DNA from: Tabrizicola sp.
Lineage (GTDB): Bacteria > Pseudomonadota > Alphaproteobacteria > Rhodobacterales > Rhodobacteraceae
Assembly (NCBI RefSeq): GCF_016793705.1
Contig: NZ_JAEULO010000043.1
Coordinates: forward strand, 351-64,350
Length of the DNA stretch: 64,000 nt
Direction of reading: 5' to 3'
In this document: piece by piece, positions 1 through 64,000 of the stretch
Layout: the number at the start of each line of letters is the position of its first letter
How positions within the stretch are numbered: the stretch's first letter is position 1
Translations under genes and position numbers: made by a program
Notes under the pieces: model-generated
What the model was told of the DNA's origin: nothing
The model's input: the letters and a program-made list of their open reading frames with translations, nothing else
The model's database searches: none

Positions 1-1488
1 AGCTTCGGCATCGTCCAGGCCACCCTCGACGCCAGCGCACAGATGCTGGCCGACTTCCCGCAAACTTCCCACATCCTCCTTGCCTCCGGCTCCTGCCTGC
101 CGATCCGGCCCGTCCGCGCGCTACAGGCCCACCTCGCCCAGCACCCCGACACCGACTTCATCGAAAGCGTTACCACGGCGGACGTCGGCTGGACCGTCGG
201 CGGCCTCAACGAAGAGCGCTTTACCCTCCGCTTCCCCTTCTCCTGGAAACGCCAGCGCAGGCTCTTCGACGGCTACGTCACCCTGCAACGCACGCTGCGC
301 TTCCGCCGCCGTATCCCGCAGGGCCTCGTCCCGCATCTCGGCAGCCAATGGTGGTGCCTGACCCGCCCCACCCTGCAAGCCATCCTGAACCACCCTGACC
401 GCCCCGCGCTGGACCGCTACTTCCGCCGTGTCTGGATTCCCGACGAAAGCTACTTCCAAAGCCTCGTCCGCCAGGTTTCCACCCGGATCGAAAGCCGCTC
501 GCTCACGCTCTCCAAATTCGACTACCAGGGCCGCCCCTACACCTTCTACGACGACCACCTGCACCTTCTGCGCCAGACCGACGCCTTCCTCGCCCGCAAG
601 ATCTGGCCCCAGGCCGACCTCCTCTACCGCACCTTCCTGACGCCCGACGGCGACCGGACGCTGGAGCCCAACCCCGGCAAGATCAACCGCCTCTTCGCCA
701 AGGCGGTCGAGCGCCGCGTCAAGGGCCGCCCCGGCCTTTACATGCAAAGCCGTTTCCCGATCCGCGCCCGCGGCGGCACCCTTTCCGCCGCGCCCTACGG
801 CGTGTTCTCCGGCTTCGCCGAGCTGTTCCACGACTTCCAGCCCTGGCTTCAACGCGCGCTGGACGCCCGGGTCCACGGCCATCTCTTCGCCTTCGACCGC
901 GCCGAATTCGCCGGTGGCGAAAGCGTCTTCAAGGGTGGCCTCTCTGACAGCCCCACCTTGCGCGACTACAACCCGAAAAGCTTCCTGACCAACCTGATCT
1001 GGAACACAAGGGGCGAGACCCAGTGCTTCCAGTTCGGCCCCGCCGACGAACAGGCCATCGCCCCCTTCCTCGCCTCCGACCCCAACGCCACGATCTTCGC
1101 CGTCACCGGAGCCTTCGCCGTACCGCTCTGGCTATCGGGGCGCAGCGCCGCCGAGGTCCGCCCGGAAGCCGCGCGCTTGCAGAAGGTGGAATCCGACTTC
1201 CTGCACGAATTGAACGGGCCGGAAACCAAAGCCAATGTCCGCATCTGGTCGCTGGCCGATTTCATCGAGAACCCCGCCGAGCCGCTGGAGCAACTGGTCG
1301 ACCTTCTGAACCCCCGCGCCGCGCATCGCGTGACCGACCTGCCGCAGCTGATCCCGCTCACCGGCTTCGGCAGCTTCCTGCAAGACCTGCGCAATCAGGG
1401 GATGGCCCCGGTCCTGATGGGCGATTTCCCTTCGGACGCCGAGCTTGCCCGGCCCGACCAGCCCTTCCGCCCCCGGATCGTCCGGTAA
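1..1488 (+). CDS. Core-2/I-branching-type (GT14-like) glycosyltransferase, 5'-truncated by the window edge
   Basis: Frame is open from base 1 (SFGIVQATLDASAQML). Motifs GSQWWCLT and WIPDESYFQSL are typical of the branching-enzyme family. Confidence 0.7.
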   Translation, partial: SFGIVQATLDASAQMLADFPQTSHILLASGSCLPIRPVRALQAHLAQHPDTDFIESVTTADVGWTVGGLNEERFTLRFPFSWKRQRRLFDGYVTLQRTLRFRRRIPQGLVPHLGSQWWCLTRPTLQAILNHPDRPALDRYFRRVWIPDESYFQSLVRQVSTRIESRSLTLSKFDYQGRPYTFYDDHLHLLRQTDAFLARKIWPQADLLYRTFLTPDGDRTLEPNPGKINRLFAKAVERRVKGRPGLYMQSRFPIRARGGTLSAAPYGVFSGFAELFHDFQPWLQRALDARVHGHLFAFDRAEFAGGESVFKGGLSDSPTLRDYNPKSFLTNLIWNTRGETQCFQFGPADEQAIAPFLASDPNATIFAVTGAFAVPLWLSGRSAAEVRPEAARLQKVESDFLHELNGPETKANVRIWSLADFIENPAEPLEQLVDLLNPRAAHRVTDLPQLIPLTGFGSFLQDLRNQGMAPVLMGDFPSDAELARPDQPFRPRIVR

Positions 1489-2876
1489 TGCCGCGCTTCC
1501 ACTCCTTCGTCGTCTTCGCCGAGATGCGCACCGGGTCGAACCTCCTGGAGGCGAACCTCAACGCCCTGCCCGGCGTCACCAGCCACGGCGAGGTCTTCAA
1601 CCGCTACATCCTCGGCAAGAAAGACCGGACCGAGCTTTTCGGCATCACGATCGAGGATCGCGACCGCGACCCGCGCCCGCTGCTGCGCAAGTTGCGCGAG
1701 GAGACCGAGGGACTGCCCGGTTTCCGCTTCTTCCACGACCACGATCTGCGCATCCTCGATGATGTGCTGCCCGATCCGGGTTGCGCCAAGATCATCCTGA
1801 CCCGCAACCCCTTGGAAAGCTACGTCAGCTGGAAGATCGCCCAGGCGACCGACCAGTGGAAACTGACCAATGCCCGGCGGCTGAAAACCGCGAAGGTCCG
1901 CTTCGACGTGGCGGAATTCCTGCAACATCTGCAAGACATCCAGGCCTTCCAGCTTCTCCTGCTGCACAGCTTGCAGACCACCGGACAGACCGCTTTCTAT
2001 CTCGACTACGAAGACTTGGGCTCGGTCGAGGTGCTGAACGGCCTCGCCGCCTTCCTGGGGGTGGAGGGTCGGCTGAGGGCGCTGGACGATACTCTGAAGA
2101 AGCAGAACCCCGGCCCGCTGGAGGACAAGCTGGAAAACCCCGAGGCTTTGGCGGAAGCCCTCGCTGCGGTGGACGTGTTCAACCTCGGCCGCACCCCCAG
2201 CTTCGAGCCCCGCCGCGCTGCCGGGGTGCCGACCGCTCTCGCCTCCGACGCGGGCCTTCTCTTCTTCCCCATCCGCTCCGGCCCCGAAGCCACGATCCGC
2301 GAATGGTTCGCGTCTCTGGGCCCCGTGACCGACGGCTTCGAGCAGAAGTCGCTCCGCCAGTGGAAGCGCAAGCATCCCGGCCACCGCAGCTTCACCGTGC
2401 TGCGCCACCCGCTCCTGCGCGCCCATGCCGCCTTCCGGCAAAAGATCGTTCAGGGCGAAGCGCAGGATTTGCGGCGCATCCTGATCAACGGCTTCCTCGC
2501 CGAACTGCAGCCCCCCGGCGAGCCCTTCGCCAGCGTCGAGGCCGAACGCGCTGCCTTCCTGATCTTCCTGAACTATTGTCGCCTTGCAACCGGCGGGCAG
2601 ACCGGCGCGCGCGTCGATCCCGGCCTCGCCAGCCAGACCGCCCTGGTGCAGGGCTTCGCCAGCTTCCAGCCGCTCGACCACCTGTTGCGGGAAGATCGCC
2701 TTGCCGAAGGCCTCGCCGCCCTCGCCGCCGAGGTGGGCGCCCCACCCGCCGCGATCACGCCCGACCCCGCCGAAGCCGCGCTCCTGTCGATCTGGGACGA
2801 AACCCTGGAAGCCGCCGCCTCCGAGGCCTACCAGCGCGACTACATGGGCTTTGGCTTCACCCGCTGGCGCAAGTAA
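1488..2876 (+). CDS. Sulfotransferase (NodH/Stf0-like N-domain plus a second sulfotransferase-like C-domain)
   Basis: ATG overlaps the upstream TAA. N-terminal PAPS-loop-like MRTGSNLL and LTRNPLESYVSW; C-terminal FTVLRHPLLR motif. Confidence 0.7.
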   Translation: MPRFHSFVVFAEMRTGSNLLEANLNALPGVTSHGEVFNRYILGKKDRTELFGITIEDRDRDPRPLLRKLREETEGLPGFRFFHDHDLRILDDVLPDPGCAKIILTRNPLESYVSWKIAQATDQWKLTNARRLKTAKVRFDVAEFLQHLQDIQAFQLLLLHSLQTTGQTAFYLDYEDLGSVEVLNGLAAFLGVEGRLRALDDTLKKQNPGPLEDKLENPEALAEALAAVDVFNLGRTPSFEPRRAAGVPTALASDAGLLFFPIRSGPEATIREWFASLGPVTDGFEQKSLRQWKRKHPGHRSFTVLRHPLLRAHAAFRQKIVQGEAQDLRRILINGFLAELQPPGEPFASVEAERAAFLIFLNYCRLATGGQTGARVDPGLASQTALVQGFASFQPLDHLLREDRLAEGLAALAAEVGAPPAAITPDPAEAALLSIWDETLEAAASEAYQRDYMGFGFTRWRK

Positions 2877-2960
2877 CCGCTCCTGCGCCGCGCCTTCGGC
2901 TTCTCGTCGCAGCGCAGCGAGGCGCGACGAAGTCGACGACGAGCGGTCGTCGGGAGTGGG

Positions 2961-3032
2961 TTAAGAAATCCCTAACGCCCGCGACCAACGCATTGATTCA
3001 GTTGAAGGATCAGAGATTGTCCACCGTGGACA
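2961..3032. repeat. Intergenic repeat copy A (IHF-consensus site plus TGTCCAC-N-GTGGACA palindrome)
   Basis: IHF-like AATCAATGCGTTG on the minus strand at 2986-2998; palindrome at 3018-3032; collinear with 32666-32737. Confidence 0.75.
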
Positions 3033-3035
3033 GGA

Positions 3036-3500
3036 TCACGCCGCCTGCGGCGCCCTTGCCTCGGTCAGGATCGCATACAGCTTCGCCGGGTCCGAATTCG
3101 CCCGCAGCTTGGCGACCACCGCCGCGTCCCGCATCGTCCGGCTGACCAGCGCCAGCGCCTTCAGGTGATCCACCCCGGAATCCTTCGGCGCGAACAGCCC
3201 GAAGACCAGATCCACCGGCTGCCGGTCGACGCTGTCATAGTCCAGGGGTTTCTCCAGCCGCAGGAAGACCCCGATGATCCCCTTCAGGTCCTCCAGCCGG
3301 GCATGGGGCAAAGCGATGCCATGCCCCACGCCGGTCGGCCCCAGCGACTCGCGCTCCTGCAGCCCGTCGATCGCCGCCGCTCCGCTCAGGCCATAGGCCT
3401 GCGCCGCGATCTCGCCCAGCTCCTGGAACAGCCGCTTCTTCGAGGTGAATTGCCCGACAACCCGAACGGCCCCCGGGGTAAGTAGCTTCGATAGTTCCAT
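3036..3500 (-). CDS. ptsN: PTS EIIA(Ntr)
   Basis: RESLGPTGVGHGIALPHAR phosphorylation motif; follows hpf. Confidence 0.95.
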   Translation of the reverse strand: MELSKLLTPGAVRVVGQFTSKKRLFQELGEIAAQAYGLSGAAAIDGLQERESLGPTGVGHGIALPHARLEDLKGIIGVFLRLEKPLDYDSVDRQPVDLVFGLFAPKDSGVDHLKALALVSRTMRDAAVVAKLRANSDPAKLYAILTEARAPQAA

Positions 3501-3531
3501 GGGTCGGCGATGATCCTGCGTCGGGGACGCT

Positions 3532-4107
3532 CTACTTGCTGTTGCGAGGGTCGATCCAGCCGATGTTCCCGTCTTCCCGACGATACACGACGTTCACGCC
3601 CCCATGTCCTTCGTTCCGGAACACCAGCATCTTCTGCCCTGCCAATTCCATCTGCATCACGGCCTCGCCGACGGTGATCGAAGGAATCTTCGTCTCCATC
3701 TCGGCGATGACCACGGGCTGCAGGCTGTCGGGCTCAGCTTCGTCGGCATCCTCGGTTGCGGCGAGGATATACGAGGACGCCCCGCCGAATTCAACAGGGC
3801 CCGAGCGGTTCGAGTGGTGGTTGCGGATCCGCCGCTTGTAACGGCGCAGCTGCTTGTCCATCTTCTCGCGGCAGGATTCGAAGGCCGCATAGATTTCCGC
3901 CGCGTGCCCCTTGGCCTGCGCGGTCAACCCGGTGGACAGGTGGATCACCGTCTCGCAGACGAACTCATGCGCGGACCGCGAGAAAACCACGACACATTCG
4001 GTCGGGCGCTGGGCGTATTTCTCCACCACCTCGCCCAGTTCCGCCTTCACATGGGTCTGAAGAGCCTCACCAACGTCGATCTGTTTTCCACTGATCTGGT
4101 AGCGCAT
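3532..4107 (-). CDS. hpf: Ribosome hibernation factor (long HPF/RaiA)
   Basis: MRYQISGKQIDVGEAL start with AAAAGGAG RBS; C-terminal S30AE-like domain (NVVYRREDGNIGWIDP). Confidence 0.93.
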   Translation of the reverse strand: MRYQISGKQIDVGEALQTHVKAELGEVVEKYAQRPTECVVVFSRSAHEFVCETVIHLSTGLTAQAKGHAAEIYAAFESCREKMDKQLRRYKRRIRNHHSNRSGPVEFGGASSYILAATEDADEAEPDSLQPVVIAEMETKIPSITVGEAVMQMELAGQKMLVFRNEGHGGVNVVYRREDGNIGWIDPRNSK

Positions 4108-4323
4108 GATCTCTCCTTTTCGCATGCTTCCGGTTGGGCCACGGCGCTCGGCCCGTGCGGTCCGGTTCTTCTGGGTAGAGGCGGAAAGAACGTTGCGTCA
4201 CGCCGCACCTGCCGGTTGGAGTCACCGCGAAAATCGGGGTCGGGACATGGGCATCAAACGCACTCATTGAGGGTATTTGGCGACGAAGCCCCCCCGCTTG
4301 TCAACCGAATCGATGGCCCCGGT

Positions 4324-5082
4324 TCAGACGATGCGGAAGTTCTCGCCGAGATAGACCCGGCGCACGTTCTCGTCGCGGACGACCTCTTCCGTGGTGCCCG
4401 ACATCAGCACCTTGCCGTCGTGCAGGATATAGGCGCGGTCGACGATCTCCAGCGTCTCGCGGACGTTGTGGTCGGTGATCAGCACCCCGATTCCGCGAAC
4501 CTTCAGATCATGGACCAGATGGCGGATTTCCCCCACCGCGATCGGGTCGACCCCCGCGAAGGGCTCGTCTAGCAGCAGGTATTTCGGGTCCGCCGCCAGG
4601 CAGCGCGCGATCTCCACCCGCCGCCGTTCGCCCCCCGACAGGGCCAGCGCGGGGGTGTGCCGCAGATGGGTGATCGAGAACTCGGACAGCAGCTCCTCCA
4701 GCCGCTCGCGCCGCTTGTGCCGGTCGGGCTGCACGATCTCCAGCACCGCGAGGATGTTGTCCTCGGCCGACAGGCCCCGGAAGATCGACACTTCCTGCGG
4801 CAGGTAGCCGATCCCCAGACGGGCCCGGCGATACATCGGCAGGGCGGTCACGTCCTTGCCGTCGATCAGCACCTGCCCGCCTTCCGGCATCACCAGCCCG
4901 GCGATGGAGTAGAAGCAGGTCGTCTTGCCCGACCCGTTCGGTCCCAGAAGCGCCACCACCTCGCCCCGGCGCAGGTCCATGCTGACATCGCGGATCACCG
5001 GGCGCTTGTTGTAGCTTTTCCGCAAGCTGCGGATCTGCAGCCCGGCCTCGCCCGCCGTCACCTTCAGTTCTGGCGGGGCCAT
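4324..5082 (-). CDS. lptB: LPS export ABC ATPase
   Basis: GPNGSGKTT Walker A, LSGGERRRVEIAR, LLDEPFAGVDP. Confidence 0.96.
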   Translation of the reverse strand: MAPPELKVTAGEAGLQIRSLRKSYNKRPVIRDVSMDLRRGEVVALLGPNGSGKTTCFYSIAGLVMPEGGQVLIDGKDVTALPMYRRARLGIGYLPQEVSIFRGLSAEDNILAVLEIVQPDRHKRRERLEELLSEFSITHLRHTPALALSGGERRRVEIARCLAADPKYLLLDEPFAGVDPIAVGEIRHLVHDLKVRGIGVLITDHNVRETLEIVDRAYILHDGKVLMSGTTEEVVRDENVRRVYLGENFRIV

Positions 5083-5567
5083 CAGTTGCCCCCCGGCACG
5101 AAGGTCGTCGTCACCCGGCCTTCCATCACGCCAGTCCCGTCCTTGAGGTTGATGGTCAGCTTCTGCCCGGCCATCGCCGAGGGCCCCTGCGTCAGTAGCA
5201 CATCGCCCGACAGCACGATCACGCCGGAGTCGATGGTGTAGAGCGCTTCCCGCGCCTCGGCGGCATCGCCCAGGTTCGTGACCACCACCCCGCCCGAGGC
5301 CACCAGCTCCTGAATGTTCTTCTGGTCCGGGCCGTAGCTGACCTTCACCTCGCCCGCCGCCAGCTTCATTTCGCCCTGCGTCACCACCACATTGCCGCTG
5401 AACACCGCCGAGCCATCGGCGTTGTTCACCGCCAGCTGGTCGGCCTGCACCTGCACCGGAAGCGAGGTGTCCTGGTTCAGGTCTCCAAAGGCGATCTTCT
5501 GCTGCGCCTCGGCGCTCGCCGCCGCCAGCGCCAGGGTCAGGACCAGAAAACCAAGCCGAAATGCCAT
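5082..5567 (-). CDS. lptA: LPS transport periplasmic protein (OstA-like)
   Basis: Signal peptide, beta-jellyroll motifs FSGNVVVTQG and LSGDVLLTQG; sits between lptC and lptB. Start re-assigned to 5567. Confidence 0.88.
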   Translation of the reverse strand: MAFRLGFLVLTLALAAASAEAQQKIAFGDLNQDTSLPVQVQADQLAVNNADGSAVFSGNVVVTQGEMKLAAGEVKVSYGPDQKNIQELVASGGVVVTNLGDAAEAREALYTIDSGVIVLSGDVLLTQGPSAMAGQKLTINLKDGTGVMEGRVTTTFVPGGN

Positions 5568-5589
5568 GCCTCGAACCTCTGCCGTCGTC

Positions 5590-6198
5590 TCAGCCGCCGG
5601 GCTGGTATACCAGCCGGACGCCGCCCTTGAAAACCAGAACATAGGCGCCGGGGGTCCGGTTGTCCTGACTTAGCACCATGCCATCGGCGCGGATCTCCCC
5701 CGCCGGGCCCGTCGCCACCACCGGAGCACGGCTTTCCAGCCCCGTCCGGTCCAGCTTCGCCGCCACTTCCGCCGTCTCCAGCCGATAGCCGGTGGCCGTG
5801 CTCAGCATCACGCCGCCGGACAGGATCACCTGCCGCGCGGCATCGTCCATCGTCGCGGTCGCCGCAAGAAGTTCCGTGCGACCGCCGTCCGGGGTGGCAA
5901 GCTCCAGCCGAAGCCCCTCAGCCGTGGCTGGGCTGCCCTCCGCCTCGGGCCGCGCCTCGGCCGCCGAAAGCGTCAGCGCGGCGCCGTCCTCGGTCGTCCC
6001 GGCATAGTTGGGTGCGGTCATCCGGGGTTCGCGCGCCAGATCCTCGACATCGACCTCGGCATAGGGCAGCGCGGCCTCGGGGTCGATCCGGCGCGCGACC
6101 AGGAACAACGTCGACAGGATCGCCAGCGCGGTCAGCGGCAGTGCCACCTTCAGCCAGCCCACCAGCCGCGTATGCCGGTCGACCCGTGCCATGGTCAC
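5590..6198 (-). CDS. lptC: LPS export periplasmic protein LptC
   Basis: Single N-terminal TM (WLKVALPLTALAILSTLF); kdsD-lptC-lptA-lptB synteny. Confidence 0.85.
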   Translation of the reverse strand: MTMARVDRHTRLVGWLKVALPLTALAILSTLFLVARRIDPEAALPYAEVDVEDLAREPRMTAPNYAGTTEDGAALTLSAAEARPEAEGSPATAEGLRLELATPDGGRTELLAATATMDDAARQVILSGGVMLSTATGYRLETAEVAAKLDRTGLESRAPVVATGPAGEIRADGMVLSQDNRTPGAYVLVFKGGVRLVYQPGG

Positions 6199-7157
6199 AC
6201 CACGCCCGCGCGCAGGCAGTCATGCACATGCAGGATGCCGATGGCCCTGCGGCTGTCCGGCGCGGTGACCAGGAGGCAGGTGATCTTGCGGTCGTTCATC
6301 AGGGCCAGCGCCTCGCCCGCCAGCGCCTCGGGGCCGATGGTGCGCGGGTTGGGAGTCATCACCTCGCCCGCCCGGTGCAGCATCAGGCCCTCCAGATGCC
6401 GCCGCAGGTCGCCGTCGGTGATGATCCCGGCCAGGTCGCCCTTGGCATCCGTCACCCCCACGACGCCGAAACCGCGCCGGGTGATCTCCAGCAGGGTCTC
6501 GCCCATCGGCAGCGTGTCGGCCACCAGCGGCGGGTCGTCATGCATCAGATCGGCCACCTTCAGAAGCCGCGCCCCTAGCTTGCCGCCGGGGTGGAACATG
6601 CGGAAATGTTCCGGCGTGAAGGCGCGATGTTCCATCAGAGCGATGGCCAGCGCATCGCCCAAGGCCAGCGTCATCGTGGTGGAGGTGGTGGGCACGATCC
6701 CGGTTTCGCAGGCCTCCGGCACCTGCGGCAGCAGGATACCCACCGTCGCCTGCCGCATCAGGGTGGAGCCCTCGCGACTGGCCACCCCGATCAGTGGAAT
6801 GCCGAAGCGCTTGGCATGGGCAAGGATATCGGCCAGTTCGGGCGTCTCGCCCGAGTTCGACAGCACGATCAGCACGTCGCCTTCGGCCACCATGCCAAGG
6901 TCGCCGTGGCTCGCCTCCGCCGGGTGGACGAAATGCGCGGGCGTTCCCGTGCTGGCGAAGGTGGCGGCGATCTTGCGGGCGATATGGCCAGACTTTCCCA
7001 TGCCCGAGACGATGACCCGCCCCTTCGCCGCCATCAGCAGGGTGACGGCCTTGGCGAAGCTGTCGTCCAGCCCCTCGGCCAGCGTGGCAAGCGCCCCCGC
7101 CTCGCGGCGGATCACCCTTTGCCCGGTGGCGAGGAGGTCAGTGGAGGAAGATGTCAT
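6195..7157 (-). CDS. kdsD: Arabinose-5-phosphate isomerase (KpsF/GutQ, SIS plus CBS domains)
   Basis: GMGKSGHIARK, HPAEASHGDLG, HPGGKLG; C-terminal CBS pair. Confidence 0.93.
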   Translation of the reverse strand: MTSSSTDLLATGQRVIRREAGALATLAEGLDDSFAKAVTLLMAAKGRVIVSGMGKSGHIARKIAATFASTGTPAHFVHPAEASHGDLGMVAEGDVLIVLSNSGETPELADILAHAKRFGIPLIGVASREGSTLMRQATVGILLPQVPEACETGIVPTTSTTMTLALGDALAIALMEHRAFTPEHFRMFHPGGKLGARLLKVADLMHDDPPLVADTLPMGETLLEITRRGFGVVGVTDAKGDLAGIITDGDLRRHLEGLMLHRAGEVMTPNPRTIGPEALAGEALALMNDRKITCLLVTAPDSRRAIGILHVHDCLRAGVV

Positions 7158-7752
7158 TGGCGTCTTCCCAGCCCAGAAGGTCCAGCTCGGCCCGGGTCGG
7201 CAGGAAGGCGAACAGGCGCTCGGCCAGCTCCATCCGGTCCTCGCGGATCAGCCGTGCCTCCAGTTCGGCCTTGAGCGCGTGCAGGTAAAGCACATCTGAC
7301 GCGGCATAGTCCCTCTGCGCCTCGGTCAGGGTTTCGGCACCCCAGTCGCTTGTCTGCTGCTGTTTCGAGACATCGACGCCGACCAGATCGGCCAGCAGAT
7401 ATTTCAGCCCGTGCCGGTCGGTGAAGGTGCGGATCAGCTTTGAGGCGATCTTGGTGCACCAGACCGGGGCGGTGGTGACGCCGAAGGCCTTCTTCATTAC
7501 CGCGATGTCGAAGCGGCCATAGTGAAAAAGCTTCAGCGTGGCGGGGTCGGCCAGCAGCCGTTCCAGGTTCGGCGCCCGGGTCTGGCCCTTGGCGATCTGC
7601 ACCAGATGCGCGTCGCCCGCGCCGTCCGACAGCTGCACCACGCAAAGTCGGTCGCGCCGGGGGTCAAGACCCATGGTCTCGGTGTCGATGGCGACGACGG
7701 GGCCAAGGGTCAGGCGGTCGGGAAGGTCGGATTGGTGCAGGTGGATGGCCAA
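7138..7752 (-). CDS. rnd: Ribonuclease D-family 3'-5' exonuclease
   Basis: DEDD motifs AIDTETMGL, FHYGRFD, YAASDV. Probable TTG start at 7752. Confidence 0.85.
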   Translation of the reverse strand: MAIHLHQSDLPDRLTLGPVVAIDTETMGLDPRRDRLCVVQLSDGAGDAHLVQIAKGQTRAPNLERLLADPATLKLFHYGRFDIAVMKKAFGVTTAPVWCTKIASKLIRTFTDRHGLKYLLADLVGVDVSKQQQTSDWGAETLTEAQRDYAASDVLYLHALKAELEARLIREDRMELAERLFAFLPTRAELDLLGWEDANDIFLH

Positions 7753-7939
7753 GGGAATGCTCTTTGCTGGATCAGCCCCCGGATTACGCCCGTGGCCCTG
7801 AAGGGTCAACCGCAGCGGCGGGTTGGAACATGGGGACTTTGCACCGCTTGCAATGCTTCGCGGCGCTGACGATTCTTTCCGGGGCCACCGCAGATCGACC
7901 GCCCGGTTCATGCCCGGAAACTCGCTAAAATCCGACAGG

Positions 7940-7954
7940 TTAAGGCGCCGTAAA
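7940..7954 (+). promoter_or_regulatory. CtrA-like box upstream of motB
   Basis: TTAA-GGCGCCG-TAAA, one mismatch to TTAA-N7-TTAA. Confidence 0.55.
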
Positions 7955-8003
7955 GCCTGCGTCTGCTATCACTTGTTCCGGGTAGAAGACTTGGGTGATG
8001 TGG

Positions 8004-8849
8004 ATGGCTGCGCAAGGCAATGCGGCGCCGGTCATCATCAAACGGAAGAAGGTTGTCGGTGGCGGGGGCCACCATGGCGGGGCCTGGAAAGTGGCCTACG
8101 CCGACTTCGTGACCGCCATGATGGCGTTCTTCCTGTTGATGTGGCTGTTGAACGCGACGACGGAAAAGCAACGCAAGGGAATATCGGACTATTTCAATCC
8201 GACGATCCCGGTGAACCGGATCTCGGGCGGCGGCGACGGCGCCTTCGGGGGCGACAGCGTCTTCGCCGAAGAGACGATGGCGCATGACGGTACCGGAGCG
8301 GTCGACCGCAAGACCGCCGCCAGCGCGACCGCCGCCAGTGGGGACGGTGCCGGCAAGGGGGCGGCGGGCGAGGGCAAGGCCATGTCCGAGCTGGAAGATG
8401 TCGAAAAGGCCCTGATGGCGCGGGGCGGCGAAAGCAACACGATGGAGCGGCTTCTGCGCCATGTCGTGACGCGGGTGACCGACGAAGGCCTGGTGATCGA
8501 GCTGTTCGATCTTCCCGATGCGCCCCTTTTCGTGGGGGAAACGGCCGAACCCTCGCCGGTGCTTCTGGCGCTGTCCGGCCTGCTGTCCGAGGTGCTGAAC
8601 CTCACCACGAACGAGATTGCGGTCGCGGGCCATCTGCGGGCGCTTCCGGTGACGCTGATCGACAACCCGGTCTGGGACCTGTCGGCGCTCAGGGCGCAGA
8701 CGGCGCGCGAGCAGTTGGAAGAGGCCGGGCTCGACCCCGCGCGGATGCAGCGGATCTCGGGCTATGCCGACCGGAAACCGGCGGTCTCGGACCCGGCGGC
8801 CGAGCGCAACAACCGGATCGAGGTGATCCTTCTGCGCCGGAACCGATAA
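8004..8849 (+). CDS. motB: Flagellar stator protein MotB
   Basis: HGGAWKVAYADFVTAMMAFF TM motif; OmpA-like C-terminus (RNNRIEVIL). Confidence 0.93.
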   Translation: MAAQGNAAPVIIKRKKVVGGGGHHGGAWKVAYADFVTAMMAFFLLMWLLNATTEKQRKGISDYFNPTIPVNRISGGGDGAFGGDSVFAEETMAHDGTGAVDRKTAASATAASGDGAGKGAAGEGKAMSELEDVEKALMARGGESNTMERLLRHVVTRVTDEGLVIELFDLPDAPLFVGETAEPSPVLLALSGLLSEVLNLTTNEIAVAGHLRALPVTLIDNPVWDLSALRAQTAREQLEEAGLDPARMQRISGYADRKPAVSDPAAERNNRIEVILLRRNR

Positions 8850-8867
8850 TGGGTCGAATTTTACCCG

Positions 8868-8882
8868 TTAGGCCGGTGTTAA
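8868..8882 (+). promoter_or_regulatory. CtrA-like box upstream of flgE
   Basis: TTAG-GCCGGTG-TTAA, one mismatch to TTAA-N7-TTAA. Confidence 0.55.
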
Positions 8883-8939
8883 GCGACGCGGATGCAGGGT
8901 CGGCGCTACAGGAGTCGAAGCTGCAGAAAGGCGCTTACC

Positions 8940-10247
8940 ATGACGATTTCCTCCTCGCTTTCCGCAGGCGTGGCCGGTTTGAACGCGAATGCCACCCGGC
9001 TGGCCTCGATCTCCGACAACATCGCGAACTCGGGCACCTATGGCTACAAGCGCGCGTCGACGGATTTCACCAGCATGGTGATCACCTCCTCGCGCGGGTC
9101 GGGCACCTATTCCGCGGGGGGTGTGCGGGCTTCCACCGTGCGGTTGATCGACGAACGCGGCGACCTCGTCGGCACCGGCAACCCGCTGGACCTGGCGATC
9201 GCCGGGCGCGGCATGTTGCCGGTGATCAACGAGGTGTCGCTGGGCAATGCCCTGTCGGACACGCCCTTGCTCATGACCCGGACCGGCAGCTTCCGCACCG
9301 ATGCCGACGGCGTGCTGAAGACCGATTCTGGCCTCGTGCTGCTGGGTTGGCCCGCCAATGCCGACGGCACCATCCCCTCGAACCCGCGCGACACGATCTC
9401 GGGACTGGTGCCGATCGTGATCAACACGAACCAGACGGCGGGCGATCCGACCACGACGATGAACCTCGGCGTGAACCTGCCCGCGACCTATACTGTCGCC
9501 GGGTCTACCGCTACGCCGCCGCCGCTGTCGGTCGAGTACTTCGGCAACCTCGGCACCTCGGAAGCGCTGGAGGTCACCTTCGTTCCCGTCGTTCCGGCCA
9601 CCGGATCGTCGAACCAGTGGACGATGCAGATCCGCGACAGCGCGGGCGGGGGCGCGCTGATCGGCGAATACAATCTCACCTTCGATGATTCACGGGGCGC
9701 AGGCGGCACGCTCGCCTCGGTGACAGTGGTTTCCGGCGGGGCCTACAACCCGGCGGACGGCACCTTGGCGCTGAACGTCGCCGGTGGTCCGATGACCGTC
9801 GGGATCGGCCGGTTGGGCGACCCGAATGGCCTGACCCAGCTGTCCGACAACTTTGCCCCGGTCTCGATCACCAAGAACGGCTCGCCCGTCGGCAACCTGA
9901 CCACCATCGAGGTCGACGAGAAGGGCTATGTCAACGCCACCTACGACACCGGCTTCACCCGGCGGCTGTACCAGATTCCGCTGGTCGACGTGCCCAACCC
10001 GAACGGCCTTCTGTCCTTGTCGAACCAGACCTACCAGGTCTCGCCCGATTCCGGCTCGTTCTTCCTGTGGGACGCAGGCTCCGGCCCGACCGGCTCGATC
10101 CAGGGTTATTCGCGCGAGGGGTCGAAGACCGATGTCGCGGCGGAACTGACCAGCCTGATCCAGACCCAGCGCGCCTATTCCTCGAACGCCAAGGTGATCC
10201 AGACGGTGGACGAGATGCTGCAGGAAACCACCAACATCAAGCGGTAA
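8940..10247 (+). CDS. flgE: Flagellar hook protein
   Basis: ISDNIANSGTYGYK N-terminus; DVAAELTSLIQTQRAYSSNAKVIQTVDEML C-terminus. Confidence 0.94.
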   Translation: MTISSSLSAGVAGLNANATRLASISDNIANSGTYGYKRASTDFTSMVITSSRGSGTYSAGGVRASTVRLIDERGDLVGTGNPLDLAIAGRGMLPVINEVSLGNALSDTPLLMTRTGSFRTDADGVLKTDSGLVLLGWPANADGTIPSNPRDTISGLVPIVINTNQTAGDPTTTMNLGVNLPATYTVAGSTATPPPLSVEYFGNLGTSEALEVTFVPVVPATGSSNQWTMQIRDSAGGGALIGEYNLTFDDSRGAGGTLASVTVVSGGAYNPADGTLALNVAGGPMTVGIGRLGDPNGLTQLSDNFAPVSITKNGSPVGNLTTIEVDEKGYVNATYDTGFTRRLYQIPLVDVPNPNGLLSLSNQTYQVSPDSGSFFLWDAGSGPTGSIQGYSREGSKTDVAAELTSLIQTQRAYSSNAKVIQTVDEMLQETTNIKR

Positions 10248-10253
10248 CAGGCG

Positions 10254-11717
10254 ATGAGCGTCACCTCCGCCCTTGCCGGAGCCCTGTCGGGCCTGTCGGC
10301 CACCTCGCGCCAGGCCGAGATCCTGTCGTCGAACGTGGCCAATGCCACCACGCCCGGCTATGCCCGCCGCCAGGTCAGCCTCGGCTCGGCAGTGCTCGCG
10401 GGCCATGGCCAGGGAGTGCAGGTCCTGGGCATCACGCGCGATGTCGACCGGCAGCTTCTGGGCGAGCGGCGGATCGCTCAGGCCGGGGGTGCCGACCGCG
10501 ACGTGCGGGCCGCGTTTCTGGCCCGGGTGGAACAGGCGCTCGGCACGCCAGACAGCCAGGGCTCGCTCGCCGCACGGCTTGCAGCTTTCGATCAGGCGCT
10601 GGTGGAAGCGGCGGGCCGCCCGGAGTCGCAGGCGCGGCTGACCGGCATTGCCACCGCCGCGAAGTCGCTGATCGACGGGTTGGCTGCGGCCAGCGATGAC
10701 ATCCAGACCGCCCGCACCACCGCCGACCGCCAGATCGGCGAAGAAGTCGGCAAGCTGAACGCCACCCTCGCCCAGTTGCAGGAGCTGAACGTCGAGTTGC
10801 GGTCCTTCACCGGGGCAGGGCGCGACATCTCGGCGCTCCTGGACAAGCGGCAGCAGCTGGTCGACCAGATCTCTGCCATCGTACCCGTCCGCGAGATTCC
10901 CCGCGATCTCAACCAGATCGCGCTGTTCACTACCGGCGGCGCGCCGCTCCTGGAAGGCTCGGCTGCCGTCATCGGCTTTTCGACCACCCATACCATCACA
11001 GCCGAGATGACGCAGGCCTCGGGCGGGCTCTCGGGCATCACCATCAACGGAAGGCCCTATGATACCGCAGGCTCGGCCAGCCCGATCCTGGGGGGCAGCC
11101 TGGGCGCGCTCTTCGCGGTGCGCGACGAGCTTGCGGTCAGTGCCCAGGGCAAGCTGGACGCGGTCGCGCGCGATCTGGTCGAACGTTTCGCCTCGCCCTC
11201 CGTCGACCCCACGCTTGCTCCGGGCGCGGCGGGCCTCTTCACCGATGCGGGCGCCACCTTCGACCCGCTGAACGAGGCGGGCCTTGCGAGACGCCTCTCC
11301 CTCAATGCCGCCGCCGACCCCGACCGGGGCGGCGCGCTTTTCCGCCTGCGCGATGGGCTGGGGGCCGCAACCGAAGGCCCGCCGGGCAATGGCACGCTGA
11401 TCACCGCTCTCCACGCCGCGCTGACCGAGGCCCGGCCCCTGTCCTCGACCGGCTTCGCCACTGGGAACCGCAGCTTCGCCACCCTGACCGGCGACCTGAT
11501 GAGCGATACTTCGGCACTGCGGCTCTCGGCGCAGTCCGAGCAGAGCTTCGCCTCGGCAAAGCTGATCGCACTGACCGACCTCGAAGCGCAGAACGGCATT
11601 GATACCGACCAGGAGATGCAGGATCTGCTGGTGATCGAGAAGAACTACGCCGCCAACGCAAAGGTGATCCAGGCGGTGGCCGACATGATCGACACGTTGA
11701 TAAGGCTGGACGGATGA
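10254..11717 (+). CDS. flgK: Hook-associated protein 1
   Basis: SSNVANATTPGYARR; GIDTDQEMQDLLVIEKNYAANAKVI. Confidence 0.92.
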   Translation: MSVTSALAGALSGLSATSRQAEILSSNVANATTPGYARRQVSLGSAVLAGHGQGVQVLGITRDVDRQLLGERRIAQAGGADRDVRAAFLARVEQALGTPDSQGSLAARLAAFDQALVEAAGRPESQARLTGIATAAKSLIDGLAAASDDIQTARTTADRQIGEEVGKLNATLAQLQELNVELRSFTGAGRDISALLDKRQQLVDQISAIVPVREIPRDLNQIALFTTGGAPLLEGSAAVIGFSTTHTITAEMTQASGGLSGITINGRPYDTAGSASPILGGSLGALFAVRDELAVSAQGKLDAVARDLVERFASPSVDPTLAPGAAGLFTDAGATFDPLNEAGLARRLSLNAAADPDRGGALFRLRDGLGAATEGPPGNGTLITALHAALTEARPLSSTGFATGNRSFATLTGDLMSDTSALRLSAQSEQSFASAKLIALTDLEAQNGIDTDQEMQDLLVIEKNYAANAKVIQAVADMIDTLIRLDG

Positions 11718-12712
11718 CCCGGATCTCGGTTGGCGACGCGAGCCTCACGAACATCCTGGCGCGGCAGAGCGCCGATCTGCGCGGTCAGGTGCAGCGCGCC
11801 TCGCAAGAGGTAGCGACCGGCAGGCATTCCGACCTCGGCGCCGCCCTGCGCGGGGACTTCTCGCCGCTCCTCGCCATCGACGCGAGCCTCGCAGGGCTGT
11901 CGGCCTACAAGTCGAACACCGCCGATGCGGCCTTCCAGACAGCGGCCCAGCAAAGCGCGATCAGCGGGCTGTCGGACCTGGCCTCGGGCATTTCGACCAC
12001 CCTGCTGGGCGCAAAGAACGCCACGCCCGCGCAGATCGACACGCTGGCGGCTGACGCCAAGGGGCGTCTCGCCTCGGCCATCGGGCTGCTGAACACACAG
12101 GCCTCCGGTCGCGCGATGTTTTCCGGGGTGGCGACGGATACGGTCCCGCTCGGCCCGGTCGAGGACATGCTCACCGCCCTGCAAACCGCCGCTGCGGGGG
12201 CCGCCACCGCGGGGCAGGTGACGGCGGCCGTGACCGGCTGGTTCTCCGACCCGCTGGGCTTCGGTGCCTTCTACCAGGGCGGCAGCCCGCTCTCCCCTAC
12301 CCCCATCGCGCAGGGCGAGGCGGCGGAGGTCTCGACCACAGCGATGGACCCGGCCCTGCGCGATTCGCTTGCAGGCTTTGCGATGGCGGCGCTGATCGAC
12401 CGGGGTATCCTTGCCGGTGATGCGACCGAACGCGGGCGACTCGCTCAAGCGGCCGGTCAGCAACTGGTCTCGACCGAGGATGCGCGGACCAGCTTACAGG
12501 CGCGGATCGGCACGGTCGAGGCGCGGATCGAAGCCGCGCGGACCCGGAATTCGGCGGAGGAAACCTCGCTGGGCATCCTGCGATCGGACATTGGCTCGGT
12601 CGATCCCTACGAGGCCGGCACCCGGCTGGAGGCGATCCAGTCGCAACTGGAATCGCTCTACCTCGTCACCGCCCGCGTCTCGCGGCTGAGCCTTGCGGAG
12701 TATGTGAGATGA
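11714..12712 (+). CDS. flgL: Hook-associated protein 3 (flagellin-like)
   Basis: Follows flgK with a 4-nt overlap; flagellin-like termini (VDPYEAGTRLE...SLYLVTARVSRLSL). Confidence 0.85.
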   Translation: MTRISVGDASLTNILARQSADLRGQVQRASQEVATGRHSDLGAALRGDFSPLLAIDASLAGLSAYKSNTADAAFQTAAQQSAISGLSDLASGISTTLLGAKNATPAQIDTLAADAKGRLASAIGLLNTQASGRAMFSGVATDTVPLGPVEDMLTALQTAAAGAATAGQVTAAVTGWFSDPLGFGAFYQGGSPLSPTPIAQGEAAEVSTTAMDPALRDSLAGFAMAALIDRGILAGDATERGRLAQAAGQQLVSTEDARTSLQARIGTVEARIEAARTRNSAEETSLGILRSDIGSVDPYEAGTRLEAIQSQLESLYLVTARVSRLSLAEYVR

Positions 12713-13800
12713 TCCGTTTCCTGCTGGCCCTGTGCCTTTTCGCCAGCGCAGCGCTGGCCGAGCCGATCCGGATCAAGGACCTGGTGGAGTTCGATGGGGT
12801 GCGCGGCAACGACCTGGTCGGCTACGGGCTGGTGGTGGGCCTGAACGGCACCGGCGACGGGCTGCGGAACGCACCCTTCACCGAGGAGATCATGGCCAAC
12901 CTGCTGGAGCGGCTGGGGGCCAACGTGACGGGCGAGGAATTCCGGCCGAAGAACGTGGCCGCCGTCTTCGTGACTGCGCAGCTGCCACCCTTCGCCCGCG
13001 CCGGGGGGCGGATCGACGTGACGGTCTCGGCCATCGGGGACGCGAAGAGCCTTCTCGGCGGGACGCTGGTGATGACGCCGCTCAATGGCGCGGACGGGCA
13101 GATCTATGCGGTGGCGCAGGGGACGATCATCGCGGGCGGCGTGTCGGCCGAAGGCGATGCGGCGCGGGTCACGCAGGGCGTGCCCACGGCGGGGGTCATC
13201 CCCTCCGGTGCGCGGGTGGAGCGGGAGGTGGAGTTCGACTTCGCGGGCCTGCCGGTGCTGCGGCTGGCGCTGAAGGCGGCGGACTTCACCACCGCCGCAC
13301 GGATCGAGCAGGCGGTGAACGCCGAATTCGGCGCGCGGGTGGCCGAGATGCAGGATGCGGGGACGGTGGCAGTGGACATCGGCGCGACGGGGATGCTCTC
13401 GCCCGCGCATGTGCTGGCCCGGATCGAGGGCATCCTGGTCGAGCCCGAGACCCGGGCGCGGGTGGTGGTGGACCAGCGGTCGGGGACCATCGTGATGGGG
13501 GCGGACGTGCGGATCAGCCGGGTCGCGGTGGCGCAGGGGAACCTGACGCTGCGGGTCGAGGAGAGCCCGCTTGTCGTCCAGCCCAACCCCTTCACCGAGG
13601 GTGAGACGGTGGTGGTGCCCCGGACCAGCGCCTCGATCGGGAAGGAAGGGACGGGGCTTGCGGAAGTGCAGGGGGGGACAGATCTGGCCGAGGTGGTGGC
13701 CGGGCTGAACGCGCTGGGGGTGGCCCCGCATGACATGATCGACATCCTGAAAAGCATCAACGCGGCGGGGGCCCTGCATGCGGAGTTCGTGGTCAACTGA
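12709..13800 (+). CDS. flgI: Flagellar P-ring protein
   Basis: RIKDLVEFDGVRGNDLVGYGLVVGLNGTGD. Confidence 0.96.
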   Translation: MIRFLLALCLFASAALAEPIRIKDLVEFDGVRGNDLVGYGLVVGLNGTGDGLRNAPFTEEIMANLLERLGANVTGEEFRPKNVAAVFVTAQLPPFARAGGRIDVTVSAIGDAKSLLGGTLVMTPLNGADGQIYAVAQGTIIAGGVSAEGDAARVTQGVPTAGVIPSGARVEREVEFDFAGLPVLRLALKAADFTTAARIEQAVNAEFGARVAEMQDAGTVAVDIGATGMLSPAHVLARIEGILVEPETRARVVVDQRSGTIVMGADVRISRVAVAQGNLTLRVEESPLVVQPNPFTEGETVVVPRTSASIGKEGTGLAEVQGGTDLAEVVAGLNALGVAPHDMIDILKSINAAGALHAEFVVN

Positions 13801-13806
13801 CGCGGT

Positions 13807-13877
13807 TGTCCACGGTGGCAGAAATTAGAGACATCTGGAATCAACGGGTTGCGCGTGGACAGTAAGGATCTGGCAAG
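13807..13877. repeat. Intergenic repeat copy C (inverted relative to A and B)
   Basis: TGTCCACGGTGGCAG at 13807-13821, IHF consensus AATCAACGGGTTG at 13839-13851, extra GTGGACAG arm at 13856-13863. Confidence 0.65.
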
Positions 13878-13979
13878 GAATGGCGCTGCCGTCGGGTGCA
13901 GCAAATGATGTCTCCAGGGCGGATGGTGGGGCGTGCGGGCACACAGTGCGGGTTGGGCAGGGCGACCTGCCCTCGCCGG

Positions 13980-14876
13980 TCAAACCGGCACGGCGCTTTC
14001 GAGGGTCGCCGAGGGGAAGGAGCGGCAGATCTTCGTGATCGTCTCCCGGTTCTCGCTCAGGCAGGCGGCAGTCGACAGGGCGTCCGCCAGCGCGGCGGAG
14101 GGTGCGGACACCGAGACGGAGCGCCAGGGCGACAGGACGGGCCGGGCGGTGCGGGGGTCGAGGATGTGGCTGCTCACGCCGTCGCCGCCGAAGGTCATCC
14201 CGAGGGGCGCCGATGTGGCGAGCGCCCGGTTGCGCAAGGCAAGGCTGCCCCCGGCCTCCAGCTGAACCGGCCAGTCGCCTTCGGGCAGCGCCACCATCTC
14301 GCCGGTGTCGATCAGCGCGCGGGTCAGGCCATGCCCGGCCAGAAGCGCTGCCACTCGGTCAGCGATGTAGCCCTGCGCGATGCCGTTCAGCGTCAGCCCC
14401 ATGCCGGGGCGAAGCGCGATCGCCTCGGGTTCCAGCCGGACCGCGGCCCAGCCGATCAGCGCGCCGGCCCGCGCCCGGTCGGCATCGGAAGGCGGCGTCC
14501 CGGCCTCGCGCGCCGCCGCTTCGGCCCGCCACAGCGGCTGGACCGTCGGGTCGAAGCGGCCCTCGCTCGCGGCATGGACGGAACCGGCGATGGCGAGGCA
14601 TTCCAGCAGCTCGAAGGGCGGTTCGGGCAATGTGCCGTCACGGTTCAGCCGGACCAGGGCGCTGTCGGGCAGATACAGCGAGAAGACCCGCTCCAGCCGC
14701 CGGATTTCGGCCATGGCGAGCGCGGCGAGCTGCGGTGCCTGCGGATGCTGGAGCCGCAGCGTGACCTTCGCGCCAAGCGCAACCCCAGTTTCGACGTGCA
14801 GGTCGGGCCGCTGGGCGAGCGCCATCGACGGGGCGAGGGCGGCGGAAATGGCGATGAAGCGGCGGCGGGTCAGCAT
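13980..14876 (-). CDS. nosX: FAD:protein FMN transferase (ApbE family) NosX
   Basis: Tat signal MLTRRRF; LTLNGIAQGYIAD; SHILDPRT; last gene of the nos operon. Confidence 0.9.
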   Translation of the reverse strand: MLTRRRFIAISAALAPSMALAQRPDLHVETGVALGAKVTLRLQHPQAPQLAALAMAEIRRLERVFSLYLPDSALVRLNRDGTLPEPPFELLECLAIAGSVHAASEGRFDPTVQPLWRAEAAAREAGTPPSDADRARAGALIGWAAVRLEPEAIALRPGMGLTLNGIAQGYIADRVAALLAGHGLTRALIDTGEMVALPEGDWPVQLEAGGSLALRNRALATSAPLGMTFGGDGVSSHILDPRTARPVLSPWRSVSVSAPSAALADALSTAACLSENRETITKICRSFPSATLESAVPV

Positions 14877-14878
14877 GG

Positions 14879-15430
14879 TCAGCCTCCGGTGGACAGGGAT
14901 TTCAGACGGTCGGAATAGCCCTCGTCGCCCCCGGTGAGATCGGGTGTCAGGGGCGCAAGCGCGCTGTCGGGGATCGCTGCCAGCGCCATGACCGAACCGC
15001 CGTGCAGAGCGGCGAAGGCACGGGCCTTGTCAGCATCGGCGAAGGGCGCCAGCTCCGGCGCGCCCATGCCACCGGTGACATCGGCCCCGACAACATATGT
15101 CGCAGTCGTCGCATCGGTCCAGTTCGTCGCCCCCGGCTGGTCCCAGGTCGCCCCTTCTGCCCCCATGTCGCTGACATAGATCGCAAGCACCCTGTTGCTC
15201 TGCTCGGGCAGGCGCAGGTAGGTCACAAGGTCGGTGACCTGGCTGAAGAACAGCGGCGCGCCCGGCAGGCCTTCAAGATGGACCTGCCCCTTCGGCCCTT
15301 CATGCTCCAGGAGGTTCATCTGGCAGAAATAGCCCAGGGTTTCCGGCGCGAGCGGAAGCGGGTCGGTGTTCTGCGCCACCTCTTCGTTGCAGGCGCCAAG
15401 GGCAAGGGCAAACAACAGCGCACGTTTCAT
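14879..15430 (-). CDS. nosL: Copper chaperone lipoprotein NosL
   Basis: Lipobox LALGAC; GYFCQMNLLEHEGPKGQ; GGMGAPE. True start is 15430, inside the longer tracked ORF. Confidence 0.9.
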   Translation of the reverse strand: MKRALLFALALGACNEEVAQNTDPLPLAPETLGYFCQMNLLEHEGPKGQVHLEGLPGAPLFFSQVTDLVTYLRLPEQSNRVLAIYVSDMGAEGATWDQPGATNWTDATTATYVVGADVTGGMGAPELAPFADADKARAFAALHGGSVMALAAIPDSALAPLTPDLTGGDEGYSDRLKSLSTGG

Positions 15431-16248
15431 GGCGTGACCTTTCGGAAGGCAGCGGCGGCCAAGGCCAGCGCGGCCAGGGGCCAGAGCAGGACCGAGGCGA
15501 GTGACTGCCACAGCGGTATGGCATCGGCGGCCCCGCCCACCCCGGCAGCGGCGGCGGTTGCGCCCGAGGCGGTGAGGTTGAACAGCCGGAAGGCATCGGC
15601 CGGGTTGGCGAGAAGGGCGACGGGGAAAGCATCGGTCGTGAACCAGCCGCCGTTGTCTGCGACGATGGCCGACAGCAGGGCAAGGTCGTAGAGGACGACG
15701 AGGCCGAGCCAGAGCCCGACGGCAAGGCCCGCGGCGCCGGACGGGCGGCGCGACAGTGACGACAGCGCATAGCCCACGCCGAGGAAGGTGGCGCCGAGGA
15801 GGATTGAGGACCAGGAGAGCCGCCAGAGCGCGGGCAGGCCCTGCACTGCGGTCGGGTCGGACCAGAGGGTCACGGCGGCGGCGAGGCCGTGGCCAAGGAG
15901 GACGGCGAGCGTCAGGATGGCGAGATGGGCGAGGAGCTTGCCGAGCAGGATTTCCCACCGCGCGATGGGATAGGCGAGGAGCAGCGGCAGCGTGCCGCGT
16001 TCGGTTTCCCCGGCGATGGCGTCGAAGCTCATCAGGAGGGCGAGGAGCGGGATCAGGTAGACCGAGAGCGAGGTGAGCGAGGCGACCGTGACCGACAGCC
16101 GGTCGACGCCCAGCCCGCCGGTCGGGGCGGAGCCGGCCAGCGCGAGGACCAGCGAGAAGACCGCCATCAGGGCCAGCGCGATGGCGACCCAGCGGTTGCG
16201 GAGCGCGATGCGGAATTCGGTCCGGGCGGTGGAGAGGATGCGGATCAT
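15427..16248 (-). CDS. nosY: Nos ABC permease
   Basis: Multi-TM protein; GETERGTLPLLLAYP. Confidence 0.92.
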   Translation of the reverse strand: MIRILSTARTEFRIALRNRWVAIALALMAVFSLVLALAGSAPTGGLGVDRLSVTVASLTSLSVYLIPLLALLMSFDAIAGETERGTLPLLLAYPIARWEILLGKLLAHLAILTLAVLLGHGLAAAVTLWSDPTAVQGLPALWRLSWSSILLGATFLGVGYALSSLSRRPSGAAGLAVGLWLGLVVLYDLALLSAIVADNGGWFTTDAFPVALLANPADAFRLFNLTASGATAAAAGVGGAADAIPLWQSLASVLLWPLAALALAAAAFRKVTP

Positions 16249-17141
16249 TGCAGGCCCCCCTGGCTGAAATGGGCGTAGAGGTCTTCCAGGCTGGGGGGCA
16301 GGACTTCGAGGTCGGCCACCTTGTCGCCCAGCCCGGCGATGCGGCCCAGCGTTTCCAGCTTCTCGGCCTGCGGGCAGGTCAGGTGCAACGCCCCGTCGAC
16401 CAGGATCGCCCCGGGCAGGGCGCGGGCGATGTCGGGGGCGTAGCCGTTGCGGGCGGTGACGTGAAGCGCCACCGGCAGGTCGGCCCGGCGACGGAGGTCG
16501 GGAAGCGAGCCCTCGGCAACCATCCGGCCCTTCGACAGGATCACGATGCGGTCGGTCCGCGCCTCGACCTCGGTCAGGGCGTGCGAGGAGAGGAGGATCG
16601 ACGCCCCCTTCGCCGCCAGATCGTCGAGCAGTGCGTAGAACTCCCGCCGCGACACCGGATCAAGGCCGGAGGTCGGCTCGTCCAGCACCAGCAGGCGGGG
16701 ATGGCCGATCAGCGCCTGCGCCAGGCCGACGCGCTGGCGCATCCCCTTGGAATAGGTGCCGATCCGGCGGCGCGCGGCTTGGGCGAGGCCGACCTTTTCC
16801 AGCAGCGCCATCGCCTGCGACTGGTCTTCCCCGCGCAAGGCGAGATAGTGGCGGGTCTGTTCCAGCCCGGTCAGCGCCGGGTGGAAGGCGGCGTTCTCGG
16901 GCAGATAGGCCACGGCGCGGCGGGCGGCAGCCGAGCCGGGCGTGGCATCGCAGATCGTGACCGCGCCGCTGGTGGCCGGGATCAGGCCGAGGATGATCTT
17001 CATCAGCGTCGATTTGCCCGCGCCGTTGTGGCCGAGAAGCGCGACGCGCTCGCCCGGGGCCACGGACAGGCTGACCCCGGTCAGCGCGGCGACCTCGCCG
17101 AAGCGCTTAGTGAGATCCGAGATCGTCAGTGTCGATGTCAT
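16245..17141 (-). CDS. nosF: Nos ABC ATPase
   Basis: GHNGAGKST, YSKGMRQR, LDEPTSGLDP. Confidence 0.92.
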   Translation of the reverse strand: MTSTLTISDLTKRFGEVAALTGVSLSVAPGERVALLGHNGAGKSTLMKIILGLIPATSGAVTICDATPGSAAARRAVAYLPENAAFHPALTGLEQTRHYLALRGEDQSQAMALLEKVGLAQAARRRIGTYSKGMRQRVGLAQALIGHPRLLVLDEPTSGLDPVSRREFYALLDDLAAKGASILLSSHALTEVEARTDRIVILSKGRMVAEGSLPDLRRRADLPVALHVTARNGYAPDIARALPGAILVDGALHLTCPQAEKLETLGRIAGLGDKVADLEVLPPSLEDLYAHFSQGGLQ

Positions 17142-18435
17142 CGTAGGTGCCTTTGCTCCAACGCCCGGCAACCGCGGCTTCCATGGCGGCGATATCGTCG
17201 GGGACGGGTATGGTGATCGGCTGCATCAAGGGGTGGCTGTCGGTCACGCCGCCCGGCAGGATCGCCGGGAACGAGGACTGCGACCAGCGCACCAGCTGCA
17301 CGGCGGGAGAGCCGGTGAGCAGGGCGGCCGAGGGTTGCGACCACAGGATATGGTCCATCAGGTCGTTCGGGCGGTAGACCCCGTCGGCGATCCCGTCGCC
17401 GTTCAGGTCGAAGGCCGGGTGGTCCGACCAATAGTTGCCGCGGCCCTCGAAGCTCCACTCCATGAACCGGGTGCCGACGTATTTCACCTGCTCCTGGTTG
17501 CCGACGAAAGCGTTGCCGGTCAGCATGTTGCGCTCGGACCCCGCGGTGAAGTGGATGCCGATGCCACAGCCCTCGAAGCGGTTGTTCGCGATCAGGTTCT
17601 TGTGGGCGTTGTAGATGAAGAGGCATTTCCTGGTGCCGCCCCGCACCAGGTTGCCCGCCACATCCGCGTTGTTGGCGAAGTTCAGCATCACCCCATGCTC
17701 GCGGTCGCCGAGCGAGAGGTTGTTCGTCACCACCACCCGGTCGCTGAACATGATCGCGAAGCCCAGGTGGTTGCCGATCGAGATGTTGCCCGACACCTCG
17801 CTGTCGTGGGTATACATGTAGTGGACCGCGAAGCGCAGGTCACGGAACAGGTTGTTGCGGTAGGTGCCCTTCTTCGAGGCGTTCGAGAAGATGCCGTCAC
17901 GGCCCCAGCGGATATCGTTGCCCTCGATCACCGTGCCGGGGCTGTTCCAGATGTAGACACCGTTGCCGCGTTCATTCATGCGCAGGTTCTGTCGGCCCAG
18001 GATCACGTTGTTCCGGACCAGCGTGTCGAGCCCGCCATGGACATCGACGCCATGCATGTTCTCGACCAGCCGGTTGCCCTCGATCCGCGTGCCGTCGGCG
18101 CCCTTGACCACCTTGATCGCGGAATCGATGGACTGGTTGTCGTCGCCCGATCCGATGACTTCCAGCCCGGTCAGGACCACGCCATCCCCGGTCACGGTGA
18201 TCACGGTTCCCCTGCGCTGCCCGTCGACCACTGCGCTGCCGTCACCTTGCAGGGTCAGGGTCCGGTCGATGGTGATGGGCCCCAGATAGGCCCCGCCAGA
18301 GAGAATGAGCACGTCGCCGGGGGCAGCCCCGGCGATGGCTTCGGCCAGCGTGCCCTCACCCGGCATGACATGCGTCTCTGCCGCCAGAAGCGGCGAGGAG
18401 AGCAGCATGAGAAGGGCAAGGACACGCAGCATCAT
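17107..18435 (-). CDS. nosD: Periplasmic N2O-reductase maturation protein
   Basis: Beta-helix CASH repeats; RFAVHYMY and GNYWSD; ATG overlaps the nosZ TGA. Confidence 0.93.
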   Translation of the reverse strand: MMLRVLALLMLLSSPLLAAETHVMPGEGTLAEAIAGAAPGDVLILSGGAYLGPITIDRTLTLQGDGSAVVDGQRRGTVITVTGDGVVLTGLEVIGSGDDNQSIDSAIKVVKGADGTRIEGNRLVENMHGVDVHGGLDTLVRNNVILGRQNLRMNERGNGVYIWNSPGTVIEGNDIRWGRDGIFSNASKKGTYRNNLFRDLRFAVHYMYTHDSEVSGNISIGNHLGFAIMFSDRVVVTNNLSLGDREHGVMLNFANNADVAGNLVRGGTRKCLFIYNAHKNLIANNRFEGCGIGIHFTAGSERNMLTGNAFVGNQEQVKYVGTRFMEWSFEGRGNYWSDHPAFDLNGDGIADGVYRPNDLMDHILWSQPSAALLTGSPAVQLVRWSQSSFPAILPGGVTDSHPLMQPITIPVPDDIAAMEAAVAGRWSKGTYDDIDTDDLGSH

Positions 18436-20387
18436 CAGGCCCCGGTCGGCTCCACGAACATCCGGCCCCGCATCTCCATGTGCAGCGCGTGGCAGAACCA
18501 CTGGCAATAGTACCAGTAGACCCCGGCATTCGCCGCCGTGAAGGTGACGGAACTGGTCGCCTGCGGCCCGATCTCCATCGCGACGCCGTGGTTGCCCATG
18601 GTGAAGCCGTGGGTCAGGTCGTCGATGTCGTCGAGGTTGGTGACGATCACCGTGACCTCATCACCTTCCTTCACCGTGAAGCTTTCCAGCGCGAAGCTGG
18701 GCGCCTGGCTGGAGATGTAGACGCGGACCTTCTTCGGGTCATTCTTGTCGCGGATCACCATGTCCTGCCAGTCGTCCAGGTTCACCCCGTCCGCTTCGGC
18801 CTGGGTACGGGTCTCTGCCCACATCTTGTCCTGCCGGTTCCAGACCGACAGCGGGTTCACCTTGCTTGCCGCCACGCCGATGGCGTCATGCGGTTCGGCG
18901 AAGTTCGGGCCGTCGTGCACCACCACCATCTTGTCGCCCGAGATGTCGATCAGCTGGTCGTTCTCGGGCTTCAGCGGGCCGACGTTCAGGAAGCGGTCCT
19001 TCGAGAACTTGCACAGGCAGACCAGCCAGTTGTTCTCGGCCTCCAGCGTCTCGCCCATCACGGTCTTAAGGTGACCGGGCTGGTACTGCACGTCGACCTT
19101 GTCCTTGATCGGGTCGACCTGTTCGCCGGCATAAGCCTTGATCGCGTCCTCGATGGACCACTTCACCACCTGGCTGTCCAGGAACAGCGAGGTATAGGCG
19201 AAGCCACGTCCGTCGAAGGCGGTGTGCAAGGGGCCGAGGCCCAGTTCCGGCTGCGCGACGATGGTCGTGGACGGATCGGCATCGCCGTCGAAGAGCGCGT
19301 CGAACCTGGTCACATCCAGCACGGTGACGGTCGGCGACAGCTTGCCGCCGATGCAGAGGTGCTTTTTGTCCGGCGCCATGTTGCAGCCGTGCGGGTTGTT
19401 CGGAATGGGGATATAGCGGGTGAACTTGCTCTTCGCGTCCTTCCGCCCGTCCAGCACCCTGACCCCGTTCAGCTCTTCCCCCTCGCCCGCCGCGACGGCG
19501 GCCTCGATCGCGGCGATGTTGAAGACGACGACATGGTCGGCCTCGGCGGCGGTCATGTCGGCCAGCGTCATGCCCATTTCCGAGTTGTAGGACGTGGAGA
19601 AGGCCCACTTGCCCTCATAATCCGCATCGCAGTTGTCGAGGTTGCCCGAGACCATCACCTGCCAGGCGGGCAGCATCGCTTCGGCGTCCACCGCGGTGAA
19701 GATGTTCACATAGGTCGACACGTCCTGCATCGTCGAGCCGTCGTTGACCAGCGGAGCCTCGTCCTCGCCGTTGCAGAAGACGTATTTCGTGCCGGGGAAC
19801 TTCTGCGGCCGCATCCCGTGGATCGCCTTGGCGTTGGGGATTTCCAGGATCGCATCGCATTTCATCACGTCTGCGCGGACCCGGGCGACGCGGGTGTTGG
19901 CCTTGTCGTTCATGAACAGGTACTTGCCGTCGTACTTGCCGTCGGTGAACGACATATGGACGTGGTGCAAATCGCCGTTGTCATGCACCTTCTTGCCGTT
20001 GGCGGCGAGCTGCTTCTTGGTCTTCTCGGTCATCGTGCGCTGGTGGATGCGGACCGATTCATTGGTCTCGCCCCAGCCGGTGGCCGAGCAGCGGTTGAAA
20101 ACCGGCACCCGCATCAGCTCGCGCATCGATGGCAGGCCGAGGATGCGCATCTCGCCGGTCTGGCCCGAGGACCAGAAGCCGTAATGCGTGTCCAGCTGGC
20201 CGGGCGCGACTTCGAAGCCTTCCGCCGCCTGGGCCACGGCGGCCGAGGTGCCAAGCGCCAACGCGCCGACGCCGGCGCCGGTGCCAAGCGCCAGGCGGCC
20301 GCCAAGCGCGCCGGCCAGCGCCGCGCCACCGGCTGTGGCTCCCAGAAGGCCGCGGCGGGAGATGCCAGAGGTGGGTCGTTCAGACAT
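18435..20387 (-). CDS. nosZ: Nitrous-oxide reductase, clade I (Tat-exported)
   Basis: Tat signal ISRRGLL; CuZ His motifs DLHHVH and GPLHT; CuA motif [13 protein letters not shown]. Confidence 0.98.
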
Positions 20388-20399
20388 GATCTGTCCCTT

Positions 20400-22583
20400 T
20401 CATTCAGCAGGTTGGGGTTTGGGTGAGTTCGGATGGCCCGAGATGTTCCGGGCTGGCGAAGCGGCGGCAGTCTCGCGCCGCTTCAGCTTCTTGATCACGA
20501 CCGGACACTTGGTCTTGGACTGGTACAGGACCTGGCAATGCAGACAGTCGATGCATTCGTTCGGGTTGATCTCGCCCGTGGGGTGGATCGACTGGACCGG
20601 GCATTCGATGGCGCAGGTCTGGCAGGGGTTGCCGCATTCCTTGTAGCGCTTCAGCCAGTCGAACATCCGCATCCGCGCGGGGATCGCCAGCGCCGCGCCC
20701 AGCGGGCAGAGATAGCGGCAGTAGAAGCGTTCCACGAAGAGCCCCGCCGCCAGCAGCGCCAGCGCATAGGCCACGAAGGGCCAGGCCCGGACGAATTTCA
20801 GCACGATGGCGGTCTTGAACGGCTCTACCTCGGCCAGATGCTCGGCCTGCTCGATGCTCATGAGGGAAACGCCGAAGAGGCCCAGGAAGATCATGTACTT
20901 GATCGGCCACAGCCGTTCATGCAGGCCCCAGGGCAAAGTCCATTGCGGGATGCGCAGCTTGCGGGCGATCTGGTTGGTCAGCTCTTGCAGAGCGCCAAAG
21001 GGGCAGAGCCAGCCGCAATAGGCGCCCCGGCCCCAGAAGATCAACGAGGCCGCCACGCTGAACCACAGGATGAAGGTCAACGGATCCAGAAGGAAGGCCT
21101 GCCAACTGAACCCGCTGATCAGCGCCCCGAACAGCGCCATCAGGTTGACCACCGAAAGCTGCGCATTGGCATACCAACCGAGGAAAACCAGCGTCACGGT
21201 CAGATAACCCATGCGGAACCACCAGAAGCGGCGCTCGTTCCGGGTGGCGAAGCCTTGGAAGAAGAAGACCAGCGTCAGCACCGCCAGCATCCCGGCGGTG
21301 ATCGCGATTTCAACCTGCTTGTCCTGCCAGATGCGCTTCCACAGCGCCTGCTGCGCCGCCGTCTCTTCCTGCGCGGCAACTGCCTCGGCGGGACCGGTAT
21401 CCTCGGCGGCGACGGGCACCGCGACGGGACGTAGGTATTTCTCGGGCAGCTGATAGCCCAGGTCGAAGGTGGTGTAGAGCTTCTCGATCGGCCCGACCTC
21501 GCGCTGCACCAGAAGCTGGATGCGGAACGGCTTGGTCGGATCGAACCCCACGTCGGCGGGAATCTTGAAGAGATCAGCCTCGGTGAACTCGGGTGCGCCC
21601 GGGGCCGCGACCCCGACCACGCGCTTGTGCATCTTGTCGTGGAACCGGACCGAGACATCGTCCTGGATCAGCACGATCCGGTCGAAGATGCCGCCCCGCA
21701 CATAGCCCGAGCCCTTGAAGCTGTAGATCCCGCGCCCGACGATGATGATGGCATTCTCGCCCGGTTGCAGCCAGTTGCCCAGGTTCGCCGCCTCGCCCTC
21801 GCCCAGGATCACCTTGGCGATCGCCGGGTGGGATACCAAGGCGGCCTGCATCTCGATGAAGGTGGTTTCCGGCGGCTCGGTCAGCGCCCTGGCCGTGGCG
21901 CGCGGATCGCCGAGCGCCGCGAAGGCCGCGTTGACCTGGCCCACGTCCAGCGACAACCGGCGCAGCGTTCCGTCGCCCTCCAGCGCCCTCCAGTCCTGGG
22001 CCGCCGTCGCATCGGGGTTCACCTCGAAGGCCGGACCGGTGCTGGCCGTCTCGGGCGCGAGGCCCCCCAGCCCCATCGCCCGCGCGGCCTTAAGCCCGGC
22101 CCGCACGATGGAATCGTCGATCACCATCACCGTCACGGTCGCACCCGAGATGATGTCGAGGTCATGCGAGGTGCCGCCCGACTTCGCCTCGGCCACAAGG
22201 TCGACGCCGACATAGCTTGCCGCCAGCGCGTCGATCTTGGCCTGGGGAATGCCAATCAGCACGATGGGCTCGGAATGCTTCAGAAGCTTGACGCCGATGA
22301 TCCTGGCGTCCTTGTCGACCGCGACCATCGTGTGAATGGGCTTGCCGGAATAGCCGGTGGTCGACACGAAATCGCTGGTGATGAAGGCCCAGCCGACCGT
22401 CTCGCCCCCTTTCAGGACCGGAACGGCAGGCGCATCCTCGCGCAGCGGACCGAACCCTTCGGCGCCCGCGACCAGTTCTGCCGCAGTGACCTTGGGCAGA
22501 AGGGTCTCCAGGATCGAATCCGCCGCTGCCGGCAGGGGCAGCAGAAGTGCGAGCGAAACGACAAATCGAACAAGAGCTTGCAT
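20400..22583 (-). CDS. nosR: NosR flavo-iron-sulfur membrane protein
   Basis: FMN-attachment ISGAT; CGWLCPFG, CRYLCPLG and C-terminal ferredoxin Cys clusters. Start re-assigned to 22583. Confidence 0.94.
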   Translation of the reverse strand: MQALVRFVVSLALLLPLPAAADSILETLLPKVTAAELVAGAEGFGPLREDAPAVPVLKGGETVGWAFITSDFVSTTGYSGKPIHTMVAVDKDARIIGVKLLKHSEPIVLIGIPQAKIDALAASYVGVDLVAEAKSGGTSHDLDIISGATVTVMVIDDSIVRAGLKAARAMGLGGLAPETASTGPAFEVNPDATAAQDWRALEGDGTLRRLSLDVGQVNAAFAALGDPRATARALTEPPETTFIEMQAALVSHPAIAKVILGEGEAANLGNWLQPGENAIIIVGRGIYSFKGSGYVRGGIFDRIVLIQDDVSVRFHDKMHKRVVGVAAPGAPEFTEADLFKIPADVGFDPTKPFRIQLLVQREVGPIEKLYTTFDLGYQLPEKYLRPVAVPVAAEDTGPAEAVAAQEETAAQQALWKRIWQDKQVEIAITAGMLAVLTLVFFFQGFATRNERRFWWFRMGYLTVTLVFLGWYANAQLSVVNLMALFGALISGFSWQAFLLDPLTFILWFSVAASLIFWGRGAYCGWLCPFGALQELTNQIARKLRIPQWTLPWGLHERLWPIKYMIFLGLFGVSLMSIEQAEHLAEVEPFKTAIVLKFVRAWPFVAYALALLAAGLFVERFYCRYLCPLGAALAIPARMRMFDWLKRYKECGNPCQTCAIECPVQSIHPTGEINPNECIDCLHCQVLYQSKTKCPVVIKKLKRRETAAASPARNISGHPNSPKPQPAE

Positions 22584-22634
22584 GGGCCCCCCGGGGAACT
22601 GGTGCTTGCTTAGTCCGGATCTGCGGAAAGGGCC

Positions 22635-22648
22635 TTGACCTAACTCAA
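22635..22648 (-). promoter_or_regulatory. FNR/NnrR/DNR-type box for nosR
   Basis: TTGAC-CTAA-CTCAA, about 50 bp upstream of the nosR ATG. Confidence 0.75.
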
Positions 22649-22795
22649 GCTTCCGAAAAACGCGATACGGACCCGGCGGCAGAACATCGAGGCGGATTTC
22701 CTGTCTGGCAGGGTAGCCGATTGATCCGGCATTCCACGATCTCTTTACGAAAGAGTTCCTGTCAACCTTTTCCGCATGTAGCATGATGCCAACAC

Positions 22796-23386
22796 ATGTC
22801 CACGACAACGAACATTCCCCCTTCTCTGCTCCCTGCCCGCGTTCATGAAGTCTGCGGACCGGCGGCGACCGGCTTTGCGGCTGTCGCCTGCGCGCAGGGC
22901 AAGGGAGACCTGCTCTGGCTGCGTGAGGACTGGCAGGCCGGGATGCTTGACCCCGCAGGCCTGTCGGCGTTCTGCGATCCCGCGCGAATCCTGGTCGCGC
23001 GGACGAAGAACCAGACCGACACGCTCGCCGCCGCCGAAGAGGCGCTGAGGGATGGCGTGGTCGCGCTGGTGGTGATCGAGATCACCCGCCCGCTGGACCT
23101 GCGCGAGGGGCGGCGGCTGCAACTGGCTGCAAAGGCCGGGCGATCGACGGGCCTCTGCCTGATCCCCGAGGGGGCGGGCAGCCCCGCCACCGAGACACGC
23201 TGGCATTGCGCCCCGGTCTTCGACCCCGCCGAACCGACGGACTCGACTCTGATGCGCTGGGAAATTATCAAGAACAAATCAGGAACAATTGGGGCCTGGC
23301 ATGTTCGATGGAATAGAGCGGCGCATCGTCTCGATGTGGTTTCCCCGGTTGGCCAGCGACCGGGTTCTTCGGCGGCAGGCGGTTGA
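22796..23386 (+). CDS. imuA: ImuA (RecA/SulA-like)
   Basis: RVHEVCG, RRLQLAA; first gene of the imuA-imuB-dnaE2 cassette. Confidence 0.85.
   Translation: MSTTTNIPPSLLPARVHEVCGPAATGFAAVACAQGKGDLLWLREDWQAGMLDPAGLSAFCDPARILVARTKNQTDTLAAAEEALRDGVVALVVIEITRPLDLREGRRLQLAAKAGRSTGLCLIPEGAGSPATETRWHCAPVFDPAEPTDSTLMRWEIIKNKSGTIGAWHVRWNRAAHRLDVVSPVGQRPGSSAAGG
23272..23286 (+). promoter_or_regulatory. Alphaproteobacterial LexA box within the imuA CDS
   Basis: GAAC-AAATCAG-GAAC is a perfect GAAC-N7-GAAC, ending 14 bp before the imuB ATG. Confidence 0.7.
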
Positions 23387-24782
23387 TGGCCCCTTTGCCC
23401 TGACCCTGCGGCTGGACAATACCGAGCGGGTCCATTGCCTGAACCGGCAGGCCGAGGCCGAAGGGCTGTATCGCGGCATGCCGTTCTCCGAGGCCCGGGC
23501 CTTCTGTCCCACCTTGCGCGGCGCCCCGGCCGACCCGGCCCGGGATGCCGTCATGCTGGAAACCTTGCGCCGGTGGGCGACGAAATATTGCCCCTGGGTG
23601 GGGATGGAGGGTGCGGACGGGCTGGTGCTGGACATCACCGGGGCAGCGCATTTGTGGGGCGACGAACCGGCGATGCTGGCCGACATGCAGCTGCGGCTGG
23701 ACCGGGCGGGGTTCGAGGCTCGGATCGGGCTGGCCGACACGCGCGGGGCGGCCTGGGCGCTGGCCCGCCACGGTGGGGGGATCACCGCGCCGGGCGCAGG
23801 TCTGGCCGCGCTGGCAAGCTTGCCCGTCGCGGGCCTGCGGTTGGACGAAGCGACGGTGATCGCTCTGAAGCGGCTGGGGCTGCGGACCATCGGCGCGCTG
23901 GCCACGGCGCCCCGCGCGCCCCTGGCCCGGCGGTTTGGCGCGGGTCTGCTCCTGCGGCTCGACCAGGCGGCGGGCCTTCAGCCCGAGCCGGTCACCCCTC
24001 TTGCCGACCCGCCCCGCCATGCGGTCCGCCTGACCTTGCCGGACCCCATCGGGCTGACGTCTGATGTCATGGCCGGCACCGCGCGGCTGCTTCAGGAGCT
24101 TTGCCTCAGGCTCAAGGCGCAGGAGGTAGGCGCGCGTGTCTTGCGCCTGACCTTGCGCCGGGTCGATCAGGCCAGTTGCCAGGTGGAGTTGCGGCTCGCC
24201 TCTGCCATGCGCGACCCGGCGCGGATCCTGCCGCTTTTCGCGCGAGGGGTGGAGGAGGTGGACGCGGGGTTCGGCATCGACCAGCTGCGGCTGGAGGCGA
24301 CCCAGGTCGACCCCCTGCCCGTGCAGCAGATCGGCCAGGCGGCAGAGGCCCCGGACCGGCGCGACAACCTGATCACCCGGATCGGCACCCGGATCGGGCT
24401 GGACAACATCCGGCGCTTCCTGCCCGCGGACAGCCATATCCCCGAACGCAGCTTCGTCATGATGCCCGCAGCAGGGACGAAGACCTGCGGCGACTGGCAG
24501 GTGCCCCGCCCTCGTCCGCGCCCCCTGCTGCTGTTTCCGCCCGAACCCATCGTCGCGCAAGGAACCCTGCCACCCACCAGTTTCCGCTGGCGGCGGATGC
24601 GCCTGACCACTGCCCGCGCCACGGGGCCGGAACGCATCGCCCCGGAATGGTGGGTCGAGGACGACGGCCCGTGTTCGGGGCTGCGCGATTACTGGCGGAT
24701 CGAGACGCATCAGGGCCGGCGATTGTGGCTGTTCCACATGCCGCAGAAACCGGGCTGGTTCGTACAGGGAGAATTCGCATGA
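23301..24782 (+). CDS. imuB: ImuB, catalytically inactive Y-family polymerase
   Basis: IVSMWFP in place of the catalytic Asp motif; GPERIAPEWW and RDYWRIE C-terminus. Confidence 0.92.
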   Translation: MFDGIERRIVSMWFPRLASDRVLRRQAVDGPFALTLRLDNTERVHCLNRQAEAEGLYRGMPFSEARAFCPTLRGAPADPARDAVMLETLRRWATKYCPWVGMEGADGLVLDITGAAHLWGDEPAMLADMQLRLDRAGFEARIGLADTRGAAWALARHGGGITAPGAGLAALASLPVAGLRLDEATVIALKRLGLRTIGALATAPRAPLARRFGAGLLLRLDQAAGLQPEPVTPLADPPRHAVRLTLPDPIGLTSDVMAGTARLLQELCLRLKAQEVGARVLRLTLRRVDQASCQVELRLASAMRDPARILPLFARGVEEVDAGFGIDQLRLEATQVDPLPVQQIGQAAEAPDRRDNLITRIGTRIGLDNIRRFLPADSHIPERSFVMMPAAGTKTCGDWQVPRPRPRPLLLFPPEPIVAQGTLPPTSFRWRRMRLTTARATGPERIAPEWWVEDDGPCSGLRDYWRIETHQGRRLWLFHMPQKPGWFVQGEFA

Positions 24783-27700
24783 TCCATGCGGCTTTCGAAC
24801 CGGCGGATGACGGGAAAAATGCCCGCTCCCATCGCTATGCCGAACTGTGCGTCACCACGAATTTCACCTTCCTCACCGGCGCTTCGCATCCCGAGGAACT
24901 GGTGCTGCGCGCCGCCGAACTGGGGCTGGAAGCCGTCGCCATTACCGACCGCAACAGCCTGGCCGGCGTCGTGCGGGCGTGGTCGGCGCTGAAGACCTTG
25001 CGGCAAGACGCAGCGAACAGCCTGCGAATCCGCTCATCCACCCGGATCGACACCAGCTCCCGGCAGGAAATCGGACCCGCGCAGGATCTGGCCCATCCGG
25101 CCTGTCCGGCGCTGCCCCGGCTGATCGTTGGCGCGCGGCTTGTCTTGCAGGACAGCGCGGTCGAATGGCTGGCTCTGCCCACGGATCGCAGCGCATACCA
25201 TCGGCTCTCGCGCCTCCTGACGCTGGGCAAGCGCCGGGCCGGAAAGGCGGAATGCCACCTGACGCAGGCCGACCTGGCCGCTCCCGATCCTGACGGCGGC
25301 TGCCGGGGAATGATCCTGATCGCGCTACCCCCTTCTGACCTGCCGCAGTCGGACCCGGACCGGGCGCTTGCTCCGATCCGGGCCATGGTGCGCCGCTATC
25401 CCGGTCATGTCTTCCTGGGCGCCGCGCCGCGCTATGACGGGACGGATCAGGCCTGGTTCGACACCTGCGCCAGGCTTGCACAACAGGCGTCCAGTCCGAT
25501 GGTGGCGGTGGGCGACGTGCTGATGCACCGCGCCGCCCGCCGCCCGCTGGCCGATGTGCTGACCTGCATGCGCGAAGGCCTCACCATCGACCGGATCGGC
25601 ACCCGCGCCCTGATGAACGCCGAGCGGCGGCTGAAAGGCGCCGGGGACATGGCCCGGCTCTATCACCGTCATCCCGCCGCGATCCGCCGCACGCTGGAGA
25701 TCACGGCGCGCTGCGGCTTCGACCTGTCCGAACTCAGCTACGAATATCCCGACGAGATCGCCGATGGCGAAGCGCCCCAGGCCCGGCTGGAACGGCTGAC
25801 CCGCGCGGGTCTGGCCCGGCGTTGCCCCGATGGCATTCCCGACCGCTACCACGACCTCCTGGCGAAAGAACTGGGTGTGGTCGGCGAGCTTGGCTATGCC
25901 GCCTATTTCCTGACCGTGCATGACATCGTGTCCGAGGCCCGCAAGCGCGGCATCCTGTGTCAGGGCCGGGGATCGGCGGCCAATTCGATCATTTGCTGGG
26001 CCCTCGGCATCACCGATGTCTCGCCCGACATGATCGGCATGGTGTTCGAACGCTTCGTCTCGCGCCATCGGGGCGAGCCACCCGACATCGACGTGGATTT
26101 CGAACACGAGCGGCGCGAGGAGGTGATCCAGTGGATCTATGAGCGCTACGGCCGCCACCGCGCCGGGCTTTGCGCGACGGTCATCCATTTCCGCTCCCGC
26201 GCCGCGATCCGCGAAGTGGGCAAGGTCATGGGCCTCAGCGCCGACGTGACCGCCAGCCTCTCGGGGCAGGTCTGGGGCCTGTCAAACGGCGGTGCGGATC
26301 CGGCGCGGATTCGCGAACTTGGCCTGAACCCTGACGACCGCCGCCTTGCCCGCACCATCGCGCTCATCAGAGAGATCATCGGCTTTCCGCGCCACCTGTC
26401 GCAGCATGTCGGCGGTTTCGTCATCACCAAGGGCAGGCTGGACGAGTTGTGCCCGATCGAGAATGCGGCGATGGAGGCGCGCACCTGCATCGAATGGGAC
26501 AAGGACGACATCGACGCGCTGAAGATCCTCAAGGTCGATGTGCTTAGCCTCGGGATGCTGACCTGCATCCGCAAAGCCTTCGATCTGCTGGAAACGCACG
26601 AGAACACCCGCCACACGCTCGCCTCGGTTCCGCAAGAGGACGGGGCAACCTATGACATGCTCTGCCGCGCCGATGCGGTGGGCGTCTTCCAGGTCGAAAG
26701 CCGGGCGCAGATGAATTTCCTGCCCCGCATGAAGCCGCGCGAATTCTACGATCTGGTGATCGAGGTCGCCATCGTCCGCCCCGGCCCGATCCAGGGCGGC
26801 ATGGTCAAACCCTATATCAAGCGGCGGCAGGGGCTGGAAAAGCCGGAACCCTTCGGCCCGGCGCTGGAGGAGGTGACGCGCAGGACGCTCGGGGTGCCGC
26901 TGTTTCAGGAGCAGGCGTTGCAGATCGCCATGGTCGGGGCGGGCTATACGGCGGAAGACGCCGACCAGCTGCGCCGCTCGCTGGCCTCGTTCCGACGCAT
27001 GGGCACCATCGCCCAGCACAAGCAGAAGTTCATCGGCGGGATGCTGGCCAACGGCTACGACCCCGAGGTCGCGGAACGCTGCTTCGGCCAGATCGAGGGT
27101 TTCGCCGACTATGGCTTTCCCGAAAGCCATGCCGCAGCCTTCGCCATGCTGACCTATGTCTCCTCCTGGCTGAAGTGCCACCATCCGGCGATCTTTGCCT
27201 GCGCGCTTCTGAACGCGCAGCCGATGGGCTTCTATGCCCCCGCCCAGATCGTGCGCGACGCCCGCGAGCACGGGGTGGAGATCCGCCCCGTCTGCGTGAA
27301 CCACAGCACCTGGGACAACCGGCTGGAACGGCGTCCCGACGGGCATCTTGCCCTGCGGCTGGGGTTCCGCCAGATCAAGGGCTTCAGCGAGGCGGATGCG
27401 GACGGGATCGTCACCGCGCGCGGCAACGGCTATCCCGATCCCGAAGGCCTCTGGCTGCGGGCTGGCCTGATGTCTCCCGTGCTGGAGCGCCTGGCCGAAG
27501 CCGATGCCTTTTCCGGCCAGGGCCTGACCCGCCGCGATGCGCTCTGGGCCGTGCGGGCGATCCGGGCGCCTGCGCCGCTGCCGCTCTTCGCCAATCCGCT
27601 GGATGGCGAAGGGCTGCGCGAACCGCCCGTCACGCTGCCCGCCATGCATCTGGGCGAGGAGGTGGTCGAAGACTATGTCGCCCTGCGCCTGACCTTGCGC

Positions 27701-28171
27701 GCGCATCCGATGGAACTCTTGCGCCCCGCAATCCCCGGCCTGACGCCTCATGCCGAGCTGGCCCATGTCCCCCTCCGCCGCCTGTCGGTCTGCGGGCTGG
27801 TGATCACCCGCCAGCGCCCCGGCACCGCCTCGGGCGTGATCTTCCTGACGCTGGAGGATGAAACCGGGGTCTGCAACGTCGTCGTCTGGCCGAAGGTCTA
27901 TGAGCGCTTCCGCCGGATCGTGATGGGCGGGCGGCTCTTGCGCGTCACCGGGCGGCTGGAGCGCGAGGGCATCGTCACCCATCTGATCGCCGAACGGATC
28001 GAGGACCTGTCGCCCCGGCTTGCCGATCTCGGTCATCCGCTGGAAGCTGCCGTGGGCCTGACCCAGCCGCAGGCCGACGATGCCCCCCGCCCCCCGCGTC
28101 CTCATCCGGCCCGGGCGCACCATCCGCGGGAACAGGCGAAAAAGCTGTTCCCCAGCCGGGATTTCCATTGA
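24779..28171 (+). CDS. dnaE2: Error-prone DNA polymerase III alpha (ImuC)
   Basis: PHP start YAELCVTTNFTFL; GRGSAANS, PPDIDVDFEH; C-terminal SRDFH. ATG overlaps the imuB stop. Confidence 0.96.
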   Translation: MIHAAFEPADDGKNARSHRYAELCVTTNFTFLTGASHPEELVLRAAELGLEAVAITDRNSLAGVVRAWSALKTLRQDAANSLRIRSSTRIDTSSRQEIGPAQDLAHPACPALPRLIVGARLVLQDSAVEWLALPTDRSAYHRLSRLLTLGKRRAGKAECHLTQADLAAPDPDGGCRGMILIALPPSDLPQSDPDRALAPIRAMVRRYPGHVFLGAAPRYDGTDQAWFDTCARLAQQASSPMVAVGDVLMHRAARRPLADVLTCMREGLTIDRIGTRALMNAERRLKGAGDMARLYHRHPAAIRRTLEITARCGFDLSELSYEYPDEIADGEAPQARLERLTRAGLARRCPDGIPDRYHDLLAKELGVVGELGYAAYFLTVHDIVSEARKRGILCQGRGSAANSIICWALGITDVSPDMIGMVFERFVSRHRGEPPDIDVDFEHERREEVIQWIYERYGRHRAGLCATVIHFRSRAAIREVGKVMGLSADVTASLSGQVWGLSNGGADPARIRELGLNPDDRRLARTIALIREIIGFPRHLSQHVGGFVITKGRLDELCPIENAAMEARTCIEWDKDDIDALKILKVDVLSLGMLTCIRKAFDLLETHENTRHTLASVPQEDGATYDMLCRADAVGVFQVESRAQMNFLPRMKPREFYDLVIEVAIVRPGPIQGGMVKPYIKRRQGLEKPEPFGPALEEVTRRTLGVPLFQEQALQIAMVGAGYTAEDADQLRRSLASFRRMGTIAQHKQKFIGGMLANGYDPEVAERCFGQIEGFADYGFPESHAAAFAMLTYVSSWLKCHHPAIFACALLNAQPMGFYAPAQIVRDAREHGVEIRPVCVNHSTWDNRLERRPDGHLALRLGFRQIKGFSEADADGIVTARGNGYPDPEGLWLRAGLMSPVLERLAEADAFSGQGLTRRDALWAVRAIRAPAPLPLFANPLDGEGLREPPVTLPAMHLGEEVVEDYVALRLTLRAHPMELLRPAIPGLTPHAELAHVPLRRLSVCGLVITRQRPGTASGVIFLTLEDETGVCNVVVWPKVYERFRRIVMGGRLLRVTGRLEREGIVTHLIAERIEDLSPRLADLGHPLEAAVGLTQPQADDAPRPPRPHPARAHHPREQAKKLFPSRDFH

Positions 28172-28237
28172 GACAGGCCGCCAAACCCCCGATTTCGGGC
28201 CAGAGGCTCGCAACGGGGCCTCCCCAGGCATGAAACG

Positions 28238-28265
28238 GACCCCGGCAGCGCGACCTGCCGGGGTC
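28238..28265. terminator. Hairpin between convergent genes
   Basis: GACCCCGGCAG-cgcgac-CTGCCGGGGTC, perfect 11-bp stem. Confidence 0.7.
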
Positions 28266-28279
28266 CTCGTCTTTCGGGG

Positions 28280-28529
28280 TCAGCGGTTGCGCCAGTCGCG
28301 ATGGGCGGCTTCGGCATGACCCTCGGAATCTCCGGACCATCCCTGGCCCCGGTCATCCCCGAAACGCGACGACATCGACCGCCCGCCGCCGAACCCCGCC
28401 GAAGAACCGATCCCGGCGGTCTTCGTCGCTGGTGAAGCGCCCCTATTCGTCACGCTCGCGGGAATTCGCGTTCCTGTTCGTCTGGATCACCGTTCCTGAT
28501 GTTGCGGCGGACGTGCCGCCCGCTGCCAT
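28280..28529 (-). pseudogene. Degraded small stress protein (RDExGRF / GDSEGHAEAA-type)
   Basis: Frame 1 reads ...SRERDE*GRFTSDED (TAG at 28443-28445). After a frameshift the other frame reads ...GQGWSGDSEGHAEAAHRDWRNR*. Confidence 0.55.
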
Positions 28530-28624
28530 TTGAACCGGAAAGGAAGGGTTGTTCCCCCTCCCATCCCGGTCAGCTTCAAGGGGAAACGTCGGCCGAGAAT
28601 CCAGCCGACGCCGCTTTCGTAGCG

Positions 28625-29236
28625 TCAGTTCTTCTTCGGGGAACTTCCGCTGCTCTCACCCGAGCCCGAGCTGCCGCCCATACCCGACCCGCTGCTGCCG
28701 TGCACGCCCGAGCCGGACTTGCGGTTCTTGCGCCAGTCCTCGAACTCGCTGTCGAATTTCTTCTGGCGCTCGTCGTTGAATGCCTTGAAGTCCTCGTCAT
28801 GGGCCTGCATCTGCCGCTCGCGCCAGTTGTGGTAATGCTGGTCCTGGCTCATGCGGCGGCCCGGCTGGCCCTGCCCGCCCTGGCCGTAGCCGGACTGATA
28901 GTCACCATAGCCGCCTTGCGCATAGCCATAGCCCTGCCGATCGCCATAACCGCTCTGATCGGAATACATCCCGCCGCCCGCTTCGCCGTAGCCCCGGCTG
29001 CGCTGGTCATCGTACATGCCGCCCGACTGCCTGCGCGAGCCGTAGGTCCGACCGTAGTCCGACCCCTCGCCGCGGCCCGAGCCGTAATCTTCGTCTTCCT
29101 CGGACCAGCGCGACGACCCCGACGCACCGCGGCGGTTGTAGCGGTCGTCCTCGGCATAGGCGCGACCGGACGGCCCGGCCCGGTCGCCGCGATACGAACT
29201 GCCGCGATGGTCGTCGTCTTCATATCTTTGTGCCAT
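28625..29236 (-). CDS. Low-complexity G/R/D/S/Y-rich protein with a helical C-terminal segment
   Basis: GGAG RBS, EcfG-type promoter; DQHYHNWRERQMQAHDEDFKAFNDERQKKFDSEFEDWRKNR. Confidence 0.8.
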   Translation of the reverse strand: MAQRYEDDDHRGSSYRGDRAGPSGRAYAEDDRYNRRGASGSSRWSEEDEDYGSGRGEGSDYGRTYGSRRQSGGMYDDQRSRGYGEAGGGMYSDQSGYGDRQGYGYAQGGYGDYQSGYGQGGQGQPGRRMSQDQHYHNWRERQMQAHDEDFKAFNDERQKKFDSEFEDWRKNRKSGSGVHGSSGSGMGGSSGSGESSGSSPKKN

Positions 29237-29289
29237 GTCTCTCTCCAGTTGCTTGCCCGCGGGGGCGCCCCCCTTGCGGCTGTCTGTTC

Positions 29290-29314
29290 AACCGGGGCCG
29301 CATCCGATTGTTCC
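29290..29314 (-). promoter_or_regulatory. EcfG-type promoter
   Basis: GGAAC-N17-GTT on the minus strand, upstream of 28625..29236. Confidence 0.75.
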
Positions 29315-29381
29315 AGACCCAGTCAGGGGATCACCCGCGGTTCACGGGCTCTCGCGAAAGCCGGCAGTGGGACATGAAAAA

Positions 29382-29416
29382 CCGGTGGCCGCACCGCTTT
29401 CGCGCACAACCACCGG
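29382..29416 (-). terminator. Intrinsic terminator
   Basis: GC hairpin with G-U pairs and a GAAA loop, followed by TTTTT on the minus strand. Confidence 0.6.
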
Positions 29417-29478
29417 CCCCGGCAGGCCGAAGAGATCGACCCGCCAGTCGTCCCGCGATCAGGGCTGTCGCGGGTCCG

Positions 29479-29928
29479 TCACAGCGTGCCGACCGCTTCG
29501 CAGATCGCCTTCATCTCGGCCAGGTCATAGCCGGTCGGGGCGGTGGTCGCTGGATCGGTCGATGTCGTGCCGGTCGCTGCCCCGTCGCTTGCCGCCGTAT
29601 CCGCAGAGGTGTCCGCGGCGGCGGCCGAGCCGTCCGTTCCCGCATCGCCATGCGCGGTAAGGAAGGCCTGGCAATCGGCCTTGATCATCGTCTGGTCTTC
29701 CGGGCTCAGCGATTGCCAGCCCTTCGTCAGCTCCTCCCTGCTGCGCAGCGTCGCGCTGTCGGCATCGGTGAAGAAGGTGGTCCCGACCGAAAGCGGCCAG
29801 TTGGTCCCGAACTCGCCCGCTGTGGCGGCTTCGGGCGTGGCGTTCCCGATGGCGGTGGCATCGCTCTGGGCAGTCGCTTCCGCTGAAAGCAGAATCGTCA
29901 CGGGCAGGGCAAGGATGACGCGTTTCAT
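29479..29928 (-). CDS. Secreted hypothetical protein
   Basis: Signal peptide MKRVILALPVTILLSAEATA, AAAGGA RBS, two Cys, Ala/Thr/Asp-rich linker. Confidence 0.75.
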   Translation of the reverse strand: MKRVILALPVTILLSAEATAQSDATAIGNATPEAATAGEFGTNWPLSVGTTFFTDADSATLRSREELTKGWQSLSPEDQTMIKADCQAFLTAHGDAGTDGSAAAADTSADTAASDGAATGTTSTDPATTAPTGYDLAEMKAICEAVGTL

Positions 29929-30009
29929 GGCTCGTCCTTTCAATCATTGCAGGATGTCGCGCGGAGCAGCTTGTGCGCCCGCCTATGGTCTGAAGTCGCC
30001 AGTCCTCAG

Positions 30010-30034
30010 AACCATCGGGACAAGGATTTGTTCC
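30010..30034 (-). promoter_or_regulatory. EcfG-type promoter
   Basis: GGAAC-N17-GTT on the minus strand. Confidence 0.7.
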
Positions 30035-30180
30035 CGGTGCACGTGCTTCTCTAGAGGAACGCCGGGATGCAACGGTCGGGCCGCAATCCGCCGATGATCC
30101 GCAGAAAAGGTCTTTACTTTTCGTCGTTTGCGATAACCTTGAACAAACCGGGTTTGCGCTGCGTCGCAGGGAGGGAACCC

Positions 30181-30345
30181 ATGCCGCAGGAAACCGACCC
30201 GAAAGCCGGCCCCGAGACGGATGCTGACCTGCGTCAGGTTCTGGACAATGCCAAGGCGGAACCCGTTCCCGGCAAGATCATCGAACTTGCGGAAAAGCTG
30301 GAGGGCGTGCTCGCCGCGAAGCGGAAGCCGCAAAAGCCTCGCTAG
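30181..30345 (+). CDS. nepR: NepR-like anti-sigma factor
   Basis: LRQVLDNAKAEPVPGKIIELAEKL matches the NepR pattern LRxxxDxxxxEPVPxxxxxL; 54 aa; GGAGG RBS. Start re-assigned. Confidence 0.65.
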   Translation: MPQETDPKAGPETDADLRQVLDNAKAEPVPGKIIELAEKLEGVLAAKRKPQKPR

Positions 30346-30348
30346 ATC

Positions 30349-30537
30349 TCAGCCATGCACCGGCGGGATCACCTTCCCCGGCGGCGGCTGTTGCGGGTCC
30401 TGGGGCGGTACGGGTTGCGGGTCTGGCATCGGGTCCGGAAAGACATCCGGCTCGACAGGATCGCCGGGAACCGGAAGCTCGGGTTCAGCGGGCGGCAGAT
30501 CCGGACCTTCGGGGCGACCGAAAGCATGAGGCATCAT
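30349..30537 (-). CDS. Small Pro-rich protein
   Basis: AGGAG RBS; PAEPELPVPGDPVEPDVFPDPMPDPQPVPPQDP. Confidence 0.6.
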   Translation of the reverse strand: MMPHAFGRPEGPDLPPAEPELPVPGDPVEPDVFPDPMPDPQPVPPQDPQQPPPGKVIPPVHG

Positions 30538-30604
30538 CTGAAGTGCTCCTGTTGCAGGTCGGCAGGGGGAGGGCCGGACCGCAACGCGCGATCCGCTCCT
30601 CTCG

Positions 30605-30904
30605 TCAGTCGCGATGCTCGGGCAGGGCCTTCAGCTGGTCCTTGGTCCAGGACGTCATGCCATGGACGTTGCCGTTCTCGTCGCGCATCATGTTCAGCTT
30701 GTCCAAGGCCACCAGAACCGGCTTCGAGCCGATCCCGAGGAACCCGCCCACGTCGATGACCGCCTGCGCTGTATCTCCGCCCGCCCCGTGCAGATGCGAG
30801 ATCGTGCCCACCTTCTCGTCCTCCGCCCCGTAGATCGGGGCGCTGACCAGGTTCGACTCGGTCAACTCGGCGGCGCTCAGTCGGGTATGCGTGCTATGGT
30901 CCAT
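30605..30904 (-). CDS. PRC-barrel domain protein
   Basis: IYGAEDEKVGTI, VIDVGGFLGIGSKPV, WTKDQLKALP. Confidence 0.88.
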   Translation of the reverse strand: MDHSTHTRLSAAELTESNLVSAPIYGAEDEKVGTISHLHGAGGDTAQAVIDVGGFLGIGSKPVLVALDKLNMMRDENGNVHGMTSWTKDQLKALPEHRD

Positions 30905-30957
30905 CGCAGATCGCTCCTCTGTTCCAGGCCGGACGGTTCCGGCCGATCAGAGGATGC

Positions 30958-30983
30958 AACCGGCAACCCGCCGGGATTGTTCC
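30958..30983 (-). promoter_or_regulatory. EcfG-type promoter
   Basis: GGAAC-N18-GTT on the minus strand. Confidence 0.7.
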
Positions 30984-30996
30984 CCTGCCGAAGGCG

Positions 30997-31182
30997 TCAA
31001 TCCTCCTTGCGCTCTGGCAAGCCCTTGCGCGGGGTGGCCGCCAGTTCTTCCAGCTCGCGCTCCGTCATGGACTTGGCCATGTCCTTCGACGCGCCGAAAA
31101 GCTTGTCCTTGCTCGTCTCGCCGCGCTTTGCGGCCAGGGCCGCCCCCGCCGCCTTCTGCTGTGCCTTCGATCTGGCTGGCAT
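30997..31182 (-). CDS. DUF3008-family small protein
   Basis: MPARSKAQQKAAGAALAAKRG...SMTERELEELAAT. Confidence 0.85.
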   Translation of the reverse strand: MPARSKAQQKAAGAALAAKRGETSKDKLFGASKDMAKSMTERELEELAATPRKGLPERKED

Positions 31183-31275
31183 GATCATTCCTCCGTGTCA
31201 GGTTTCCCCGGCTTCGGGCGTGCGTCAGCTTCGGGAGTGTCCACCATCGGGGCCTCCAGCCGGTCAGGCCATACC

Positions 31276-31301
31276 AAGCCCCGGCCTGCGCGGATTGTTC
31301 C
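31276..31301 (-). promoter_or_regulatory. EcfG-type promoter (variant -10)
   Basis: GGAACAAT with N18-CTT spacing. Confidence 0.5.
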
Positions 31302-31408
31302 CCAACGTCCGCATCACGGAATCGGGAGCCTTTCTCCCGGTCGCGGATCCTTCGGGACCGGCCATCACCGGACGAGATCCGCTTCTTCTCCGGCCTCGCC
31401 GTCTGCCG

Positions 31409-31948
31409 CTACCGGGCCGGAAACGGATGGCTCAGCCCCGGCGCACCCGCCATGCCGAACCGCCACGGACGCTCGACGGCGCGCGTGATCCCGATCCGCG
31501 GGCCGACCAGCAATTCCGTCGCCCGCCCGCCGCCCTCCAGCGCGAACCCCTCGGCACCGAACAAGGTCCCGCCATCGGAAAGCCCGATCCCCAGCGCCTG
31601 GCCCACCCGGCCAGGCCCCGCCGCCAGCAGTCCCGCCCCGCCCCGGCGCTCCCGCATCGCCTCGATGCCGAACTCCGGCCGGATCGCGCGGATCAGCACC
31701 GCCTCGCCCGGCCGCCCCACCACGTTCAGGCACAGATGGCAGCCGTAGGACAGATAGACATAGACGCTGCCCGCCGGGCCGAACATCGCCGCATTCCGCG
31801 CCGTCAGTCCGCGAAAACTGTGCGAGGCCGGGTCGTCCCGCCCATACGCCTCGGTCTCCAGAACGGTCCCGCCCACGCCGCGCACCAGAAGCCGCGCCCC
31901 GATCAGGTCGCGGGCCAGGCCGGTGATCTCCTGGTCAAAGATCAGCAT
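31409..31948 (-). CDS. 3-methyladenine DNA glycosylase (Mpg/AAG family)
   Basis: ETEAY, AMFGPAGSVYVY, AVLIRAI, GPGRV, GPRIGI. Start re-assigned to 31948. Confidence 0.9.
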   Translation of the reverse strand: MLIFDQEITGLARDLIGARLLVRGVGGTVLETEAYGRDDPASHSFRGLTARNAAMFGPAGSVYVYLSYGCHLCLNVVGRPGEAVLIRAIRPEFGIEAMRERRGGAGLLAAGPGRVGQALGIGLSDGGTLFGAEGFALEGGGRATELLVGPRIGITRAVERPWRFGMAGAPGLSHPFPAR

Positions 31949-31978
31949 CCGCCTCTCGCATGAAACTTTCCCCGCTCT

Positions 31979-32004
31979 GGAACGCCACGCCCCCGATCCG
32001 CGTT
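31979..32004 (+). promoter_or_regulatory. EcfG-type promoter
   Basis: Perfect GGAAC-N17-CGTT. Confidence 0.8.
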
Positions 32005-32031
32005 TCCACCTATAGCCACAGGGAACCCGGC

Positions 32032-32301
32032 ATGTCGCGCCAGAAGCCACCCGTTCAACCCTTCAACCTTGCGCTCGAAGGTCGGCTCCTCGCTCACCGT
32101 CGGCTCCTGGTCGAGCTTGTGCGATCCCTGCCCGATGCCCGCCGGGCCGAGTTGATGGACTGGCTCGATGACCGCGCCCTCTATCGGGACGGTCAGGAAG
32201 ATCCCGGCGCCGTTCCGGGCGAGGGGATCGCGCTGGAGCTTGCCCGCGCCGACGAATTCCGGCTTCTGAAGCGTCTCTGCGCCAGTCTGGAGCCCGACTG
32301 A
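32032..32301 (+). CDS. Hypothetical protein
   Basis: ATG 27 bp after the EcfG-type promoter; LEGRLLAHRRLL and QEDPGAVP. Confidence 0.7.
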   Translation: MSRQKPPVQPFNLALEGRLLAHRRLLVELVRSLPDARRAELMDWLDDRALYRDGQEDPGAVPGEGIALELARADEFRLLKRLCASLEPD

Positions 32302-32320
32302 TCCGTCGTTCGGCAGCCGG

Positions 32321-32346
32321 GGAACATTTCGCCCCTGCCGCAGGTT
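32321..32346 (+). promoter_or_regulatory. EcfG-type promoter
   Basis: GGAAC-N17-GGTT. Confidence 0.72.
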
Positions 32347-32379
32347 CCTTCAGGATGTCCAAACCACCCGGAGACTGCC

Positions 32380-32601
32380 ATGTCCGCCCCCAAAACCAAC
32401 CTCGAAACCCAAAGACGTCGGCACATCGTCCCGCTGATCGGCATGGCGCTGGTCGTGATCTTCGGGGTCGGCCTGATCCTCTTCTGGCAGTTCGAAGAGG
32501 CCGCGCGGGGTGACTCTCCGGGCACGGACGTGACCGACAGCCCGGATGCCCGCCCGAACGATGCCACCAACCCGCCCGTGACGCCCGCTCCGATCGAGTG
32601 A
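32380..32601 (+). CDS. Small single-TM protein
   Basis: GGAG RBS; MSAPKTNLETQRRRH, then a TM helix and a P/T/D tail. Confidence 0.8.
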   Translation: MSAPKTNLETQRRRHIVPLIGMALVVIFGVGLILFWQFEEAARGDSPGTDVTDSPDARPNDATNPPVTPAPIE

Positions 32602-32616
32602 AGCCCGGCAAGATGA

Positions 32617-32640
32617 AAGCCCGGCCGCAAGGCCGGGCTT
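32617..32640 (+). terminator. Hairpin terminator
   Basis: AAGCCCGGCC-GCAA-GGCCGGGCTT, perfect stem. Confidence 0.75.
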
Positions 32641-32665
32641 CGCATTTCAGGACGGGGGGCAAAGG

Positions 32666-32737
32666 TTTAGAAAGTCCTAATTTCCACAAGCAACCCCTTG
32701 ATCTGAAACCATTCTCGCGGATTGTCCACTGTGGACA
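32666..32737. repeat. Intergenic repeat copy B
   Basis: IHF-like GATCAAGGGGTTG (minus strand, 32691-32703), 19-nt gap, TGTCCACTGTGGACA at 32723-32737; same spacing as copy A. Confidence 0.75.
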
Positions 32738-32750
32738 GCCCGCACCCGCC

Positions 32751-32924
32751 TCAGCGCTGCTGAGGCCGGTTCTGGTCCTGCTGGCCTTTCTGCTGGCCTT
32801 GGCCCGCCTGCCTTTGGTCGGCCTGGCCCTGACCACCTTGCTGCGGCTTGTGCTGGCCGCCCTGGTTGTCCTGGCCTTGCTGCTTCTGTTGGTCCTGCTG
32901 CGGGTTCTGCTGCTGGTTCGCCAT
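32751..32924 (-). CDS. 57-aa Gln/Gly-rich disordered microprotein (not in the ORF track)
   Basis: MANQQQNPQQDQQKQQGQDNQGG...RPQQR*; AAAAGGAGAG RBS; own EcfG-type promoter. Confidence 0.8.
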   Translation of the reverse strand: MANQQQNPQQDQQKQQGQDNQGGQHKPQQGGQGQADQRQAGQGQQKGQQDQNRPQQR

Positions 32925-32958
32925 CGTTTCTCTCCTTTTCGGCTGGCAATGCAGAAAG

Positions 32959-32983
32959 AACCGCCGTTCCGCCGCATTGTTCC
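32959..32983 (-). promoter_or_regulatory. EcfG-type promoter
   Basis: GGAAC-N17-GTT on the minus strand. Confidence 0.75.
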
Positions 32984-32985
32984 CG

Positions 32986-33010
32986 GGAACCGTCGTCCTC
33001 CCCCCGGGTT
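32986..33010 (+). promoter_or_regulatory. EcfG-type promoter for ku
   Basis: GGAAC-N17-GTT. Confidence 0.75.
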
Positions 33011-33037
33011 GAGCACATTCACCGGATGGAGACCCCG

Positions 33038-33847
33038 ATGCCCGCTGGCGCCTTCTGGAAGGGCTACCTCAAGCTCTCGCTCGTCACCTGCCCTGTGGCG
33101 ATGCAGCCCGCCACCAGCGACAGCGGCCGCCTGCGCTTCCACACCCTCAACCGCCGGACCGGCAACCGGGTGCAGCGGCAGTATGTCGACGCGGTGACCG
33201 GGAAACGGGTGGCGGACGAAGACCAGGCCCGCGGCTACCCGCGCGGGGAAGACGGCCATGTGATCCTGGAGGAAGCCGAGCTTGACGCCGTCGCCCTGGA
33301 AAGCACCCGGACCATCGACATCGAGGAGTTCGTCCCCTCCGGCCGCATCGGCTGGATCTGGTATGACCGCCCGCATTTTCTGGTCCCCGATGACAGGATT
33401 GCCGAAGAGGCCTTCTCGGTCATCCGCGACGCCATGCGGTCCACCGATACCGTCGGCATCGCGCGGCTGGTCCTCTACCGCCGCGAGCGGGCGGTGATGC
33501 TGACCCCGCGCGGCAAGGGGATCATCCTGTGGACCCTCCGCTATGGCGACGAGGTGCGGGACGAGGCGGAGTATTTCGCCGAGGCGGAAGCATCGAAGCC
33601 CGATGGCGAAGCGCTGAAGCTGGTCAGCCGGTTGATCGAAAGCCGGACCGCGGACTGGGACCCGAGCCTGGTCGAGGACCCGGTTCAGGACCGGCTGCTG
33701 AAACTGATCGAGTCGAAGCGGAAGGGCAGCAAGCGGGCGGCCAGGGCCAAGCCGGAGGCTCCGGCGGAGAGCGGCAAGGTGGTCAGCATCATCGACGCCC
33801 TGAAACGCAGCATCGCCGCCGAGAAGGCCCCGTCGCGCAAGCGCTAG
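33038..33847 (+). CDS. ku: NHEJ Ku protein (copy 1)
   Basis: AFWKGYLKLSLVTCPV; YDRPHFL; VVSIIDALKRS. Its stop shares a CTAG with the ligD stop. Confidence 0.94.
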   Translation: MPAGAFWKGYLKLSLVTCPVAMQPATSDSGRLRFHTLNRRTGNRVQRQYVDAVTGKRVADEDQARGYPRGEDGHVILEEAELDAVALESTRTIDIEEFVPSGRIGWIWYDRPHFLVPDDRIAEEAFSVIRDAMRSTDTVGIARLVLYRRERAVMLTPRGKGIILWTLRYGDEVRDEAEYFAEAEASKPDGEALKLVSRLIESRTADWDPSLVEDPVQDRLLKLIESKRKGSKRAARAKPEAPAESGKVVSIIDALKRSIAAEKAPSRKR

Positions 33848-36303
33848 GCGGGCAGAGACCGCGCTGCCTCGGCGAAACCCTCCCAGGGGTCGCGGCGCAG
33901 CGATTGCAGGCGGACGGGCATGGTCCGCACCGTGAAATCCGCAGGCCCTGCCCCGGCGGCAAGCTCGTCCCAGGTCACGGGGGCCGACACCTGCGCGCCG
34001 GGCCGGGCGCGTGTCGAATAGGCCGCCACCGCCGTCGCGCCCCTCTGGTTCCGCAGGTAGTCGACCAGAATCTTCCCCCGCCGCTTCGATTTGGTGATCG
34101 TCGCCACATAGCGGGACGGATCCTCCGAGGCCATTGCCTGCGCAAGGTCGCGGCAGAAGGTCTTGACGGCAGGCCAGTCCGCCCTGGGCTGCAAGGGCGC
34201 CACGACATGCAGCCCCTTGCCGCCCGAGGTCTTGGCGAAGGCCGCAAGGCCAACCGCTTCCAGCCTTTGCCGGACGTCCGTCGCCGCCGCCACCAGGTCC
34301 GCCCATGCGATCCCCTCACCGGGGTCGAGGTCGATCACGATGCGGTCCGGCCTCTCCCAGTCCTTCAGCGTGCCGCCCCAGGGGTGGATCTCCAGTGCCG
34401 CCGATTGCACCAGCGCGATCAGCCCGTCGAGGGTCGCAATCGCCAGCGACGGCGCATCCTTCGGCTCGGCAGGGTCCTGTACCCGCAGGATGGCGGCGTT
34501 CATCCCCTTCCATTCGTGTTTCTGGAAGAACTGCTGCCCGCCGATCCCGTCCGGGCAGCGCAAGAGCGCCAGCGGGCGACCGATGACATGCGGGGCGATC
34601 CAGGACCAGACCGCCGTGTAGTAATCCGCAAGCTCGGCCTTGGTGATCCCCTCCTTGGGCCAGTAGACGCGATCGGGATGGGTCAGCTTGATCCGCCGGG
34701 CGGGAGGCGGGTCGGTGGGCGTGGCTTCCGCGTCCTCTGGCGCTGGGGAGGGCCGTCCTTCGCCCGTCACCTCGCTGGCCTCCTTGTCCTCGCGCAGGCC
34801 CCGAAAGGCGGCGTGGCGCAGGTTGCCGTCGGCGGTCCAGGCTCGGAAATCCACCTCGGCCACCAATTCCGGCCGGACATAGCGCACTCCGCGTTTCTCC
34901 ACGCCCTTGAGCAGCGGGTCGAAGGGCGATTCCCCGGTCTCCAGCGCCTTGAGCCTTGTCATCAGCCCTTCCGCCACGGCGGCGGAGAAGCCTGTGCCGA
35001 CCCGGCCGACATGGTGCAGCTTGTCGCCCCGGAACACGCCCATCACCAGAGACCCGATGGCGCGGGGTGAAGCGGCCGAGGGCACGAAGCCGCCGATCAC
35101 GAACTCCTGCCGGGCCGAGCATTTCGACTTGACCCAAGCCTGCCCCCGCCCTGCCCGATAGGGGCTGTCGCGCAGCTTCGAGACGACGCCTTCCAGCCCC
35201 ATCCGGCAGGCATGGCGCAGCACGATCTCGCCCCGGTCATCCAGATGGTCGCTGAGCCGGATCGGGTCGGCGGCCTTGGCGACCAGCGTGGCGAGCAGGC
35301 GCTTGCGTTCGACCAGCGGCAACGGGGTCAGGTCGTGGCCGTTCAGGTGGAGGAGGTCGAAGACGTAGTAGAGCATCCGGTCGCTGCGCCCCTCGGAGAG
35401 GTCGGCCTGCAAGGCCGAGAAGTCCGATGACCGCCCCGCCACTTCCACCACCACCTCGCCGTCAAGGATCGCCTGTTCGGCGGGGAGCCCTGCCAGCGCC
35501 CTGGCCAACGCCTCTCCGAACCGCCCGGTCCAGTCGCGGCCCGACCGGGTGAAGAGGCGGACCTTGCCGTCCATCAGATGCGCCTGGATGCGGTAGCCAT
35601 CGAACTTGATCTCGTGCAGCCAGCGGTCGTCGCCGGGGGTCGCCTTGACCAGGGTCGCCAGCATCGGCGGCAGGAAGTCCGGCATCGTAGCGGCGGGTGA
35701 GGGCGGGGATCTCCTGCTGCGAGGTTTCCGGGCGGGTTTGCCCGCGACCTCCTCGATCAGCCGTCCCGTCTTCACCGACTCCGGGCGTTCCTCCAGGATG
35801 TCGGGGGCGCTTTCGTCGCGTGCGCTGGCATCCTCGCCCTTGATCAAGAGCCAGTTCTCGCGCTTTTCCCTGGGCTTGCTGCGCATCCGGATCAGGTGCC
35901 AGCGGCCCGTCAGCTTTTCGCCCTTCAGCTCGAATTCCAGATGACCCTTGGCAAAGCCCTTCGCGGCGTCGAAGACCGGCGTCCAGGTGCCGCGGTCCCA
36001 GACGATCACCGTGCCTGCGCCATACTGGCCCGCGGGGATCGTGCCCTCGAAGCTGCCGTAGTCCATCGGGTGATCCTCGACATGGACCGCAAGGCGCTTT
36101 TCGCCCGGCACGAGGCTGGGCCCGCGCGTCACCGCCCAGCTTTTCAGCACCCCGTCCACCTCCAGCCGCAGGTCATAGTGCAGCCGCGTCGCATCGTGCT
36201 TCTGGATGACGAAGACCGGATCGCCCGCCGACTTGCGCTTGCGGCCCTTCGGCTCGGGCGTCGCATCGAAGTCGCGCATCGACTGGTAGGTCTCCAGCAC
36301 CAT
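33844..36303 (-). CDS. ligD: DNA ligase D (phosphoesterase-ligase-polymerase)
   Basis: HYDLRLE (PE domain), HEIKFDGYR (ligase adenylation), KTSGGKGLHV and DYLRN (polymerase). Confidence 0.96.
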   Translation of the reverse strand: MVLETYQSMRDFDATPEPKGRKRKSAGDPVFVIQKHDATRLHYDLRLEVDGVLKSWAVTRGPSLVPGEKRLAVHVEDHPMDYGSFEGTIPAGQYGAGTVIVWDRGTWTPVFDAAKGFAKGHLEFELKGEKLTGRWHLIRMRSKPREKRENWLLIKGEDASARDESAPDILEERPESVKTGRLIEEVAGKPARKPRSRRSPPSPAATMPDFLPPMLATLVKATPGDDRWLHEIKFDGYRIQAHLMDGKVRLFTRSGRDWTGRFGEALARALAGLPAEQAILDGEVVVEVAGRSSDFSALQADLSEGRSDRMLYYVFDLLHLNGHDLTPLPLVERKRLLATLVAKAADPIRLSDHLDDRGEIVLRHACRMGLEGVVSKLRDSPYRAGRGQAWVKSKCSARQEFVIGGFVPSAASPRAIGSLVMGVFRGDKLHHVGRVGTGFSAAVAEGLMTRLKALETGESPFDPLLKGVEKRGVRYVRPELVAEVDFRAWTADGNLRHAAFRGLREDKEASEVTGEGRPSPAPEDAEATPTDPPPARRIKLTHPDRVYWPKEGITKAELADYYTAVWSWIAPHVIGRPLALLRCPDGIGGQQFFQKHEWKGMNAAILRVQDPAEPKDAPSLAIATLDGLIALVQSAALEIHPWGGTLKDWERPDRIVIDLDPGEGIAWADLVAAATDVRQRLEAVGLAAFAKTSGGKGLHVVAPLQPRADWPAVKTFCRDLAQAMASEDPSRYVATITKSKRRGKILVDYLRNQRGATAVAAYSTRARPGAQVSAPVTWDELAAGAGPADFTVRTMPVRLQSLRRDPWEGFAEAARSLPA

Positions 36304-36304
36304 C

Positions 36305-37126
36305 CTATCCCGCCTTCCGCTTCGGCGCCTTCGAAACAGGCTGCCGGCCCTTCGCCGCCTTCGCGCTTTCGCGCAGCGCCGCCATAAGGTCGACCACCTT
36401 TTCGCGCTGTGGCTCTTTCCGGCGCGGCGGCGGGCGGCCTTCCAGCTTGGCCTTCACCAGATCGGCCAGGGCGGCATCGTAGCGGTCGTCGAAGGAGGAG
36501 GGATCGAAGTCGCCCAGCTTGGTGCCGATTATATGCTCGGCCAGGTCCAGCATCTCGCCCTGGATCTCGATCTTCGGAATGTCGGCGAAGGCCTTCTCGG
36601 CCGAGCGGACCTGGTAGTCGAAGTTCAGGGTGTTGGCGATGAAGCCTGCCCCCTGCGGCCGGATCAGCAGCGTGCGGAGACGGCGGAAAAGCACGGTGCG
36701 GGCGAGCGCCGCGACCTGCTTGCGCTCCATCCCCTCGCGCAAGAGCGCGAAGGCCTCGACCGAGGCGGGATCGGCGGGGGCAAGGTAATAGGGCCGGTCG
36801 AAGTAGAGCGTATCGATCTCGGCGCAGGACAGGAAGCTTTCGATGGGCAGGCTCTTGTCGGAGTCGGGGATGGTGGCGGCGATTTCCCCGGCCTCCAGAA
36901 GCACGTAGTCACCGCTGTCGACCTCGTAGCCCATGGCCTCGTCCTCGTCCGCCACGGGTTTGCCGGTTTCGGAATCGACCATCTCGTTGCGCAGCCGGTT
37001 GCCGGTGCGGCGGTTGACCATGTACAGGGCGACGCGGTCGGAGGTGGCGGCCGCAGTATAGAGCTTCACGCCGAAGGCGATCTCGCCCAGGCGCATCCGG
37101 CCCTTCCAGCTTGCCCGTGGCGCCAT
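36305..37126 (-). CDS. ku: NHEJ Ku protein (copy 2)
   Basis: MAPRASWKG; YFDRPYYLAP; VVDLMAALRES. Start re-assigned to 37126. Confidence 0.93.
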   Translation of the reverse strand: MAPRASWKGRMRLGEIAFGVKLYTAAATSDRVALYMVNRRTGNRLRNEMVDSETGKPVADEDEAMGYEVDSGDYVLLEAGEIAATIPDSDKSLPIESFLSCAEIDTLYFDRPYYLAPADPASVEAFALLREGMERKQVAALARTVLFRRLRTLLIRPQGAGFIANTLNFDYQVRSAEKAFADIPKIEIQGEMLDLAEHIIGTKLGDFDPSSFDDRYDAALADLVKAKLEGRPPPRRKEPQREKVVDLMAALRESAKAAKGRQPVSKAPKRKAG

Positions 37127-37177
37127 CTGCCCGTCTCCATTCCCGACCGCAAAGCACGCGGGTCCGACGGAGTCGTG

Positions 37178-37203
37178 AACCGCCGGGTGTGCGGTTCGGT
37201 TCC
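37178..37203 (-). promoter_or_regulatory. EcfG-type promoter for ku2-ligD
   Basis: GGAAC-N18-GTT on the minus strand. Confidence 0.72.
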
Positions 37204-37264
37204 CTTGCCATTCGCCGATCTGGGCTGATTGCCGCCGGCGTGTGGCCGCAGAGCCACTTGGGGC

Positions 37265-37289
37265 GGAACCGCATCTGCCGCCCGGCATT
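37265..37289 (+). promoter_or_regulatory. EcfG-type promoter for the sigma-factor gene (possible autoregulation)
   Basis: GGAAC-N16-CATT. Confidence 0.65.
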
Positions 37290-37318
37290 GACCCCGGCAT
37301 GCCCGATGGAGAGGCCCG

Positions 37319-37792
37319 ATGTCCGACGACGTGCTAAGCCATATCCCCGCCCTGCGCCTCTTTGCCCGGTCGCTCACGGGGCGCTACGGTGATGCGGATG
37401 ATCTGGTGCAGGACACCCTTGTCCGCGCGATTGCCAGCGCCGCCTCCTATTCCGCGGGGACCAACATGCGGGCCTGGTTGTTCACCATCATGCGCAACTG
37501 CTTCTACAACAACCGCGTGAAGCTGAACCGCGAACAGCCGGGGGCCGAGACCTGCGTCTCCGACACTCCATCGACGCCTGACAGCCAGTACTGGCACCTG
37601 CGCGGCCGCGAGGTCGAGGCGGCGCTGATGGCGCTGCCGCAGGCCTACCGCGAGGCGGTGATGCTGGTGCTGGTTACGGGCGAAAGCTACCAGTCCGCCG
37701 CGGACATTCTGGAGGTGGACATCGGCACGATCAAAAGCCGGATCAGCCGGGGACGGAAGCTGCTTCAGGTCGCGCTCGGCGAAGAGGTCTGA
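37319..37792 (+). CDS. ECF sigma factor, EcfG/RpoE2/SigT-like
   Basis: LRLFARSL, ADDLVQDTL, GTNMRAWLFTIMRN, GTIKSRISRGR. Confidence 0.85.
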   Translation: MSDDVLSHIPALRLFARSLTGRYGDADDLVQDTLVRAIASAASYSAGTNMRAWLFTIMRNCFYNNRVKLNREQPGAETCVSDTPSTPDSQYWHLRGREVEAALMALPQAYREAVMLVLVTGESYQSAADILEVDIGTIKSRISRGRKLLQVALGEEV

Positions 37793-37798
37793 GGCCTT

Positions 37799-37823
37799 GG
37801 AACATTCCCCGGCGCGGTGGGTT
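37799..37823 (+). promoter_or_regulatory. EcfG-type promoter
   Basis: GGAAC-N17-GTT. Confidence 0.75.
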
Positions 37824-37861
37824 TGTGGCAGCGAAGCCCCGCAAAACCACAGGAGACGAAG

Positions 37862-38359
37862 ATGAAGACCAAGACCCTCGAAGTGCTGTTCCACGAGACG
37901 CTGAAGGACATCTACTACGCCGAGCGGAAGATCCTGCGCGCGTTGCCGAAAATGGCGCGCGGGGCGCAGTCCCCGGAACTGCGCGCGGCCTTCGAGAAGC
38001 ACGAAGAGGAAACCCAGGGCCATGTCGAGCGCCTCCAGCAGGTCTTCGATCTGATCGGCAAACCGGCGCGCGGCAAGACCTGTCCGGCCATCGACGGCAT
38101 CATCGAAGAGGGCGAAGAGGCGCTTCAGGCCTTCGCTGACACCCCGGCGCTTGATGCCAGCCTTGTCGCCGCGGCCCAGGCGGTCGAGCATTACGAGATC
38201 GCCCGCTACGGCACCCTATGCCGCTGGGCGCAGGTCATGGGCCTGAAGGACGCCGCGAAGCTTCTGGAGCAGACCCTGCAAGAGGAAAGCATGACCGACG
38301 AGGTGCTGACCCGGATCGCGGACGGGTCGGTCAACCAGACGGCGCTGCAAGCGGCCTGA
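37862..38359 (+). CDS. yciF: Ferritin-like DUF892/YciF stress protein
   Basis: LKDIYYAE, HEEET, QAVEHYEIARYGTL; AGGAG RBS. Confidence 0.9.
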   Translation: MKTKTLEVLFHETLKDIYYAERKILRALPKMARGAQSPELRAAFEKHEEETQGHVERLQQVFDLIGKPARGKTCPAIDGIIEEGEEALQAFADTPALDASLVAAAQAVEHYEIARYGTLCRWAQVMGLKDAAKLLEQTLQEESMTDEVLTRIADGSVNQTALQAA

Positions 38360-38656
38360 CCTCCGGCTGCGCTCTGGAGTTGCTCCCTTTCCACAAGGCG
38401 CAGTCGGCGGGCGGTTCCGCTTCCCCCGGAGCCGCCCGTTTCCCGTTTCACCGAGGTGACCGATGCCTGGCCAAGATATGAACATTCACCAGGCCCACCT
38501 GCCAATGAGCGGCTTCATCAGCCGGAATGGCATCTCGTCAACCAGCGCCGGCAGCAGATTGACCCGGCGGGACAACAACACCCGTCCCGACAGCAACCGC
38601 AGGCGGCCGGGCGGCGGCGTCCAAAGGATAGAACCAGGCCAGAAGGATCCGACATC

Positions 38657-39514
38657 GTGACCGATCATCCCAAGCCCCCCTTTCCCGAACAGACCCAGGA
38701 CGCCCCTGGCAGCTTTGCCCCGATGCAGCCCCGCCCCGATCATGGCGAGACGACCTGGGTCGGCGCCGGACGCCTGCAAGGCCGCGTCGCGCTGATCACC
38801 GGGGCGGACAGCGGCATCGGCCGCGCCGTCGCCATCGCCTTCGCGCGGGAAGGGGCGGACATCGCGCTCTGCTTCCTGAACGAAACCGAAGACGCCGCCG
38901 ATACCGCGAGGCTGATTGAGGACGAAGGCCAGAGCTGCGTGAAGATAGCGGCCGACCTGTCCGACTCCGCCGAATGCCGCCGCGTCGTGCAGGAGGCCGT
39001 CAATACCTGGGGCCGGATCGACATCCTGGTGAACAACGCCGCGCATCAGACCGTCTGCGAAAGCTTCGAGGATCTCTCGGCGGCGGAATGGGACAAGACC
39101 TTTGCCATCAACATCGACGCGGTCTTCCACCTGTCGCAGGCCGCCGTGCCGCACATGGGCGCCGGAAGCTCGATCATCAACACCGCTTCGATCAATGCCG
39201 ACAAGCCGAACCCCACGCTTCTGGCCTATGCCACGACGAAGGGTGCGATCCAGAATTTCACCGCAGGCCTCGCCCAGCTTCTGGCAGACCGCGAGATCCG
39301 CGTGAATTGCGTGGCCCCCGGCCCGGTCTGGACCCCGCTGATCCCGTCCAGCATGACTGGCGAGAAGGTGGCGAAGTTTGGCCAGGACAGCCCGATGAAA
39401 CGCCCAGCTCAGCCCGTCGAGCTGGCCTCGGCCTATGTGATGCTTGCCGAGCCGATGTCCAGTTATGTCTCCGGCGCGACCATCGCCGTCACCGGTGGCG
39501 CGCCGATGCTTTGA
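38657..39514 (+). CDS. Classical SDR oxidoreductase (YghA-type general-stress SDR)
   Basis: TGADSGIG, YATTK, NCVAPGPVWTPL. Probable GTG start at 38657. Confidence 0.88.
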   Translation: MTDHPKPPFPEQTQDAPGSFAPMQPRPDHGETTWVGAGRLQGRVALITGADSGIGRAVAIAFAREGADIALCFLNETEDAADTARLIEDEGQSCVKIAADLSDSAECRRVVQEAVNTWGRIDILVNNAAHQTVCESFEDLSAAEWDKTFAINIDAVFHLSQAAVPHMGAGSSIINTASINADKPNPTLLAYATTKGAIQNFTAGLAQLLADREIRVNCVAPGPVWTPLIPSSMTGEKVAKFGQDSPMKRPAQPVELASAYVMLAEPMSSYVSGATIAVTGGAPML

Positions 39515-39520
39515 CGCATC

Positions 39521-39545
39521 GGAACAATCGACGCGCTTCCCGGTT
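39521..39545 (+). promoter_or_regulatory. EcfG-type promoter
   Basis: GGAAC-N17-GTT. Confidence 0.75.
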
Positions 39546-39586
39546 GAGCTGTCTGCACGTCCCTTGCGACAGAAAGGACTTCTACC

Positions 39587-39904
39587 ATGACCGATCTACC
39601 CCCAAGGACAACGCCTGGTACCGATGGCCGCCGCGTCCCGGAGACGCGCTATTCGCAATCCAGCATGTGGATCGTCCTGCTGATTCTTGCGGCAGTCATC
39701 ATTGCCGCGGTGGTCTTCAGCATGAACCGCTCCGGCAGCGTGGTCGACCAGACGGTGATCGAACCAGCCGCCGATACTCCCGCCGTCACCGAAACGGCCC
39801 CCGCGACCGGTGCCGGGACGGGCACCGAACCAGCGCCGATGCCGGAGAGCGGGGAAACCGCGCCAGCCACTCCGGCTCCGGCCACCGATACGACCGCGCC
39901 GTAA
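39587..39904 (+). CDS. Small single-TM protein with a P/A/T-rich tail
   Basis: AAAGGA RBS; WIVLLILAAVIIAAVVF. Confidence 0.78.
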   Translation: MTDLPPRTTPGTDGRRVPETRYSQSSMWIVLLILAAVIIAAVVFSMNRSGSVVDQTVIEPAADTPAVTETAPATGAGTGTEPAPMPESGETAPATPAPATDTTAP

Positions 39905-39923
39905 CTCCCGCCTGACAATCGCG

Positions 39924-39956
39924 CAAAGGCCGCCCCATTGCCCGGGACGGCCTTTG
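39924..39956. terminator. Bidirectional hairpin
   Basis: CAAAGGCCG...CGGCCTTTG between convergent genes. Confidence 0.65.
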
Positions 39957-40007
39957 TCCGTGGTTTCTCCGCTGCGTGCGCCCTTAGGCATGACGTTGAA
40001 CCTGGCG

Positions 40008-40526
40008 TCAGAGATCGACCTCGCCGCGTGTCCCGAGATCGGGTGACTGTTTGCGAACGGCGCCCTTGACCAAGCTCGCAAGCCCGGCCAAGAGACCGGG
40101 GCCATCCCAGATGTCGACATGGCCGGGGTCTATGACCAGTGTCACCACGTCATGCGCCTCCGGACCGTTCGGCCAGAAGACCTCGGCCCCCGGATTCCAC
40201 AGATCCTTGACCAGCTCCTTGTCCGGATTCACCGTCGCGCGGCCCTGCAAGGCCAGATGGTCGCCCTTGCCCTGGTAGGACAGGAAGACCGAGGCCTCGG
40301 CCTCTATCTCTCGTGCTGCAGAGGAGTTCGCTTCGGTCAGGATGTAGATGACACCTTTGTCCAGCGCGGGAATGGTCGACATCGGTCGACCTCGCAGCCC
40401 TTCTGCCGAGCCGGTCACCAGCATGGCGATGTCGATCGCCTTCAGCATCTCCCATACCCTTTCGGCAGGAATTGTCTGCACTGGCGAGGGATTCGGCGTG
40501 TCGGGGTGGTCTGAAACAAGGGCCAT
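40008..40526 (-). CDS. General stress protein (pyridoxamine-5'-phosphate oxidase-like, FMN-binding split barrel)
   Basis: DIAMLVT, LRGRPM, DLWNPGAEVFWPNG. Confidence 0.85.
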   Translation of the reverse strand: MALVSDHPDTPNPSPVQTIPAERVWEMLKAIDIAMLVTGSAEGLRGRPMSTIPALDKGVIYILTEANSSAAREIEAEASVFLSYQGKGDHLALQGRATVNPDKELVKDLWNPGAEVFWPNGPEAHDVVTLVIDPGHVDIWDGPGLLAGLASLVKGAVRKQSPDLGTRGEVDL

Positions 40527-40575
40527 TGAACTGTCCTTTGCTGTGCCACCGCAGCGGCAGTGAATCGCCCAGTCA

Positions 40576-40601
40576 AACGTCCGGTAGCGGGTTTCGGTTC
40601 C
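40576..40601 (-). promoter_or_regulatory. EcfG-type promoter
   Basis: Perfect GGAAC-N17-CGTT on the minus strand. Confidence 0.8.
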
Positions 40602-40689
40602 CGGCTCGTTGCCGACCCCGTCTTGTATGTCACGTGATCATTTCAGCCCGGCTCGTCTGAGACCCTTGCGCGGGGAAGGGTTCGATCCA

Positions 40690-41715
40690 TCAGCGTTGAG
40701 GGATGTTTTCACGAAGGATGATCCGTGGCTCGATGTTCTTCAGCAGAAGATGCGGGGCGGTGGTGGCGATCGCTCCCAAAAGGCGGATGACCGCTTGTTC
40801 GCCCACCAGCTGCACATTCTGGTCGATGACCACATCGATCACTCCGTCTGCAAGCCAGGCATGGGTGCGGTCGGTCAAGTCGTGCATGACGACAACAGGG
40901 CGGCGCGGGGGCCGGACCTCCTCCAGCGCGGCGACGATCCCCGTGCGTCCGGCGCCCACGCAATAGACGCCCGCAAGGTCTGGGGTGCCGCGCAAGAGCT
41001 GGGTCATCGCCACGCGGGTACGGTCACTGCGCTCGCCTGTCTCGATGGGAGGCAACAAGGACAGCGAGGGGAAATCGCGTTCCAGGACGGCGCGAAATCC
41101 GGTCTCGCGGCCCTGATGGCCATCATAGGCGCGCGACCCCATGAAAAGCCCGATGGCTCCGCCAGCGCTGCCTGCCATACGCCCCATCAGCAGCGCCGCC
41201 GTGCGTCCCGCGACGGTGTTGTCGACGCCCACGTAGGCCGAGCGGCCCGAGTCCGGGACGTCGGAGGCAATCGTCACGACCCGCACTCCGGCCTCGCAGA
41301 CGCGGCGGATCGCTTCACGCGATCTTGGGTGGTCGGCGGCGACGAGACCGATGCCGCTGGTGCGCAGGCCAACCGTTTCCAGCGCGGGCAGCAGGGATTC
41401 CGGCCCGAACCCGTCCAGCGTGCGAATATTGCACGAGGCGACCAGCGGGACCGTCGCCGCAAAGCGCCGGATGCCGTTGACCAGTTCGCCCATGAAGCCG
41501 TTCTGCACCATCGGAATGAAGAATTCGAGATGCACGGGACGCGACGGCAGCGTGACCATTCCCTCGACGGGAAGGTAGCCAAGGTCGCGCGCCGCCTGCA
41601 TCACACGATGGCGATTGGCCGCGGCCACTCCGGCGCGACCGTTCAGCACCCGGTCGACCGTCGCGGTCGAAACCCCGGCGCGTCTGGCGATGTCGACGAT
41701 GGTGGACCGGCCCAT
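40690..41715 (-). CDS. LacI-family transcriptional regulator
   Basis: TIVDIARRAGVSTATVDRVLNGR HTH; divergent from the ABC operon. Start re-assigned. Confidence 0.92.
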   Translation of the reverse strand: MGRSTIVDIARRAGVSTATVDRVLNGRAGVAAANRHRVMQAARDLGYLPVEGMVTLPSRPVHLEFFIPMVQNGFMGELVNGIRRFAATVPLVASCNIRTLDGFGPESLLPALETVGLRTSGIGLVAADHPRSREAIRRVCEAGVRVVTIASDVPDSGRSAYVGVDNTVAGRTAALLMGRMAGSAGGAIGLFMGSRAYDGHQGRETGFRAVLERDFPSLSLLPPIETGERSDRTRVAMTQLLRGTPDLAGVYCVGAGRTGIVAALEEVRPPRRPVVVMHDLTDRTHAWLADGVIDVVIDQNVQLVGEQAVIRLLGAIATTAPHLLLKNIEPRIILRENIPQR

Positions 41716-42031
41716 GCGCGGCAGCCTAGAGCCGGATGGGCGGGCTGTCACGGCATTGCTGATGGAATCTGATGTGAACTGCGGTTGCGGCAATCTGTCG
41801 CATCGCCCAAGCTGACCCCATCCGGCGTGGCCTCGTTCAGACGGGCCGCACCGGAAAGCGGCTGCTTCAGGAGGGATGCAGGCCGACTGCCCGACCAGAG
41901 CAAGAACGAGACTGCGACGCGAATTTCGCTGCGGCCCCGATGGGTGGCAAGCTGTCGTGCCGCTGAGAGAACGACCGGCCTGGCCGGAAACCGGGTCAGA
42001 CGACCCAAGGGTCACAAGGAGGAAACCCACG

Positions 42032-42961
42032 ATGATCAAGACGTTGCTTGGCGCCGCCGCTGCGCTTGCCCTGACCGCCGGTCTCGCCGCGGCCGAGGGC
42101 AAGACCTTTTACTGGGTGTCGCATGGCGGCCCGGCCGACCCGGTCTGGACCTATTTCCTGCAAGGCGCCGAGGCCTATGCCAAGACCTCCGGCAACACCG
42201 TCAACACCTCCTTCCACTCGGGCGATGTCCCGAGCCAGCAGGAAGCCGTGCGCGCGGCCATCGCGGCAGGGGCCGACGGCATCTGCTCGACCAGCCCCGA
42301 CCCGGGCTCGATGGTCGATGTGGTGGCCGAGGCCCGGGCTGCGGGTATCCCGATCATCAACTTCAACACCTCGGATTCTGCGCCGAACTGGAATGCCTAT
42401 GTGGGCGGCGACCTGAAGGCCGTGGGCAAGGCCTGGGCGCAGTATCTGGTGGATCATGAGCTGGTGAAGGCTGGCGACTTCGTCTGGATGCCGGTCGAAG
42501 TACCGGGCGCCTCCTACGGCGTTGAGGAGGAAGCCGGGATCAAGGAGGTCTTCGAGCCTCTGGGCATCACCTGGGAAGTCACCGACGCGACGCTGGACCA
42601 GGCCGAGGTGATCACCCGGATGACCGACTACGTCACCGCCAACCGCGACAAGATCAAGGCGATGATCGGCCTTGGCGACATGGTGACCGGATCGGTCAAG
42701 CGGGTCTGGGATCAGGCGGGCGTGCAGCCCGGTGAAATCCCGGTGGTCGGCTGGGGCAACTCGCTCGACACCACGCAAGAGGTGATGGACGGCTATGTAA
42801 ATGCCGGCATGTGGCAGGATCCGCAGGCCACATCGTATCTCTGCCTTTCGGCGCTGCAGATGGAAGGCGACGGCATTCCGCTTGGCTTCAACATCATCAC
42901 TGGCGCGCTCTACGAAAAGGATACGGCGCCGGTCTATTCCAAGATCATGGGCGGCAACTGA
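42032..42961 (+). CDS. Sugar/polyol ABC substrate-binding protein
   Basis: Signal peptide; type I periplasmic binding fold motifs; AGGAGG RBS. Confidence 0.88.
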   Translation: MIKTLLGAAAALALTAGLAAAEGKTFYWVSHGGPADPVWTYFLQGAEAYAKTSGNTVNTSFHSGDVPSQQEAVRAAIAAGADGICSTSPDPGSMVDVVAEARAAGIPIINFNTSDSAPNWNAYVGGDLKAVGKAWAQYLVDHELVKAGDFVWMPVEVPGASYGVEEEAGIKEVFEPLGITWEVTDATLDQAEVITRMTDYVTANRDKIKAMIGLGDMVTGSVKRVWDQAGVQPGEIPVVGWGNSLDTTQEVMDGYVNAGMWQDPQATSYLCLSALQMEGDGIPLGFNIITGALYEKDTAPVYSKIMGGN

Positions 42962-43054
42962 CGCAGGGTTCCTGCACAGTCGGACCGTGACCTTGCCGAA
43001 ACCGCCCGCAGCGATTGCGGGCGGCCCCGGCATCCCTTTCCCCGAGGAACCAGA

Positions 43055-44074
43055 ATGTCCAACCCGTCAACGGTTTCAGCCGTCCATCCCGCCGAGCCGG
43101 GTATCCTGAAGCGCTTCATCGCCAAGCCGGAGTTCGGGCCGCTTGTGCTTCTGGTGGCGATGGTTGTCGTCTTCACCGCGATCAACCCGACGTTCATGTC
43201 ACTGAACAACATCGGCAACGCCCTGACCTTCACCGTCGAGCTGGGGCTGATCGCGCTGGCGATGACGCTTCTGATGACGGCGGGCGAATTCGACCTGTCG
43301 GTTGGGTCGGTCTTCGGATTTGCGCCGGTGGTGATGTGGGCCTTCTTCAACGCCGGGCTGATGCCCCTGCCCGCAGCCTTTCTGGTGGCCATGCTGATCG
43401 CGCTGGGGATCGGGCTTTTCTCCGGCCTCTTCGTCACCCGGCTGGGCATTCCGTCCTTCCTCGTTACGCTGGGGATGCTGCTGGTCGTGCGCGGCGCGGC
43501 CCTTTGGCTGACCTCGGGCTTCCCGCAGCGCACCTGGGACGCGGGCGACCAGTGGCTTGCCAAGCTTCTGGTCGGTGACTTCTACGTGGGCGGTCTGCGC
43601 ATCTACATGAGCCTGATCTGGTTCATCGTCCTGGCGGTGATCTTCCACTACGTCCTGACCCGCACCAGGTTCGGCAACTGGACCCAGGCGACGGGCGGCA
43701 ATCCTGGTGCTGCGCGCAACCGGGGCGTGCCGATCCAGCGGGTCAAGGTGATCCTGTTCATGCTCTCCTCGGCCATGGCGGCGCTGGCCGGGATCATCTC
43801 GTCCATCCGGGTCTCGGCGGCGAACCCGAACTCCGGCACCGGCTACGAGCTGGAGGTCATCGCCATGGTGGTGATCGGCGGCACGGTGCTGACCGGCGGG
43901 CGCGGCACGATCATCGGCACGGTTCTGGGGGTGCTGATCCTGAGGCTGATGCGCAATGGCATCGTCCTGATCGGGGTTCCCGGGCTGGCCTACAACATCT
44001 TCATCGGTGCGATCATCCTGGGGATGATGGCGCTTCATGCCGCGCTGGAACGCCGGCACAACGCGGGGACCTGA
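43055..44074 (+). CDS. Sugar ABC permease (RbsC-like)
   Basis: GEFDLSVGS, IPSFLVTLG, ELEVIAMVVIGGT. Confidence 0.92.
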   Translation: MSNPSTVSAVHPAEPGILKRFIAKPEFGPLVLLVAMVVVFTAINPTFMSLNNIGNALTFTVELGLIALAMTLLMTAGEFDLSVGSVFGFAPVVMWAFFNAGLMPLPAAFLVAMLIALGIGLFSGLFVTRLGIPSFLVTLGMLLVVRGAALWLTSGFPQRTWDAGDQWLAKLLVGDFYVGGLRIYMSLIWFIVLAVIFHYVLTRTRFGNWTQATGGNPGAARNRGVPIQRVKVILFMLSSAMAALAGIISSIRVSAANPNSGTGYELEVIAMVVIGGTVLTGGRGTIIGTVLGVLILRLMRNGIVLIGVPGLAYNIFIGAIILGMMALHAALERRHNAGT

Positions 44075-44076
44075 GC

Positions 44077-44829
44077 ATGAGCGACGAATCTCTTGTCGAG
44101 ATGCGGCATATCGAAAAGTCCTATGGCCGCGTCCATGCCTTGCGCGACGTGAACCTGACGATCCGGAGGGGCGAGATCGTCGGCCTTCTGGGCGACAACG
44201 GCGCCGGGAAATCCACGCTGATCAAGGTGCTTTCGGGTGCGGTGCCCTATACGTCGGGTGAGATCCGCATCAAGGGCAAGCCGGTCAGGATGACCTCGAC
44301 CAACGATGCCATTGCTGCGGGGATCGAGACGATCTACCAGGATTCGGCGCTGGTGCCTCAGCTTTCCATCGCGCGGAACCTGTTCTTGGGGCGCGAGCTG
44401 ACCTCGGGCCATCTGGGGCGACTGGACCTCGACCGGATGAATGAGGTCGCGGCGGACCTGTTGAAGCGGGTGGGCATCTCGAAGAACATCCCGCCCACCA
44501 CGCCCATCGGCTCGCTGTCGGGTGGCGAGCGGCAGGCGGTGGCCATCGCCCGCGCAATGTATTTCGACAGCGACCTGATCATCCTGGACGAGCCGACCAA
44601 CAACCTGGGTGTGGCCGAGACCCAGGGCGTCCTCCGCTTCGTCCGCGAGGCGCGGGACACCGGGCATTCCTGCATCTTCATCGCCCACAACATCCACCAC
44701 GTCTTCCAGGTGGTGGACCGCATGGTGGTGATGCGGCGGGGGACGGTCGTGGCGGATGACCTGAGCCCGAAAACCTCTTCGATCCAGGATGTCGAGGACG
44801 TGATCACCGGGGACCATATCCTCGTCTGA
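44077..44829 (+). CDS. Sugar ABC ATPase (single domain)
   Basis: GDNGAGKST, LSGGERQ, LDEPT. Confidence 0.92.
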   Translation: MSDESLVEMRHIEKSYGRVHALRDVNLTIRRGEIVGLLGDNGAGKSTLIKVLSGAVPYTSGEIRIKGKPVRMTSTNDAIAAGIETIYQDSALVPQLSIARNLFLGRELTSGHLGRLDLDRMNEVAADLLKRVGISKNIPPTTPIGSLSGGERQAVAIARAMYFDSDLIILDEPTNNLGVAETQGVLRFVREARDTGHSCIFIAHNIHHVFQVVDRMVVMRRGTVVADDLSPKTSSIQDVEDVITGDHILV

Positions 44830-44876
44830 GATTGCTTTGATTGGCCGAGGTGGTCCGCCAGCGGAAAGGAGAAGAC

Positions 44877-45905
44877 ATGCGCGCGCTCTACGATCCTGCT
44901 CCCCGCGCGACGGACGAGATCTTCTCGCCCGAAGAGCTTGCCGTTCTGCGGTCGCGCTACGAGGTGACGGAGTGGCAGGGCGAGGATCGGGAGGCCTTCT
45001 ATGCAGAGCACTTGCCGAAGACCGAAATCCTGATCTCGCAGCAGCCGATGGAGTCGGGGCGGCTGGCAATGGCGCCGAAGCTGCGGGCGATCTTCAACGT
45101 CGAGACAAACTTCCTGCCGAACGTGGACTATGCCGAATGCTTCCGGCGCGGCATCCACGTCCTTGCCCCCGGCGCGGTCTTCGCCGCCCCGGTGGCCGAG
45201 ATGGCGCTTGGCATGGCGCTGTCGCTGGCGCGGAACATTCACGGCGAACACGCGGCCTTCCTGACGGGGCAGGAGAAGTGGTTGTTCGAGGGCAACAAGC
45301 AGTCCGAGCTTCTGGCAGGATCAACGGTCGGGATCATCGGCTTTGGTGATCTGGGCCGGTCGCTTTACCGCCTGCTCGCGCCCTTCGGCTGCCGGGTGCA
45401 GGTGTTCGACCCCTGGCTGCCGCACGGTCATCTGAAGCGGCTTGGGGTGGAGCCGGTCGGCTTCGATGCACTGATGGCGGGCAACCGCTTCGTCTTCGTC
45501 ATGGCCACGATCACCACCGACAATGCCGGGATGATCGACTCACGGGCGCTGGGCCTGATGCAGCCCGGCGCAATGCTTCTGCTGATGTCACGCGCGGCAG
45601 CGGCCGATTTCGGTGCGTTGGCCGAAGCGGCTGCCTCGGGGCGCATCCGGGTGGCGACGGACGTCTTCCCGGTCGAGCCGCTGCCCAAGGACGACCCGAT
45701 CCGGGCCGTGCCGAATATGCTCTTTTCGCCCCACCGGGCCGGGGCGCTGACCTTCGCCCTGCGCGAGATCGGGACGCGGGTGCTGGAGGACATGGACCTC
45801 ATCGCCCGCGGCCTGCCGCCGGTCGCCTGCCGCCGTGCCGAGCCCGAGACGGTGGCCCGCATGCGCTCGATGCCCGTCGCCGCCACGCCAGACGAAAAGG
45901 GCTGA
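44877..45905 (+). CDS. D-isomer-specific 2-hydroxyacid dehydrogenase
   Basis: GIIGFGDLG, SR, DVFPVEP, SPHRAG. Confidence 0.85.
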   Translation: MRALYDPAPRATDEIFSPEELAVLRSRYEVTEWQGEDREAFYAEHLPKTEILISQQPMESGRLAMAPKLRAIFNVETNFLPNVDYAECFRRGIHVLAPGAVFAAPVAEMALGMALSLARNIHGEHAAFLTGQEKWLFEGNKQSELLAGSTVGIIGFGDLGRSLYRLLAPFGCRVQVFDPWLPHGHLKRLGVEPVGFDALMAGNRFVFVMATITTDNAGMIDSRALGLMQPGAMLLLMSRAAAADFGALAEAAASGRIRVATDVFPVEPLPKDDPIRAVPNMLFSPHRAGALTFALREIGTRVLEDMDLIARGLPPVACRRAEPETVARMRSMPVAATPDEKG

Positions 45906-45909
45906 GGCG

Positions 45910-47097
45910 ATGGCGGAGCTGTTCGGCGAATCCCTGACGCGGGACGACATCCGGAGGCGGTCGGGCCAGCTTGCGGCCTATGGTGGCGTGCGATTGATGG
46001 AGCTGGCCGATGGCACCGAGCGCGGCATCCGGCTGCTGGAGTTCCGCACCGGGGCGGGCCTGCGCTTCACGGTGCTGGTCGACCGTGCGATGGATATTGC
46101 CGAGGTGGATTGGCGCGGTGCCTCGCTGGGCTGGCACGGGCCTTCGGGGCTGCGGTCGGCGGCCCTGCACGAACCGGAAGGCGAAGGCGGCTTCGGCTGG
46201 GCGCGCAGCTTCACCGGCTTCCTTGTTACCTGCGGGCTGGACCATATCCTTGGCCCGGAAGAGGTGGAGGCCAGCCATTACGGCTATCCTGGTATCCGGA
46301 CCAAGCGGCACGGGCTGCATGGCCGGATCGCCAACATCCCGGCCCGGCTGACCGGCTATGGCGAAAGATGGGACGGCGACCGCTGCATCCTCTGGGCCGA
46401 GGGCGTCGTGCGGCAGGCGACGACCTTCGGCGAATACCTCGTTCTGACCCGGCGGATCGAGGCAGAGCTGGATGGCAGCGAAATCCGGCTGACGGATCGT
46501 GTGACAAACGAAGGCTTTGCGCCGACACCGCATATGTTCTTTTACCACGTCAACCTCGGCGCGCCGCTCTTGGCCGAGGGCGCGCGCTATGTTGCGCCGA
46601 TTGCCGATGTGGTCTGGGCCGCCCATGCGGCGCGCTATCGCGACCAGGGCACCGGCTATGCGGTGGTCCCGGCCCCGCAGGACCGGTTCGTGGAGCAGGT
46701 CTGGCAGCACGAAACCGCGCCGGACGCGGGGGGCGAGGTGCCGGTGGCGCTGATGAACGACCGGCTGGGGCTGGGCCTTCAGGTCACGACCCGCAAGGAC
46801 CAACTGCCCTGCCTGTACGAATGGCAGCATTTCCAGGCCGGGGCCTACGGCTTTGGCATCGAACCCTCGACCCACCATGTCCTTGGAGACAACGCCGCGC
46901 GAGAGCGAGGAGAGATGACCTGGCTGAAAGCGGGCGAGGAGCGCCGCTACGACGCCCGTTTCACCGTTCTGGACGGAGCGGCGACGCTGGGCAAGGCCGA
47001 GGCCCGCATCCGCGCCATCATCGGGCAGCCCGACGATCCTTATCCCACCCCATCGGGCAATTTCCGCCCGCTGACCGTTCCTGCGACGATCCGATGA
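45910..47097 (+). CDS. DUF4432 / aldose-1-epimerase-like protein
   Basis: VLVDRAMDI, LVTCGLDH, LHGRIAN, YHVNLG, GIEP. Confidence 0.8.
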   Translation: MAELFGESLTRDDIRRRSGQLAAYGGVRLMELADGTERGIRLLEFRTGAGLRFTVLVDRAMDIAEVDWRGASLGWHGPSGLRSAALHEPEGEGGFGWARSFTGFLVTCGLDHILGPEEVEASHYGYPGIRTKRHGLHGRIANIPARLTGYGERWDGDRCILWAEGVVRQATTFGEYLVLTRRIEAELDGSEIRLTDRVTNEGFAPTPHMFFYHVNLGAPLLAEGARYVAPIADVVWAAHAARYRDQGTGYAVVPAPQDRFVEQVWQHETAPDAGGEVPVALMNDRLGLGLQVTTRKDQLPCLYEWQHFQAGAYGFGIEPSTHHVLGDNAARERGEMTWLKAGEERRYDARFTVLDGAATLGKAEARIRAIIGQPDDPYPTPSGNFRPLTVPATIR

Positions 47098-47109
47098 CCG
47101 GAGACACCC

Positions 47110-48237
47110 ATGCCAACTGACCAGACTCTTGCCGACCGGCCCGAACCCCTTGTCGAGCGGCGCGACTATTCGCTGACCGGGCCAAGCGCGGCGCTGGCGA
47201 TCGAACGGGGGCTAGCCTCGGCCGAATGGTATCATTCCGATGTGCCGCGCAAGGTAATGAAAGAGTTGATGCAGCGCCGCGACGGACCGGCGATCCGCGA
47301 CACGCTGATCTGGCTGGGTCTTCTGGCCCTGACGGCTGCGGGCGGCATATATTTCTGGGGCAGCTGGTGGTGCGTGCCGTTCTGGGCAGTCTATGGCGTG
47401 CTGTACGGATCAGCCTGCGACAGCCGCTGGCACGAATGCGGCCATGGCACCGCCTTCCGCACGCCCTGGATGAACGATGCGGTCTACCAGATCGCCAGCT
47501 TCATGGTGATGCGCAACCCGGTGTCCTGGCGCTGGAGCCACGCCCGCCACCACACCGACACGATCATCGTCGGCCGCGATGCCGAGATCGCCTTCATGCA
47601 TCCGGCCTCGATCCTGCTGAACATCCTGCATTTCATCGGGATTGTGGACATCTGGCAGTGGATGAAGGTGCTGGTCCGCAACGCCGCAGGCCACCTCACC
47701 CCGGACGAGCGCGACTACATCCCCGAGGCCGAAGTCGGCAAGGCGATCTTCTGGGCCCGGGTGCATGTGGCCATCTATGCCCTGACCCTGGCGGCGGCGA
47801 TCTACTGGCGCACGATCCTGCCCTTCATGCTGATCGGCGGGCCGCGTATCTATGGCGCGTGGCACATGTTCATGACGGGCATGATCCAGCATGGCGGGCT
47901 GGCAGAGGATGTGCTCGACCACCGGCTGAACAGCCGCACCTGCCTGATGAACCCGGTCAGCCGCTGGATCTACTGGAATATGAACTACCATGTGGAGCAT
48001 CATATGTTCCCGATGGTGCCTTACCATGCGCTGCCGCGCCTGCATGAGGTCATCAGGAACGACCTGCCTGCGCCGACCCGCTCGATCCCGGCGGCCTTTG
48101 CCGAGATGGTGCCCGCGATCCTGCGCCAGCGGCGCGAGAAGGGATATTTCCTGAAAAAGACCCTGCCGCCGACCGCGCGCGCCTACCGCGAGGAGCTGCA
48201 CCAGACCATCCCCCACCGTGACGGACTGAAGGAGTGA
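47110..48237 (+). CDS. Membrane di-iron oxygenase, MocD-like (fatty-acid-desaturase superfamily)
   Basis: His boxes HECGH, HARHH, HVEHH; adjacent Rieske ferredoxin. Confidence 0.85.
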   Translation: MPTDQTLADRPEPLVERRDYSLTGPSAALAIERGLASAEWYHSDVPRKVMKELMQRRDGPAIRDTLIWLGLLALTAAGGIYFWGSWWCVPFWAVYGVLYGSACDSRWHECGHGTAFRTPWMNDAVYQIASFMVMRNPVSWRWSHARHHTDTIIVGRDAEIAFMHPASILLNILHFIGIVDIWQWMKVLVRNAAGHLTPDERDYIPEAEVGKAIFWARVHVAIYALTLAAAIYWRTILPFMLIGGPRIYGAWHMFMTGMIQHGGLAEDVLDHRLNSRTCLMNPVSRWIYWNMNYHVEHHMFPMVPYHALPRLHEVIRNDLPAPTRSIPAAFAEMVPAILRQRREKGYFLKKTLPPTARAYREELHQTIPHRDGLKE

Positions 48238-48242
48238 CCGCG

Positions 48243-48557
48243 ATGCAATGGGTTTCCGCCTGCGCCCTGGACGACATCGACCCCGAGGACCTGGTCCGCT
48301 TCGACCACGGCGGCAGGACCTATGCGATCTACCGCGATGAGGATGGCGCTGTCTTCGCCACCGATGGGCTTTGCACGCATGAGCAGGTGCATCTCTGCGA
48401 CGGGCTGGTGATGGGCGACGAGATCGAATGCCCCAAGCACAACGGTCGCTTCAACTACAAGACCGGCGAGGCCGAACGACTGCCTTGCGTGACCACGCTC
48501 AGGACCCATCCGGCGCGTGTGGTGGGCGAGATGATCGAGATCGGGCTGGAGGACTGA
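48243..48557 (+). CDS. Rieske [2Fe-2S] ferredoxin, MocE-like
   Basis: CTHEQVHL and ECPKHNGRF. Confidence 0.9.
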   Translation: MQWVSACALDDIDPEDLVRFDHGGRTYAIYRDEDGAVFATDGLCTHEQVHLCDGLVMGDEIECPKHNGRFNYKTGEAERLPCVTTLRTHPARVVGEMIEIGLED

Positions 48558-48558
48558 C

Positions 48559-49392
48559 ATGGCACGTACCCGCCCGACCGTTGCCGACCTGCGCGCCTGG
48601 AAGGGCAAGCGGCAGCTGACCATGCTGCGCCTCTTCACCCTCGACGAGGCCGCCGCCGCCGAAGAGGCCGGGATCGACCTGGTCTCGATTCCGCCGGATC
48701 TCGTGCTGGATCCGGAATACCGCAAGGTTGCACCCACGCTCTTCTCGATGTCGGGCATGGATCACCTTGGTGCGGGCACGCGGGAGGATTACCTGCGGCT
48801 TTGCGGCAAGCTGCTCTCCGCCGGGGCCGACGCGATGTATTGCTCGGCCAGCATCGACACCGTGCGCTATCTGGCGTCCGAGCATATCCCGGTGGTCGGC
48901 CATGTCGGCCTTGTCCCCAGCCGCGCCACCTGGACCGGCGGCTTCCGCGCTGTGGGCAAGACGGCGGATCAGGCGCTGGCGCTTTATAGGGAATGTCTGG
49001 CCTATGAGGCAGCCGGTGCGTTCGCGGTCGAGATCGAGGTCGTGCCCGAAGAAGTCGCAACCGAAATCAGCCACCGGATGAAGCAACTGCTTCTGTGGTC
49101 GATGGGGTCCGGGGCAGGCTGCGATGCGCAATACCTGTTTGCCATGGATATCCTGGGTGAGCATCGGGGAAAGATGCCCCGTCACTCCAAAGTTTACCGC
49201 GACTTTGCGGCGGAGTACGACCGCCTCCAGCGCGAGAGGGTGGCGGCCTTCACCGAATTCCGCACGGATGTTGAGACCGGCCGCTTCCCGGAGGCCCGCT
49301 TCACGCTGCACATGGTGCCCGAGGAACTGGCAAGGTTCAGTTCGGCGCTGGAGCAAGAGGGTATCGGGGCGGAAAGCACCGGCGAAACCTGA
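48559..49392 (+). CDS. Divergent PanB-like (ketopantoate hydroxymethyltransferase fold) protein
   Basis: PVVGHVGLVP, GGFRAVGK, VEIEVVP and GSGAGCDAQ are retained; LVGDS, ADLPF and VKIEG are absent. Confidence 0.8.
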   Translation: MARTRPTVADLRAWKGKRQLTMLRLFTLDEAAAAEEAGIDLVSIPPDLVLDPEYRKVAPTLFSMSGMDHLGAGTREDYLRLCGKLLSAGADAMYCSASIDTVRYLASEHIPVVGHVGLVPSRATWTGGFRAVGKTADQALALYRECLAYEAAGAFAVEIEVVPEEVATEISHRMKQLLLWSMGSGAGCDAQYLFAMDILGEHRGKMPRHSKVYRDFAAEYDRLQRERVAAFTEFRTDVETGRFPEARFTLHMVPEELARFSSALEQEGIGAESTGET

Positions 49393-49469
49393 CTCTTGCG
49401 TCGCGGGAGAGACGACCTTCTCGTCCGCATATCCGATGCTCAGCTGCGTCGCATATGGCTTCTGTCGGC

Positions 49470-50138
49470 TCAGGCCGCGACCAGCCGCAATATCGTATCG
49501 ATGTTGAAGTGGAGCCGCTCCTCCAGCGCCTCCTTGGTCATGAGGTCGCGCTCGAACACGATGGATCCGGTGAAACGGTTCGTCAGATAGTAATAGCCGA
49601 TGGCGGCGACCGTGATGTTCAACTGCACCGGGTCGACGCCCTTGCGGAAGACGCCCGCGGCAACACCGCGTTCGAGGATCGACTGAACCATCGAGACGAA
49701 TCGGCGGCTGTAGTCCTTCACCGTTTCCGACTTCTTCAGATGCTTGGCGCGGTGCAGGTTCTCGCTGTTCACCAGTGTGATGAATTCCGGGTTCTTCAGG
49801 TAATAGTCCCAGGTGAATCGGACCAGGCGTTCCAGGGCCTCGCGCGGGTCCAGATGGTCGAGATTCAGCTTCTGCTCCGCGATGCGGATATCGAGATAAG
49901 CGTTTTCCAGCACGGTCTGGAACAAGCGTTCTTTCGAATCGAAGTAGTGATAGATCATCCGTTTGTTTGCGCGCGCCTTCTCGGCGATCACGTCCACCCG
50001 CGCGCCGCCCAGGCCGCTCTTTGCAAATTCGCGCTTCGCGGCCTCCAGGATGCGGGCCTTTGTCGCCTCTGCATCCCGGATGCGCGGTTTCTGGGCAGGC
50101 TTCGCCTTCCCTTGGGCTGTGTTCTCACTGGCGTCCAT
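49470..50138 (-). CDS. TetR-family regulator (RutR-like C-domain)
   Basis: ILEAAKREFAKSGLGGARVDVIA, MIYHYF. Start re-assigned to 50138. Confidence 0.92.
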   Translation of the reverse strand: MDASENTAQGKAKPAQKPRIRDAEATKARILEAAKREFAKSGLGGARVDVIAEKARANKRMIYHYFDSKERLFQTVLENAYLDIRIAEQKLNLDHLDPREALERLVRFTWDYYLKNPEFITLVNSENLHRAKHLKKSETVKDYSRRFVSMVQSILERGVAAGVFRKGVDPVQLNITVAAIGYYYLTNRFTGSIVFERDLMTKEALEERLHFNIDTILRLVAA

Positions 50139-50256
50139 CAATCCACTCCCAGGGCATCGGTTTTTGCCGCCTGCGGCGCTGATCCCCTGCCTGCGACCAA
50201 AGCCCGCACTGTTGCAGGTTGCAACAAACATCTTGACTCGGGGGTCAGCTGTCAAG

Positions 50257-50275
50257 TAACCAGTTAGTGCATTAA
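50257..50275 (+). promoter_or_regulatory. Candidate operator/promoter motif copy 1
   Basis: TAACCAGTTAGTGCATTAA. Confidence 0.6.
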
Positions 50276-50368
50276 CGGAGAGGCGTGCGCTGATGACGCA
50301 GGTGTCCGCCCCCGCCGAAGGCAGGGCCACGCTTCCGTGGCATTGGAGTGGAAAAAGGGAGGGAATCC

Positions 50369-51481
50369 ATGTCCACGTTCATCAAGGACTTCGTCGAACG
50401 CGAGAAGATCAACCGTCGGAACTTCCTGTTCGCCTCGGCTGCCGGCCTGACGGCCACGGCAGTTCCGGGCATCCTCGGTCGCGGCGCGGCGTTTGCCGAC
50501 GCGGGTGGCTGGTCGCTGGCCTGGAGCTATCGTGACCGAGCCTCGGCCTACTGGAACGCCATCGTTTCGGGTGGTGAGGCCTATGTCGAGAGCCTTGGCT
50601 TGACCAAGGAAGACATGACGAACCTGATCAACGAGGGGTCGTCCGAAAAGTCGCTCGCCGACATCAAGGCCTTCCTTGCCAAGAATGCCGGCAAGGGCGC
50701 CATTGCCAGCGATCCGAACGACAGCCCGAACGCACGTCCGGTCGTGGAGGCGGTGCGGGACGCTGGCGGCTATGTCTCGACGATCTGGAACAAGACCGAT
50801 GACCTGCATCCCTGGGACATCGGCGACAACTATGTCGCGCACCTGTCCTGGTCGGGCGAAAAGCCCTCGGAGGACGCCGCGCGCCTGCTGTTCGAGAAGA
50901 TGGGTGGAGAAGGCGGCGTCGTCCATCTGGGCGGCATTCCGGCCAACATCCCGGCGGTCGAGCGCCTGAACGGCCTGAAGAACGCTCTGAAGGATTTCCC
51001 GAACATCGAGCTTCTGGACGAACAGTCCGCCGACTGGGACACCAACAAGGCCGCCGAGCTGATGTCGAGCTACCTGACCCGCTATGGCGACAAGATCAAG
51101 GGCGTGCACTGCGCCAACGACAACATGGCCTACGGGGTCATCGAGGCGCTGAAGGCGGAAGGTATTACCGGCATGCCGATCACCGCCTTCGACGGCAACC
51201 CGGAAGCGGTGGATCTGGTGATGAAGGGCGAGCTTCTGGCTACCGTCTTCACCAACCCGCATTGGGGTGGCGGCATCGCGCTGGCCCTGGCGCACCAGGC
51301 CGCCATCGGGGCCTTCAAGCCCTCGGAGGAGCCCAACGAGCATCGCGAGTTCTATGGGCCGTCGATCCTTGTCACTCAGGCAGATGCCGAAGAGTTCAAG
51401 AAGACCTACCTGGACGCGACCCCGACCTATGACTGGACTGATCGTTGGGGCCTGTCGGCGGGCGGTATTGTCTACAAGTAA
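50369..51481 (+). CDS. Sugar ABC substrate-binding protein, Tat-exported
   Basis: INRRNFLFA twin-arginine signal; RbsB-like HCANDNMAYG. Confidence 0.9.
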   Translation: MSTFIKDFVEREKINRRNFLFASAAGLTATAVPGILGRGAAFADAGGWSLAWSYRDRASAYWNAIVSGGEAYVESLGLTKEDMTNLINEGSSEKSLADIKAFLAKNAGKGAIASDPNDSPNARPVVEAVRDAGGYVSTIWNKTDDLHPWDIGDNYVAHLSWSGEKPSEDAARLLFEKMGGEGGVVHLGGIPANIPAVERLNGLKNALKDFPNIELLDEQSADWDTNKAAELMSSYLTRYGDKIKGVHCANDNMAYGVIEALKAEGITGMPITAFDGNPEAVDLVMKGELLATVFTNPHWGGGIALALAHQAAIGAFKPSEEPNEHREFYGPSILVTQADAEEFKKTYLDATPTYDWTDRWGLSAGGIVYK

Positions 51482-51493
51482 GGCCTGACCAAC

Positions 51494-51520
51494 GGGGAAC
51501 CGGGCGCAAGTCCGGTCCCC
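51494..51520 (+). terminator. Stem-loop after the binding-protein gene
   Basis: GGGGAACCGGGC-GCAA-GTCCGGTCCCC. Confidence 0.55.
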
Positions 51521-51562
51521 CAGCCTTTTGCCCCTGCGGGGCTGTCGCCAAGGGAGGGTGGC

Positions 51563-52528
51563 GTGACACGATTTCTGACCCGGGAAGCCGCCATCCGCTG
51601 GGCGCCCCTGCTGGTGCTGATCGCGCTGGTGATCCTGTTCACGGCGATCAATCCGGATTTCTTCGCGCAGCGGAACTTTGCCCGCATTGCGATTGCCGCG
51701 GCGCCCGCCCTGATGGTGGCGATCGGCGTGACCTTCATCATCGTCATGGGCTCGATCGACCTGTCGATGGAGGGCGCGGTTTCGCTGACGGCGGTGCTGT
51801 TCTGCTTCGCCTTCCTGTGGCTGGGGGGCACGTTGGCGGCAGGGGGGTGGCTGGCCATCCCGCTTGCCCTGATCGTCGGAGGACTGATCGGGCTGATCAA
51901 CGGGCTCGTTCATGTCAAGCTGCGCATCCCCTCCTTCATGGCAAGCCTGGCAATGGGGTTTGTCGGGACGGGTGCCGCCGTGCTGATCACCGGCGGCGAT
52001 ATCGTGCGGATCGAGGACGACACTTTCCGGGCGCTTCTGACCTGGCGCATCGCGGGCTTTCCGCTGATGGTCTATGTCGTGGTCATTCTGGCCTTCCTGG
52101 CCTGGTTCATCCAGAACCACACCACGCTGGGTCGGAACTTCTATGCCGTGGGTGGCGGCGAGGAGCTTGCCCACGCCTCGGGGCTGAACGTTCGGCGGGT
52201 TCGGATCACCGGTTTCGTGCTCGCGGGCGTGTTCTATGCCATCGCCGGGATGCTGCAGGTCGCCAAGCTGGGCCAGGCGGAATCGGTCACTGGCGCGAAT
52301 TTCATGTTCATCTCGATCACCTCGGTCGTGGTCGGGGGTGTCGCGCTCTGGGGTGGCATCGGCGGGGTCTGGAACACGGTCGTCGGCGTGCTGATCGTGA
52401 ACGTCATCAACAACGGCATGGTCGTGATCGGACTGCCCGACTATGTGCAGGACGGCATGCTGGGGCTTCTGGTGATCCTGGCAGTGGTCCTCTCGACCGA
52501 CCGGCGCAACATCAGCTTCGTGAAATAG
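51563..52528 (+). CDS. Sugar ABC permease
   Basis: GSIDLSM, IPSFMASL, SVVVGGVALWGG. Confidence 0.92.
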   Translation: MTRFLTREAAIRWAPLLVLIALVILFTAINPDFFAQRNFARIAIAAAPALMVAIGVTFIIVMGSIDLSMEGAVSLTAVLFCFAFLWLGGTLAAGGWLAIPLALIVGGLIGLINGLVHVKLRIPSFMASLAMGFVGTGAAVLITGGDIVRIEDDTFRALLTWRIAGFPLMVYVVVILAFLAWFIQNHTTLGRNFYAVGGGEELAHASGLNVRRVRITGFVLAGVFYAIAGMLQVAKLGQAESVTGANFMFISITSVVVGGVALWGGIGGVWNTVVGVLIVNVINNGMVVIGLPDYVQDGMLGLLVILAVVLSTDRRNISFVK

Positions 52529-52539
52529 GGGGGCGGGCG

Positions 52540-54045
52540 ATGTACGAACTCAAGGCGGTCGACAAGAAGTTTCCCGGTGTCCATGCGCTGAAGGCAGTGG
52601 ATTTCCAGGTCAAGCGCGGTGAGATCGTCGGCCTTGTCGGCGAGAACGGTGCCGGCAAGTCCACCCTGATGAAGGTGATCTACGGCGCCTATCAGCCCGA
52701 CGGCGGCACCATTACCATCGACGGCAAGACCGTGCGCTTCCAGAACCCGCGTCAGGCGATGGAAAAGGGCATCGGCATGGTGTTCCAGGAACAGTCGCTG
52801 ATTTCCAACCTGACGGTCATGGAGAACATCTTCCTGGGTTATGAAGCGCAGTTCGTGCGTCTGGGCGTGATCAACTGGAAGGCCATGGCCGAGGCTGCGC
52901 GAAAGCAACTGGCCAAGGTGAAGCTCGACATCGATCCGGCCACGGTGACGGCCAGCCTGTCCTTTGCGCAGCGCCAGCTGGTCGAGTTGGCCAAGGTGCT
53001 CACGCTTGAGGAGCGGGTCGACGGCGACCTGGTCATCCTTCTGGACGAGCCCACCAGTGTTCTGGCCGAGGACGAGGTCAAGATGCTGTTCCGCATCGTT
53101 CGCGACCTGACGGCACGGGCGAGCTTCATCTTTGTCAGTCACCGCATGGACGAGGTGATGGAGCTTTCCGACCGAATCTATGTGATGAAAGACGGGGCGG
53201 TGGTCGATGTGGTCAACCGGGGCGGCGCCACGGTCGAGCAGATCCAGCACAAGATGGTGGGCCGCAACGTCGACCGGGAATATTACCGTGAGCAGCGCCA
53301 GAAACCCTATGATGACAGCCGCCAGCTGGTGAAGCTGGAGGACGTTGGCCTGCCGGGTCGGATCAGCGACATCTCGCTGACCCTGCATCCGGGCGAGGTA
53401 TTGTGTCTGGTTGGTACCGAAGGCTCGGGCCGCGAGGCGATCCTGCGCACGATCTACGGGATGCGGACCCCCGTGACCGGGCATGTCACGATGAAGGGCG
53501 CGCGGATCGAACGCTTCACCCCGCAGGCGGCGGTCGCGAAGGGCGTCGGCTATGTCCCGCGCGAACGCAAGGTCGAGGGCATCGTCGCGGGGATGAACGT
53601 TTACGAGAACATGACGCTGTCGCAGATGGGTCATTTCTCGAACGCCGGCGTTCTGCGTGTCGGCGAAGAGCGCAAGCTGGCGCGCGACTGGATCGGAAAG
53701 CTGTCGATCAAGGCGCATTCCGAATACGCCGATTGTGGCAACCTTTCAGGCGGGAACCAGCAGAAGGTGGTACTGGCAAAGTGGCGATCCGGCGGGTCGG
53801 ACATCATGCTTCTGGATCACCCGACGCGCGGCCTCGACATCGGCGCCAAGGAAGACGTCTACGAGATGATCCGCGACATGTGCGACGACGGAGTGGGTGT
53901 CATCCTGGTCGCCGACACGCTGGAAGAGGCGATCGGGCTTTCTCACACGATCATCGTCCTCAAGGACGGCCGCATCCAGAAACGCTTTGACTGCGAGCCG
54001 GGCAAGAAGCCTTCGCTTTACGATCTCCTGCACGCGATGATCTGA
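52540..54045 (+). CDS. Sugar ABC ATPase (two-domain, RbsA-like)
   Basis: GENGAGKST, LSGGNQQKVV. Start re-assigned to 52540. Confidence 0.93.
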   Translation: MYELKAVDKKFPGVHALKAVDFQVKRGEIVGLVGENGAGKSTLMKVIYGAYQPDGGTITIDGKTVRFQNPRQAMEKGIGMVFQEQSLISNLTVMENIFLGYEAQFVRLGVINWKAMAEAARKQLAKVKLDIDPATVTASLSFAQRQLVELAKVLTLEERVDGDLVILLDEPTSVLAEDEVKMLFRIVRDLTARASFIFVSHRMDEVMELSDRIYVMKDGAVVDVVNRGGATVEQIQHKMVGRNVDREYYREQRQKPYDDSRQLVKLEDVGLPGRISDISLTLHPGEVLCLVGTEGSGREAILRTIYGMRTPVTGHVTMKGARIERFTPQAAVAKGVGYVPRERKVEGIVAGMNVYENMTLSQMGHFSNAGVLRVGEERKLARDWIGKLSIKAHSEYADCGNLSGGNQQKVVLAKWRSGGSDIMLLDHPTRGLDIGAKEDVYEMIRDMCDDGVGVILVADTLEEAIGLSHTIIVLKDGRIQKRFDCEPGKKPSLYDLLHAMI

Positions 54046-54054
54046 GGGACAGAG

Positions 54055-54996
54055 ATGGATATCCAGCGACTGAAACCGCATTTTCCCTGGATCACCTTGC
54101 TGGTCCTGGTGATCTTCGTCGGCCTGAATGACCCGAACTTCCTGAAACCGGCCAACCTTCTGTCTCTGGCTGGGGATATCGTGCCCCTGTTCATCATGGC
54201 GCTTGGCCTGACCTTCGCAATCTACATCGGCGGGATCGACCTGTCGGCTCAGTCTATGGCGAACATGATCACGGTTGTTGCCTCCGTCTATCTCGCGTCG
54301 CTGGGGATCTGGGTCGCGCTTTTGTGCGTGGCGATCGGCTTTGCCCTCGGGATGCTGTCAGGCTTCATCACCACCCGACTGTTCGTGCCTTCCTTCATCT
54401 CGACGCTGGCTGTCGGCGGGCTGTGCTTTTCGATGGCGCAGTGGCTGTCGGGCAATCGCGCGCTGAACATGGATGCCGCCGAACGCGATGCGCTGTTCGG
54501 CTGGATGATCGGCCGCACCGGTATCATTCCGAACGAACTGTTCCTGGCGGTGGCCTTGCTGGCAATCTGCCTCTTCATCGAACGGCGCACCACGCTCGGC
54601 CGCGCCTTGAAGGCGGTGGGCGCGGGCGAGCTTGCGGCAGCGGCCTCGGGCGTGAACGTGGCCCGCTTCAAGATGCTGGCCTTCGCGATTTCGGGCGCGC
54701 TGGCTGCGGTGGCAGGGCTTCTGTTCGCGGTCAAGCTGTCCGGTGGGGCGCCGACGATTGCCAACGGCTTCCTGTTGCCTGCCATCGTCGCGGTTCTGGT
54801 CGGTGGCACGCCGCTGACCGGCGGCGTGGGCGGGGTGCTGAACACCGCCATAGGTACGCTGATCGTGGCGGTGATCCGGGCCTCGATGCTGTATTTCGGG
54901 GTCGAGGCAACGCAGCAGCAGATGGTCTTCGGACTTGTGCTGATCGCGGCCATCGCGCTGACGATGGATCGGTCCAAGCTGCGGACAGTCAAGTAA
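54055..54996 (+). CDS. Sugar ABC permease 2
   Basis: GGIDLSA, VPSFISTL, AVLVGGTPLTGG. Confidence 0.92.
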   Translation: MDIQRLKPHFPWITLLVLVIFVGLNDPNFLKPANLLSLAGDIVPLFIMALGLTFAIYIGGIDLSAQSMANMITVVASVYLASLGIWVALLCVAIGFALGMLSGFITTRLFVPSFISTLAVGGLCFSMAQWLSGNRALNMDAAERDALFGWMIGRTGIIPNELFLAVALLAICLFIERRTTLGRALKAVGAGELAAAASGVNVARFKMLAFAISGALAAVAGLLFAVKLSGGAPTIANGFLLPAIVAVLVGGTPLTGGVGGVLNTAIGTLIVAVIRASMLYFGVEATQQQMVFGLVLIAAIALTMDRSKLRTVK

Positions 54997-55056
54997 CACA
55001 AGGCAGGCGAGCAGCGGACAAGACGTCGCAGGCGGCGGCTCTTCGTTGACATTTTG

Positions 55057-55075
55057 TAACCAAACAGTTACTTAA
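55057..55075 (+). promoter_or_regulatory. Candidate operator/promoter motif copy 2
   Basis: TAACCAAACAGTTACTTAA, just downstream of a TTGACA (55046-55051). Confidence 0.62.
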
Positions 55076-55116
55076 TGCGCATCGCAGGCGTAAGACGACT
55101 CATGAGGGGGAAGACC

Positions 55117-56613
55117 ATGGACAAGACCACCAGATCGCTTTCGTTGCCCGAAGCCCCGCGCGAATTCGGCTTCTGGTTGGATGGCGTCTGGGAAGCTGGG
55201 CGAGATTTCTTCGACCGCAGTTCCCCGGGGCACGGAACGCCGGTGACGCGCATCCCGAAATGCACGGTGGATGACCTGAACGCCGCCGTTTCCGCCGCGC
55301 GCCGCGCGTTCGAGGATCGCAGCTGGGCCGGCTTGCCGGGGGCCGAGCGGGCCGGGGTACTGCTGCGCACCGCAGAAATCCTGCGTCGCCGCCGCGACGA
55401 GATCGCCTATTGGGAAGTGCTGGAGAACGGCAAGCCCATCGCCCAGGCGCGGGGCGAGATCGACCATGCCATCGCCTGCTTCGAGGTGGGGGCCGGCGCG
55501 GCGCGGATGCTGCATGGCGACAGTTTCAACAGCCTTGGCGACAATCTCTTCGGTATGGTCCTGCGCGAGCCCGTCGGCGTCGTGGGGCTGATCACGCCCT
55601 GGAACTTCCCCTTCCTGATCCTGTGCGAGCGGGTACCCTTCATCCTCGCCTCGGGCTGCACGATGGTGGTGAAGCCTTCGGAAGTGACCAGCGCGACCAC
55701 TCTCCTGCTCGGAGAAATCCTGGCCGAGGCGGGGTTGCCGAAGGGGGTCTACAACGTCGTTACCGGATCGGGCCGAACCATCGGTCAGGCACTGACCGAG
55801 CATCCGGATGTGGACATGCTGTCGTTCACCGGATCGACCGGGGTGGGGCGGTCGGTGGTTCATGCCGCCGCCGACAGCAACTTCAAGAAACTGGGGCTGG
55901 AACTGGGCGGCAAGAATCCGATCATGGTCTTTGCCGATGCCGATCTGGAAGATGCCGCAGACGCCGCCGCCTTTGGCATCAGCTTCAACACCGGCCAGTG
56001 CTGCGTGTCCTCCAGCCGCCTGATCGTCGACCGCCGTGTTGCACTCGAGTTTGAAAAACTTCTGGCGGCCAAGATGAACAAGATCGTCGTCGGAGATCCC
56101 CTGCACGAGACGACCCAGGTCGGGGCCATCACCACGGATGCGCAGAACCAGACGATCCTGTCCTATATCGAAAAGGGCAAGGGCGAGGGGGCAAGAGTCG
56201 TGACCGGCGGCTCTGCGCTGGATCTTGGCCGGGGCAGCTATATTGCGCCGACGCTGTTCACCGGCGTGAAACGGGAAATGTCGATCGCCCGGGACGAGAT
56301 CTTCGGGCCGGTGTTGTCTTCATTCCAGTTCGAGACGGTGGAGGAGGCGATCCAGCTTGCCAACGATACCGTCTACGGGCTGGCGGCAAGCGTCTGGTCG
56401 AAGAACATCGATACCGCGCTAACCGTCTCGCGCCGGGTCCGTGCCGGGCGGTTCTGGGTCAACTGCATCATGGCCGGGGGGCCGGAAATGCCGCTTGGCG
56501 GATTCAAGCAATCCGGCTGGGGCCGCGAAGCTGGCATCTACGGTGTCGAGGAGTACACCCAAGTGAAATCGGTCCATGTCGAAATCGGCAAACGCAATCA
56601 CTGGATCAAGTGA
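55117..56613 (+). CDS. NAD(P)-dependent aldehyde dehydrogenase, L-sorbosone dehydrogenase-like
   Basis: PWNFP, FTGST, LELGGK, GQCCV, EIFGPV. N-terminus PREFGFWLDG...FFDRSSP recalls Gluconobacter SNDH. Confidence 0.85.
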   Translation: MDKTTRSLSLPEAPREFGFWLDGVWEAGRDFFDRSSPGHGTPVTRIPKCTVDDLNAAVSAARRAFEDRSWAGLPGAERAGVLLRTAEILRRRRDEIAYWEVLENGKPIAQARGEIDHAIACFEVGAGAARMLHGDSFNSLGDNLFGMVLREPVGVVGLITPWNFPFLILCERVPFILASGCTMVVKPSEVTSATTLLLGEILAEAGLPKGVYNVVTGSGRTIGQALTEHPDVDMLSFTGSTGVGRSVVHAAADSNFKKLGLELGGKNPIMVFADADLEDAADAAAFGISFNTGQCCVSSSRLIVDRRVALEFEKLLAAKMNKIVVGDPLHETTQVGAITTDAQNQTILSYIEKGKGEGARVVTGGSALDLGRGSYIAPTLFTGVKREMSIARDEIFGPVLSSFQFETVEEAIQLANDTVYGLAASVWSKNIDTALTVSRRVRAGRFWVNCIMAGGPEMPLGGFKQSGWGREAGIYGVEEYTQVKSVHVEIGKRNHWIK

Positions 56614-56614
56614 G

Positions 56615-58216
56615 ATGGCCAAGGGATATGACTATGTGATCGTGGGCGGAGGTTCGGCAGGTTGTGTCCTCGCCGCCCGCCTGTCCGAGGACCCCGCTGT
56701 TCGGGTCTGCCTGATCGAGGCGGGGGGCAAGGACAGCAATCCCCTGATCCATATGCCGGTGGGGTTTGCCAAGATGACCACCGGCCCGCTGACCTGGGGC
56801 CTGGTGACGGCGCCGCAGAAACACGCCAACAATCGCGAGATTCCCTACGCTCAGGCCAAGGTGCTTGGCGGCGGCTCATCCATCAACGCCGAGATTTTCA
56901 CGCGTGGTCATCCGTCGGACTATGACCGCTGGGCGAATGAAGAGGGGGCCGAGGGCTGGGGATTCAGGGACATCCAGAAATACTTCCTGCGCTCTGAGGG
57001 CAACACCATCCTGTCCGGGACATGGCATGGCACAGATGGTCCGTTGGGTGTTTCGAACCTTCCCGCGCCGAACGCGATGTCGCGCGCCTTCGTGCAAGGT
57101 GCTCAGGAACTGGGTCTGCCCCACAGCGCGGATTTCAATGGTGCGGTGCAGGAAGGCGCCGGGATGTACCAGCTTACGGTCCGGGGAAACCGGCGCTGCT
57201 CGGCGGCGGTGGGCTATCTCCGCCCGGCTCTGAAGCGGCCGAACCTGACGCTGATCACCGGCGCTCTGGTGCTAAGGCTGGTATTCGCGGGAAAGCGGGC
57301 AGTTGGGGTGGAATACGCCGCTCGCGGTCAGGTGGCGGTCGCGCGGGCGGAGAACGAAGTCATCGTGACCTCGGGGGCCATCGGCAGCCCGAAGCTTCTG
57401 ATGTTGTCGGGGCTTGGGCCCGCAGCGCAACTGCGCGCGCAGGGGATCGAGGTGCAACAGGACCTGCCGGGGGTCGGCCAGAACCTGAACGACCATTTCG
57501 GCATCGATATCGTGGCCGAGCTCAAGGGCCACGACAGCCTGGATAAATACGGCAAGCCGCATTGGGCGCTCTGGGCCGGCATGCAGTATTTCCTGTTCAA
57601 CTCTGGCCCCGTCACCTCGAACGTGGTCGAGGCAGGCGCCTTCTGGCATTCGGACGGGCAGGTGGCCAGCCCCCCGGATTTGCAGTTCCACTTCCTGGCA
57701 GGTGCGGGCGCCGAGGCCGGGGTTCCAAGCGTGCCGAAGGGATCGTCAGGCATCACCCTGAACAGCTATACGCTGCGGCCCAAGGCGCGTGGGTCCGTCA
57801 CGCTGCGGTCGGCCGATCCGCGCGACCTGCCGGTCGTCGATCCGAACTTCCTGGGCCATCCCGACGATCTGAAGATTTCGACCGAAGGGGTGAAGATCAG
57901 CCGGGAAATCTTCAGCCAGCCATCGCTTCAGAGATACATCAAGACTATCCGCTTCCCCGACACGAGCGTGAAGACCCAGGCCGATTTCGAGGCCTATGCG
58001 CGGCAGTATGGTCGGACGTCCTACCACCCGACCTGCACCTGCAAGATGGGCAAGGACGAGATGTCGGTCGTCGACCCGCAGTTGCGGGTGCGTGGCGTGG
58101 ACGGGTTGCGTGTCTGTGACAGTTCGGTGATGCCCTCGCTGATCGGGTCGAACACCAATGCACCGACCATCATGATCGCCGAGAAAGCCGCCGACATGAT
58201 CCGGGGCAATCACTAG
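56615..58216 (+). CDS. GMC-family FAD oxidoreductase, L-sorbose dehydrogenase-like
   Basis: GGGSAG, GGGSSIN, YHPTCTCKMG, SNTNA. Strongly recalls Gluconobacter SDH. Confidence 0.85.
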   Translation: MAKGYDYVIVGGGSAGCVLAARLSEDPAVRVCLIEAGGKDSNPLIHMPVGFAKMTTGPLTWGLVTAPQKHANNREIPYAQAKVLGGGSSINAEIFTRGHPSDYDRWANEEGAEGWGFRDIQKYFLRSEGNTILSGTWHGTDGPLGVSNLPAPNAMSRAFVQGAQELGLPHSADFNGAVQEGAGMYQLTVRGNRRCSAAVGYLRPALKRPNLTLITGALVLRLVFAGKRAVGVEYAARGQVAVARAENEVIVTSGAIGSPKLLMLSGLGPAAQLRAQGIEVQQDLPGVGQNLNDHFGIDIVAELKGHDSLDKYGKPHWALWAGMQYFLFNSGPVTSNVVEAGAFWHSDGQVASPPDLQFHFLAGAGAEAGVPSVPKGSSGITLNSYTLRPKARGSVTLRSADPRDLPVVDPNFLGHPDDLKISTEGVKISREIFSQPSLQRYIKTIRFPDTSVKTQADFEAYARQYGRTSYHPTCTCKMGKDEMSVVDPQLRVRGVDGLRVCDSSVMPSLIGSNTNAPTIMIAEKAADMIRGNH

Positions 58217-58252
58217 GCACGAAGGGGGGCGGTCGTGCCGCCCCGTCGCGCT

Positions 58253-59071
58253 TCAGTCGAAATCGGGGGCGTAGGGCACCCGGTCCCTGCTGATGATGCG
58301 GTAGCCAGTAGCTGTCATCGCCTCGATCCGCGCCATGTCGATCGCCGACAGGGTGAAGTCCATGACCTCGTAATTCGCGCGGATGTTGGCAGGTCTCGTC
58401 GACATGGTGTTGATCGTGACACCCTTTTGCAAAATCCAGCGCAGCGCGACCTGGGCGGCGGACTTGCCGTAGCCCGCACCGATTTCCGCGAAGAGCGGAT
58501 ACTTGAACACCTCGCCCCGCGCGACCGAGCAGAAGGAGGACAGCGGGATGCCGGTCTCGATCGACGCAGCCAGCAGGCGTGACTGGTCGAGGAGGGGATG
58601 AAACTCCACCTGGTTGGTCACAAGCGGCGTGTCGAGCAGGCCTCGCGCATGGCGCATCATGGCGGCGGTGTGGTTGGAAAGGCCGATGTTCGTTGCCAGT
58701 CCGCGCTTGTGGGCCTGATCCAGAAGGCGCAACGAAAGATCGATCTCGCCGCCCGGTGTGGGCCAGTGGAGAAGCAGGACGTCCACCCGGTCCACCCGCA
58801 ATGCCTTCAGCGAAGCCTCGACCGAAGGCAGGAAACGCGCTTCGGTATAGTTCTCGACCCCAACCTTGGTGGTGATGCACAACCGGTCGCGCGGCACGCC
58901 GCATTCGGCCAGCGCCGCGCCGGTGTCGGCCTCGTTGCCGTACATCTGCGCCGAATCAAAAGCGCGATAGCCCACGTCGACGGCGGCGAAGATCGCAGCG
59001 CGCAGATCATCTCCCTTCAACGGGAAAGTGCCAAACGCGCGCTGATGATTAAGCTGAAACAGGATGTTCAT
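58253..59071 (-). CDS. Aldo-keto reductase (DkgA/DkgB-like)
   Basis: FDSAQMYGNE, ITTK, LLLHWP, NQVEFHP. Start re-assigned. Confidence 0.88.
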   Translation of the reverse strand: MNILFQLNHQRAFGTFPLKGDDLRAAIFAAVDVGYRAFDSAQMYGNEADTGAALAECGVPRDRLCITTKVGVENYTEARFLPSVEASLKALRVDRVDVLLLHWPTPGGEIDLSLRLLDQAHKRGLATNIGLSNHTAAMMRHARGLLDTPLVTNQVEFHPLLDQSRLLAASIETGIPLSSFCSVARGEVFKYPLFAEIGAGYGKSAAQVALRWILQKGVTINTMSTRPANIRANYEVMDFTLSAIDMARIEAMTATGYRIISRDRVPYAPDFD

Positions 59072-59163
59072 TGTCGCTTCCCCCTCTGTCTTCTGTCCGT
59101 AGCCGAATGGGCCGGACTGCAACTGACCCCTTGAAATCAGTCGCGACTCTGAGTATCTAGTTA

Positions 59164-59182
59164 TAACTGGTTAGTTACTTAA
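59164..59182 (+). promoter_or_regulatory. Candidate operator/promoter motif copy 3
   Basis: TAACTGGTTAGTTACTTAA. Confidence 0.62.
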
Positions 59183-59206
59183 ATGAAACCCCGAAAGGAA
59201 CGAGCG

Positions 59207-60778
59207 GTGTCGAAGGTCAGGACTCCAGCCCAGGCAGCGCGGCTTGTCGCCGATGGCGCAACCGTCGCCGTCAATTCGTCGTCCGGGCTGCTTTGCCCCG
59301 ATGAAGTGCTGAAGGCCCTGGGTGAACGCTTCCTGACGGAAGGCGCGCCGCGCGATCTGACGACCGTTCATCCCATTGCCGCAGGTGACATGTTCGGCAC
59401 AAAGGGTGTGGATCACATCGCGCACAAGGGCATGATCCGGCGCATCATCGGGGGTTCCTACCCCTCTGGGCCGACAAATGCCGAACCGCCGCTGATCTGG
59501 CAGCGGATCCTGGCCGAGGACCTGGCCGCCTGGAACGTGCCCTCGGGCATCATCTTCGACATGCTGCGCGAGGGTGCTGCGAAGCGGCCCGGCGTGCTGA
59601 CCAAGGTGGGGATGGACACTTTCGTCGATCCGGAACTGGATGGCTGCGCGATGAATGCCAGCGCACGGGCGATGCCGCTGGTCCGGCGGATGGATTTCGA
59701 CGGGGACACCTGGCTTCACTTCCCGGCAATCCGGCCCGATGTGGCGATCATCCGTGCCTCGACCGCCGACGAGAATGGCAACCTGACCTTCGAGCAGGAG
59801 GGGGCGACGCTGGGCGCCATGGAAATGGCGCTGGCCGCCCGCAATTCTGGCGGGCTGGTCATCGCCCAGGTGCGGCGGGTGGCCGCGCAGGGGACGCTGA
59901 AGCCGCATGACGTGCGGGTTCCGGGGATCCTGGTCGATGTCATCGTCGAGGCGCCTGACCAGCTTCAGACCACGGCGACCGCCTATGATCCGGCGATTTC
60001 GGGCGAACTGTTCCGACCGCTGCACACCTTCCGCCGGGCCGAGTACAACCCGGCGAAGGTGATGGCGCGCCGCGTGGCGATGGAACTGAGGGACGGCTGG
60101 GCGGTGAACATCGGCTTCGGCATTTCGGCGAATGTACCACGCATCCTTCTGGAGGAGGGGCTGCACGGTAAGGTGACATGGGTCATCGAGCAGGGCGCGG
60201 TGGGCGGGGTGCCGCTTCTGGACTTCAAGTTCGGCTGTGCCGCCAATGCCGAGGCCTTCGTCGCCTCGCCGCACCAGTTCCTGTATTTCCAGGCGGGTGG
60301 GTTTGATTGTTCGCTGCTGTCGTTCCTGGAGGTCGGCGCGGACGGCTCGGTCAACGTCAGCCGCCTGTCGGCAACGCCGCACCGCACGGCCGGGGCGGGC
60401 GGGTTCGTTGACATCACCTCTCGCGCGCGGAAGATCGTTTTCAGCGGCAACTTCAACGCCGGCGCAAAGATGCGGCTGGAGGACGGGCGCCTTGTCATCG
60501 ACAAGGAGGGCAGGATCGCCAAGTTCGTGTCCCGGGTCGATCAGGTCAGCTTTTCGGGCAAGCGCGCGCTGGCGCAGGGGCAGGACGTGACCTATGTCAC
60601 CGAACGCTGCGTCATCCGCCTGGAGGAAGAGGGGCTGACCGTGACCGAGATAGCGCCCGGACTGGATTTGCAGCGCGACATCCTGGATCAGGCCGCGACG
60701 CCTCTGCGCATCTCGCCCGGTCTCAAGGAAATGGACGCAGCGCTGTTCCGGCCGGAACCTCTGGGACTGGTTCTGTGA
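59207..60778 (+). CDS. Family I fused acyl-CoA transferase (YdiF/Pct-like)
   Basis: RPGVLTKVGMDTFVDP, ADENGNL, catalytic-Glu segment IEQG, GAGGFVDI. GTG start after AAAGGA. Confidence 0.88.
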   Translation: MSKVRTPAQAARLVADGATVAVNSSSGLLCPDEVLKALGERFLTEGAPRDLTTVHPIAAGDMFGTKGVDHIAHKGMIRRIIGGSYPSGPTNAEPPLIWQRILAEDLAAWNVPSGIIFDMLREGAAKRPGVLTKVGMDTFVDPELDGCAMNASARAMPLVRRMDFDGDTWLHFPAIRPDVAIIRASTADENGNLTFEQEGATLGAMEMALAARNSGGLVIAQVRRVAAQGTLKPHDVRVPGILVDVIVEAPDQLQTTATAYDPAISGELFRPLHTFRRAEYNPAKVMARRVAMELRDGWAVNIGFGISANVPRILLEEGLHGKVTWVIEQGAVGGVPLLDFKFGCAANAEAFVASPHQFLYFQAGGFDCSLLSFLEVGADGSVNVSRLSATPHRTAGAGGFVDITSRARKIVFSGNFNAGAKMRLEDGRLVIDKEGRIAKFVSRVDQVSFSGKRALAQGQDVTYVTERCVIRLEEEGLTVTEIAPGLDLQRDILDQAATPLRISPGLKEMDAALFRPEPLGLVL

Positions 60779-61548
60779 GCGACGAGCGGCTTGATCTGGT
60801 CATCTCCGACGGCATCGCCACGCTGACGATCCGCCGGGCCGAGAAGCACAATGCGCTGGACGCCGAGATGGTCGACGCGCTCATGCCGCTATGCCGCAAG
60901 ATCGAACGGTCGGATGCTTTCGTGGTGATCCTGACTGGCGAGGGTGGCAAGGCGCTGAGCGCGGGCGGGGATATCTCCGCCTGGTCGGCGCTGTCGCCAG
61001 AGGATTTCGGGCGGCACTGGCTGCGCGACGGGCATCAGGCCTTCGACTCCCTGGCCCGTCTGCGCCAGCCGGTCATCGCGGTGCTGAACGGCAGTGCCCT
61101 TGGTGGAGGACTGGAGCTTGCCGCCTGCGCCGATCTGCGCATCGCCGAGTCTCATGTCAAGATCGGCCTGCCGGAAACCGGGCTGGGCATCATTCCGGGC
61201 TGGTCCGGCACCCAGCGCACGTCCCGGCGTTTCGGCGGGCAGGTGGTCCGCCGGATGGCCCTGTTCGGCGAGGTGTTCGGCGCGGACGAGGCGCTGCGGC
61301 TTGGGCTCGTCGATCAGGTGGTGGTGACGGGGGCCGGCATGGATGCGGCGATGGAGCTTGCCGCCCGGCTGAGGGCCCGGTCGTCGCGGGCGACAGAACT
61401 CGTCAAGATGCTGGTCAACGCAGCCGAGGGTGAGGAACAAGGGCGTGTTCTGGAGGCGCTGGCCGGAACCGTTGCCGCCGCCTCGCCCGACCTGGCCGAG
61501 GGGCTGGCTGCCTATCGGGAGCGGCGCAAGCCGGACTTCCGGAAGTGA
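60775..61548 (+). CDS. Enoyl-CoA hydratase/isomerase (crotonase)
   Basis: AGGDI, GGGLE and LPE (both catalytic Glu positions present). Confidence 0.9.
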   Translation: MSDERLDLVISDGIATLTIRRAEKHNALDAEMVDALMPLCRKIERSDAFVVILTGEGGKALSAGGDISAWSALSPEDFGRHWLRDGHQAFDSLARLRQPVIAVLNGSALGGGLELAACADLRIAESHVKIGLPETGLGIIPGWSGTQRTSRRFGGQVVRRMALFGEVFGADEALRLGLVDQVVVTGAGMDAAMELAARLRARSSRATELVKMLVNAAEGEEQGRVLEALAGTVAAASPDLAEGLAAYRERRKPDFRK

Positions 61549-62804
61549 ACGGGCAGGACCGCGCCTTCCTGACCGGCCTGTTCGAAGCCGTCGTCATGGC
61601 GGCGGACCCACGGAATGCGCTTGCCACCAATCTGCCAGAGCCGCCCAGGGGCCGGACGGTGGTGATCGGCGCGGGCAAGGGCGCGGCTCAGCTCGCGGCG
61701 GCGTTTGAAACCTTGTGGCGGGGTCCGTTCGAGGGCGTGGTCGTCACGCGCTATGGCTACGGATGTCCCACGCGGCAGATCAAGGTGATCGAAGCTTCCC
61801 ATCCCGTTCCCGATGCGGCCGGGTTGGCGGCCAGCGCGTCGCTGTTCGACGCCGTAAGCGGTCTTACATCAGACGATCTGGTCGTGGTGCTGGTCTGCGG
61901 CGGCGGCTCGGCGCTGCTTCCCTGCCCGGCGGGCGGCCTGACGCTGGAGGACGAGATTGCGCTGAATCGCGCTCTCTTGGCTTCCGGGGCGCCGATCTCG
62001 GTGATGAACGCAATCCGGAAGCAGGTTTCAGGCATCAAGGGCGGACGGCTTGCTCTGGCCTGTCATCCAGCGCGGGTGGTGACGCTGGTCGTCTCGGACG
62101 TTCCGGGGGACGATCCGGCGCAGGTGGCGTCCGGCCCCACGGTTCCCGATGCAACAACGCGCGCGGCGGCGCGAGCCATGGCGCTGCACTGGAGGGTCGA
62201 TCTGCCTCCGCGCGTTGCGACCTGGCTGGAGGGCGACGACGGCCTGGCTCCCGATCCGGCGGACCCGCGTTTTGCCGCCAACGAGGTGAAGGTCATTGCC
62301 TCGGCCCGCCTGTCGCTGGAATCGGCGGCGGCCCGGGCAGAAGGGCAGGGTGTTCCAGCCGTGATCCTGTCAGATGCGATCGAGGGAGAGGCACGCGACG
62401 TTGGCCGGGTCCACGCCGCCATCGCCCGGGAGGTGGCGCAGCGAGACAGGCCATTTGCAAAGCCCGTGGTCATTCTGTCGGGCGGAGAAACCACAGTGAC
62501 GCTGCGCGGCGCGGGACGTGGCGGCCGCAACAGCGAATTCCTGCTGGCGCTGGCATTGGCCGCGGAAGATGTGCCCTTCGCGGCACTGGCTGCTGATACC
62601 GATGGGATCGACGGCTCCGAGGTCAACGCTGGCGCATTTGCCACGGGCGCGACGGCCAGCCGCTTGCGCGCGATCGGGCTTGATCCGGCGCAGCTTCTTG
62701 CCGGCAACGATAGCTATACTGCTTTCGCCGCGCTGACTGACCTGTTCGTGCCAGGGCCGACTGGCACCAATGTGAATGATTTCCGCGCCATCCTGCTGCG
62801 CTGA
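61545..62804 (+). CDS. Glycerate 2-kinase (TtuD/MOFRL family)
   Basis: IGAGKG, EASHPVPD, GGGSAL, GGETTV, GTNVND. Confidence 0.9.
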   Translation: MNGQDRAFLTGLFEAVVMAADPRNALATNLPEPPRGRTVVIGAGKGAAQLAAAFETLWRGPFEGVVVTRYGYGCPTRQIKVIEASHPVPDAAGLAASASLFDAVSGLTSDDLVVVLVCGGGSALLPCPAGGLTLEDEIALNRALLASGAPISVMNAIRKQVSGIKGGRLALACHPARVVTLVVSDVPGDDPAQVASGPTVPDATTRAAARAMALHWRVDLPPRVATWLEGDDGLAPDPADPRFAANEVKVIASARLSLESAAARAEGQGVPAVILSDAIEGEARDVGRVHAAIAREVAQRDRPFAKPVVILSGGETTVTLRGAGRGGRNSEFLLALALAAEDVPFAALAADTDGIDGSEVNAGAFATGATASRLRAIGLDPAQLLAGNDSYTAFAALTDLFVPGPTGTNVNDFRAILLR

Positions 62805-62811
62805 GGCCGGG

Positions 62812-63267
62812 TCAGACCTGCATCATCAGCTGGTTGCGACCGCTCTGCACCACTTCGTCGTACTGATTCAACGCAGAAACCTCGAAGCTGACGATCCCGC
62901 GATCCGCCCTTCTGCTCAGGCGCTTGCCCTCGACCACCAGAACCGAGCGAATGCTGTCGCCCAGCAGAACGGGCGCATGGAAGCTCCAGCTCCAGTTGAG
63001 CGAGGCAATCGCGGCCAGTTGCGCCGGGGCCTGGTTCTTGAGCCCGTCGATCACTGACAGCACAAGAAGCCCATGCGCCACCCGGGTCGGAAACCCGAGC
63101 CTCCGGGCGGCGGCTTCGTCCATGTGAAGGGCGAAGCGGTCGCCGCTCAGATCGGCGAACCGATCTATCATTCCGTCATCGATCATGGCGCGCCCGGTCT
63201 CGATCCGGTCGCCGACGGCAAGGTCGCCGTAGCGATGCATGCCTGCCGCAAGACGTCGGCCCGTCAT
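62812..63267 (-). CDS. MaoC-family (hot-dog) acyl-CoA dehydratase
   Basis: FADLSGDRFALH hydratase-2 motif; VAHGLL. Confidence 0.85.
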   Translation of the reverse strand: MTGRRLAAGMHRYGDLAVGDRIETGRAMIDDGMIDRFADLSGDRFALHMDEAAARRLGFPTRVAHGLLVLSVIDGLKNQAPAQLAAIASLNWSWSFHAPVLLGDSIRSVLVVEGKRLSRRADRGIVSFEVSALNQYDEVVQSGRNQLMMQV

Positions 63268-64000
63268 GCCGGAACCGGCGCGTCTTCGCGCAGCAGACCT
63301 TTCGCTTTCAGTGCCTGCCAGAAGGCGGCGGGGATGGAGTGGTTGAACCAGTCGAGGTTCTGCCGCAGCTGGTCGACCGTCCGGGTCCCGGCGCAGAAGG
63401 ACGGGATGGCCGGATGCGCGACCACGAACTGCAAGGCAGCCGCGGGCAGCGGCACCTTGTACTCGGCGCAGACCGCCTCGATCCGGGCAACTTTCTGCAT
63501 CACGTCGGAGGGGGCGGCCGAGTAGTTGTATTTGGCGCCCGGTCTTGCCCCGGTGGCCAGGATGCCCGAGTTGAACCCGCCGCCGACCAGCACCGCCGCA
63601 CCACGCGCTTCGCAGAGGGGAAGGAATTCGTCCAGCGCATCCTGTTCCAGCAGGGTATAGCGCCCCGCCAGCAGGAAGCAGTCGAAGTCGCGCTGCTTCA
63701 GCGCCTCATGGCAGACCTGCCACTCGTTCACGCCGACACCGATGGCCTTGACCACCCTTTCGTCCCGCAGTCTTGCAAGTGCCTTGTAGCAGCCGTCCAT
63801 GGCCTGCCGGAACACCTCAGGCTGATCCTTGCCGCGGGTATAAACGTCGATGTCATGGATGAAGAGGATGTCGATCCGCTCCAGCGCAAGGCGCTGAAGG
63901 CTGTCCTCGAACGATCGCATGGTGCCGTCATAGCTATAGTCGAATTCGATGGTGAAGGGTCCGGCGTTTACCCAGGGTGCATAATTGATCGTCTCGCGCC
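63264..64000 (-). CDS. Aldo-keto reductase, D-threo-aldose/L-fucose 1-dehydrogenase-like; 5'-truncated by the window end
   Basis: Frame stays open beyond the tracked start (FDYSYDGTMRSFEDSLQRL); LLAGRYTLLEQ, GGFNSGILA. Confidence 0.85.
   Translation of the reverse strand, partial: RETINYAPWVNAGPFTIEFDYSYDGTMRSFEDSLQRLALERIDILFIHDIDVYTRGKDQPEVFRQAMDGCYKALARLRDERVVKAIGVGVNEWQVCHEALKQRDFDCFLLAGRYTLLEQDALDEFLPLCEARGAAVLVGGGFNSGILATGARPGAKYNYSAAPSDVMQKVARIEAVCAEYKVPLPAAALQFVVAHPAIPSFCAGTRTVDQLRQNLDWFNHSIPAAFWQALKAKGLLREDAPVPA

What the first reader, a model, noticed from the sequence alone, without database searches (positions are those of the whole stretch)
40690..49392. Candidate undescribed pathway: oxygenase-driven C1 removal from a methylated sugar or cyclitol
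Seen: one LacI-divergent, tightly packed operon encoding a sugar ABC transporter, D-2-hydroxyacid dehydrogenase, DUF4432 epimerase-like protein, His-box di-iron oxygenase, Rieske ferredoxin and a PanB-fold protein. Established: MocD/MocE(/MocF) are proposed to demethylate the rhizopine 3-O-methyl-scyllo-inosamine, and PanB reversibly moves a hydroxymethyl group on or off C3 of a 2-oxo acid. No iol or mocABC genes are in the window. Inference: the oxygenase hydroxylates a methyl group, the dehydrogenase makes the 2-oxo acid, and the PanB-like enzyme releases the C1 unit by retro-aldol cleavage (C-demethylation of a branched sugar acid). Alternatively it captures formaldehyde from O-demethylation.
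Basis: inference. Interest (0 to 1): 0.8.

Follow-up and report, generated by a model that had tools for sequence, protein, structure and literature searches.

The report
Sugar demethylase operon with PanB-like partner
A sugar-uptake operon carries a membrane oxygenase that probably strips a methyl group off a sugar, next to an altered PanB-like enzyme. In related genomes that enzyme sits with folate one-carbon genes, so it most likely passes the released formaldehyde to tetrahydrofolate, a role not described for this fold.

Summary
Window 40690-49392 holds a divergent LacI gene and eight tightly packed genes: a CUT2 sugar ABC importer, a D-2-hydroxyacid dehydrogenase, DUF4432, a three-His-box MocD-like oxygenase, a MocE-family Rieske ferredoxin and a PanB-fold protein (PanBL).

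The conserved core is MocD-MocE-(MocF)-PanBL. It recurs in Rhodobacterales, Rhizobium, Sinorhizobium, Mesorhizobium and low-GC marine Alphaproteobacteria. The dehydrogenase and DUF4432 are variable.

Three results point to the function.
- A genuine rhizopine locus reads mocD-mocE-mocF-PanBL-purU. PurU follows PanBL in at least 8 loci, and FolD follows PurU in 3-4 of them.
- In an Akkermansiaceae genome, PanBL sits 5 bp upstream of a close homologue of the characterised 6-O-methyl-galactose demethylase P450.
- All PanBLs lack PanB's Mg2+/2-oxoacid residues (D45, S46, D84, K112, E114) but keep H136 and E181.

Its alternative, formaldehyde capture after O-demethylation, is supported and sharpened: PanBL probably loads the C1 unit onto tetrahydrofolate. 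The substrate is unknown. None of the biochemistry has been tested. I found no paper describing this partnership.

The parts
40690..41715 (-). LacI-family repressor, divergent from the operon
   Evidence: PF00356 plus PF13407. Orthologues at 83-95% identity occupy the same position in L001-L003, and LacI is divergent from MocD in Rhizobium, Sinorhizobium and Mesorhizobium loci.
41758..41825 (.). Conserved block in the LacI/binding-protein intergenic region, with an imperfect inverted repeat TGCGGCA-ATC-TGTCGCA at 41786-41802 (candidate operator or promoter)
   Evidence: This is the only strongly conserved stretch in the alignment with the L001-L003 intergenic regions. The consensus promoter scan and the repeat finder returned nothing. 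The role is inferred.
42032..42961 (+). Periplasmic sugar-binding protein (CUT2 type) with a signal peptide-like N-terminus
   Evidence: PF13407. The best NCBIfam hit is the rhizopine binding protein, but at 58 bits against a cut-off of 420, so the ligand is unassigned. It is 70-95% identical to binding proteins of other MocD-PanBL operons.
43055..44074 (+). ABC permease (ribose/arabinose type)
   Evidence: PF02653. NCBIfam hits to the RbsC/AraH type are below cut-off.
44077..44829 (+). ABC ATPase (single cassette)
   Evidence: PF00005.
44877..45905 (+). D-isomer 2-hydroxyacid dehydrogenase; a variable accessory gene with unknown substrate
   Evidence: PF02826. The closest solved structure is 4hy3, an uncharacterised 'phosphoglycerate oxidoreductase', at E 5e-96. 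Among PanBL loci it occurs only in the Tabrizicola clade, with a 44% identical copy in Pelagibacteraceae loci.
45910..47097 (+). DUF4432, an aldose-1-epimerase-like protein placed directly upstream of the oxygenase
   Evidence: PF14486, E 6e-96. It matches 3ty1, a 'hypothetical aldose 1-epimerase'. The DUF4432-MocD-MocE-PanBL order recurs in Gemmobacter, Mesorhizobium and other Rhodobacterales. In Paenibacillus a canonical Aldose_epim gene holds the same position.
47110..48237 (+). MocD-like integral-membrane di-iron (three His-box) oxygenase; proposed methyl hydroxylase
   Evidence: PF00487. His boxes lie at 47431-47445, 47539-47553 and 47989-48003, and there are hydrophobic segments. It is 61.8% identical to the MocD of a genuine rhizopine locus.
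48243..48557 (+). MocE-family Rieske [2Fe-2S] ferredoxin, electron donor to the oxygenase
   Evidence: TIGR02377 above cut-off. The CxH...CxxH motif lies at 48372-48440, and an AAGGAG ribosome-binding site precedes ATG 48243.
48559..49392 (+). PanBL: a PanB-fold TIM barrel lacking PanB's Mg2+/2-oxoacid site; proposed acceptor that passes the released C1 unit to tetrahydrofolate
   Evidence: The AlphaFold2 model has pLDDT 83.6. The best fold matches are PanB structures at TM about 0.7.

Best explanation
This is a LacI-controlled catabolic operon for an imported methylated monosaccharide or cyclitol whose identity is unknown.

Proposed steps:
1. The CUT2 ABC system brings the compound in.
2. The membrane di-iron oxygenase (MocD-like) hydroxylates an O-methyl group. 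It receives electrons through the MocE Rieske ferredoxin from a reductase encoded elsewhere in the genome.
3. The resulting hemiacetal falls apart into the free sugar and formaldehyde.
4. PanBL takes this C1 unit, either as free formaldehyde or straight from the hemiacetal, and places it on tetrahydrofolate as 5,10-methylene-THF. This is the reverse of the folate half of the PanB reaction. No enolate has to be stabilised, which would explain why the Mg2+/2-oxoacid half of the PanB site has been lost while H136 and E181 remain.
5. Housekeeping FolD and PurU then yield formate and reducing power, or the C1 unit is assimilated.
6. DUF4432 (mutarotase-like) and the 2-hydroxyacid dehydrogenase process the demethylated sugar.

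Shown here: gene content, synteny, fold, loss of active-site residues, and the gene neighbourhoods.
Inferred: O-demethylation as the chemistry in this operon, THF as the acceptor, the roles of DUF4432 and the dehydrogenase, and the substrate class.
For: 1. The core MocD-MocE-(MocF)-PanBL recurs across distant lineages, with or without the other genes. In S. meliloti pSymB, downstream of the divergent LacI gene, the unit is only these four genes. Pairwise identities of PanBL and its adjacent MocD correlate at r = 0.80 over 67 loci.

2. A Rhizobium indicum plasmid locus has an iolE-like gene, a GFO/IDH/MocA gene, and a regulator that passes the NCBIfam 'rhizopine MocR' equivalog (739 against 650). 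That locus reads MocD-MocE-MocF-PanBL-PurU. MocDEF is the proposed 3-O-methyl-scyllo-inosamine demethylase (Bahar et al. 1998, as cited in PMC10107442).

3. PurU lies next to PanBL in L060, L072, L077, L078, L084, L092, L105 and L109, which cover Rhizobium, Mesorhizobium, Nitratireductor, Phyllobacterium, Lichenihabitans and one unclassified metagenome-assembled genome. FolD follows PurU in L060, L077 and L105, and as a remnant in L072.

4. PanBL neighbours five kinds of oxygenase: the FA_desaturase type (74 of 141 loci), the FA_hydroxylase type (27), PhyH (13), 2OG-Fe(II) (6) and a P450. The P450 starts 5 bp after PanBL. Its best solved-structure match is 6G5O/6G5Q at E 8.8e-103, which is the characterised 6-O-methyl-D-galactose demethylase that releases formaldehyde.

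5. PanBL has the PanB fold. It lacks D45, S46, D84, K112 and E114, which are invariant in four canonical PanBs, and it keeps H136 and E181.

6. R. leguminosarum carries a canonical panB beside panC in addition to PanBL, so PanBL is not the pantothenate enzyme there.

7. There is a functional precedent. DmmD, a THF-binding partner of dimethylamine monooxygenase, is thought to conjugate released formaldehyde to THF in marine bacteria that have only the THF-linked C1 route (PMC5520151).

8. Mutarotase-type genes sit directly upstream of MocD in several architectures, and sugar dehydrogenase, lactonase and dehydratase genes lie nearby. This marks the substrate as a sugar rather than a lipid.
Against: - No enzyme activity has been measured for any PanBL, and MocDEF demethylation is itself a genetic proposal.
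- The window operon has no PurU, FolD or ferredoxin reductase.
- No oxygenase of the families scored (FA_desaturase, FA_hydroxylase, PhyH, 2OG-Fe(II)) lies within 5 kb of PanBL in 53 of 141 loci. Some of these are truncated contigs and one is the P450 locus. Many Actinomycetota, Verrucomicrobia and Burkholderiales copies stand in unrelated contexts, so PanBL is not an obligate oxygenase subunit.
- Paenibacillus and Burkholderia MocDE(F) clusters lack PanBL.
- In Pelagibacteraceae, PanBL lies beside a PanE/ApbA-type 2-oxoacid reductase. Both there and in the window a 2-hydroxyacid dehydrogenase is present. This would also fit a 2-oxoacid acceptor.
- The THF-binding site of PanB is not defined structurally, so THF binding by PanBL cannot be read from the sequence.
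- The locus counts are not phylogenetically independent, and retrieval was capped.
Confidence: 0.55

Rival explanations
1. The oxygenase hydroxylates a C-methyl branch, the 2-hydroxyacid dehydrogenase makes the 2-oxo acid, and PanBL removes the hydroxymethyl group by a PanB-type retro-aldol reaction. The net result is C-demethylation of a branched sugar acid.
For: PanBL has the PanB fold and keeps E181 and H136. A 2-hydroxyacid dehydrogenase is in the window operon. Pelagibacteraceae loci carry a related dehydrogenase and a PanE/ApbA-like reductase near PanBL.
Against: All five PanB residues that bind Mg2+ and the 2-oxo acid are replaced in every PanBL examined. The dehydrogenase is absent from most MocD-MocE-PanBL loci, including the minimal S. 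meliloti and R. leguminosarum units. PanBL also occurs in the rhizopine locus and next to a 6-O-methyl-galactose demethylase homologue, where the methyl group is on oxygen.
Confidence: 0.07
2. PanBL fixes formaldehyde without folate. It adds formaldehyde to a 2-oxo acid such as pyruvate, and the product is then reduced by the 2-hydroxyacid dehydrogenase or a PanE-like reductase.
For: From my own knowledge, canonical PanB can use free formaldehyde in vitro. 2-Oxoacid reductases occur in the window and in Pelagibacteraceae PanBL loci, and an HpcH/HpaI aldolase sits next to PanBL there.
Against: The enolate-stabilising Mg2+ site is lost. Most loci have no such reductase. It is PurU and FolD, not 2-oxoacid enzymes, that recur directly after PanBL.
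Confidence: 0.12
3. PanBL has no C1 role. The oxygenase hydroxylates or desaturates a sugar C-H bond, for example on a deoxy sugar, and PanBL acts on the carbon skeleton of the product as a lyase, isomerase or hydratase of the isocitrate-lyase/PEP-mutase superfamily.
For: The superfamily is catalytically diverse (fold hits). The marine loci carry deoxy-sugar-type genes, including RhaM, lactonases and sugar-acid dehydratases. Many PanBLs stand alone.
Against: This does not explain the PurU/FolD adjacency, the rhizopine locus, or the pairing with a P450 closest to a proven O-demethylase. It would also require one product type to arise from five unrelated oxygenase families.
Confidence: 0.15
4. 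The link is coincidental. MocD is a lipid desaturase or hydroxylase, and PanBL is a divergent housekeeping ketopantoate hydroxymethyltransferase.
For: The automatic names are 'fatty acid desaturase' and '3-methyl-2-oxobutanoate hydroxymethyltransferase'. One Verrucomicrobial PanBL lies between ribD and prmA.
Against: The pair is conserved with sugar transporters and LacI across phyla. Rhizobium keeps a separate canonical panB-panC pair. PanBL fails the NCBIfam PanB cut-offs and lacks the catalytic metal site.
Confidence: 0.03

Closest known systems
MocD/MocE/MocF of rhizopine (3-O-methyl-scyllo-inosamine) catabolism in Sinorhizobium meliloti L5-30 and Rhizobium leguminosarum
   Same: A His-box membrane oxygenase plus a MocE-family Rieske ferredoxin, in a sugar or cyclitol uptake and catabolism context. 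The window MocD is 61.8% identical, and PanBL 59.6% identical, to the copies in a genuine moc locus.
   Different: The window has no mocA, mocB, mocC or mocR, no iol genes and no MocF. It uses a LacI rather than a MocR regulator. The binding protein is far below the rhizopine-binding-protein cut-off. DUF4432 and a 2-hydroxyacid dehydrogenase are added. The substrate is therefore probably not rhizopine.
PanB, ketopantoate hydroxymethyltransferase (EC 2.1.2.11, PF02548)
   Same: Same TIM-barrel fold (TM about 0.7 to 3vav, 3ez4, 1o68 and 1m3u). H136, E181 and the GxGxG...D.Q C-terminal half are conserved. PanB chemistry uses 5,10-methylene-THF.
   Different: The GDS loop is deleted, and D84, K112 and E114 are replaced (by G/S/A, Y/M and S/A/G/P). 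PanBL is below both NCBIfam PanB cut-offs. It is encoded beside oxygenases rather than panC, and coexists with a canonical panB in Rhizobium.
Cytochrome P450 6-O-methyl-D-galactose demethylase system of marine Bacteroidetes, with its linked formaldehyde detoxification (PMC6292453, PMC9400963)
   Same: Oxidative O-demethylation of a methyl sugar that releases formaldehyde, which then needs a dedicated sink. A close homologue of this P450 directly follows a PanBL gene in an Akkermansiaceae genome.
   Different: The window uses a membrane di-iron oxygenase with a Rieske ferredoxin, not a P450. The Zobellia sink is the ribulose monophosphate pathway, whereas here the proposed sink is THF through a PanB-fold protein.
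THF-binding partners of other demethylating enzymes: DmmD of dimethylamine monooxygenase and the GcvT-like domain of TMAO demethylase, with purU/folD C1 modules (PMC5520151)
   Same: An accessory protein encoded with an oxygenase. It is not needed for the oxygenation itself and is proposed to conjugate the released formaldehyde to THF. The link to FolD and PurU is the same.
   Different: Those proteins have the GcvT (aminomethyltransferase) fold and act after N-demethylation. PanBL has an unrelated PanB/isocitrate-lyase-superfamily fold and is tied to sugar O-demethylation.

Membership tests
MocDEF-type oxygenase system (rhizopine demethylation) | Integral-membrane FA_desaturase-family oxygenase with three histidine boxes | tested here: met
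   PF00487 at 113 bits. HECGH, HARHH and HVEHH are present, along with hydrophobic segments.
MocDEF-type oxygenase system (rhizopine demethylation) | MocE-family Rieske 2Fe-2S ferredoxin encoded immediately downstream | tested here: met
   TIGR02377 at 153.9 bits against a cut-off of 136.15. The motif C47-x-H...C66-x-x-H is present.
MocDEF-type oxygenase system (rhizopine demethylation) | MocF ferredoxin reductase in the operon | tested here: not met
   There is no MocF homologue anywhere in the 64-kb window. MocF is present in 46 of 141 related loci.
MocDEF-type oxygenase system (rhizopine demethylation) | Linkage to mocA/mocB/mocC, the MocR regulator and inositol catabolism | tested here: not met
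   tblastn with MocA, MocB, MocC, MocR, IolD and IolE found nothing in the window. The regulator is a LacI-family protein.
MocDEF-type oxygenase system (rhizopine demethylation) | Substrate is 3-O-methyl-scyllo-inosamine and the products are scyllo-inosamine plus a C1 unit | not testable with these tools
   This needs ligand-binding and enzyme assays.
PanB / ketopantoate hydroxymethyltransferase | PanB (beta/alpha)8 fold | tested here: met
   The top 28 Foldseek hits are all PanB structures, with E down to 2.8e-18 and TM 0.59-0.75. The model has pLDDT 83.6.
PanB / ketopantoate hydroxymethyltransferase | Curated family score | tested here: inconclusive
   PanBL passes the Pfam gathering score (127.6 against 28.7) but only over profile positions 91-258. 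It fails NCBIfam NF001452 (113.5 against 272) and TIGR00222 (88 against 207.55).
PanB / ketopantoate hydroxymethyltransferase | Mg2+ and 2-oxoacid binding residues D45, S46, D84, K112 and E114 (E. coli numbering; the roles are recalled from the published PanB structures) | tested here: not met
   These residues are invariant in the E. coli, R. leguminosarum, E. faecium and P. distasonis PanBs. In all seven PanBLs aligned they are replaced by P/A, variable residues, G/S/A, Y/M and S/A/G/P.
PanB / ketopantoate hydroxymethyltransferase | H136 and the general acid/base E181 | tested here: met
   Both are conserved in every PanBL.
PanB / ketopantoate hydroxymethyltransferase | Pantothenate-pathway gene context (panC, panE) | tested here: not met
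   In the window PanBL follows the oxygenase and ferredoxin. R. leguminosarum has a separate panC-panB pair. Only the Pelagibacteraceae loci have a PanE-like neighbour.
LacI-regulated CUT2 sugar ABC uptake operon | Peripla_BP_4 binding protein, BPD_transp_2 permease, ABC ATPase and a divergent LacI gene | tested here: met
   The transporter is orthologous (70-95% identity) to those of other MocD-PanBL operons.
THF-linked oxidative demethylation module (oxygenase + THF-binding C1 acceptor + FolD/PurU) | purU and/or folD encoded with the demethylase | tested here: not met
   Both are absent from the window. PurU is present next to PanBL in 8 related loci, and FolD in 3-4.
THF-linked oxidative demethylation module (oxygenase + THF-binding C1 acceptor + FolD/PurU) | Acceptor protein with a GcvT-type THF-binding fold | tested here: not met
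   PanBL has the PanB fold, not the GcvT fold. If the function is the same, it is an analogue rather than a member.
THF-linked oxidative demethylation module (oxygenase + THF-binding C1 acceptor + FolD/PurU) | Formation of 5,10-methylene-THF from the removed methyl group | not testable with these tools
   This needs an enzyme assay or isotope tracing.

The most novel reading that the evidence does not exclude
PanBL is a previously unrecognised enzyme family. It is a PanB-derived, metal-site-less, tetrahydrofolate-dependent formaldehyde- or hemiacetal-capturing enzyme, which would make it a folate counterpart of Fae and Gfa. Unrelated oxygenases (di-iron, Fe/2OG, P450) have repeatedly recruited it so that methyl groups removed from sugars and cyclitols enter the folate C1 pool. 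Its spread in Pelagibacteraceae and other streamlined marine Alphaproteobacteria would mean that methylated sugars are a C1 and energy source in the ocean.
Probability: 0.45. Interest if true: 0.85.

Novelty: new variant of a known kind. Interest (0 to 1): 0.68.

Why it matters
**Annotation.** Databases name every member of this family as the pantothenate enzyme PanB. That name is very probably wrong, and it hides a family of about 130 clusters at 50% identity (E <= 1e-30).

**Biochemistry.** If PanBL loads oxygenase-released formaldehyde onto tetrahydrofolate, three things follow.
- It would fill a long-assumed 'spontaneous' step in folate-linked C1 metabolism with a dedicated enzyme.
- It would explain how bacteria that have only the folate route tolerate oxidative demethylation.
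- It would add two unreported genes, PanBL and purU, to the rhizopine catabolic locus that is being engineered for plant-microbe signalling.

**Ecology.** It also flags methylated sugars or cyclitols as substrates of abundant freshwater and marine bacteria.

**Limit.** The substrate of this particular operon remains open.

Tried and rejected
- **Wider locus scan.** A 5-sequence alignment worked.
- **Source contig.** An exact look-up of the window's PanBL found nothing. The organism is inferred only from the nearest Tabrizicola/Paracoccaceae genomes.
- **MocD against solved structures.** No hit.
- **Regulatory signals.** Promoter, terminator and inverted-repeat scans of the operon gave nothing above chance. 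The only regulatory lead is a conserved intergenic block.
- **F40.** This conserved 348-aa protein stands in for DUF4432 and the dehydrogenase in sister operons. It has no Pfam match, no profile match to DUF4432 (probability 0.06) and no significant match to solved structures. It could not be folded here because it is not encoded in the window.
- **Dehydrogenase context.** The R. leguminosarum homologue of the 2-hydroxyacid dehydrogenase is a stand-alone gene and gave no information.
- **Literature.** Searches for MocD/MocE, DUF4432, rhizopine plus hydroxymethyltransferase, PanB plus formaldehyde plus demethylation, PanB plus desaturase plus ferredoxin, and pinitol demethylation found no description of the PanB-like partner. 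The search for a paper giving the PanB catalytic residues found none, so their roles are cited from memory and backed by conservation.
- **Considered and rejected.** Lipid desaturation and housekeeping PanB (see rivals). Rhizopine as the substrate here, because there are no moc or iol genes and the binding protein is different.

Full report
**1. What is in the window**

A LacI-family gene lies at 40690-41715 on the minus strand. It faces eight plus-strand genes:

| Gene | Coordinates | Evidence |
|---|---|---|
| CUT2-type binding protein | 42032-42961 | PF13407 |
| Permease | 43055-44074 | PF02653 |
| ABC ATPase | 44077-44829 | PF00005 |
| D-2-hydroxyacid dehydrogenase | 44877-45905 | PF02826 |
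| DUF4432 | 45910-47097 | PF14486, E 6e-96 |
| FA_desaturase-family membrane protein | 47110-48237 | PF00487; His boxes HECGH, HARHH, HVEHH |
| Rieske ferredoxin | 48243-48557 | passes the NCBIfam 'MocE family' cut-off |
| PanB-like protein (PanBL) | 48559-49392 | PF02548, partial |

The gaps between these genes run from -4 to 93 bp.

PanBL matches the Pfam PanB model only over profile positions 91-258. It fails both NCBIfam PanB cut-offs.

The window holds no iol, mocABC, mocR, mocF, purU or folD homologue.

The flanks are unrelated. Ku and LigD lie upstream. Downstream there is a TetR-controlled second sugar transporter with aldehyde dehydrogenase, GMC oxidoreductase and CoA-transferase genes.

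The nearest relatives are Tabrizicola/Paracoccaceae genomes, which carry the whole operon in the same order at 79-97% protein identity.

**2. What is conserved and what is not**

Two scans of one-genome-per-species contigs, plus plasmid records, gave 141 loci with a PanBL gene, 133 of them with distinct sequences.

The recurrent unit is MocD-MocE-(MocF)-PanBL. Within 5 kb of PanBL, a MocD-type gene occurs in 74 loci, MocE in 71 and a MocF-type reductase in 46.

- In S. meliloti pSymB, the unit downstream of the divergent LacI gene is only these four genes. An R. leguminosarum plasmid has the same four genes, with only remnants of a LacI gene upstream.
- In Rhizobium sp. Kim5 the order is LacI | MocD MocE PanBL, then binding protein, permease, ATPase and a hypothetical gene. 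Its transporter is 76-90% identical to the window's.
- In Mesorhizobium the order is binding protein, permease, ATPase, DUF4432, MocD, MocE, PanBL.
- In low-GC marine alphaproteobacterial single-cell genomes, a divergent CUT2 transporter is followed by MocD, MocF, MocE, PanBL, a second MocD, sometimes a second PanBL, an FA_hydroxylase-type oxygenase, a lactonase and sugar-acid dehydratases.

The 2-hydroxyacid dehydrogenase is confined to the Tabrizicola clade, with a 44% identical relative in Pelagibacteraceae loci. DUF4432 occurs in 15 loci.

Pairwise identities of PanBL and its adjacent MocD correlate at r = 0.80 over 67 loci. This fits joint inheritance, although shared phylogeny contributes to the correlation.

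**3. The rhizopine locus and the folate link**

A Rhizobium indicum plasmid carries an iolE-type gene, a GFO/IDH/MocA dehydrogenase, and a regulator that passes NCBIfam's equivalog for the rhizopine regulator MocR (739 against 650). These are followed by MocD, MocE, MocF, PanBL and PurU. That PanBL is 59.6% identical to the window's, and the PurU passes TIGR00655.

The published description of this catabolic region lists mocDEF, mocR, mocBA and mocC only (PMC10107442).

PurU lies beside PanBL in eight loci from at least five genera, in differing orders and orientations. FolD follows PurU in three loci, passing its NCBIfam cut-off in the one tested (L077), and as a remnant in the rhizopine locus.

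FolD plus PurU is the standard route from 5,10-methylene-THF to formate. In these operons PanBL is the only candidate for making methylene-THF.

**4. PanBL pairs with oxygenases of several unrelated kinds**

Besides the MocD type, PanBL neighbours these oxygenases:
- FA_hydroxylase-type di-iron enzymes in 27 loci. One example is Phyllobacterium, which reads PanBL, FA_hydroxylase, MocE, MocF, PurU, FolD.
- PhyH-type dioxygenases in 13 loci.
- 2OG-Fe(II) dioxygenases in 6 loci.

In an Akkermansiaceae genome a cytochrome P450 starts 5 bp after PanBL. Its best match among solved structures, by a wide margin, is 6G5O/6G5Q (E 8.8e-103; the next hit is 6.6e-38). This is the Zobellia enzyme shown to demethylate 6-O-methyl-D-galactose to galactose and formaldehyde.

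Bacteria using that sugar need a formaldehyde sink (PMC9400963).

**5. PanBL is not a working PanB**

The AlphaFold2 model (pLDDT 83.6) matches PanB structures best, at TM about 0.7. More distant matches are to isocitrate-lyase/PEP-mutase superfamily members.

I aligned PanBLs from seven lineages with canonical PanBs from E. coli, R. leguminosarum and E. faecium (both beside panC), and Parabacteroides.
- D45, S46, D84, K112 and E114 are invariant in the canonical enzymes. They are replaced in every PanBL, and the GDS loop is deleted.
- H136, E181 and the C-terminal GxGxG...D.Q region are kept.

From the published PanB structures, which I recall rather than re-read, the lost residues hold Mg2+ and the 2-oxo acid, and E181 is the general acid/base.

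R. leguminosarum carries both a canonical panB and a PanBL. Canonical PanB homologues are on 122 Rhizobium plasmid records.

**6. Interpretation**

The simplest reading is as follows. The oxygenase hydroxylates an O-methyl group of the imported sugar or cyclitol. The hemiacetal releases formaldehyde. PanBL transfers this C1 unit to THF. Loss of the enolate-stabilising half of the PanB site fits a reaction that breaks a C-O bond, or captures free formaldehyde, rather than a C-C bond.

The closest functional precedent is DmmD, the THF-binding partner of dimethylamine monooxygenase. DmmD is not needed for oxygenation and is proposed to conjugate the released formaldehyde to THF in marine bacteria that have only the folate C1 route (PMC5520151).

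Mutarotase-type genes sit directly before MocD in three architectures: DUF4432 here, Aldose_epim in Paenibacillus and RhaM in marine loci. Together with the nearby sugar dehydrogenase, lactonase and dehydratase genes, this argues for a free sugar substrate and against lipids.

**7. Weak points**

- Nothing has been assayed.
- The window lacks PurU, FolD and a reductase.
- No oxygenase of the four families scored was detected within 5 kb of PanBL in 53 of 141 loci. Some of these are truncated contigs, and one is the P450 locus of section 4. Actinomycetota, Verrucomicrobia and Burkholderiales copies often stand in unrelated contexts. PanBL may therefore act on free formaldehyde in general, or do something else.
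- Paenibacillus and Burkholderia MocDE(F) clusters lack PanBL.
- In Pelagibacteraceae, PanBL lies near a PanE/ApbA-type reductase, DUF1907, an HpcH aldolase and a relative of the window's dehydrogenase. This keeps a 2-oxoacid acceptor alive as a minority reading.
- Locus retrieval was pattern-based and capped, and about 30 of the marine loci are near-duplicates.

**8. Comparison, novelty and verdict**

The operon works like the MocDEF system but is not a rhizopine locus. PanBL has the PanB fold but fails PanB's defining active-site test. As a folate-linked demethylation module it resembles the DmmD and Tdm systems, with an unrelated fold in the acceptor slot.

Ten full-text searches found no paper that describes a PanB-like partner of MocDE or of sugar demethylases.

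I classify it as a new variant of a known kind. Its primary mechanism is not supported, and its alternative is supported and refined. The substrate of this operon and the roles of DUF4432 and the dehydrogenase remain unresolved.

Noticed in passing
window 49470-62804: There is a second, separate unit downstream. It holds a TetR gene (49470-50138, minus strand), another CUT2-type binding protein (50348-51481) with permeases, and then aldehyde dehydrogenase, GMC oxidoreductase, aldo-keto reductase (minus strand), CoA-transferase, enoyl-CoA hydratase and a DUF4147/MOFRL glycerate-kinase-like gene. It is not syntenic with the operon in L001-L003.
   Followed up: partly
window 33844-37300: Non-homologous end-joining genes (LigD with polymerase, ligase and phosphoesterase domains, and Ku) lie upstream on the minus strand. 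They are unrelated to the finding.
   Followed up: no
L063:13115-14161, L025:10804-11841, L015:13739-14785 and seven more loci: A conserved protein of about 348 aa ('F40') has no Pfam match and no profile similarity to DUF4432. In sister operons that share the window's transporter, it takes the place of DUF4432 and the dehydrogenase, and is usually followed by two GFO/IDH/MocA oxidoreductases. Its function is unknown.
   Followed up: partly
L128:9959-11649; L036:8149-10831 and 15480-16313; protein P0121: PanBL is duplicated in marine genomes. One locus has two tandem copies flanked by three PhyH genes. One single-cell genome locus has three copies. One 542-aa representative looks like a fusion of two PanBL domains.
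   Followed up: no
L125 and L127 (Candidatus Pelagibacter sp. HIMB1748), about 4700-20000: The Pelagibacteraceae PanBL sits in a cluster with PhyH, a 2OG-Fe(II) oxygenase, a PanE/ApbA-like reductase, DUF1907, an HpcH/HpaI aldolase, aldehyde dehydrogenase, an IolD-like enzyme, GFO oxidoreductases, a 2-hydroxyacid dehydrogenase and a CUT2 transporter. There is no MocD. This looks like a cyclitol or sugar-acid pathway of unknown substrate.
   Followed up: partly
L072:13737-14227; L066:11862-12649; L088:995-1821: Several accessory genes are decayed. In the rhizopine locus, FolD after PurU is split into two pieces. PanBL is frameshifted in S. meliloti RCAM1750, where IS elements also cut the locus. 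PurU is frameshifted in L088.
   Followed up: no
window 41758-41825: A conserved intergenic block holds an imperfect inverted repeat, TGCGGCA-ATC-TGTCGCA (41786-41802). It may be the LacI operator. The consensus scans did not detect it.
   Followed up: partly
L071 (R. leguminosarum Vaf-108 plasmid) 2768-10056: This is a related cluster without PanBL. It holds a CUT2 transporter, a GFO oxidoreductase, a TIM-barrel isomerase, an FA_hydroxylase-type oxygenase and a MocD-type oxygenase, next to iolE and iolD. It is a candidate methyl-inositol demethylation locus.
   Followed up: no

Follow-up and report, generated by a model that had tools for sequence, protein, structure and literature searches.

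The PanB enzyme of pantothenate synthesis uses 5,10-methylene-tetrahydrofolate (5,10-methylene-THF) as its natural co-substrate. In E. coli numbering (structure 1M3U), we take Asp45 and Asp84 to be the Mg2+ ligands, with Glu114 nearby, Ser46 and Lys112 to bind the carboxylate of the oxo acid, and Glu181 to belong to the catalytic set. The capture of one-carbon (C1) units by pterin carriers is known from the THF domains of dimethylglycine and sarcosine oxidases, from GcvT-family DmdA, from LigM and, in the H4MPT pathway, from Fae. The last of these, the formaldehyde-activating enzyme, is mentioned in PMC7073904, according to which formaldehyde and THF condense too slowly in vivo when left to themselves, and no catalyst of the reaction is known among enzymes. 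In S. meliloti and R. leguminosarum the breakdown of the rhizopine 3-O-methyl-scyllo-inosamine involves a ferredoxin-oxygenase made up of MocD, MocE and MocF (Bahar et al. 1998, referred to in PMC10107442 and PMC5789663). The step assigned to them, by rhizobial genetics rather than by biochemistry, is the removal of the O-methyl group from 3-O-methyl-scyllo-inosamine, and the mocDEF model as published, dating from 1998, has three components and makes no mention of a PanB-like fourth gene (PMC10107442, PMC5789663).

A PanB-like gene of a different standing has been described in R. etli CFN42. Villasenor et al. (2011, PMC3082293) reported a 'second panB', RHE_PE00443, on plasmid p42e. A panB mutant of R. 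etli was auxotrophic despite the presence of this gene, and plasmid-expressed RHE_PE00443 did not complement the mutant, a result given in the paper as data not shown. By CD-search the protein retained five of 12 active-site residues and none of the metal site (PMC3082293).

The window analysed here is a 64,000-nucleotide stretch of the genome of a Tabrizicola sp. It holds an operon of co-oriented, tightly packed genes, the last of which (48559-49392) encodes a PanB-like protein and lies directly behind genes, in the same orientation, for a His-box oxygenase resembling MocD and a Rieske ferredoxin resembling MocE (Table 1). There is a 4-nt overlap between the oxygenase gene and the Rieske gene. 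The stop codon of the Rieske gene is 1 nt upstream of the ATG of the PanB-like gene, with a GGAGGA Shine-Dalgarno sequence within the 3' end of the Rieske gene, and these last two genes are translationally coupled. On the 3' side of the PanB-like gene lies a convergent TetR gene, and at the opposite end the HTH of the LacI-family regulator begins at residue 134 of a long ORF, 40690-42102. A DUF4432 gene such as that of the window is also found upstream of MocD in four other loci (L009 and L011-L013). From 40690 to 50330 the window has no gene for a MocF-type FAD ferredoxin reductase.

Table 1. The PanB-like gene, its operon and the divergent regulator, in window coordinates.
Feature	Position	Strand	Remarks
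LacI-family regulator	40690..41703, start approximate	-	divergent from operon
Sugar-type ABC importer	41876..44829	+	binding protein 41876-42961, permease 43055-44074, ATPase 44077-44829
D-isomer-specific 2-hydroxyacid dehydrogenase	44841..45905	+	
DUF4432 protein	45835..47097	+	start 45835 or 46110
MocD-type membrane di-iron oxygenase, FA_desaturase family	47110..48237	+	His boxes HECGH, HARHH, HVEHH
MocE-type Rieske [2Fe-2S] ferredoxin, 107 aa	48234..48557	+	
PanB-like protein, 277 aa	48559..49392	+	PanB TIM barrel, Mg2+/oxo-acid site absent; final gene of operon

The PanB-like frame reads without a stop through all 277 residues. It matches the Pfam family PF02548 (Pantoate_transf) with 127.6 bits, which reaches the domain gathering score, over profile positions 91-258 only. 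The two NCBIfam models of PanB give it less than half of their cut-offs (88 against 207.55 for TIGR00222 and 113.5 against 272 for NF001452), so that it falls outside the curated definition of the full-length enzyme. A sequence search of the PDB returned PanB chains only (E 1e-14 to 1e-19), by way of the C-terminal two thirds of the protein. The first-pass annotation of this gene, made from the letters of the DNA, had proposed a structure model as a check. AlphaFold2 gave one with a pLDDT of 94.6, and its top Foldseek matches were all PanB (3VAV, 1M3U and 1OY0; TM about 0.7, range 0.66-0.74; E 1e-18), more distant matches belonging to the isocitrate-lyase/PEP-mutase superfamily. On this model the protein is a (beta/alpha)8 barrel of the PanB type.

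The active site of PanB, by contrast, has largely been replaced. The first-pass annotation had aligned the protein by eye with E. coli PanB and had read LVGDS as changed to SIPPD, the next 20 or so residues as missing, ADLPF as changed to SGMDH and VKIEG to MYCSA, with GHxGLxP and the catalytic-Glu segment kept. All of this is reproduced in a MAFFT alignment of the protein with E. coli K-12 PanB (NC_000913) and the canonical PanB of the same genome. The missing segment appears there as a gap of 19-20 columns, His115 aligns with E. coli His136, and Glu160, in EIEVVP, aligns with Glu181 (LECVP). In the Mg2+-ligand columns Asp45 has become Pro46, Asp84 has become Gly66, and Glu114 is occupied by serine or a gap. 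The column of one oxo-acid binder, Ser46, is deleted, and the other, Lys112, has become Tyr94, a tyrosine in 78% of the wider family to which the protein belongs. A joint alignment of 50 sequences, comprising 37 members of this paralogue family and 13 canonical PanBs, gives the same picture. Asp45, Ser46, Gly48, Asp84, Pro86, Phe87, Lys112, Glu114 and Gly115/116 are invariant in the 13 canonical enzymes and variable or deleted in the 37 family members, so that the metal ligands are not conserved; the difference is systematic rather than a matter of chance.

What has been kept, and what has been added, is equally consistent. His136, Glu181, Asp209, Asp217, Pro227 and Lys231 (E. coli numbering) are common to the canonical PanBs and the paralogue family in the 50-sequence alignment, and the first two of these, His115 and Glu160 of the window protein, are invariant across the family. 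Glu158 (canonical Val179) and His209 (canonical Phe229) are conserved in the family only. The earlier description of a rebuilt active site is therefore apt, the family having gained conserved residues of its own in Glu158, His209 and Asp91. A catalytic role for the Tyr-Cys pair which stands in place of Lys-Ile/Leu-Glu was considered and rejected, as many members of the family have the pair but not all. The ancestor of the family was presumably an enzyme using 5,10-methylene-THF.

An exhaustive HMMER search puts the size of the family at about 130 clusters at 50% identity (E<1e-30), well apart from canonical PanB. Its full-length members are spread over several phyla, and 37 of them are 33-75% identical to the window protein. 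Across these 37, nine positions are invariant (Gly89, His115, Gly117, Gly153, Glu160, Gly185, Asp189, Asp197 and His209) and about twenty more are at least 90% conserved, including Asp91, Glu158, Arg208 and Phe260. In a quick maximum-likelihood tree the family is split from canonical PanB by a long branch with 100% SH-aLRT support, and the three intact paralogues of the Tabrizicola genome fall in two old subclades. As about 130 clusters have the same losses, together with new conserved residues, the loss of the PanB site is a trait of the family and not the decay of a single gene.

The first-pass annotation had concluded that pantothenate synthesis is not the business of this protein. A canonical PanB is encoded separately on another contig (C19) of the genome; it matches PF02548 over its full length (361.7 bits, profile 8-258), and its gene overlaps panC in a panC-panB operon. 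The copy in the window has neither panC nor other pan genes nearby and sits in a sugar-import/oxygenase operon. A survey of 61 Rhodobacteraceae genomes, one per genus, showed the PF02548 scores to be bimodal, with canonical enzymes at 181 bits or more, mostly above 280, and paralogues at 92-136 bits, matching the profile from about position 67-124 to 258 only. Three of the 61 genomes have the paralogue form only and 21 have no PF02548 match, from which it follows that the presence of the paralogue does not track pantothenate synthesis. The complementation of a panB mutant had been named beforehand as the observation that would overturn the conclusion. RHE_PE00443, the sole gene of this kind located on p42e, shares 58% identity with the window protein across 263 residues, so that the complementation test has been done on a close homologue, with the negative result of Villasenor et al. 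(PMC3082293). The family-wide loss of the metal and oxo-acid residues, the separate full-length panB with its panC, the separate clade and the RHE_PE00443 result all support the view that the window protein is not a pantothenate enzyme.

A literature search found no paper which assigns a function to this PanB-like family, and exact-sequence look-ups of the genome's other PanB-like paralogues gave no match. What is new here is a family with the fold of PanB whose active site has been rebuilt, and its mis-annotation on a large scale. The gene is carried by hundreds of rhizobial megaplasmids, by many Rhodobacteraceae and by marine alphaproteobacteria, and databases label it 3-methyl-2-oxobutanoate hydroxymethyltransferase and give it a GO term for pantothenate. 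The wrong label inflates predictions of vitamin B5 prototrophy; three of the 61 Rhodobacteraceae genomes have the paralogue form only.

The genomic context of the family points in another direction. All four MocE-like Rieske genes of the Tabrizicola genome are followed by an ORF of the PanB family (on contig C65, which holds the window, and on C4, C62 and C39), and in three of the four sets MocD is directly upstream. Two His-box proteins of the FA_hydroxylase type are encoded within 10 kb of the set on C62, which also has a Pyr_redox_2 reductase in its vicinity. On C39 a LysR gene cuts the PanB-like copy short at about 130 residues. The sugar enzymes vary over the window, C4 and C62 clusters, being DUF4432 and a 2-hydroxyacid dehydrogenase in the window and GFO/IDH/MocA dehydrogenases with xylose-isomerase-like barrels in the other two, while the MocE/PanB-like pair is constant. 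This combination of varying sugar enzymes and a constant PanB-like protein argues for a role in a step common to the clusters, namely methyl removal.

The association extends well beyond this genome. MocD, MocE or both lie within 3 kb of the PanB-like gene in about 21 of 41 species-representative loci. Among the 61 Rhodobacteraceae genomes, 11 have both the PanB-like gene and MocD, three the PanB-like gene only, four MocD only and 43 neither (Fisher p about 1e-6, the genomes being relatives and hence not independent), and in at least eight of the 11 with both the two genes are adjacent. Of the plasmid records in PLSDB, 276 have the PanB-like gene and 266 have MocD, and the genera are the same for both. 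In R. etli, in R. leguminosarum and on pSymB of S. meliloti, a LacI gene stands beside the gene order mocD, mocE, FAD reductase, panB-like, the sugar enzymes being absent; the rhizobial neighbour is named 'MocE family 2Fe-2S type ferredoxin' in RefSeq. Such a minimal operon ties the role of the PanB-like protein to the oxygenase step, and means that it does not take the place of the reductase. The gene order of a rhizopine-type locus in S. meliloti BL225C is MocR GntR-aminotransferase regulator, MocD, MocE, MocF, PanB-like, and genes resembling MosB and MosC are close by. The PanB-like copy in this locus has one frameshift in the deposited sequence, which may reflect either dispensability or a sequencing error.

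Elsewhere the partners are more varied. A metagenomic homologue follows a 757-aa fusion of FA_desaturase, Rieske and NAD_binding domains and adjoins URO-D and B12-binding (corrinoid) methyltransferase genes, and other family members adjoin genes for the alpha subunit of a Rieske oxygenase (L041) or for PhyH dioxygenases (L043 and L071). No oxygenase was seen among the neighbours of several distant members (Verrucomicrobiota, actinobacteria and some metagenome contigs), and for this reason a single role may not hold for the whole family. Folate or C1 enzymes (FolD, PurU and GcvT) were not found beside the modules examined, including ten neighbours in the rhizopine-type locus of BL225C.

A number of apparent leads from gene structure did not hold. 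Supposed fusions of the PanB-like protein to FA_desaturase or Pyr_redox_2 domains contain partial PanB-like segments and look like artefacts of gene calling, frameshifts or contig edges, so that they count as evidence of adjacency only. Forms of 648-687 aa have C-terminal extensions with no Pfam match, which probably reflect read-through of ORFs where the DNA is rich in GC, and the large ORFs 5' of distant homologues, considered as oxygenase fusions, proved to be unrelated genes (gyrB, PBP and Mo-hydroxylase). Nor does the PanB-like protein replace an absent MocF, given that the rhizobial operons hold both and that one homologue follows a fused reductase.

Taken together, the window protein is very probably an accessory of Moc-type oxygenases distinct from PanB. 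The earlier annotation had proposed either new chemistry or a non-catalytic role, and the gene context narrows the first of these to a part played alongside the MocD/MocE oxygenase. The likeliest mechanism is one in which MocD would hydroxylate the O-methyl group of a sugar or cyclitol to a hemiacetal. The PanB-like protein, by way of its ancestral 5,10-methylene-THF site, would then move the hydroxymethyl group or formaldehyde onto tetrahydrofolate, and the C1 unit would join the folate pool instead of leaving as free formaldehyde. The family has given up the substrate half of PanB, retained the half of the barrel with His136 and Glu181, and added Glu158 and His209. An O-linked hydroxymethyl group needs no metal-stabilised enolate, and the Mg2+/oxo-acid half could for this reason have been lost. 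Since the spontaneous condensation is slow and no catalyst is known, such a protein would have selective value. A C1-acceptor mechanism of this kind, in which folate binding and C1 transfer are both presumed, has in our judgement somewhat less than an even chance of being correct. The fuller statement, that the family is a dedicated THF-dependent C1 acceptor which docks on MocD-type O-demethylases and whose product is 5,10-methylene-THF, is put forward as a tentative and on balance doubtful proposal.

Against the folate mechanism stand the failure to find folate or C1 enzymes beside the modules examined, the distant family members with no oxygenase nearby, the genetic rather than biochemical footing of MocDEF demethylation and the frameshifted copy of BL225C. 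Moreover, the new conserved His, Glu and Asp could equally form a relocated metal site serving another reaction. These residues belong to barrel strands 5, 6 and 8, where they are found at the C-terminal ends or close to them, and a site of His115, Glu158, Glu160, Asp189 and His209, catalytic or metal-binding, might stand in for the Asp45/Asp84 Mg2+ site of PanB in an enzyme acting on the sugar or cyclitol skeleton, for instance an isomerase, epimerase, dehydratase or retro-aldolase with a keto intermediate as its substrate. The first half-reaction of PanB is itself an enolisation, dehydrogenases forming keto sugars are present in many clusters, and some distant members have no oxygenase beside them but adjoin genes for aldo-keto reductase, ALDH or GFO/IDH/MocA. 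An enzyme of this kind is nevertheless rather unlikely, because the minimal rhizobial operon consists of oxygenase, ferredoxin, reductase and PanB-like gene only, and because the sugar enzymes are wholly different over three clusters while the MocE link is constant, which methyl removal fits better. The same link could be explained by an accessory of the oxygenase which acts independently of folate. Such a protein might serve in docking or as a scaffold, in substrate delivery, in hemiacetal breakdown, in di-iron assembly or repair, or as a metalloenzyme dependent on the Rieske ferredoxin. The Rieske ferredoxin is the most constant neighbour, in four of four cases in this genome and with translational coupling, and a C-terminal helix specific to the family, with Phe260 (at least 90% conserved), could dock. 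However, the residues of catalytic type at the mouth of the barrel (His, two Glu and two Asp) favour catalysis, and such hemiacetals decay spontaneously. Membrane His-box oxygenases, AlkB and the desaturases among them, are moreover not known to need such a subunit, and we regard a folate-independent accessory as unlikely.

The truncated copy on C39 and the frameshifted copy of S. meliloti BL225C might suggest a functionless duplicate of panB in decay. This is very improbable for a family that forms about 130 clusters at the 50% identity level, occurs at full length in several phyla and has nine invariant positions and about twenty nearly so, new ones among them; the confident AlphaFold2 model, the conserved and translationally coupled operon position and the separate old clade speak against it as well. 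A working isozyme of PanB, as the database annotation and the Pfam match above the gathering score would have it, can be set aside almost entirely. Every Mg2+ and oxo-acid residue is missing, the scores are under the NCBIfam cut-offs, complementation by a homologue was negative (PMC3082293), and presence does not track pantothenate synthesis.

Whatever its chemistry, a conserved fourth component alters how the Moc-type oxygenase, regarded as a three-component system since 1998, should be reconstituted. The proposal that the protein hands C1 units to folate would, if true, answer a question posed in PMC7073904, namely whether there is an enzyme that makes 5,10-methylene-THF from formaldehyde. 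It would then be the first known enzyme to catalyse or channel the condensation of formaldehyde with THF as a separate subunit. In soils and oceans, the folate C1 pool would be linked to the consumption of methylated sugars and cyclitols, and there would be a route for the harvest, rather than the detoxification, of methyl carbon from abundant plant and algal methyl ethers. One such ether is pinitol, the main compound of the Mimosa root exudate studied in PMC5789663.

A number of parallels and differences can be drawn between this locus and the systems described. With PanB (EC 2.1.2.11; PF02548; PDB 1M3U, 3VAV, 1OY0 and 1O66) the window protein shares its TIM-barrel fold, a similar length, the GHxGLxP motif with His136, Glu181, the GxGxG...D.Q.L...D..G block and PK/R.xK. 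It differs in lacking Asp45, Ser46, Asp84, Lys112, Glu114 and a loop of roughly 20 residues, and in having gained Glu158, His209 and Asp91 together with an insertion of 7 residues and a helix at the C-terminus. Furthermore, it has no linkage to panC, scores under the NCBIfam cut-offs and has a homologue which fails to complement panB. With MocD/MocE/MocF the resemblance is that of the operon, the MocD-like protein of the window being 62-66% identical to the rhizobial copies and the next gene being MocE-like. The window operon, on the other hand, has no MocF-type reductase, and its accessories are of the sugar type (DUF4432 and 2-hydroxyacid dehydrogenase) rather than the inosamine type. With the folate-capturing parts of demethylases and with Fae it would share a logic, the trapping of the C1 unit from demethylation on a pterin carrier. 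Those proteins have a GcvT-type or Fae fold, unrelated to the PanB TIM barrel, and the PanB-like carrier, unlike the THF domains of the demethylases, would be a separate subunit serving a membrane di-iron oxygenase in a presumed folate role.

In RefSeq the PanB-like genes (the PanB-fold family lacking PanB's Mg2+/oxo-acid site) of NC_011366, NZ_CP092437 and NC_007765 (loci L056, L058 and L070) have 3-methyl-2-oxobutanoate hydroxymethyltransferase as their product name, and their GO annotation in the same records is 'pantothenate biosynthetic process [IEA]'. Both labels contradict the published negative complementation, in which the homologue R. etli RHE_PE00443, 58% identical to the window's PanB-like protein, failed to replace panB (PMC3082293). 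The distribution of the canonical pantothenate enzyme was surveyed with PF02548 in the genome of the window and 60 further Rhodobacteraceae genomes, one per genus and mostly >95% complete. No PF02548 match whatever was found in 21 of these 61 genomes, and three held the PanB-like form alone, without canonical PanB. The canonical enzyme thus appears to be missing from a large share of the Rhodobacteraceae, which suggests that the species concerned are pantothenate auxotrophs or use an alternative route.

The coordinates of features at and around PanB-like loci are collected in the table. Within the window, the TetR-family gene beyond the PanB-like gene is probably part of the sugar cluster that follows, starting at about 50348. 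On contig C39 of the same genome, about 130 residues of the PanB-like copy are intact, as far as ...TWTG, before it is cut off where an opposite-strand LysR-family gene starts; it is likely to be a pseudogene remnant. The C62 sugar operon includes a PanB-like gene alongside a Rieske ferredoxin gene and lacks MocD, the membrane His-box oxygenase. A third FA_hydroxylase gene of this genome lies in the C4 cluster, adjoining MocD.

Features at and around PanB-like loci
Feature	Location	Strand	Context
TetR-family regulator (TetR_N + TetR_C_29)	window 49470-50330	-	convergent with PanB-like gene end
FA_hydroxylase (PF04116) His-box membrane protein	C62:362-748	-	just 5' of C62 sugar operon
FA_hydroxylase (PF04116) His-box membrane protein	C62:3019-3411	+	just 5' of C62 sugar operon
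PanB-like copy no. 4 of the window's genome	C39, L005:1438-2046	-	directly downstream of fourth MocD/MocE pair
Two tandem PanB-like genes	L043:6080-9444		marine alphaproteobacterial single-cell genome
PanB-like member	L071:1021-2807		metagenomic; upstream of PhyH gene
FA_desaturase + Rieske + NAD_binding_1 fusion, one 757-aa protein	L050:5676-7949; also L051, L052		metagenome contigs
Rhizopine-type moc locus (L077)	S. meliloti BL225C pSINMEB01 792471-817246		MocC/MocA/MocB-like, MocR, MocD, MocE, MocF

The tandem pair is flanked by two PhyH-type Fe/2OG dioxygenases, together with BNR/sialidase-like and MFS genes. It is paralleled by three proteins of 542-547 aa (P0124, P0276 and P0277) with two tandem PanB-like domains each, which are either true duplications joined in a single polypeptide or pairs of genes merged by the gene calling.

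From its domain composition, the three-domain fusion is predicted to be a self-sufficient MocD-E-F; in its loci a PanB-like gene lies downstream, and upstream are members of the URO-D family together with B12-binding (corrinoid methyltransferase) genes. In the S. meliloti locus the PanB-like gene follows mocF, split in the deposited sequence by one frameshift near residue 145, and the moc genes adjoin MosB-like (NifT+DegT) and MosC-like (MFS) genes.

What the first reader, a model, noticed from the sequence alone, without database searches (positions are those of the whole stretch)
49470..64000. Candidate undescribed CoA-dependent sugar-acid catabolic system
Seen: sugar ABC, GMC oxidoreductase, ALDH and two sugar-type AKRs are clustered with a fused CoA transferase, a crotonase (both catalytic Glu present), a MaoC dehydratase and glycerate 2-kinase, and the three plus-strand units share a promoter motif. 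I see no enolase-superfamily or IlvD sugar-acid dehydratase, aldolase or hexose kinase in the window. Established: characterised sugar-acid routes usually dehydrate the free acid. Inference: here the acid is activated as a CoA thioester, dehydrated or cleaved by hot-dog and crotonase enzymes, and enters glycolysis as 2-phosphoglycerate. The cluster continues past the window end.
Basis: inference. Interest (0 to 1): 0.8.

Follow-up and report, generated by a model that had tools for sequence, protein, structure and literature searches.

The report
Sorbose-oxidising, CoA-dependent sugar catabolic gene cluster
The genes are real and form one conserved, co-regulated cluster: known vitamin-C-route enzymes (L-sorbose to 2-keto-L-gulonate) joined to an uncharacterised CoA-transferase / acyl-CoA dehydrogenase / DUF993 module that ends at glycerate kinase.

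Summary
The cluster runs past the window end. A contig 99.4% identical to the window adds an acyl-CoA dehydrogenase, a FabG-like SDR, DUF993 and a xylose-isomerase-like TIM barrel.

The cluster recurs in about 80 species of Rhodobacterales, Rhizobiales (including S. meliloti pSymA) and Gluconobacter. One palindromic operator, TAAC-N6-GTTA, lies upstream of the dehydrogenase, CoA-transferase and acyl-CoA dehydrogenase units and almost nowhere else. This looks like a single TetR regulon.

The ALDH and GMC genes are orthologues of the characterised Gluconobacter L-sorbosone and L-sorbose dehydrogenases. Those characterised genes sit inside this same cluster. The entry steps are therefore known: L-sorbose to L-sorbosone to 2-keto-L-gulonate.

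The lower pathway appears undescribed.
- Crotonase and MaoC are accessory and are absent from Gluconobacter clusters.
- The core is CoA-transferase, ACAD/ETF, SDR, DUF993, TIM barrel and glycerate kinase.
- DUF993, just outside the window, is a remote DHDPS/NAL (class I aldolase) relative, so "no aldolase" is not safe.

CoA-dependent sugar-acid catabolism ending in glyceryl-CoA, glycerate and 2-phosphoglycerate has a genetic precedent in Klebsiella deoxyribonate use. I rate this a new variant of a known kind.

The parts
49470..50138 (-). TetR-family repressor (TetR_N + TetR_C_29), divergent from the ABC operon
   Evidence: Pfam. An orthologue sits at the same position in Paracoccus, Sagittula, S. 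meliloti and Gluconobacter. The start at ATG 50138 is inferred from orthologue length and the sequence.
50255..50268 (.). Operator-like site, variant type (AGTAACCAGTTAGT), in the TetR-SBP intergenic region next to a TTGACT -35-like box
   Evidence: Single occurrence in the window, 0.03 expected. The same AAGTAAC(C/T)AGTTAGTGC is conserved upstream of the SBP in 7 of 9 loci inspected. A similar site lies next to AKR2 in L087.
50369..51481 (+). Periplasmic sugar-binding protein (Peripla_BP_4, CUT2 family)
   Evidence: Pfam. Best PDB match is 2rjo, E 2e-83. NCBIfam matches only weakly to allose/ribose binders.
51563..52528 (+). ABC permease 1 (BPD_transp_2)
   Evidence: Pfam; syntenic in 43/61 loci.
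52540..54045 (+). Fused double ABC ATPase
   Evidence: Pfam; start chosen from the frame analysis.
54055..54996 (+). ABC permease 2 (BPD_transp_2)
   Evidence: Pfam.
55057..55070 (.). Operator palindrome TAACCAAACAGTTA overlapping a TTGACA-N17-TACTTA promoter-like site upstream of the ALDH
   Evidence: 2 hits in 64 kb against 0.02 expected. Present upstream of the ALDH in 11/60 related loci.
55117..56613 (+). NAD(P)-dependent aldehyde dehydrogenase, orthologue of L-sorbosone dehydrogenase (SNDH)
   Evidence: PDB 7w5l/7w5k, E 1e-267. 76.9% identity to the crystallised SNDH. The GQCCV Cys pair is present. The 498-aa gene call comes from the near-identical contig L088.
56615..58216 (+). FAD-dependent GMC oxidoreductase, orthologue of L-sorbose dehydrogenase (SDH); no signal peptide, FAD motif at the N-terminus
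   Evidence: Pfam. 70-74% identity to the Gluconobacter cluster GMCs. Those GMCs match 20/20 wild-type residues published for WSH-004 SDH.
58253..59071 (-). Aldo-keto reductase 1, DkgB-like (2,5-didehydrogluconate reductase type); accessory
   Evidence: NCBIfam NF008377, 217 bits, below cutoff. Present in 50/67 loci and absent in Gluconobacter.
59164..59177 (.). Operator palindrome TAACTGGTTAGTTA just downstream of a TTGAAA-N17-TATCTA promoter-like site, upstream of the CoA-transferase
   Evidence: The same palindrome lies upstream of the CoA-transferase in 76/80 loci.
59207..60778 (+). Fused family-I CoA-transferase (YdiF / propionate-CoA-transferase type)
   Evidence: Pfam PF01144. PDB YdiF 2ahu, E 3e-101. 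Orthologues are 79-88% identical across three orders. Candidate catalytic Glu in EQG.
60775..61548 (+). Crotonase-family enoyl-CoA hydratase, both catalytic Glu present; accessory
   Evidence: Pfam and motifs. Present in 57/70 loci and absent in all Gluconobacter clusters.
61545..62804 (+). Glycerate 2-kinase (DUF4147 + MOFRL)
   Evidence: Pfam. NCBIfam glycerate 2-kinase models match below cutoff. In the cluster in 45/70 loci, including all Gluconobacter loci.
62812..63267 (-). MaoC-type (R)-specific hydratase/dehydratase; accessory
   Evidence: Pfam; GDRFALH motif; only 16/55 loci.
63264..64000 (-). Aldo-keto reductase 2 (338 aa in full), cut by the window end; accessory
   Evidence: 86% identity to residues 95-338 of the P. 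versutus orthologue, with no frameshift. Complete in L087.

Best explanation
This is one TetR-controlled catabolic regulon for L-sorbose or a closely related ketose/polyol.

Shown by orthology to characterised enzymes: the cytoplasmic FAD-dependent GMC enzyme (SDH) oxidises L-sorbose to L-sorbosone. The NAD(P)-dependent ALDH (SNDH) then oxidises L-sorbosone to 2-keto-L-gulonate.

Inferred entry steps: the sugar enters through the CUT2 ABC transporter. Accessory Zn-ADH and AKR enzymes, where present, funnel related compounds to the same acid. One example is 2,5-diketogluconate through the DkgB-like AKR.

Inferred lower pathway: the acid is degraded by a conserved module that lies partly beyond the window end. 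My favoured order is as follows.
1. DUF993 (a DHDPS/NAL-like enzyme with a candidate Schiff-base lysine) and its partner TIM-barrel isomerase act on the free 2-keto acid. They split or rearrange it into short hydroxy acids.
2. The YdiF/Pct-like CoA-transferase activates a short hydroxy acid, probably C3, as a thioester.
3. The SCAD/AcrC-like acyl-CoA dehydrogenase passes electrons to ETF and ETF-QO. It, the FabG-like SDR and, where present, crotonase/MaoC carry out alpha/beta chemistry on the thioester to give glyceryl-CoA.
4. The CoA-transferase returns the CoA and releases D-glycerate.
5. Glycerate 2-kinase makes 2-phosphoglycerate.

The TetR repressor binds the TAAC-N6-GTTA operators in front of each unit and is presumably released by a pathway intermediate.
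For: Gene content and intact catalytic motifs.

Link to characterised enzymes:
- The window ALDH is 76.9% identical to crystallised SNDH.
- SNDH is 98.8% identical to the cluster ALDH of Gluconobacter L078/L080.
- The adjacent cluster GMC matches 20/20 published wild-type residues of WSH-004 SDH.
- SDH and SNDH activities and SNDH specificity are reported in PMC7092628 and PMC10602560.

Synteny across 80 species-level loci:
- GMC 62/67, ALDH 56/67.
- ACAD 49/55, SDR 50/55, DUF993 50/55, TIM 49/55.
- All six together in 39/49 loci.
- Gluconobacter has a compact same-strand array of SNDH-SDH-CoAT-GlyK-ACAD-SDR-DUF993-TIM-ETFbeta-ETFalpha-ETF-QO.

Independent set: at least 58 of the 60 listed plasmid records with an SNDH-like gene also carry the CoA-transferase on the same record; in those whose coordinates I compared the two genes lie about 4-5 kb apart.

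The window's own lineage: L087 is 99.4% identical over 6.5 kb and adds AKR2 | ACAD-SDR-DUF993-TIM.

Shared operator:
- 2 hits in the window against 0.02 expected.
- 76/80 loci upstream of the CoA-transferase and 58/60 upstream of the ACAD.
- All 174 occurrences in 1.45 Mb fall at positions that correspond to the regions upstream of the ALDH, the CoA-transferase and the ACAD.
- Present upstream of the ACAD in L087.

Modularity: Szabonella has the CoA module with TRAP transporters and a CoA ligase but no SDH, SNDH or ABC genes.

DUF993: Foldseek returns only DHDPS/NAL enzymes after its own paralogue 4dnh. The invariant 'VDGIKIS' lysine is conserved in the paralogue. It aligns, weakly, with the KdgD Schiff-base lysine.

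CoA-transferase and ACAD: the nearest characterised relatives act on C3-C4 acyl groups (YdiF; AcrC, Bcd, SCAD).

Precedent for glyceryl-CoA to glycerate to glycerate kinase: PMC6365646.
Against: - No experiment links the CoA genes to sorbose or 2-keto-L-gulonate.
- From memory, the established L-sorbose assimilation route in Gluconobacter goes through sorbose reductase, and 2-keto-L-gulonate is classically reduced to L-idonate. SDH/SNDH may have a different natural substrate.
- No thiolase or other obvious C-C-cleaving thioester enzyme is in the cluster.
- The steps between 2-keto-L-gulonate and glyceryl-CoA are guesses.
- The role of an acyl-CoA dehydrogenase on a hydroxylated short acyl-CoA is unprecedented.
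- The DUF993-to-DHDPS link rests on a poor model (pLDDT 59) and an hhalign probability of 0.5%.
- Glycerate kinase is missing from 25/70 clusters and ETF from about half.
- The ligand of the SBP is unknown.
Confidence: 0.55

Rival explanations
1. The six-carbon acid itself (2-keto-L-gulonate, or L-idonate/L-gulonate after reduction) is activated as a CoA thioester. It is then processed at the thioester level in a beta-oxidation-like sequence of ACAD, hydratase and SDR, and cleaved there to give glyceryl-CoA. DUF993 and the TIM barrel act on CoA esters or on side products.
For: ACAD-SDR-DUF993-TIM are translationally coupled in one operon. The SDR is FabG-like, that is, thioester-type. The ACAD has the canonical catalytic Glu. 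The Szabonella variant adds an acyl-CoA ligase next to TRAP acid transporters. The Klebsiella deoxyribonate route activates the whole sugar acid.
Against: The nearest characterised relatives of the CoA-transferase and ACAD use C3-C4 acyl groups. There is no thiolase. The hydratases are missing from all Gluconobacter clusters. A 2-ketoacyl-CoA has no alpha-hydrogen for an ACAD. The closest solved relatives of DUF993 (SMc04132, 4dnh) and of the TIM barrel (SMc04130, 3ju2) are both S. meliloti proteins whose locus tags differ by two, so they appear to be near-adjacent there; the only nearby genes I saw named are oxidoreductases and an ABC binding protein (table in PMC12542648), not CoA genes.
Confidence: 0.25
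2. The architecture is the same but the physiological substrate is not L-sorbose. SDH/SNDH act in vivo on another ketose, polyol or hydroxy-aldehyde, such as L-erythrulose, another L-ketose or a 6-deoxy-ketose. The 2-keto-L-gulonate activity would then be a biotechnologically exploited side or parallel activity.
For: SDH has low activity on sorbose (PMC7092628). From memory, Gluconobacter assimilates sorbose through sorbose reductase. The SBP has no close characterised relative. The window enzymes are only about 70-77% identical to the characterised ones.
Against: SNDH was the most specific for L-sorbosone among about 35 compounds tested (PMC10602560). The DkgB-like AKR would converge on the same acid (PMC6923176).
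Confidence: 0.3
3. There are two unrelated systems: a sugar oxidation operon and a short-chain acyl-CoA operon that merely lie side by side.
For: The units are on alternating strands with their own promoters. Some loci carry the CoA module alone (L010, L015).
Against: All six core genes co-occur in 39/49 loci across three orders. At least 58 of the 60 listed plasmid SNDH hits have the CoA-transferase on the same record. The units share an operator found essentially nowhere else. In Gluconobacter the genes form one same-strand array.
Confidence: 0.03

Closest known systems
[quoted passage not shown]
   Same: The ALDH then GMC gene pair is in the same order. The window ALDH is 76.9% identical to the crystallised SNDH and keeps the Cys-Cys active-site pair. 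The characterised genes lie in the orthologous cluster in Gluconobacter.
   Different: The literature treats the pair as a production tool for 2-keto-L-gulonate. Its embedding in a CoA-transferase/ACAD/DUF993/glycerate-kinase regulon was not mentioned in any paper I could search. The window version also has an ABC importer and extra reductases.
CoA-dependent deoxyribonate catabolism of Klebsiella michiganensis (Price et al. 2019, PMC6365646)
   Same: A sugar acid is degraded through acyl-CoA intermediates. A CoA-transferase is proposed to release glycerate from glyceryl-CoA, and a clustered glycerate kinase feeds 2-phosphoglycerate.
   Different: The Klebsiella cluster uses a CoA synthetase, a beta-hydroxyacyl-CoA dehydrogenase and a thiolase. 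It has no ACAD/ETF, no DUF993/TIM pair and no GMC/ALDH. Its substrate is a 2-deoxy acid. The evidence there is genetic; here it is only comparative.
E. coli cai/fix carnitine system (from memory)
   Same: It works alike in outline: a CoA-transferase cycle on a polar hydroxy acid, combined with a crotonase, an acyl-CoA dehydrogenase homologue and a dedicated ETF plus ETF-quinone oxidoreductase. The ACAD matches the crotonobetainyl-CoA dehydrogenase model at 168 bits.
   Different: CaiB is a family-III transferase and this one is family I. Cai runs reductively under anaerobiosis. Cai has no sugar dehydrogenases, DUF993 or glycerate kinase.
Classical free-acid sugar-acid routes (dehydratase plus DHDPS/KDPG-type aldolase; fungal L-galactonate route giving pyruvate and L-glyceraldehyde)
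   Same: DUF993 is a remote DHDPS/NAL relative with a conserved lysine. An L-configured hexonate would give an L-glyceraldehyde-level fragment that an AKR can reduce (PMC5488244 abstract).
   Different: There is no enolase-superfamily or IlvD dehydratase and no sugar-acid kinase. DUF993 has no assigned function. The CoA/ACAD/ETF genes have no place in the classical routes.

Membership tests
Gluconobacter SDH/SNDH (L-sorbose to 2-keto-L-gulonate) pair | ALDH-family enzyme orthologous over its full length to crystallised SNDH | tested here: met
   892 bits, E 1e-267 to 7w5l; 76.9% identity over 493 residues.
Gluconobacter SDH/SNDH (L-sorbose to 2-keto-L-gulonate) pair | Adjacent Cys295 and catalytic Cys (reversible disulfide) in the active site | tested here: met
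   The window ALDH has NTGQCCVSSSRL, aligned to GQCCVSSSRL of 7w5l. The feature is described in the PMC10602560 abstract.
Gluconobacter SDH/SNDH (L-sorbose to 2-keto-L-gulonate) pair | GMC flavoprotein immediately downstream, orthologous to the characterised FAD-SDH | tested here: met
   The GMC starts 1 nt after the ALDH stop. It is 70-74% identical to the Gluconobacter cluster GMCs. Those of L078 and L081 match 20/20 published WSH-004 SDH residues.
Gluconobacter SDH/SNDH (L-sorbose to 2-keto-L-gulonate) pair | Catalytic activity on L-sorbose and L-sorbosone | not testable with these tools
   Needs an enzyme assay of the window proteins.
Klebsiella-type CoA-dependent deoxyribonate pathway | Acyl-CoA synthetase that activates the sugar acid | tested here: not met
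   No AMP-binding enzyme in the window cluster or its continuation. One occurs only in the Szabonella variant.
Klebsiella-type CoA-dependent deoxyribonate pathway | Thiolase that cleaves the 3-ketoacyl-CoA to glyceryl-CoA | tested here: not met
   No thiolase in the window, in L087, or in the annotated flanks of the Paracoccus, Sagittula and S. meliloti loci.
Klebsiella-type CoA-dependent deoxyribonate pathway | Clustered CoA-transferase and glycerate kinase | tested here: met
   CoA-transferase 59207-60778 and glycerate kinase 61545-62804 lie in one operon. They are directly adjacent in Gluconobacter.
cai/fix-type CoA-transferase cycle | Family-III (CaiB-type) CoA-transferase | tested here: not met
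   The enzyme is PF01144, family I, YdiF-like.
cai/fix-type CoA-transferase cycle | Crotonase plus ACAD homologue plus dedicated ETF / ETF-QO | tested here: met
   The crotonase is in the window and the ACAD is in L087. ETFbeta/alpha are in 22-23/50 loci, and ETF-QO is in the Gluconobacter L066 cluster.
Classical dehydratase/aldolase sugar-acid route | Enolase-superfamily or IlvD/EDD sugar-acid dehydratase | tested here: not met
   None among the window ORFs scanned or in the annotated syntenic loci.
Classical dehydratase/aldolase sugar-acid route | Class I (Schiff-base lysine) 2-keto-acid aldolase of the DHDPS/NAL family | tested here: inconclusive
   DUF993 lies just beyond the window. Foldseek hits are all DHDPS/NAL, E about 1e-6, TM 0.37-0.49, from a low-confidence model. 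The invariant GIK lysine is conserved in paralogue 4dnh. The hhalign probability is only 0.5%.
TetR-type single-repressor regulon | One palindromic operator repeated in front of each transcription unit next to a divergent TetR gene | tested here: met
   Binding itself was not tested.

The most novel reading that the evidence does not exclude
DUF993 is a 2-keto-L-gulonate aldolase that yields hydroxypyruvate and L-glyceraldehyde. The CoA genes form a CoA-transferase cycle that rescues the 'wrong-handed' L-configured C3 half.

In this reading, L-glycerate is converted to L-glyceryl-CoA. Its C2 centre is inverted on the thioester. One route would be oxidation by an acyl-CoA dehydrogenase acting on a 2,3-dihydroxyacyl-CoA, followed by reduction by the FabG-like SDR. 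The other, where present, would be dehydration and rehydration by the crotonase/MaoC pair. D-glyceryl-CoA then hands its CoA to the next L-glycerate, and D-glycerate is phosphorylated to 2-phosphoglycerate.

This would mean a new function for DUF993, a new ACAD substrate class and a new way of handling L-series sugars.
Probability: 0.15. Interest if true: 0.85.

Novelty: new variant of a known kind. Interest (0 to 1): 0.65.

Why it matters
- It would give a physiological context to the SDH/SNDH pair used for one-step vitamin C precursor production. It would also point to a candidate drain on 2-keto-L-gulonate yield in production strains: the CoA/ACAD/DUF993 genes directly downstream.
- It would assign a first function to DUF993 and its partner TIM barrel. 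Relatives of both in S. meliloti have solved structures but no known role.
- It would add a second, enzymatically different example of CoA-thioester chemistry in sugar-acid catabolism.
- It offers an easy experimental system, because the cluster lies on S. meliloti pSymA and on Paracoccus and Gluconobacter replicons that are genetically tractable.

Tried and rejected
- I suspected a frameshift or pseudogene in the last AKR. Rejected: the frame is open to the window end and aligns without gaps to the orthologue.
- I considered that the upstream ABC / 2-HADH / DUF4432 / desaturase / Rieske / PanB-like cluster (41876-49392) belongs to the system. Rejected: it has its own LacI regulator and is not syntenic in any related locus.
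- Megablast hits covering only the ABC-to-AKR1 part (P. kondratievae H6) or only ALDH-GMC-AKR1 (Roseateles H7) suggested a 'dehydrogenase-only' version. Rejected: both plasmids carry the full cluster.
- Literature searches for DUF993 (0 papers) and for guessed S. meliloti SMa locus tags gave nothing usable. So did 'pSymA + sorbose' and sorbosone dehydrogenase combined with CoA terms.
- A 2026 JBC paper on L-threonate 3-dehydrogenase describes a different, kinase/decarboxylase cluster.
- Mauchline 2006 and Saito 1997 are not held.
- The search for homologous proteins on DUF993 returned only unnamed orthologues of at least 78% identity.
- The AlphaFold model of DUF993 from a shallow alignment was poor (pLDDT 59), so the fold search is only indicative.
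- hhalign of DUF993 against two DHDPS-family sequences was not significant.
- NCBIfam gave no equivalog-level name for any lower-pathway enzyme.
- I could not derive a unique chemical route from 2-keto-L-gulonate to glyceryl-CoA.
- I considered beta-oxidation of a 4,5-dihydroxypentanoyl-CoA, 3-keto-L-gulonyl-CoA thiolysis and a 2,4-diketo-3-deoxy hydrolase route. Each either lacks a needed enzyme or does not yield glycerate.

Full report
**1. Observation**

The window has about 65% G+C, so raw ORF lists are noisy. Third-position GC and frame plots leave one gene per stretch in 49470-64000.
- a TetR regulator
- a CUT2-type sugar ABC transporter (binding protein, two permeases, fused ATPase)
- an ALDH and a GMC flavoprotein
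- a DkgB-like aldo-keto reductase on the other strand
- a fused family-I CoA-transferase, a crotonase and a MOFRL/DUF4147 glycerate 2-kinase
- a MaoC hydratase and a second aldo-keto reductase on the other strand

Catalytic motifs are intact in the crotonase (both Glu), MaoC (Asp/His) and the CoA-transferase.

The last reductase is not truncated by mutation. Its frame is open to base 64000 and aligns to residues 95-338 of its 338-residue orthologue.

The rest of the window holds lpt/kdsD, flagellar, nos, imuB/dnaE2 and Ku/LigD genes, plus a second LacI-regulated sugar ABC cluster. I found no enolase-superfamily or IlvD dehydratase, aldolase or sugar kinase.

**2. The cluster is larger than the window and is conserved**

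Megablast against plasmids found the same gene order at 75-79% nucleotide identity in Paracoccus, Sagittula and Ensifer. The annotated records continue beyond the second reductase with:
- an acyl-CoA dehydrogenase
- a '3-ketoacyl-ACP reductase' (an SDR)
- a 'dihydrodipicolinate synthase family protein'
- a sugar-phosphate isomerase/epimerase
- often ETF beta and alpha

Pfam shows the 'DHDPS family' protein is DUF993 and the isomerase is AP_endonuc_2.

An exact-protein look-up with the window's MaoC found contig L087. It is 99.4% identical to window bases 57471-64000 and extends 4.9 kb further. It carries the complete second reductase, then divergently ACAD (380 aa), SDR (255 aa), DUF993 (382 aa) and the TIM barrel (282 aa).

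A genome-collection scan with the CoA-transferase returned 80 species-level loci at 79-88% protein identity. They come from Rhodobacterales, Rhizobiales (Shinella, Mesorhizobium, Ensifer, Rhizobium) and Acetobacteraceae, mainly Gluconobacter. I tabulated neighbours by tblastn, using only loci with enough flank as denominators:

| Gene | Loci with gene / loci with enough flank |
|---|---|
| GMC | 62/67 |
| ALDH | 56/67 |
| ACAD | 49/55 |
| SDR | 50/55 |
| DUF993 | 50/55 |
| TIM barrel | 49/55 |
| all six above together | 39/49 |
| crotonase | 57/70 |
| glycerate kinase | 45/70 |
| Dabb-family protein | 24/70 |
| MaoC | 16/55 |
| second reductase (AKR2) | 35/55 |
| first reductase (AKR1) | 50/67 |
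| ABC transporter | about 43/61 |
| Zn-ADH (absent from the window) | 42/61 |

Gluconobacter carries a stripped-down, same-strand array. It reads TetR | SNDH-like ALDH, GMC, CoA-transferase, glycerate kinase, ACAD, SDR, DUF993, TIM barrel, ETF beta, ETF alpha, ETF-quinone oxidoreductase. It has no ABC transporter, reductases, crotonase or MaoC.

In the independent plasmid collection, 62 records hold an SNDH-like gene. At least 58 of the 60 listed also carry the CoA-transferase on the same record; in those whose coordinates I compared, including S. meliloti 1021 pSymA, the two genes lie about 4-5 kb apart.

**3. Co-regulation**

- It occurs exactly twice in the 64-kb window against 0.02 expected. 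Both sites sit on promoter-like hexamers just upstream of the ALDH and the CoA-transferase.
- A related site, AGTAACCAGTTAGT, lies between the TetR gene and the binding-protein gene.
- Across the 80 loci the palindrome is upstream of the CoA-transferase in 76/80, of the ACAD in 58/60 and of the ALDH in 11/60.
- All 174 occurrences in 1.45 Mb fall at positions that correspond to these three upstream regions.
- It is conserved from Rhodobacterales to Gluconobacter.
- It is present upstream of the ACAD in the window's own lineage.

With a divergent TetR gene conserved at the cluster edge, the simplest reading is one repressor controlling all units. Binding itself is inferred.

**4. The entry enzymes are known**

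[quoted passage not shown] Identity is 76.9%, and the window enzyme keeps the GQCCV cysteine pair.

That SNDH is 98.8% identical to the cluster ALDH of Gluconobacter loci L078 and L080.

Shan et al. [quoted passage not shown] The GMC protein next to the ALDH matches 20/20 in L078 and L081 and 19/20 in L082. More distant orthologues match about 10/20.

The two characterised genes therefore lie inside this cluster. SDH converts L-sorbose to L-sorbosone, SNDH converts that to 2-keto-L-gulonate, and SNDH preferred L-sorbosone among about 35 compounds. The window proteins are orthologues at about 70-77% identity, so the assignment is by orthology and not by assay.

The DkgB-like reductase resembles 2,5-diketogluconate reductases, which also make 2-keto-L-gulonate (PMC6923176). 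This fits convergence on that acid, but it is inference.

**5. The lower pathway**

Nothing in the curated libraries names these proteins at equivalog level.
- **CoA-transferase.** The nearest structure is E. coli YdiF.
- **ACAD.** It has the canonical YEG glutamate. It is closest to acryloyl-CoA reductase AcrC, butyryl-CoA and short-chain dehydrogenases.
- **SDR.** It is FabG-like.
- **DUF993.**
  - It has a solved but uncharacterised paralogue, S. meliloti SMc04132 (4dnh).
  - No searchable paper mentions DUF993.
  - A low-confidence model (pLDDT 59) still retrieved only DHDPS and N-acetylneuraminate-lyase structures after 4dnh.
  - An invariant 'VDGIKIS' lysine is conserved in the paralogue. 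It lines up, without statistical weight, with the Schiff-base lysine of KdgD.
- **TIM barrel.** Its nearest structure is SMc04130 (3ju2), which by locus tag lies close to SMc04132, the DUF993 paralogue. DUF993 and this barrel may therefore form a recurrent pair; I did not inspect that neighbourhood.
- **Szabonella variant.** The CoA/ACAD/DUF993 module sits with TRAP transporters and a CoA ligase, without SDH, SNDH or ABC genes. This suggests the module can start from an imported acid.

**6. Mechanism**

*Shown by orthology:* L-sorbose to L-sorbosone to 2-keto-L-gulonate.

*Shown by comparative genomics:* these steps belong to one conserved, probably co-regulated unit with a CoA-transferase, an ACAD with its own electron-transfer chain, an SDR, DUF993, a TIM barrel and glycerate 2-kinase.

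*Inferred and favoured, about one in three for the specific order:*
1. DUF993 with the TIM barrel acts on the free 2-keto acid, the substrate class of all DHDPS/NAL enzymes.
2. A short hydroxy acid is activated by CoA transfer.
3. ACAD and the SDR, plus the hydratases where present, work on the thioester to give glyceryl-CoA.
4. The transferase recycles the CoA and releases D-glycerate.
5. Glycerate kinase makes 2-phosphoglycerate.

I cannot exclude it, because operon coupling of ACAD-SDR-DUF993-TIM and the FabG-like SDR fit it. The C3-C4 character of the nearest CoA-transferase and ACAD relatives argues against it, as do the lack of a thiolase and the absence of hydratases in Gluconobacter. 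I could not write a unique chemical route. The routes I tried are listed under Tried and rejected.

**7. Comparison with known systems**

- The entry pair is a member of the SDH/SNDH family. Every sequence-level criterion was met and activity was not testable.
- The whole system works like the CoA-dependent deoxyribonate route proposed for Klebsiella michiganensis, which runs glyceryl-CoA to glycerate by a clustered CoA-transferase and then to glycerate kinase (PMC6365646). It fails the membership test because it has no CoA synthetase and no thiolase, and it adds ACAD/ETF and DUF993/TIM.
- In architecture it also resembles the E. coli cai/fix carnitine system (from memory), but it uses a family-I transferase.
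- It is not a classical dehydratase/aldolase route, although DUF993 may be a cryptic class I aldolase.

**8. Novelty and verdict**

- The linkage of sugar oxidation to CoA chemistry is real, and I found no description of it in the searchable literature.
- The substrate guess is good.
- The catalytic emphasis on crotonase and MaoC is wrong.
- The 'no aldolase' premise is undermined by DUF993 just outside the window.
- CoA-dependent sugar-acid catabolism has a precedent.

I rate it a new variant of a known kind, with interest 0.65. It offers a testable physiological role for industrially used enzymes and a first functional lead for DUF993.

Noticed in passing
window 40690-49392: A separate LacI-regulated CUT2 sugar ABC cluster. 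It is followed by a D-2-hydroxyacid dehydrogenase, DUF4432, a membrane fatty-acid-desaturase-like protein, a small Rieske protein and a truncated-looking PanB-like (ketopantoate hydroxymethyltransferase) protein. This is an unusual combination for a sugar locus, and it is not syntenic with the finding in other genomes.
   Followed up: partly
L073, L077, L079 (Gluconobacter vitians, G. roseus), about 1.7-3.2 kb upstream of the CoA-transferase: The SDH-like GMC reading frame is only 231-379 codons long instead of 531 in these loci. In L077 the SNDH-like ALDH matches in two pieces. The entry dehydrogenases may be decaying there while the CoA module stays intact.
   Followed up: no
L084 619-1225 (S. 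meliloti M162 pSymA): A ParD/ParE toxin-antitoxin pair is inserted between the GMC gene and the first aldo-keto reductase of the cluster.
   Followed up: no
L001 1-5772 (P. versutus pTAV3, upstream of the cluster): A second CoA-type cluster lies next to the TetR gene. It holds an FAD oxidoreductase, a family-III CoA-transferase, an enoyl-CoA hydratase-related protein, a ferredoxin, a true DHDPS-family protein and an ALDH. It is not present in the window.
   Followed up: no
window 13980-22808: A complete-looking nitrous oxide reductase cluster on the minus strand: nosR-like FMN/4Fe-4S protein, nosZ, nosD, nosF, nosY and apbE.
   Followed up: no
window 22796-28171 and 33026-37300: A putative imuA-like ORF (not scanned), a possible imuB (assigned from gene order, not scanned) and an error-prone DnaE2-type polymerase. 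Separately, a Ku - LigD - Ku non-homologous end-joining set.
   Followed up: no
L087 2-139: In the window's own lineage the gene after the TIM barrel starts like a class-III aminotransferase. It is not ETF, so ETF is encoded elsewhere in this organism.
   Followed up: partly
L085 (plasmid labelled Roseateles sp. XES5): The full cluster sits on a plasmid assigned to a betaproteobacterium. The record is flagged UNVERIFIED_ORG, and the genes are 84% identical at the protein level to the window's alphaproteobacterial ALDH and CoA-transferase. The cause may be contamination or recent transfer.
   Followed up: no
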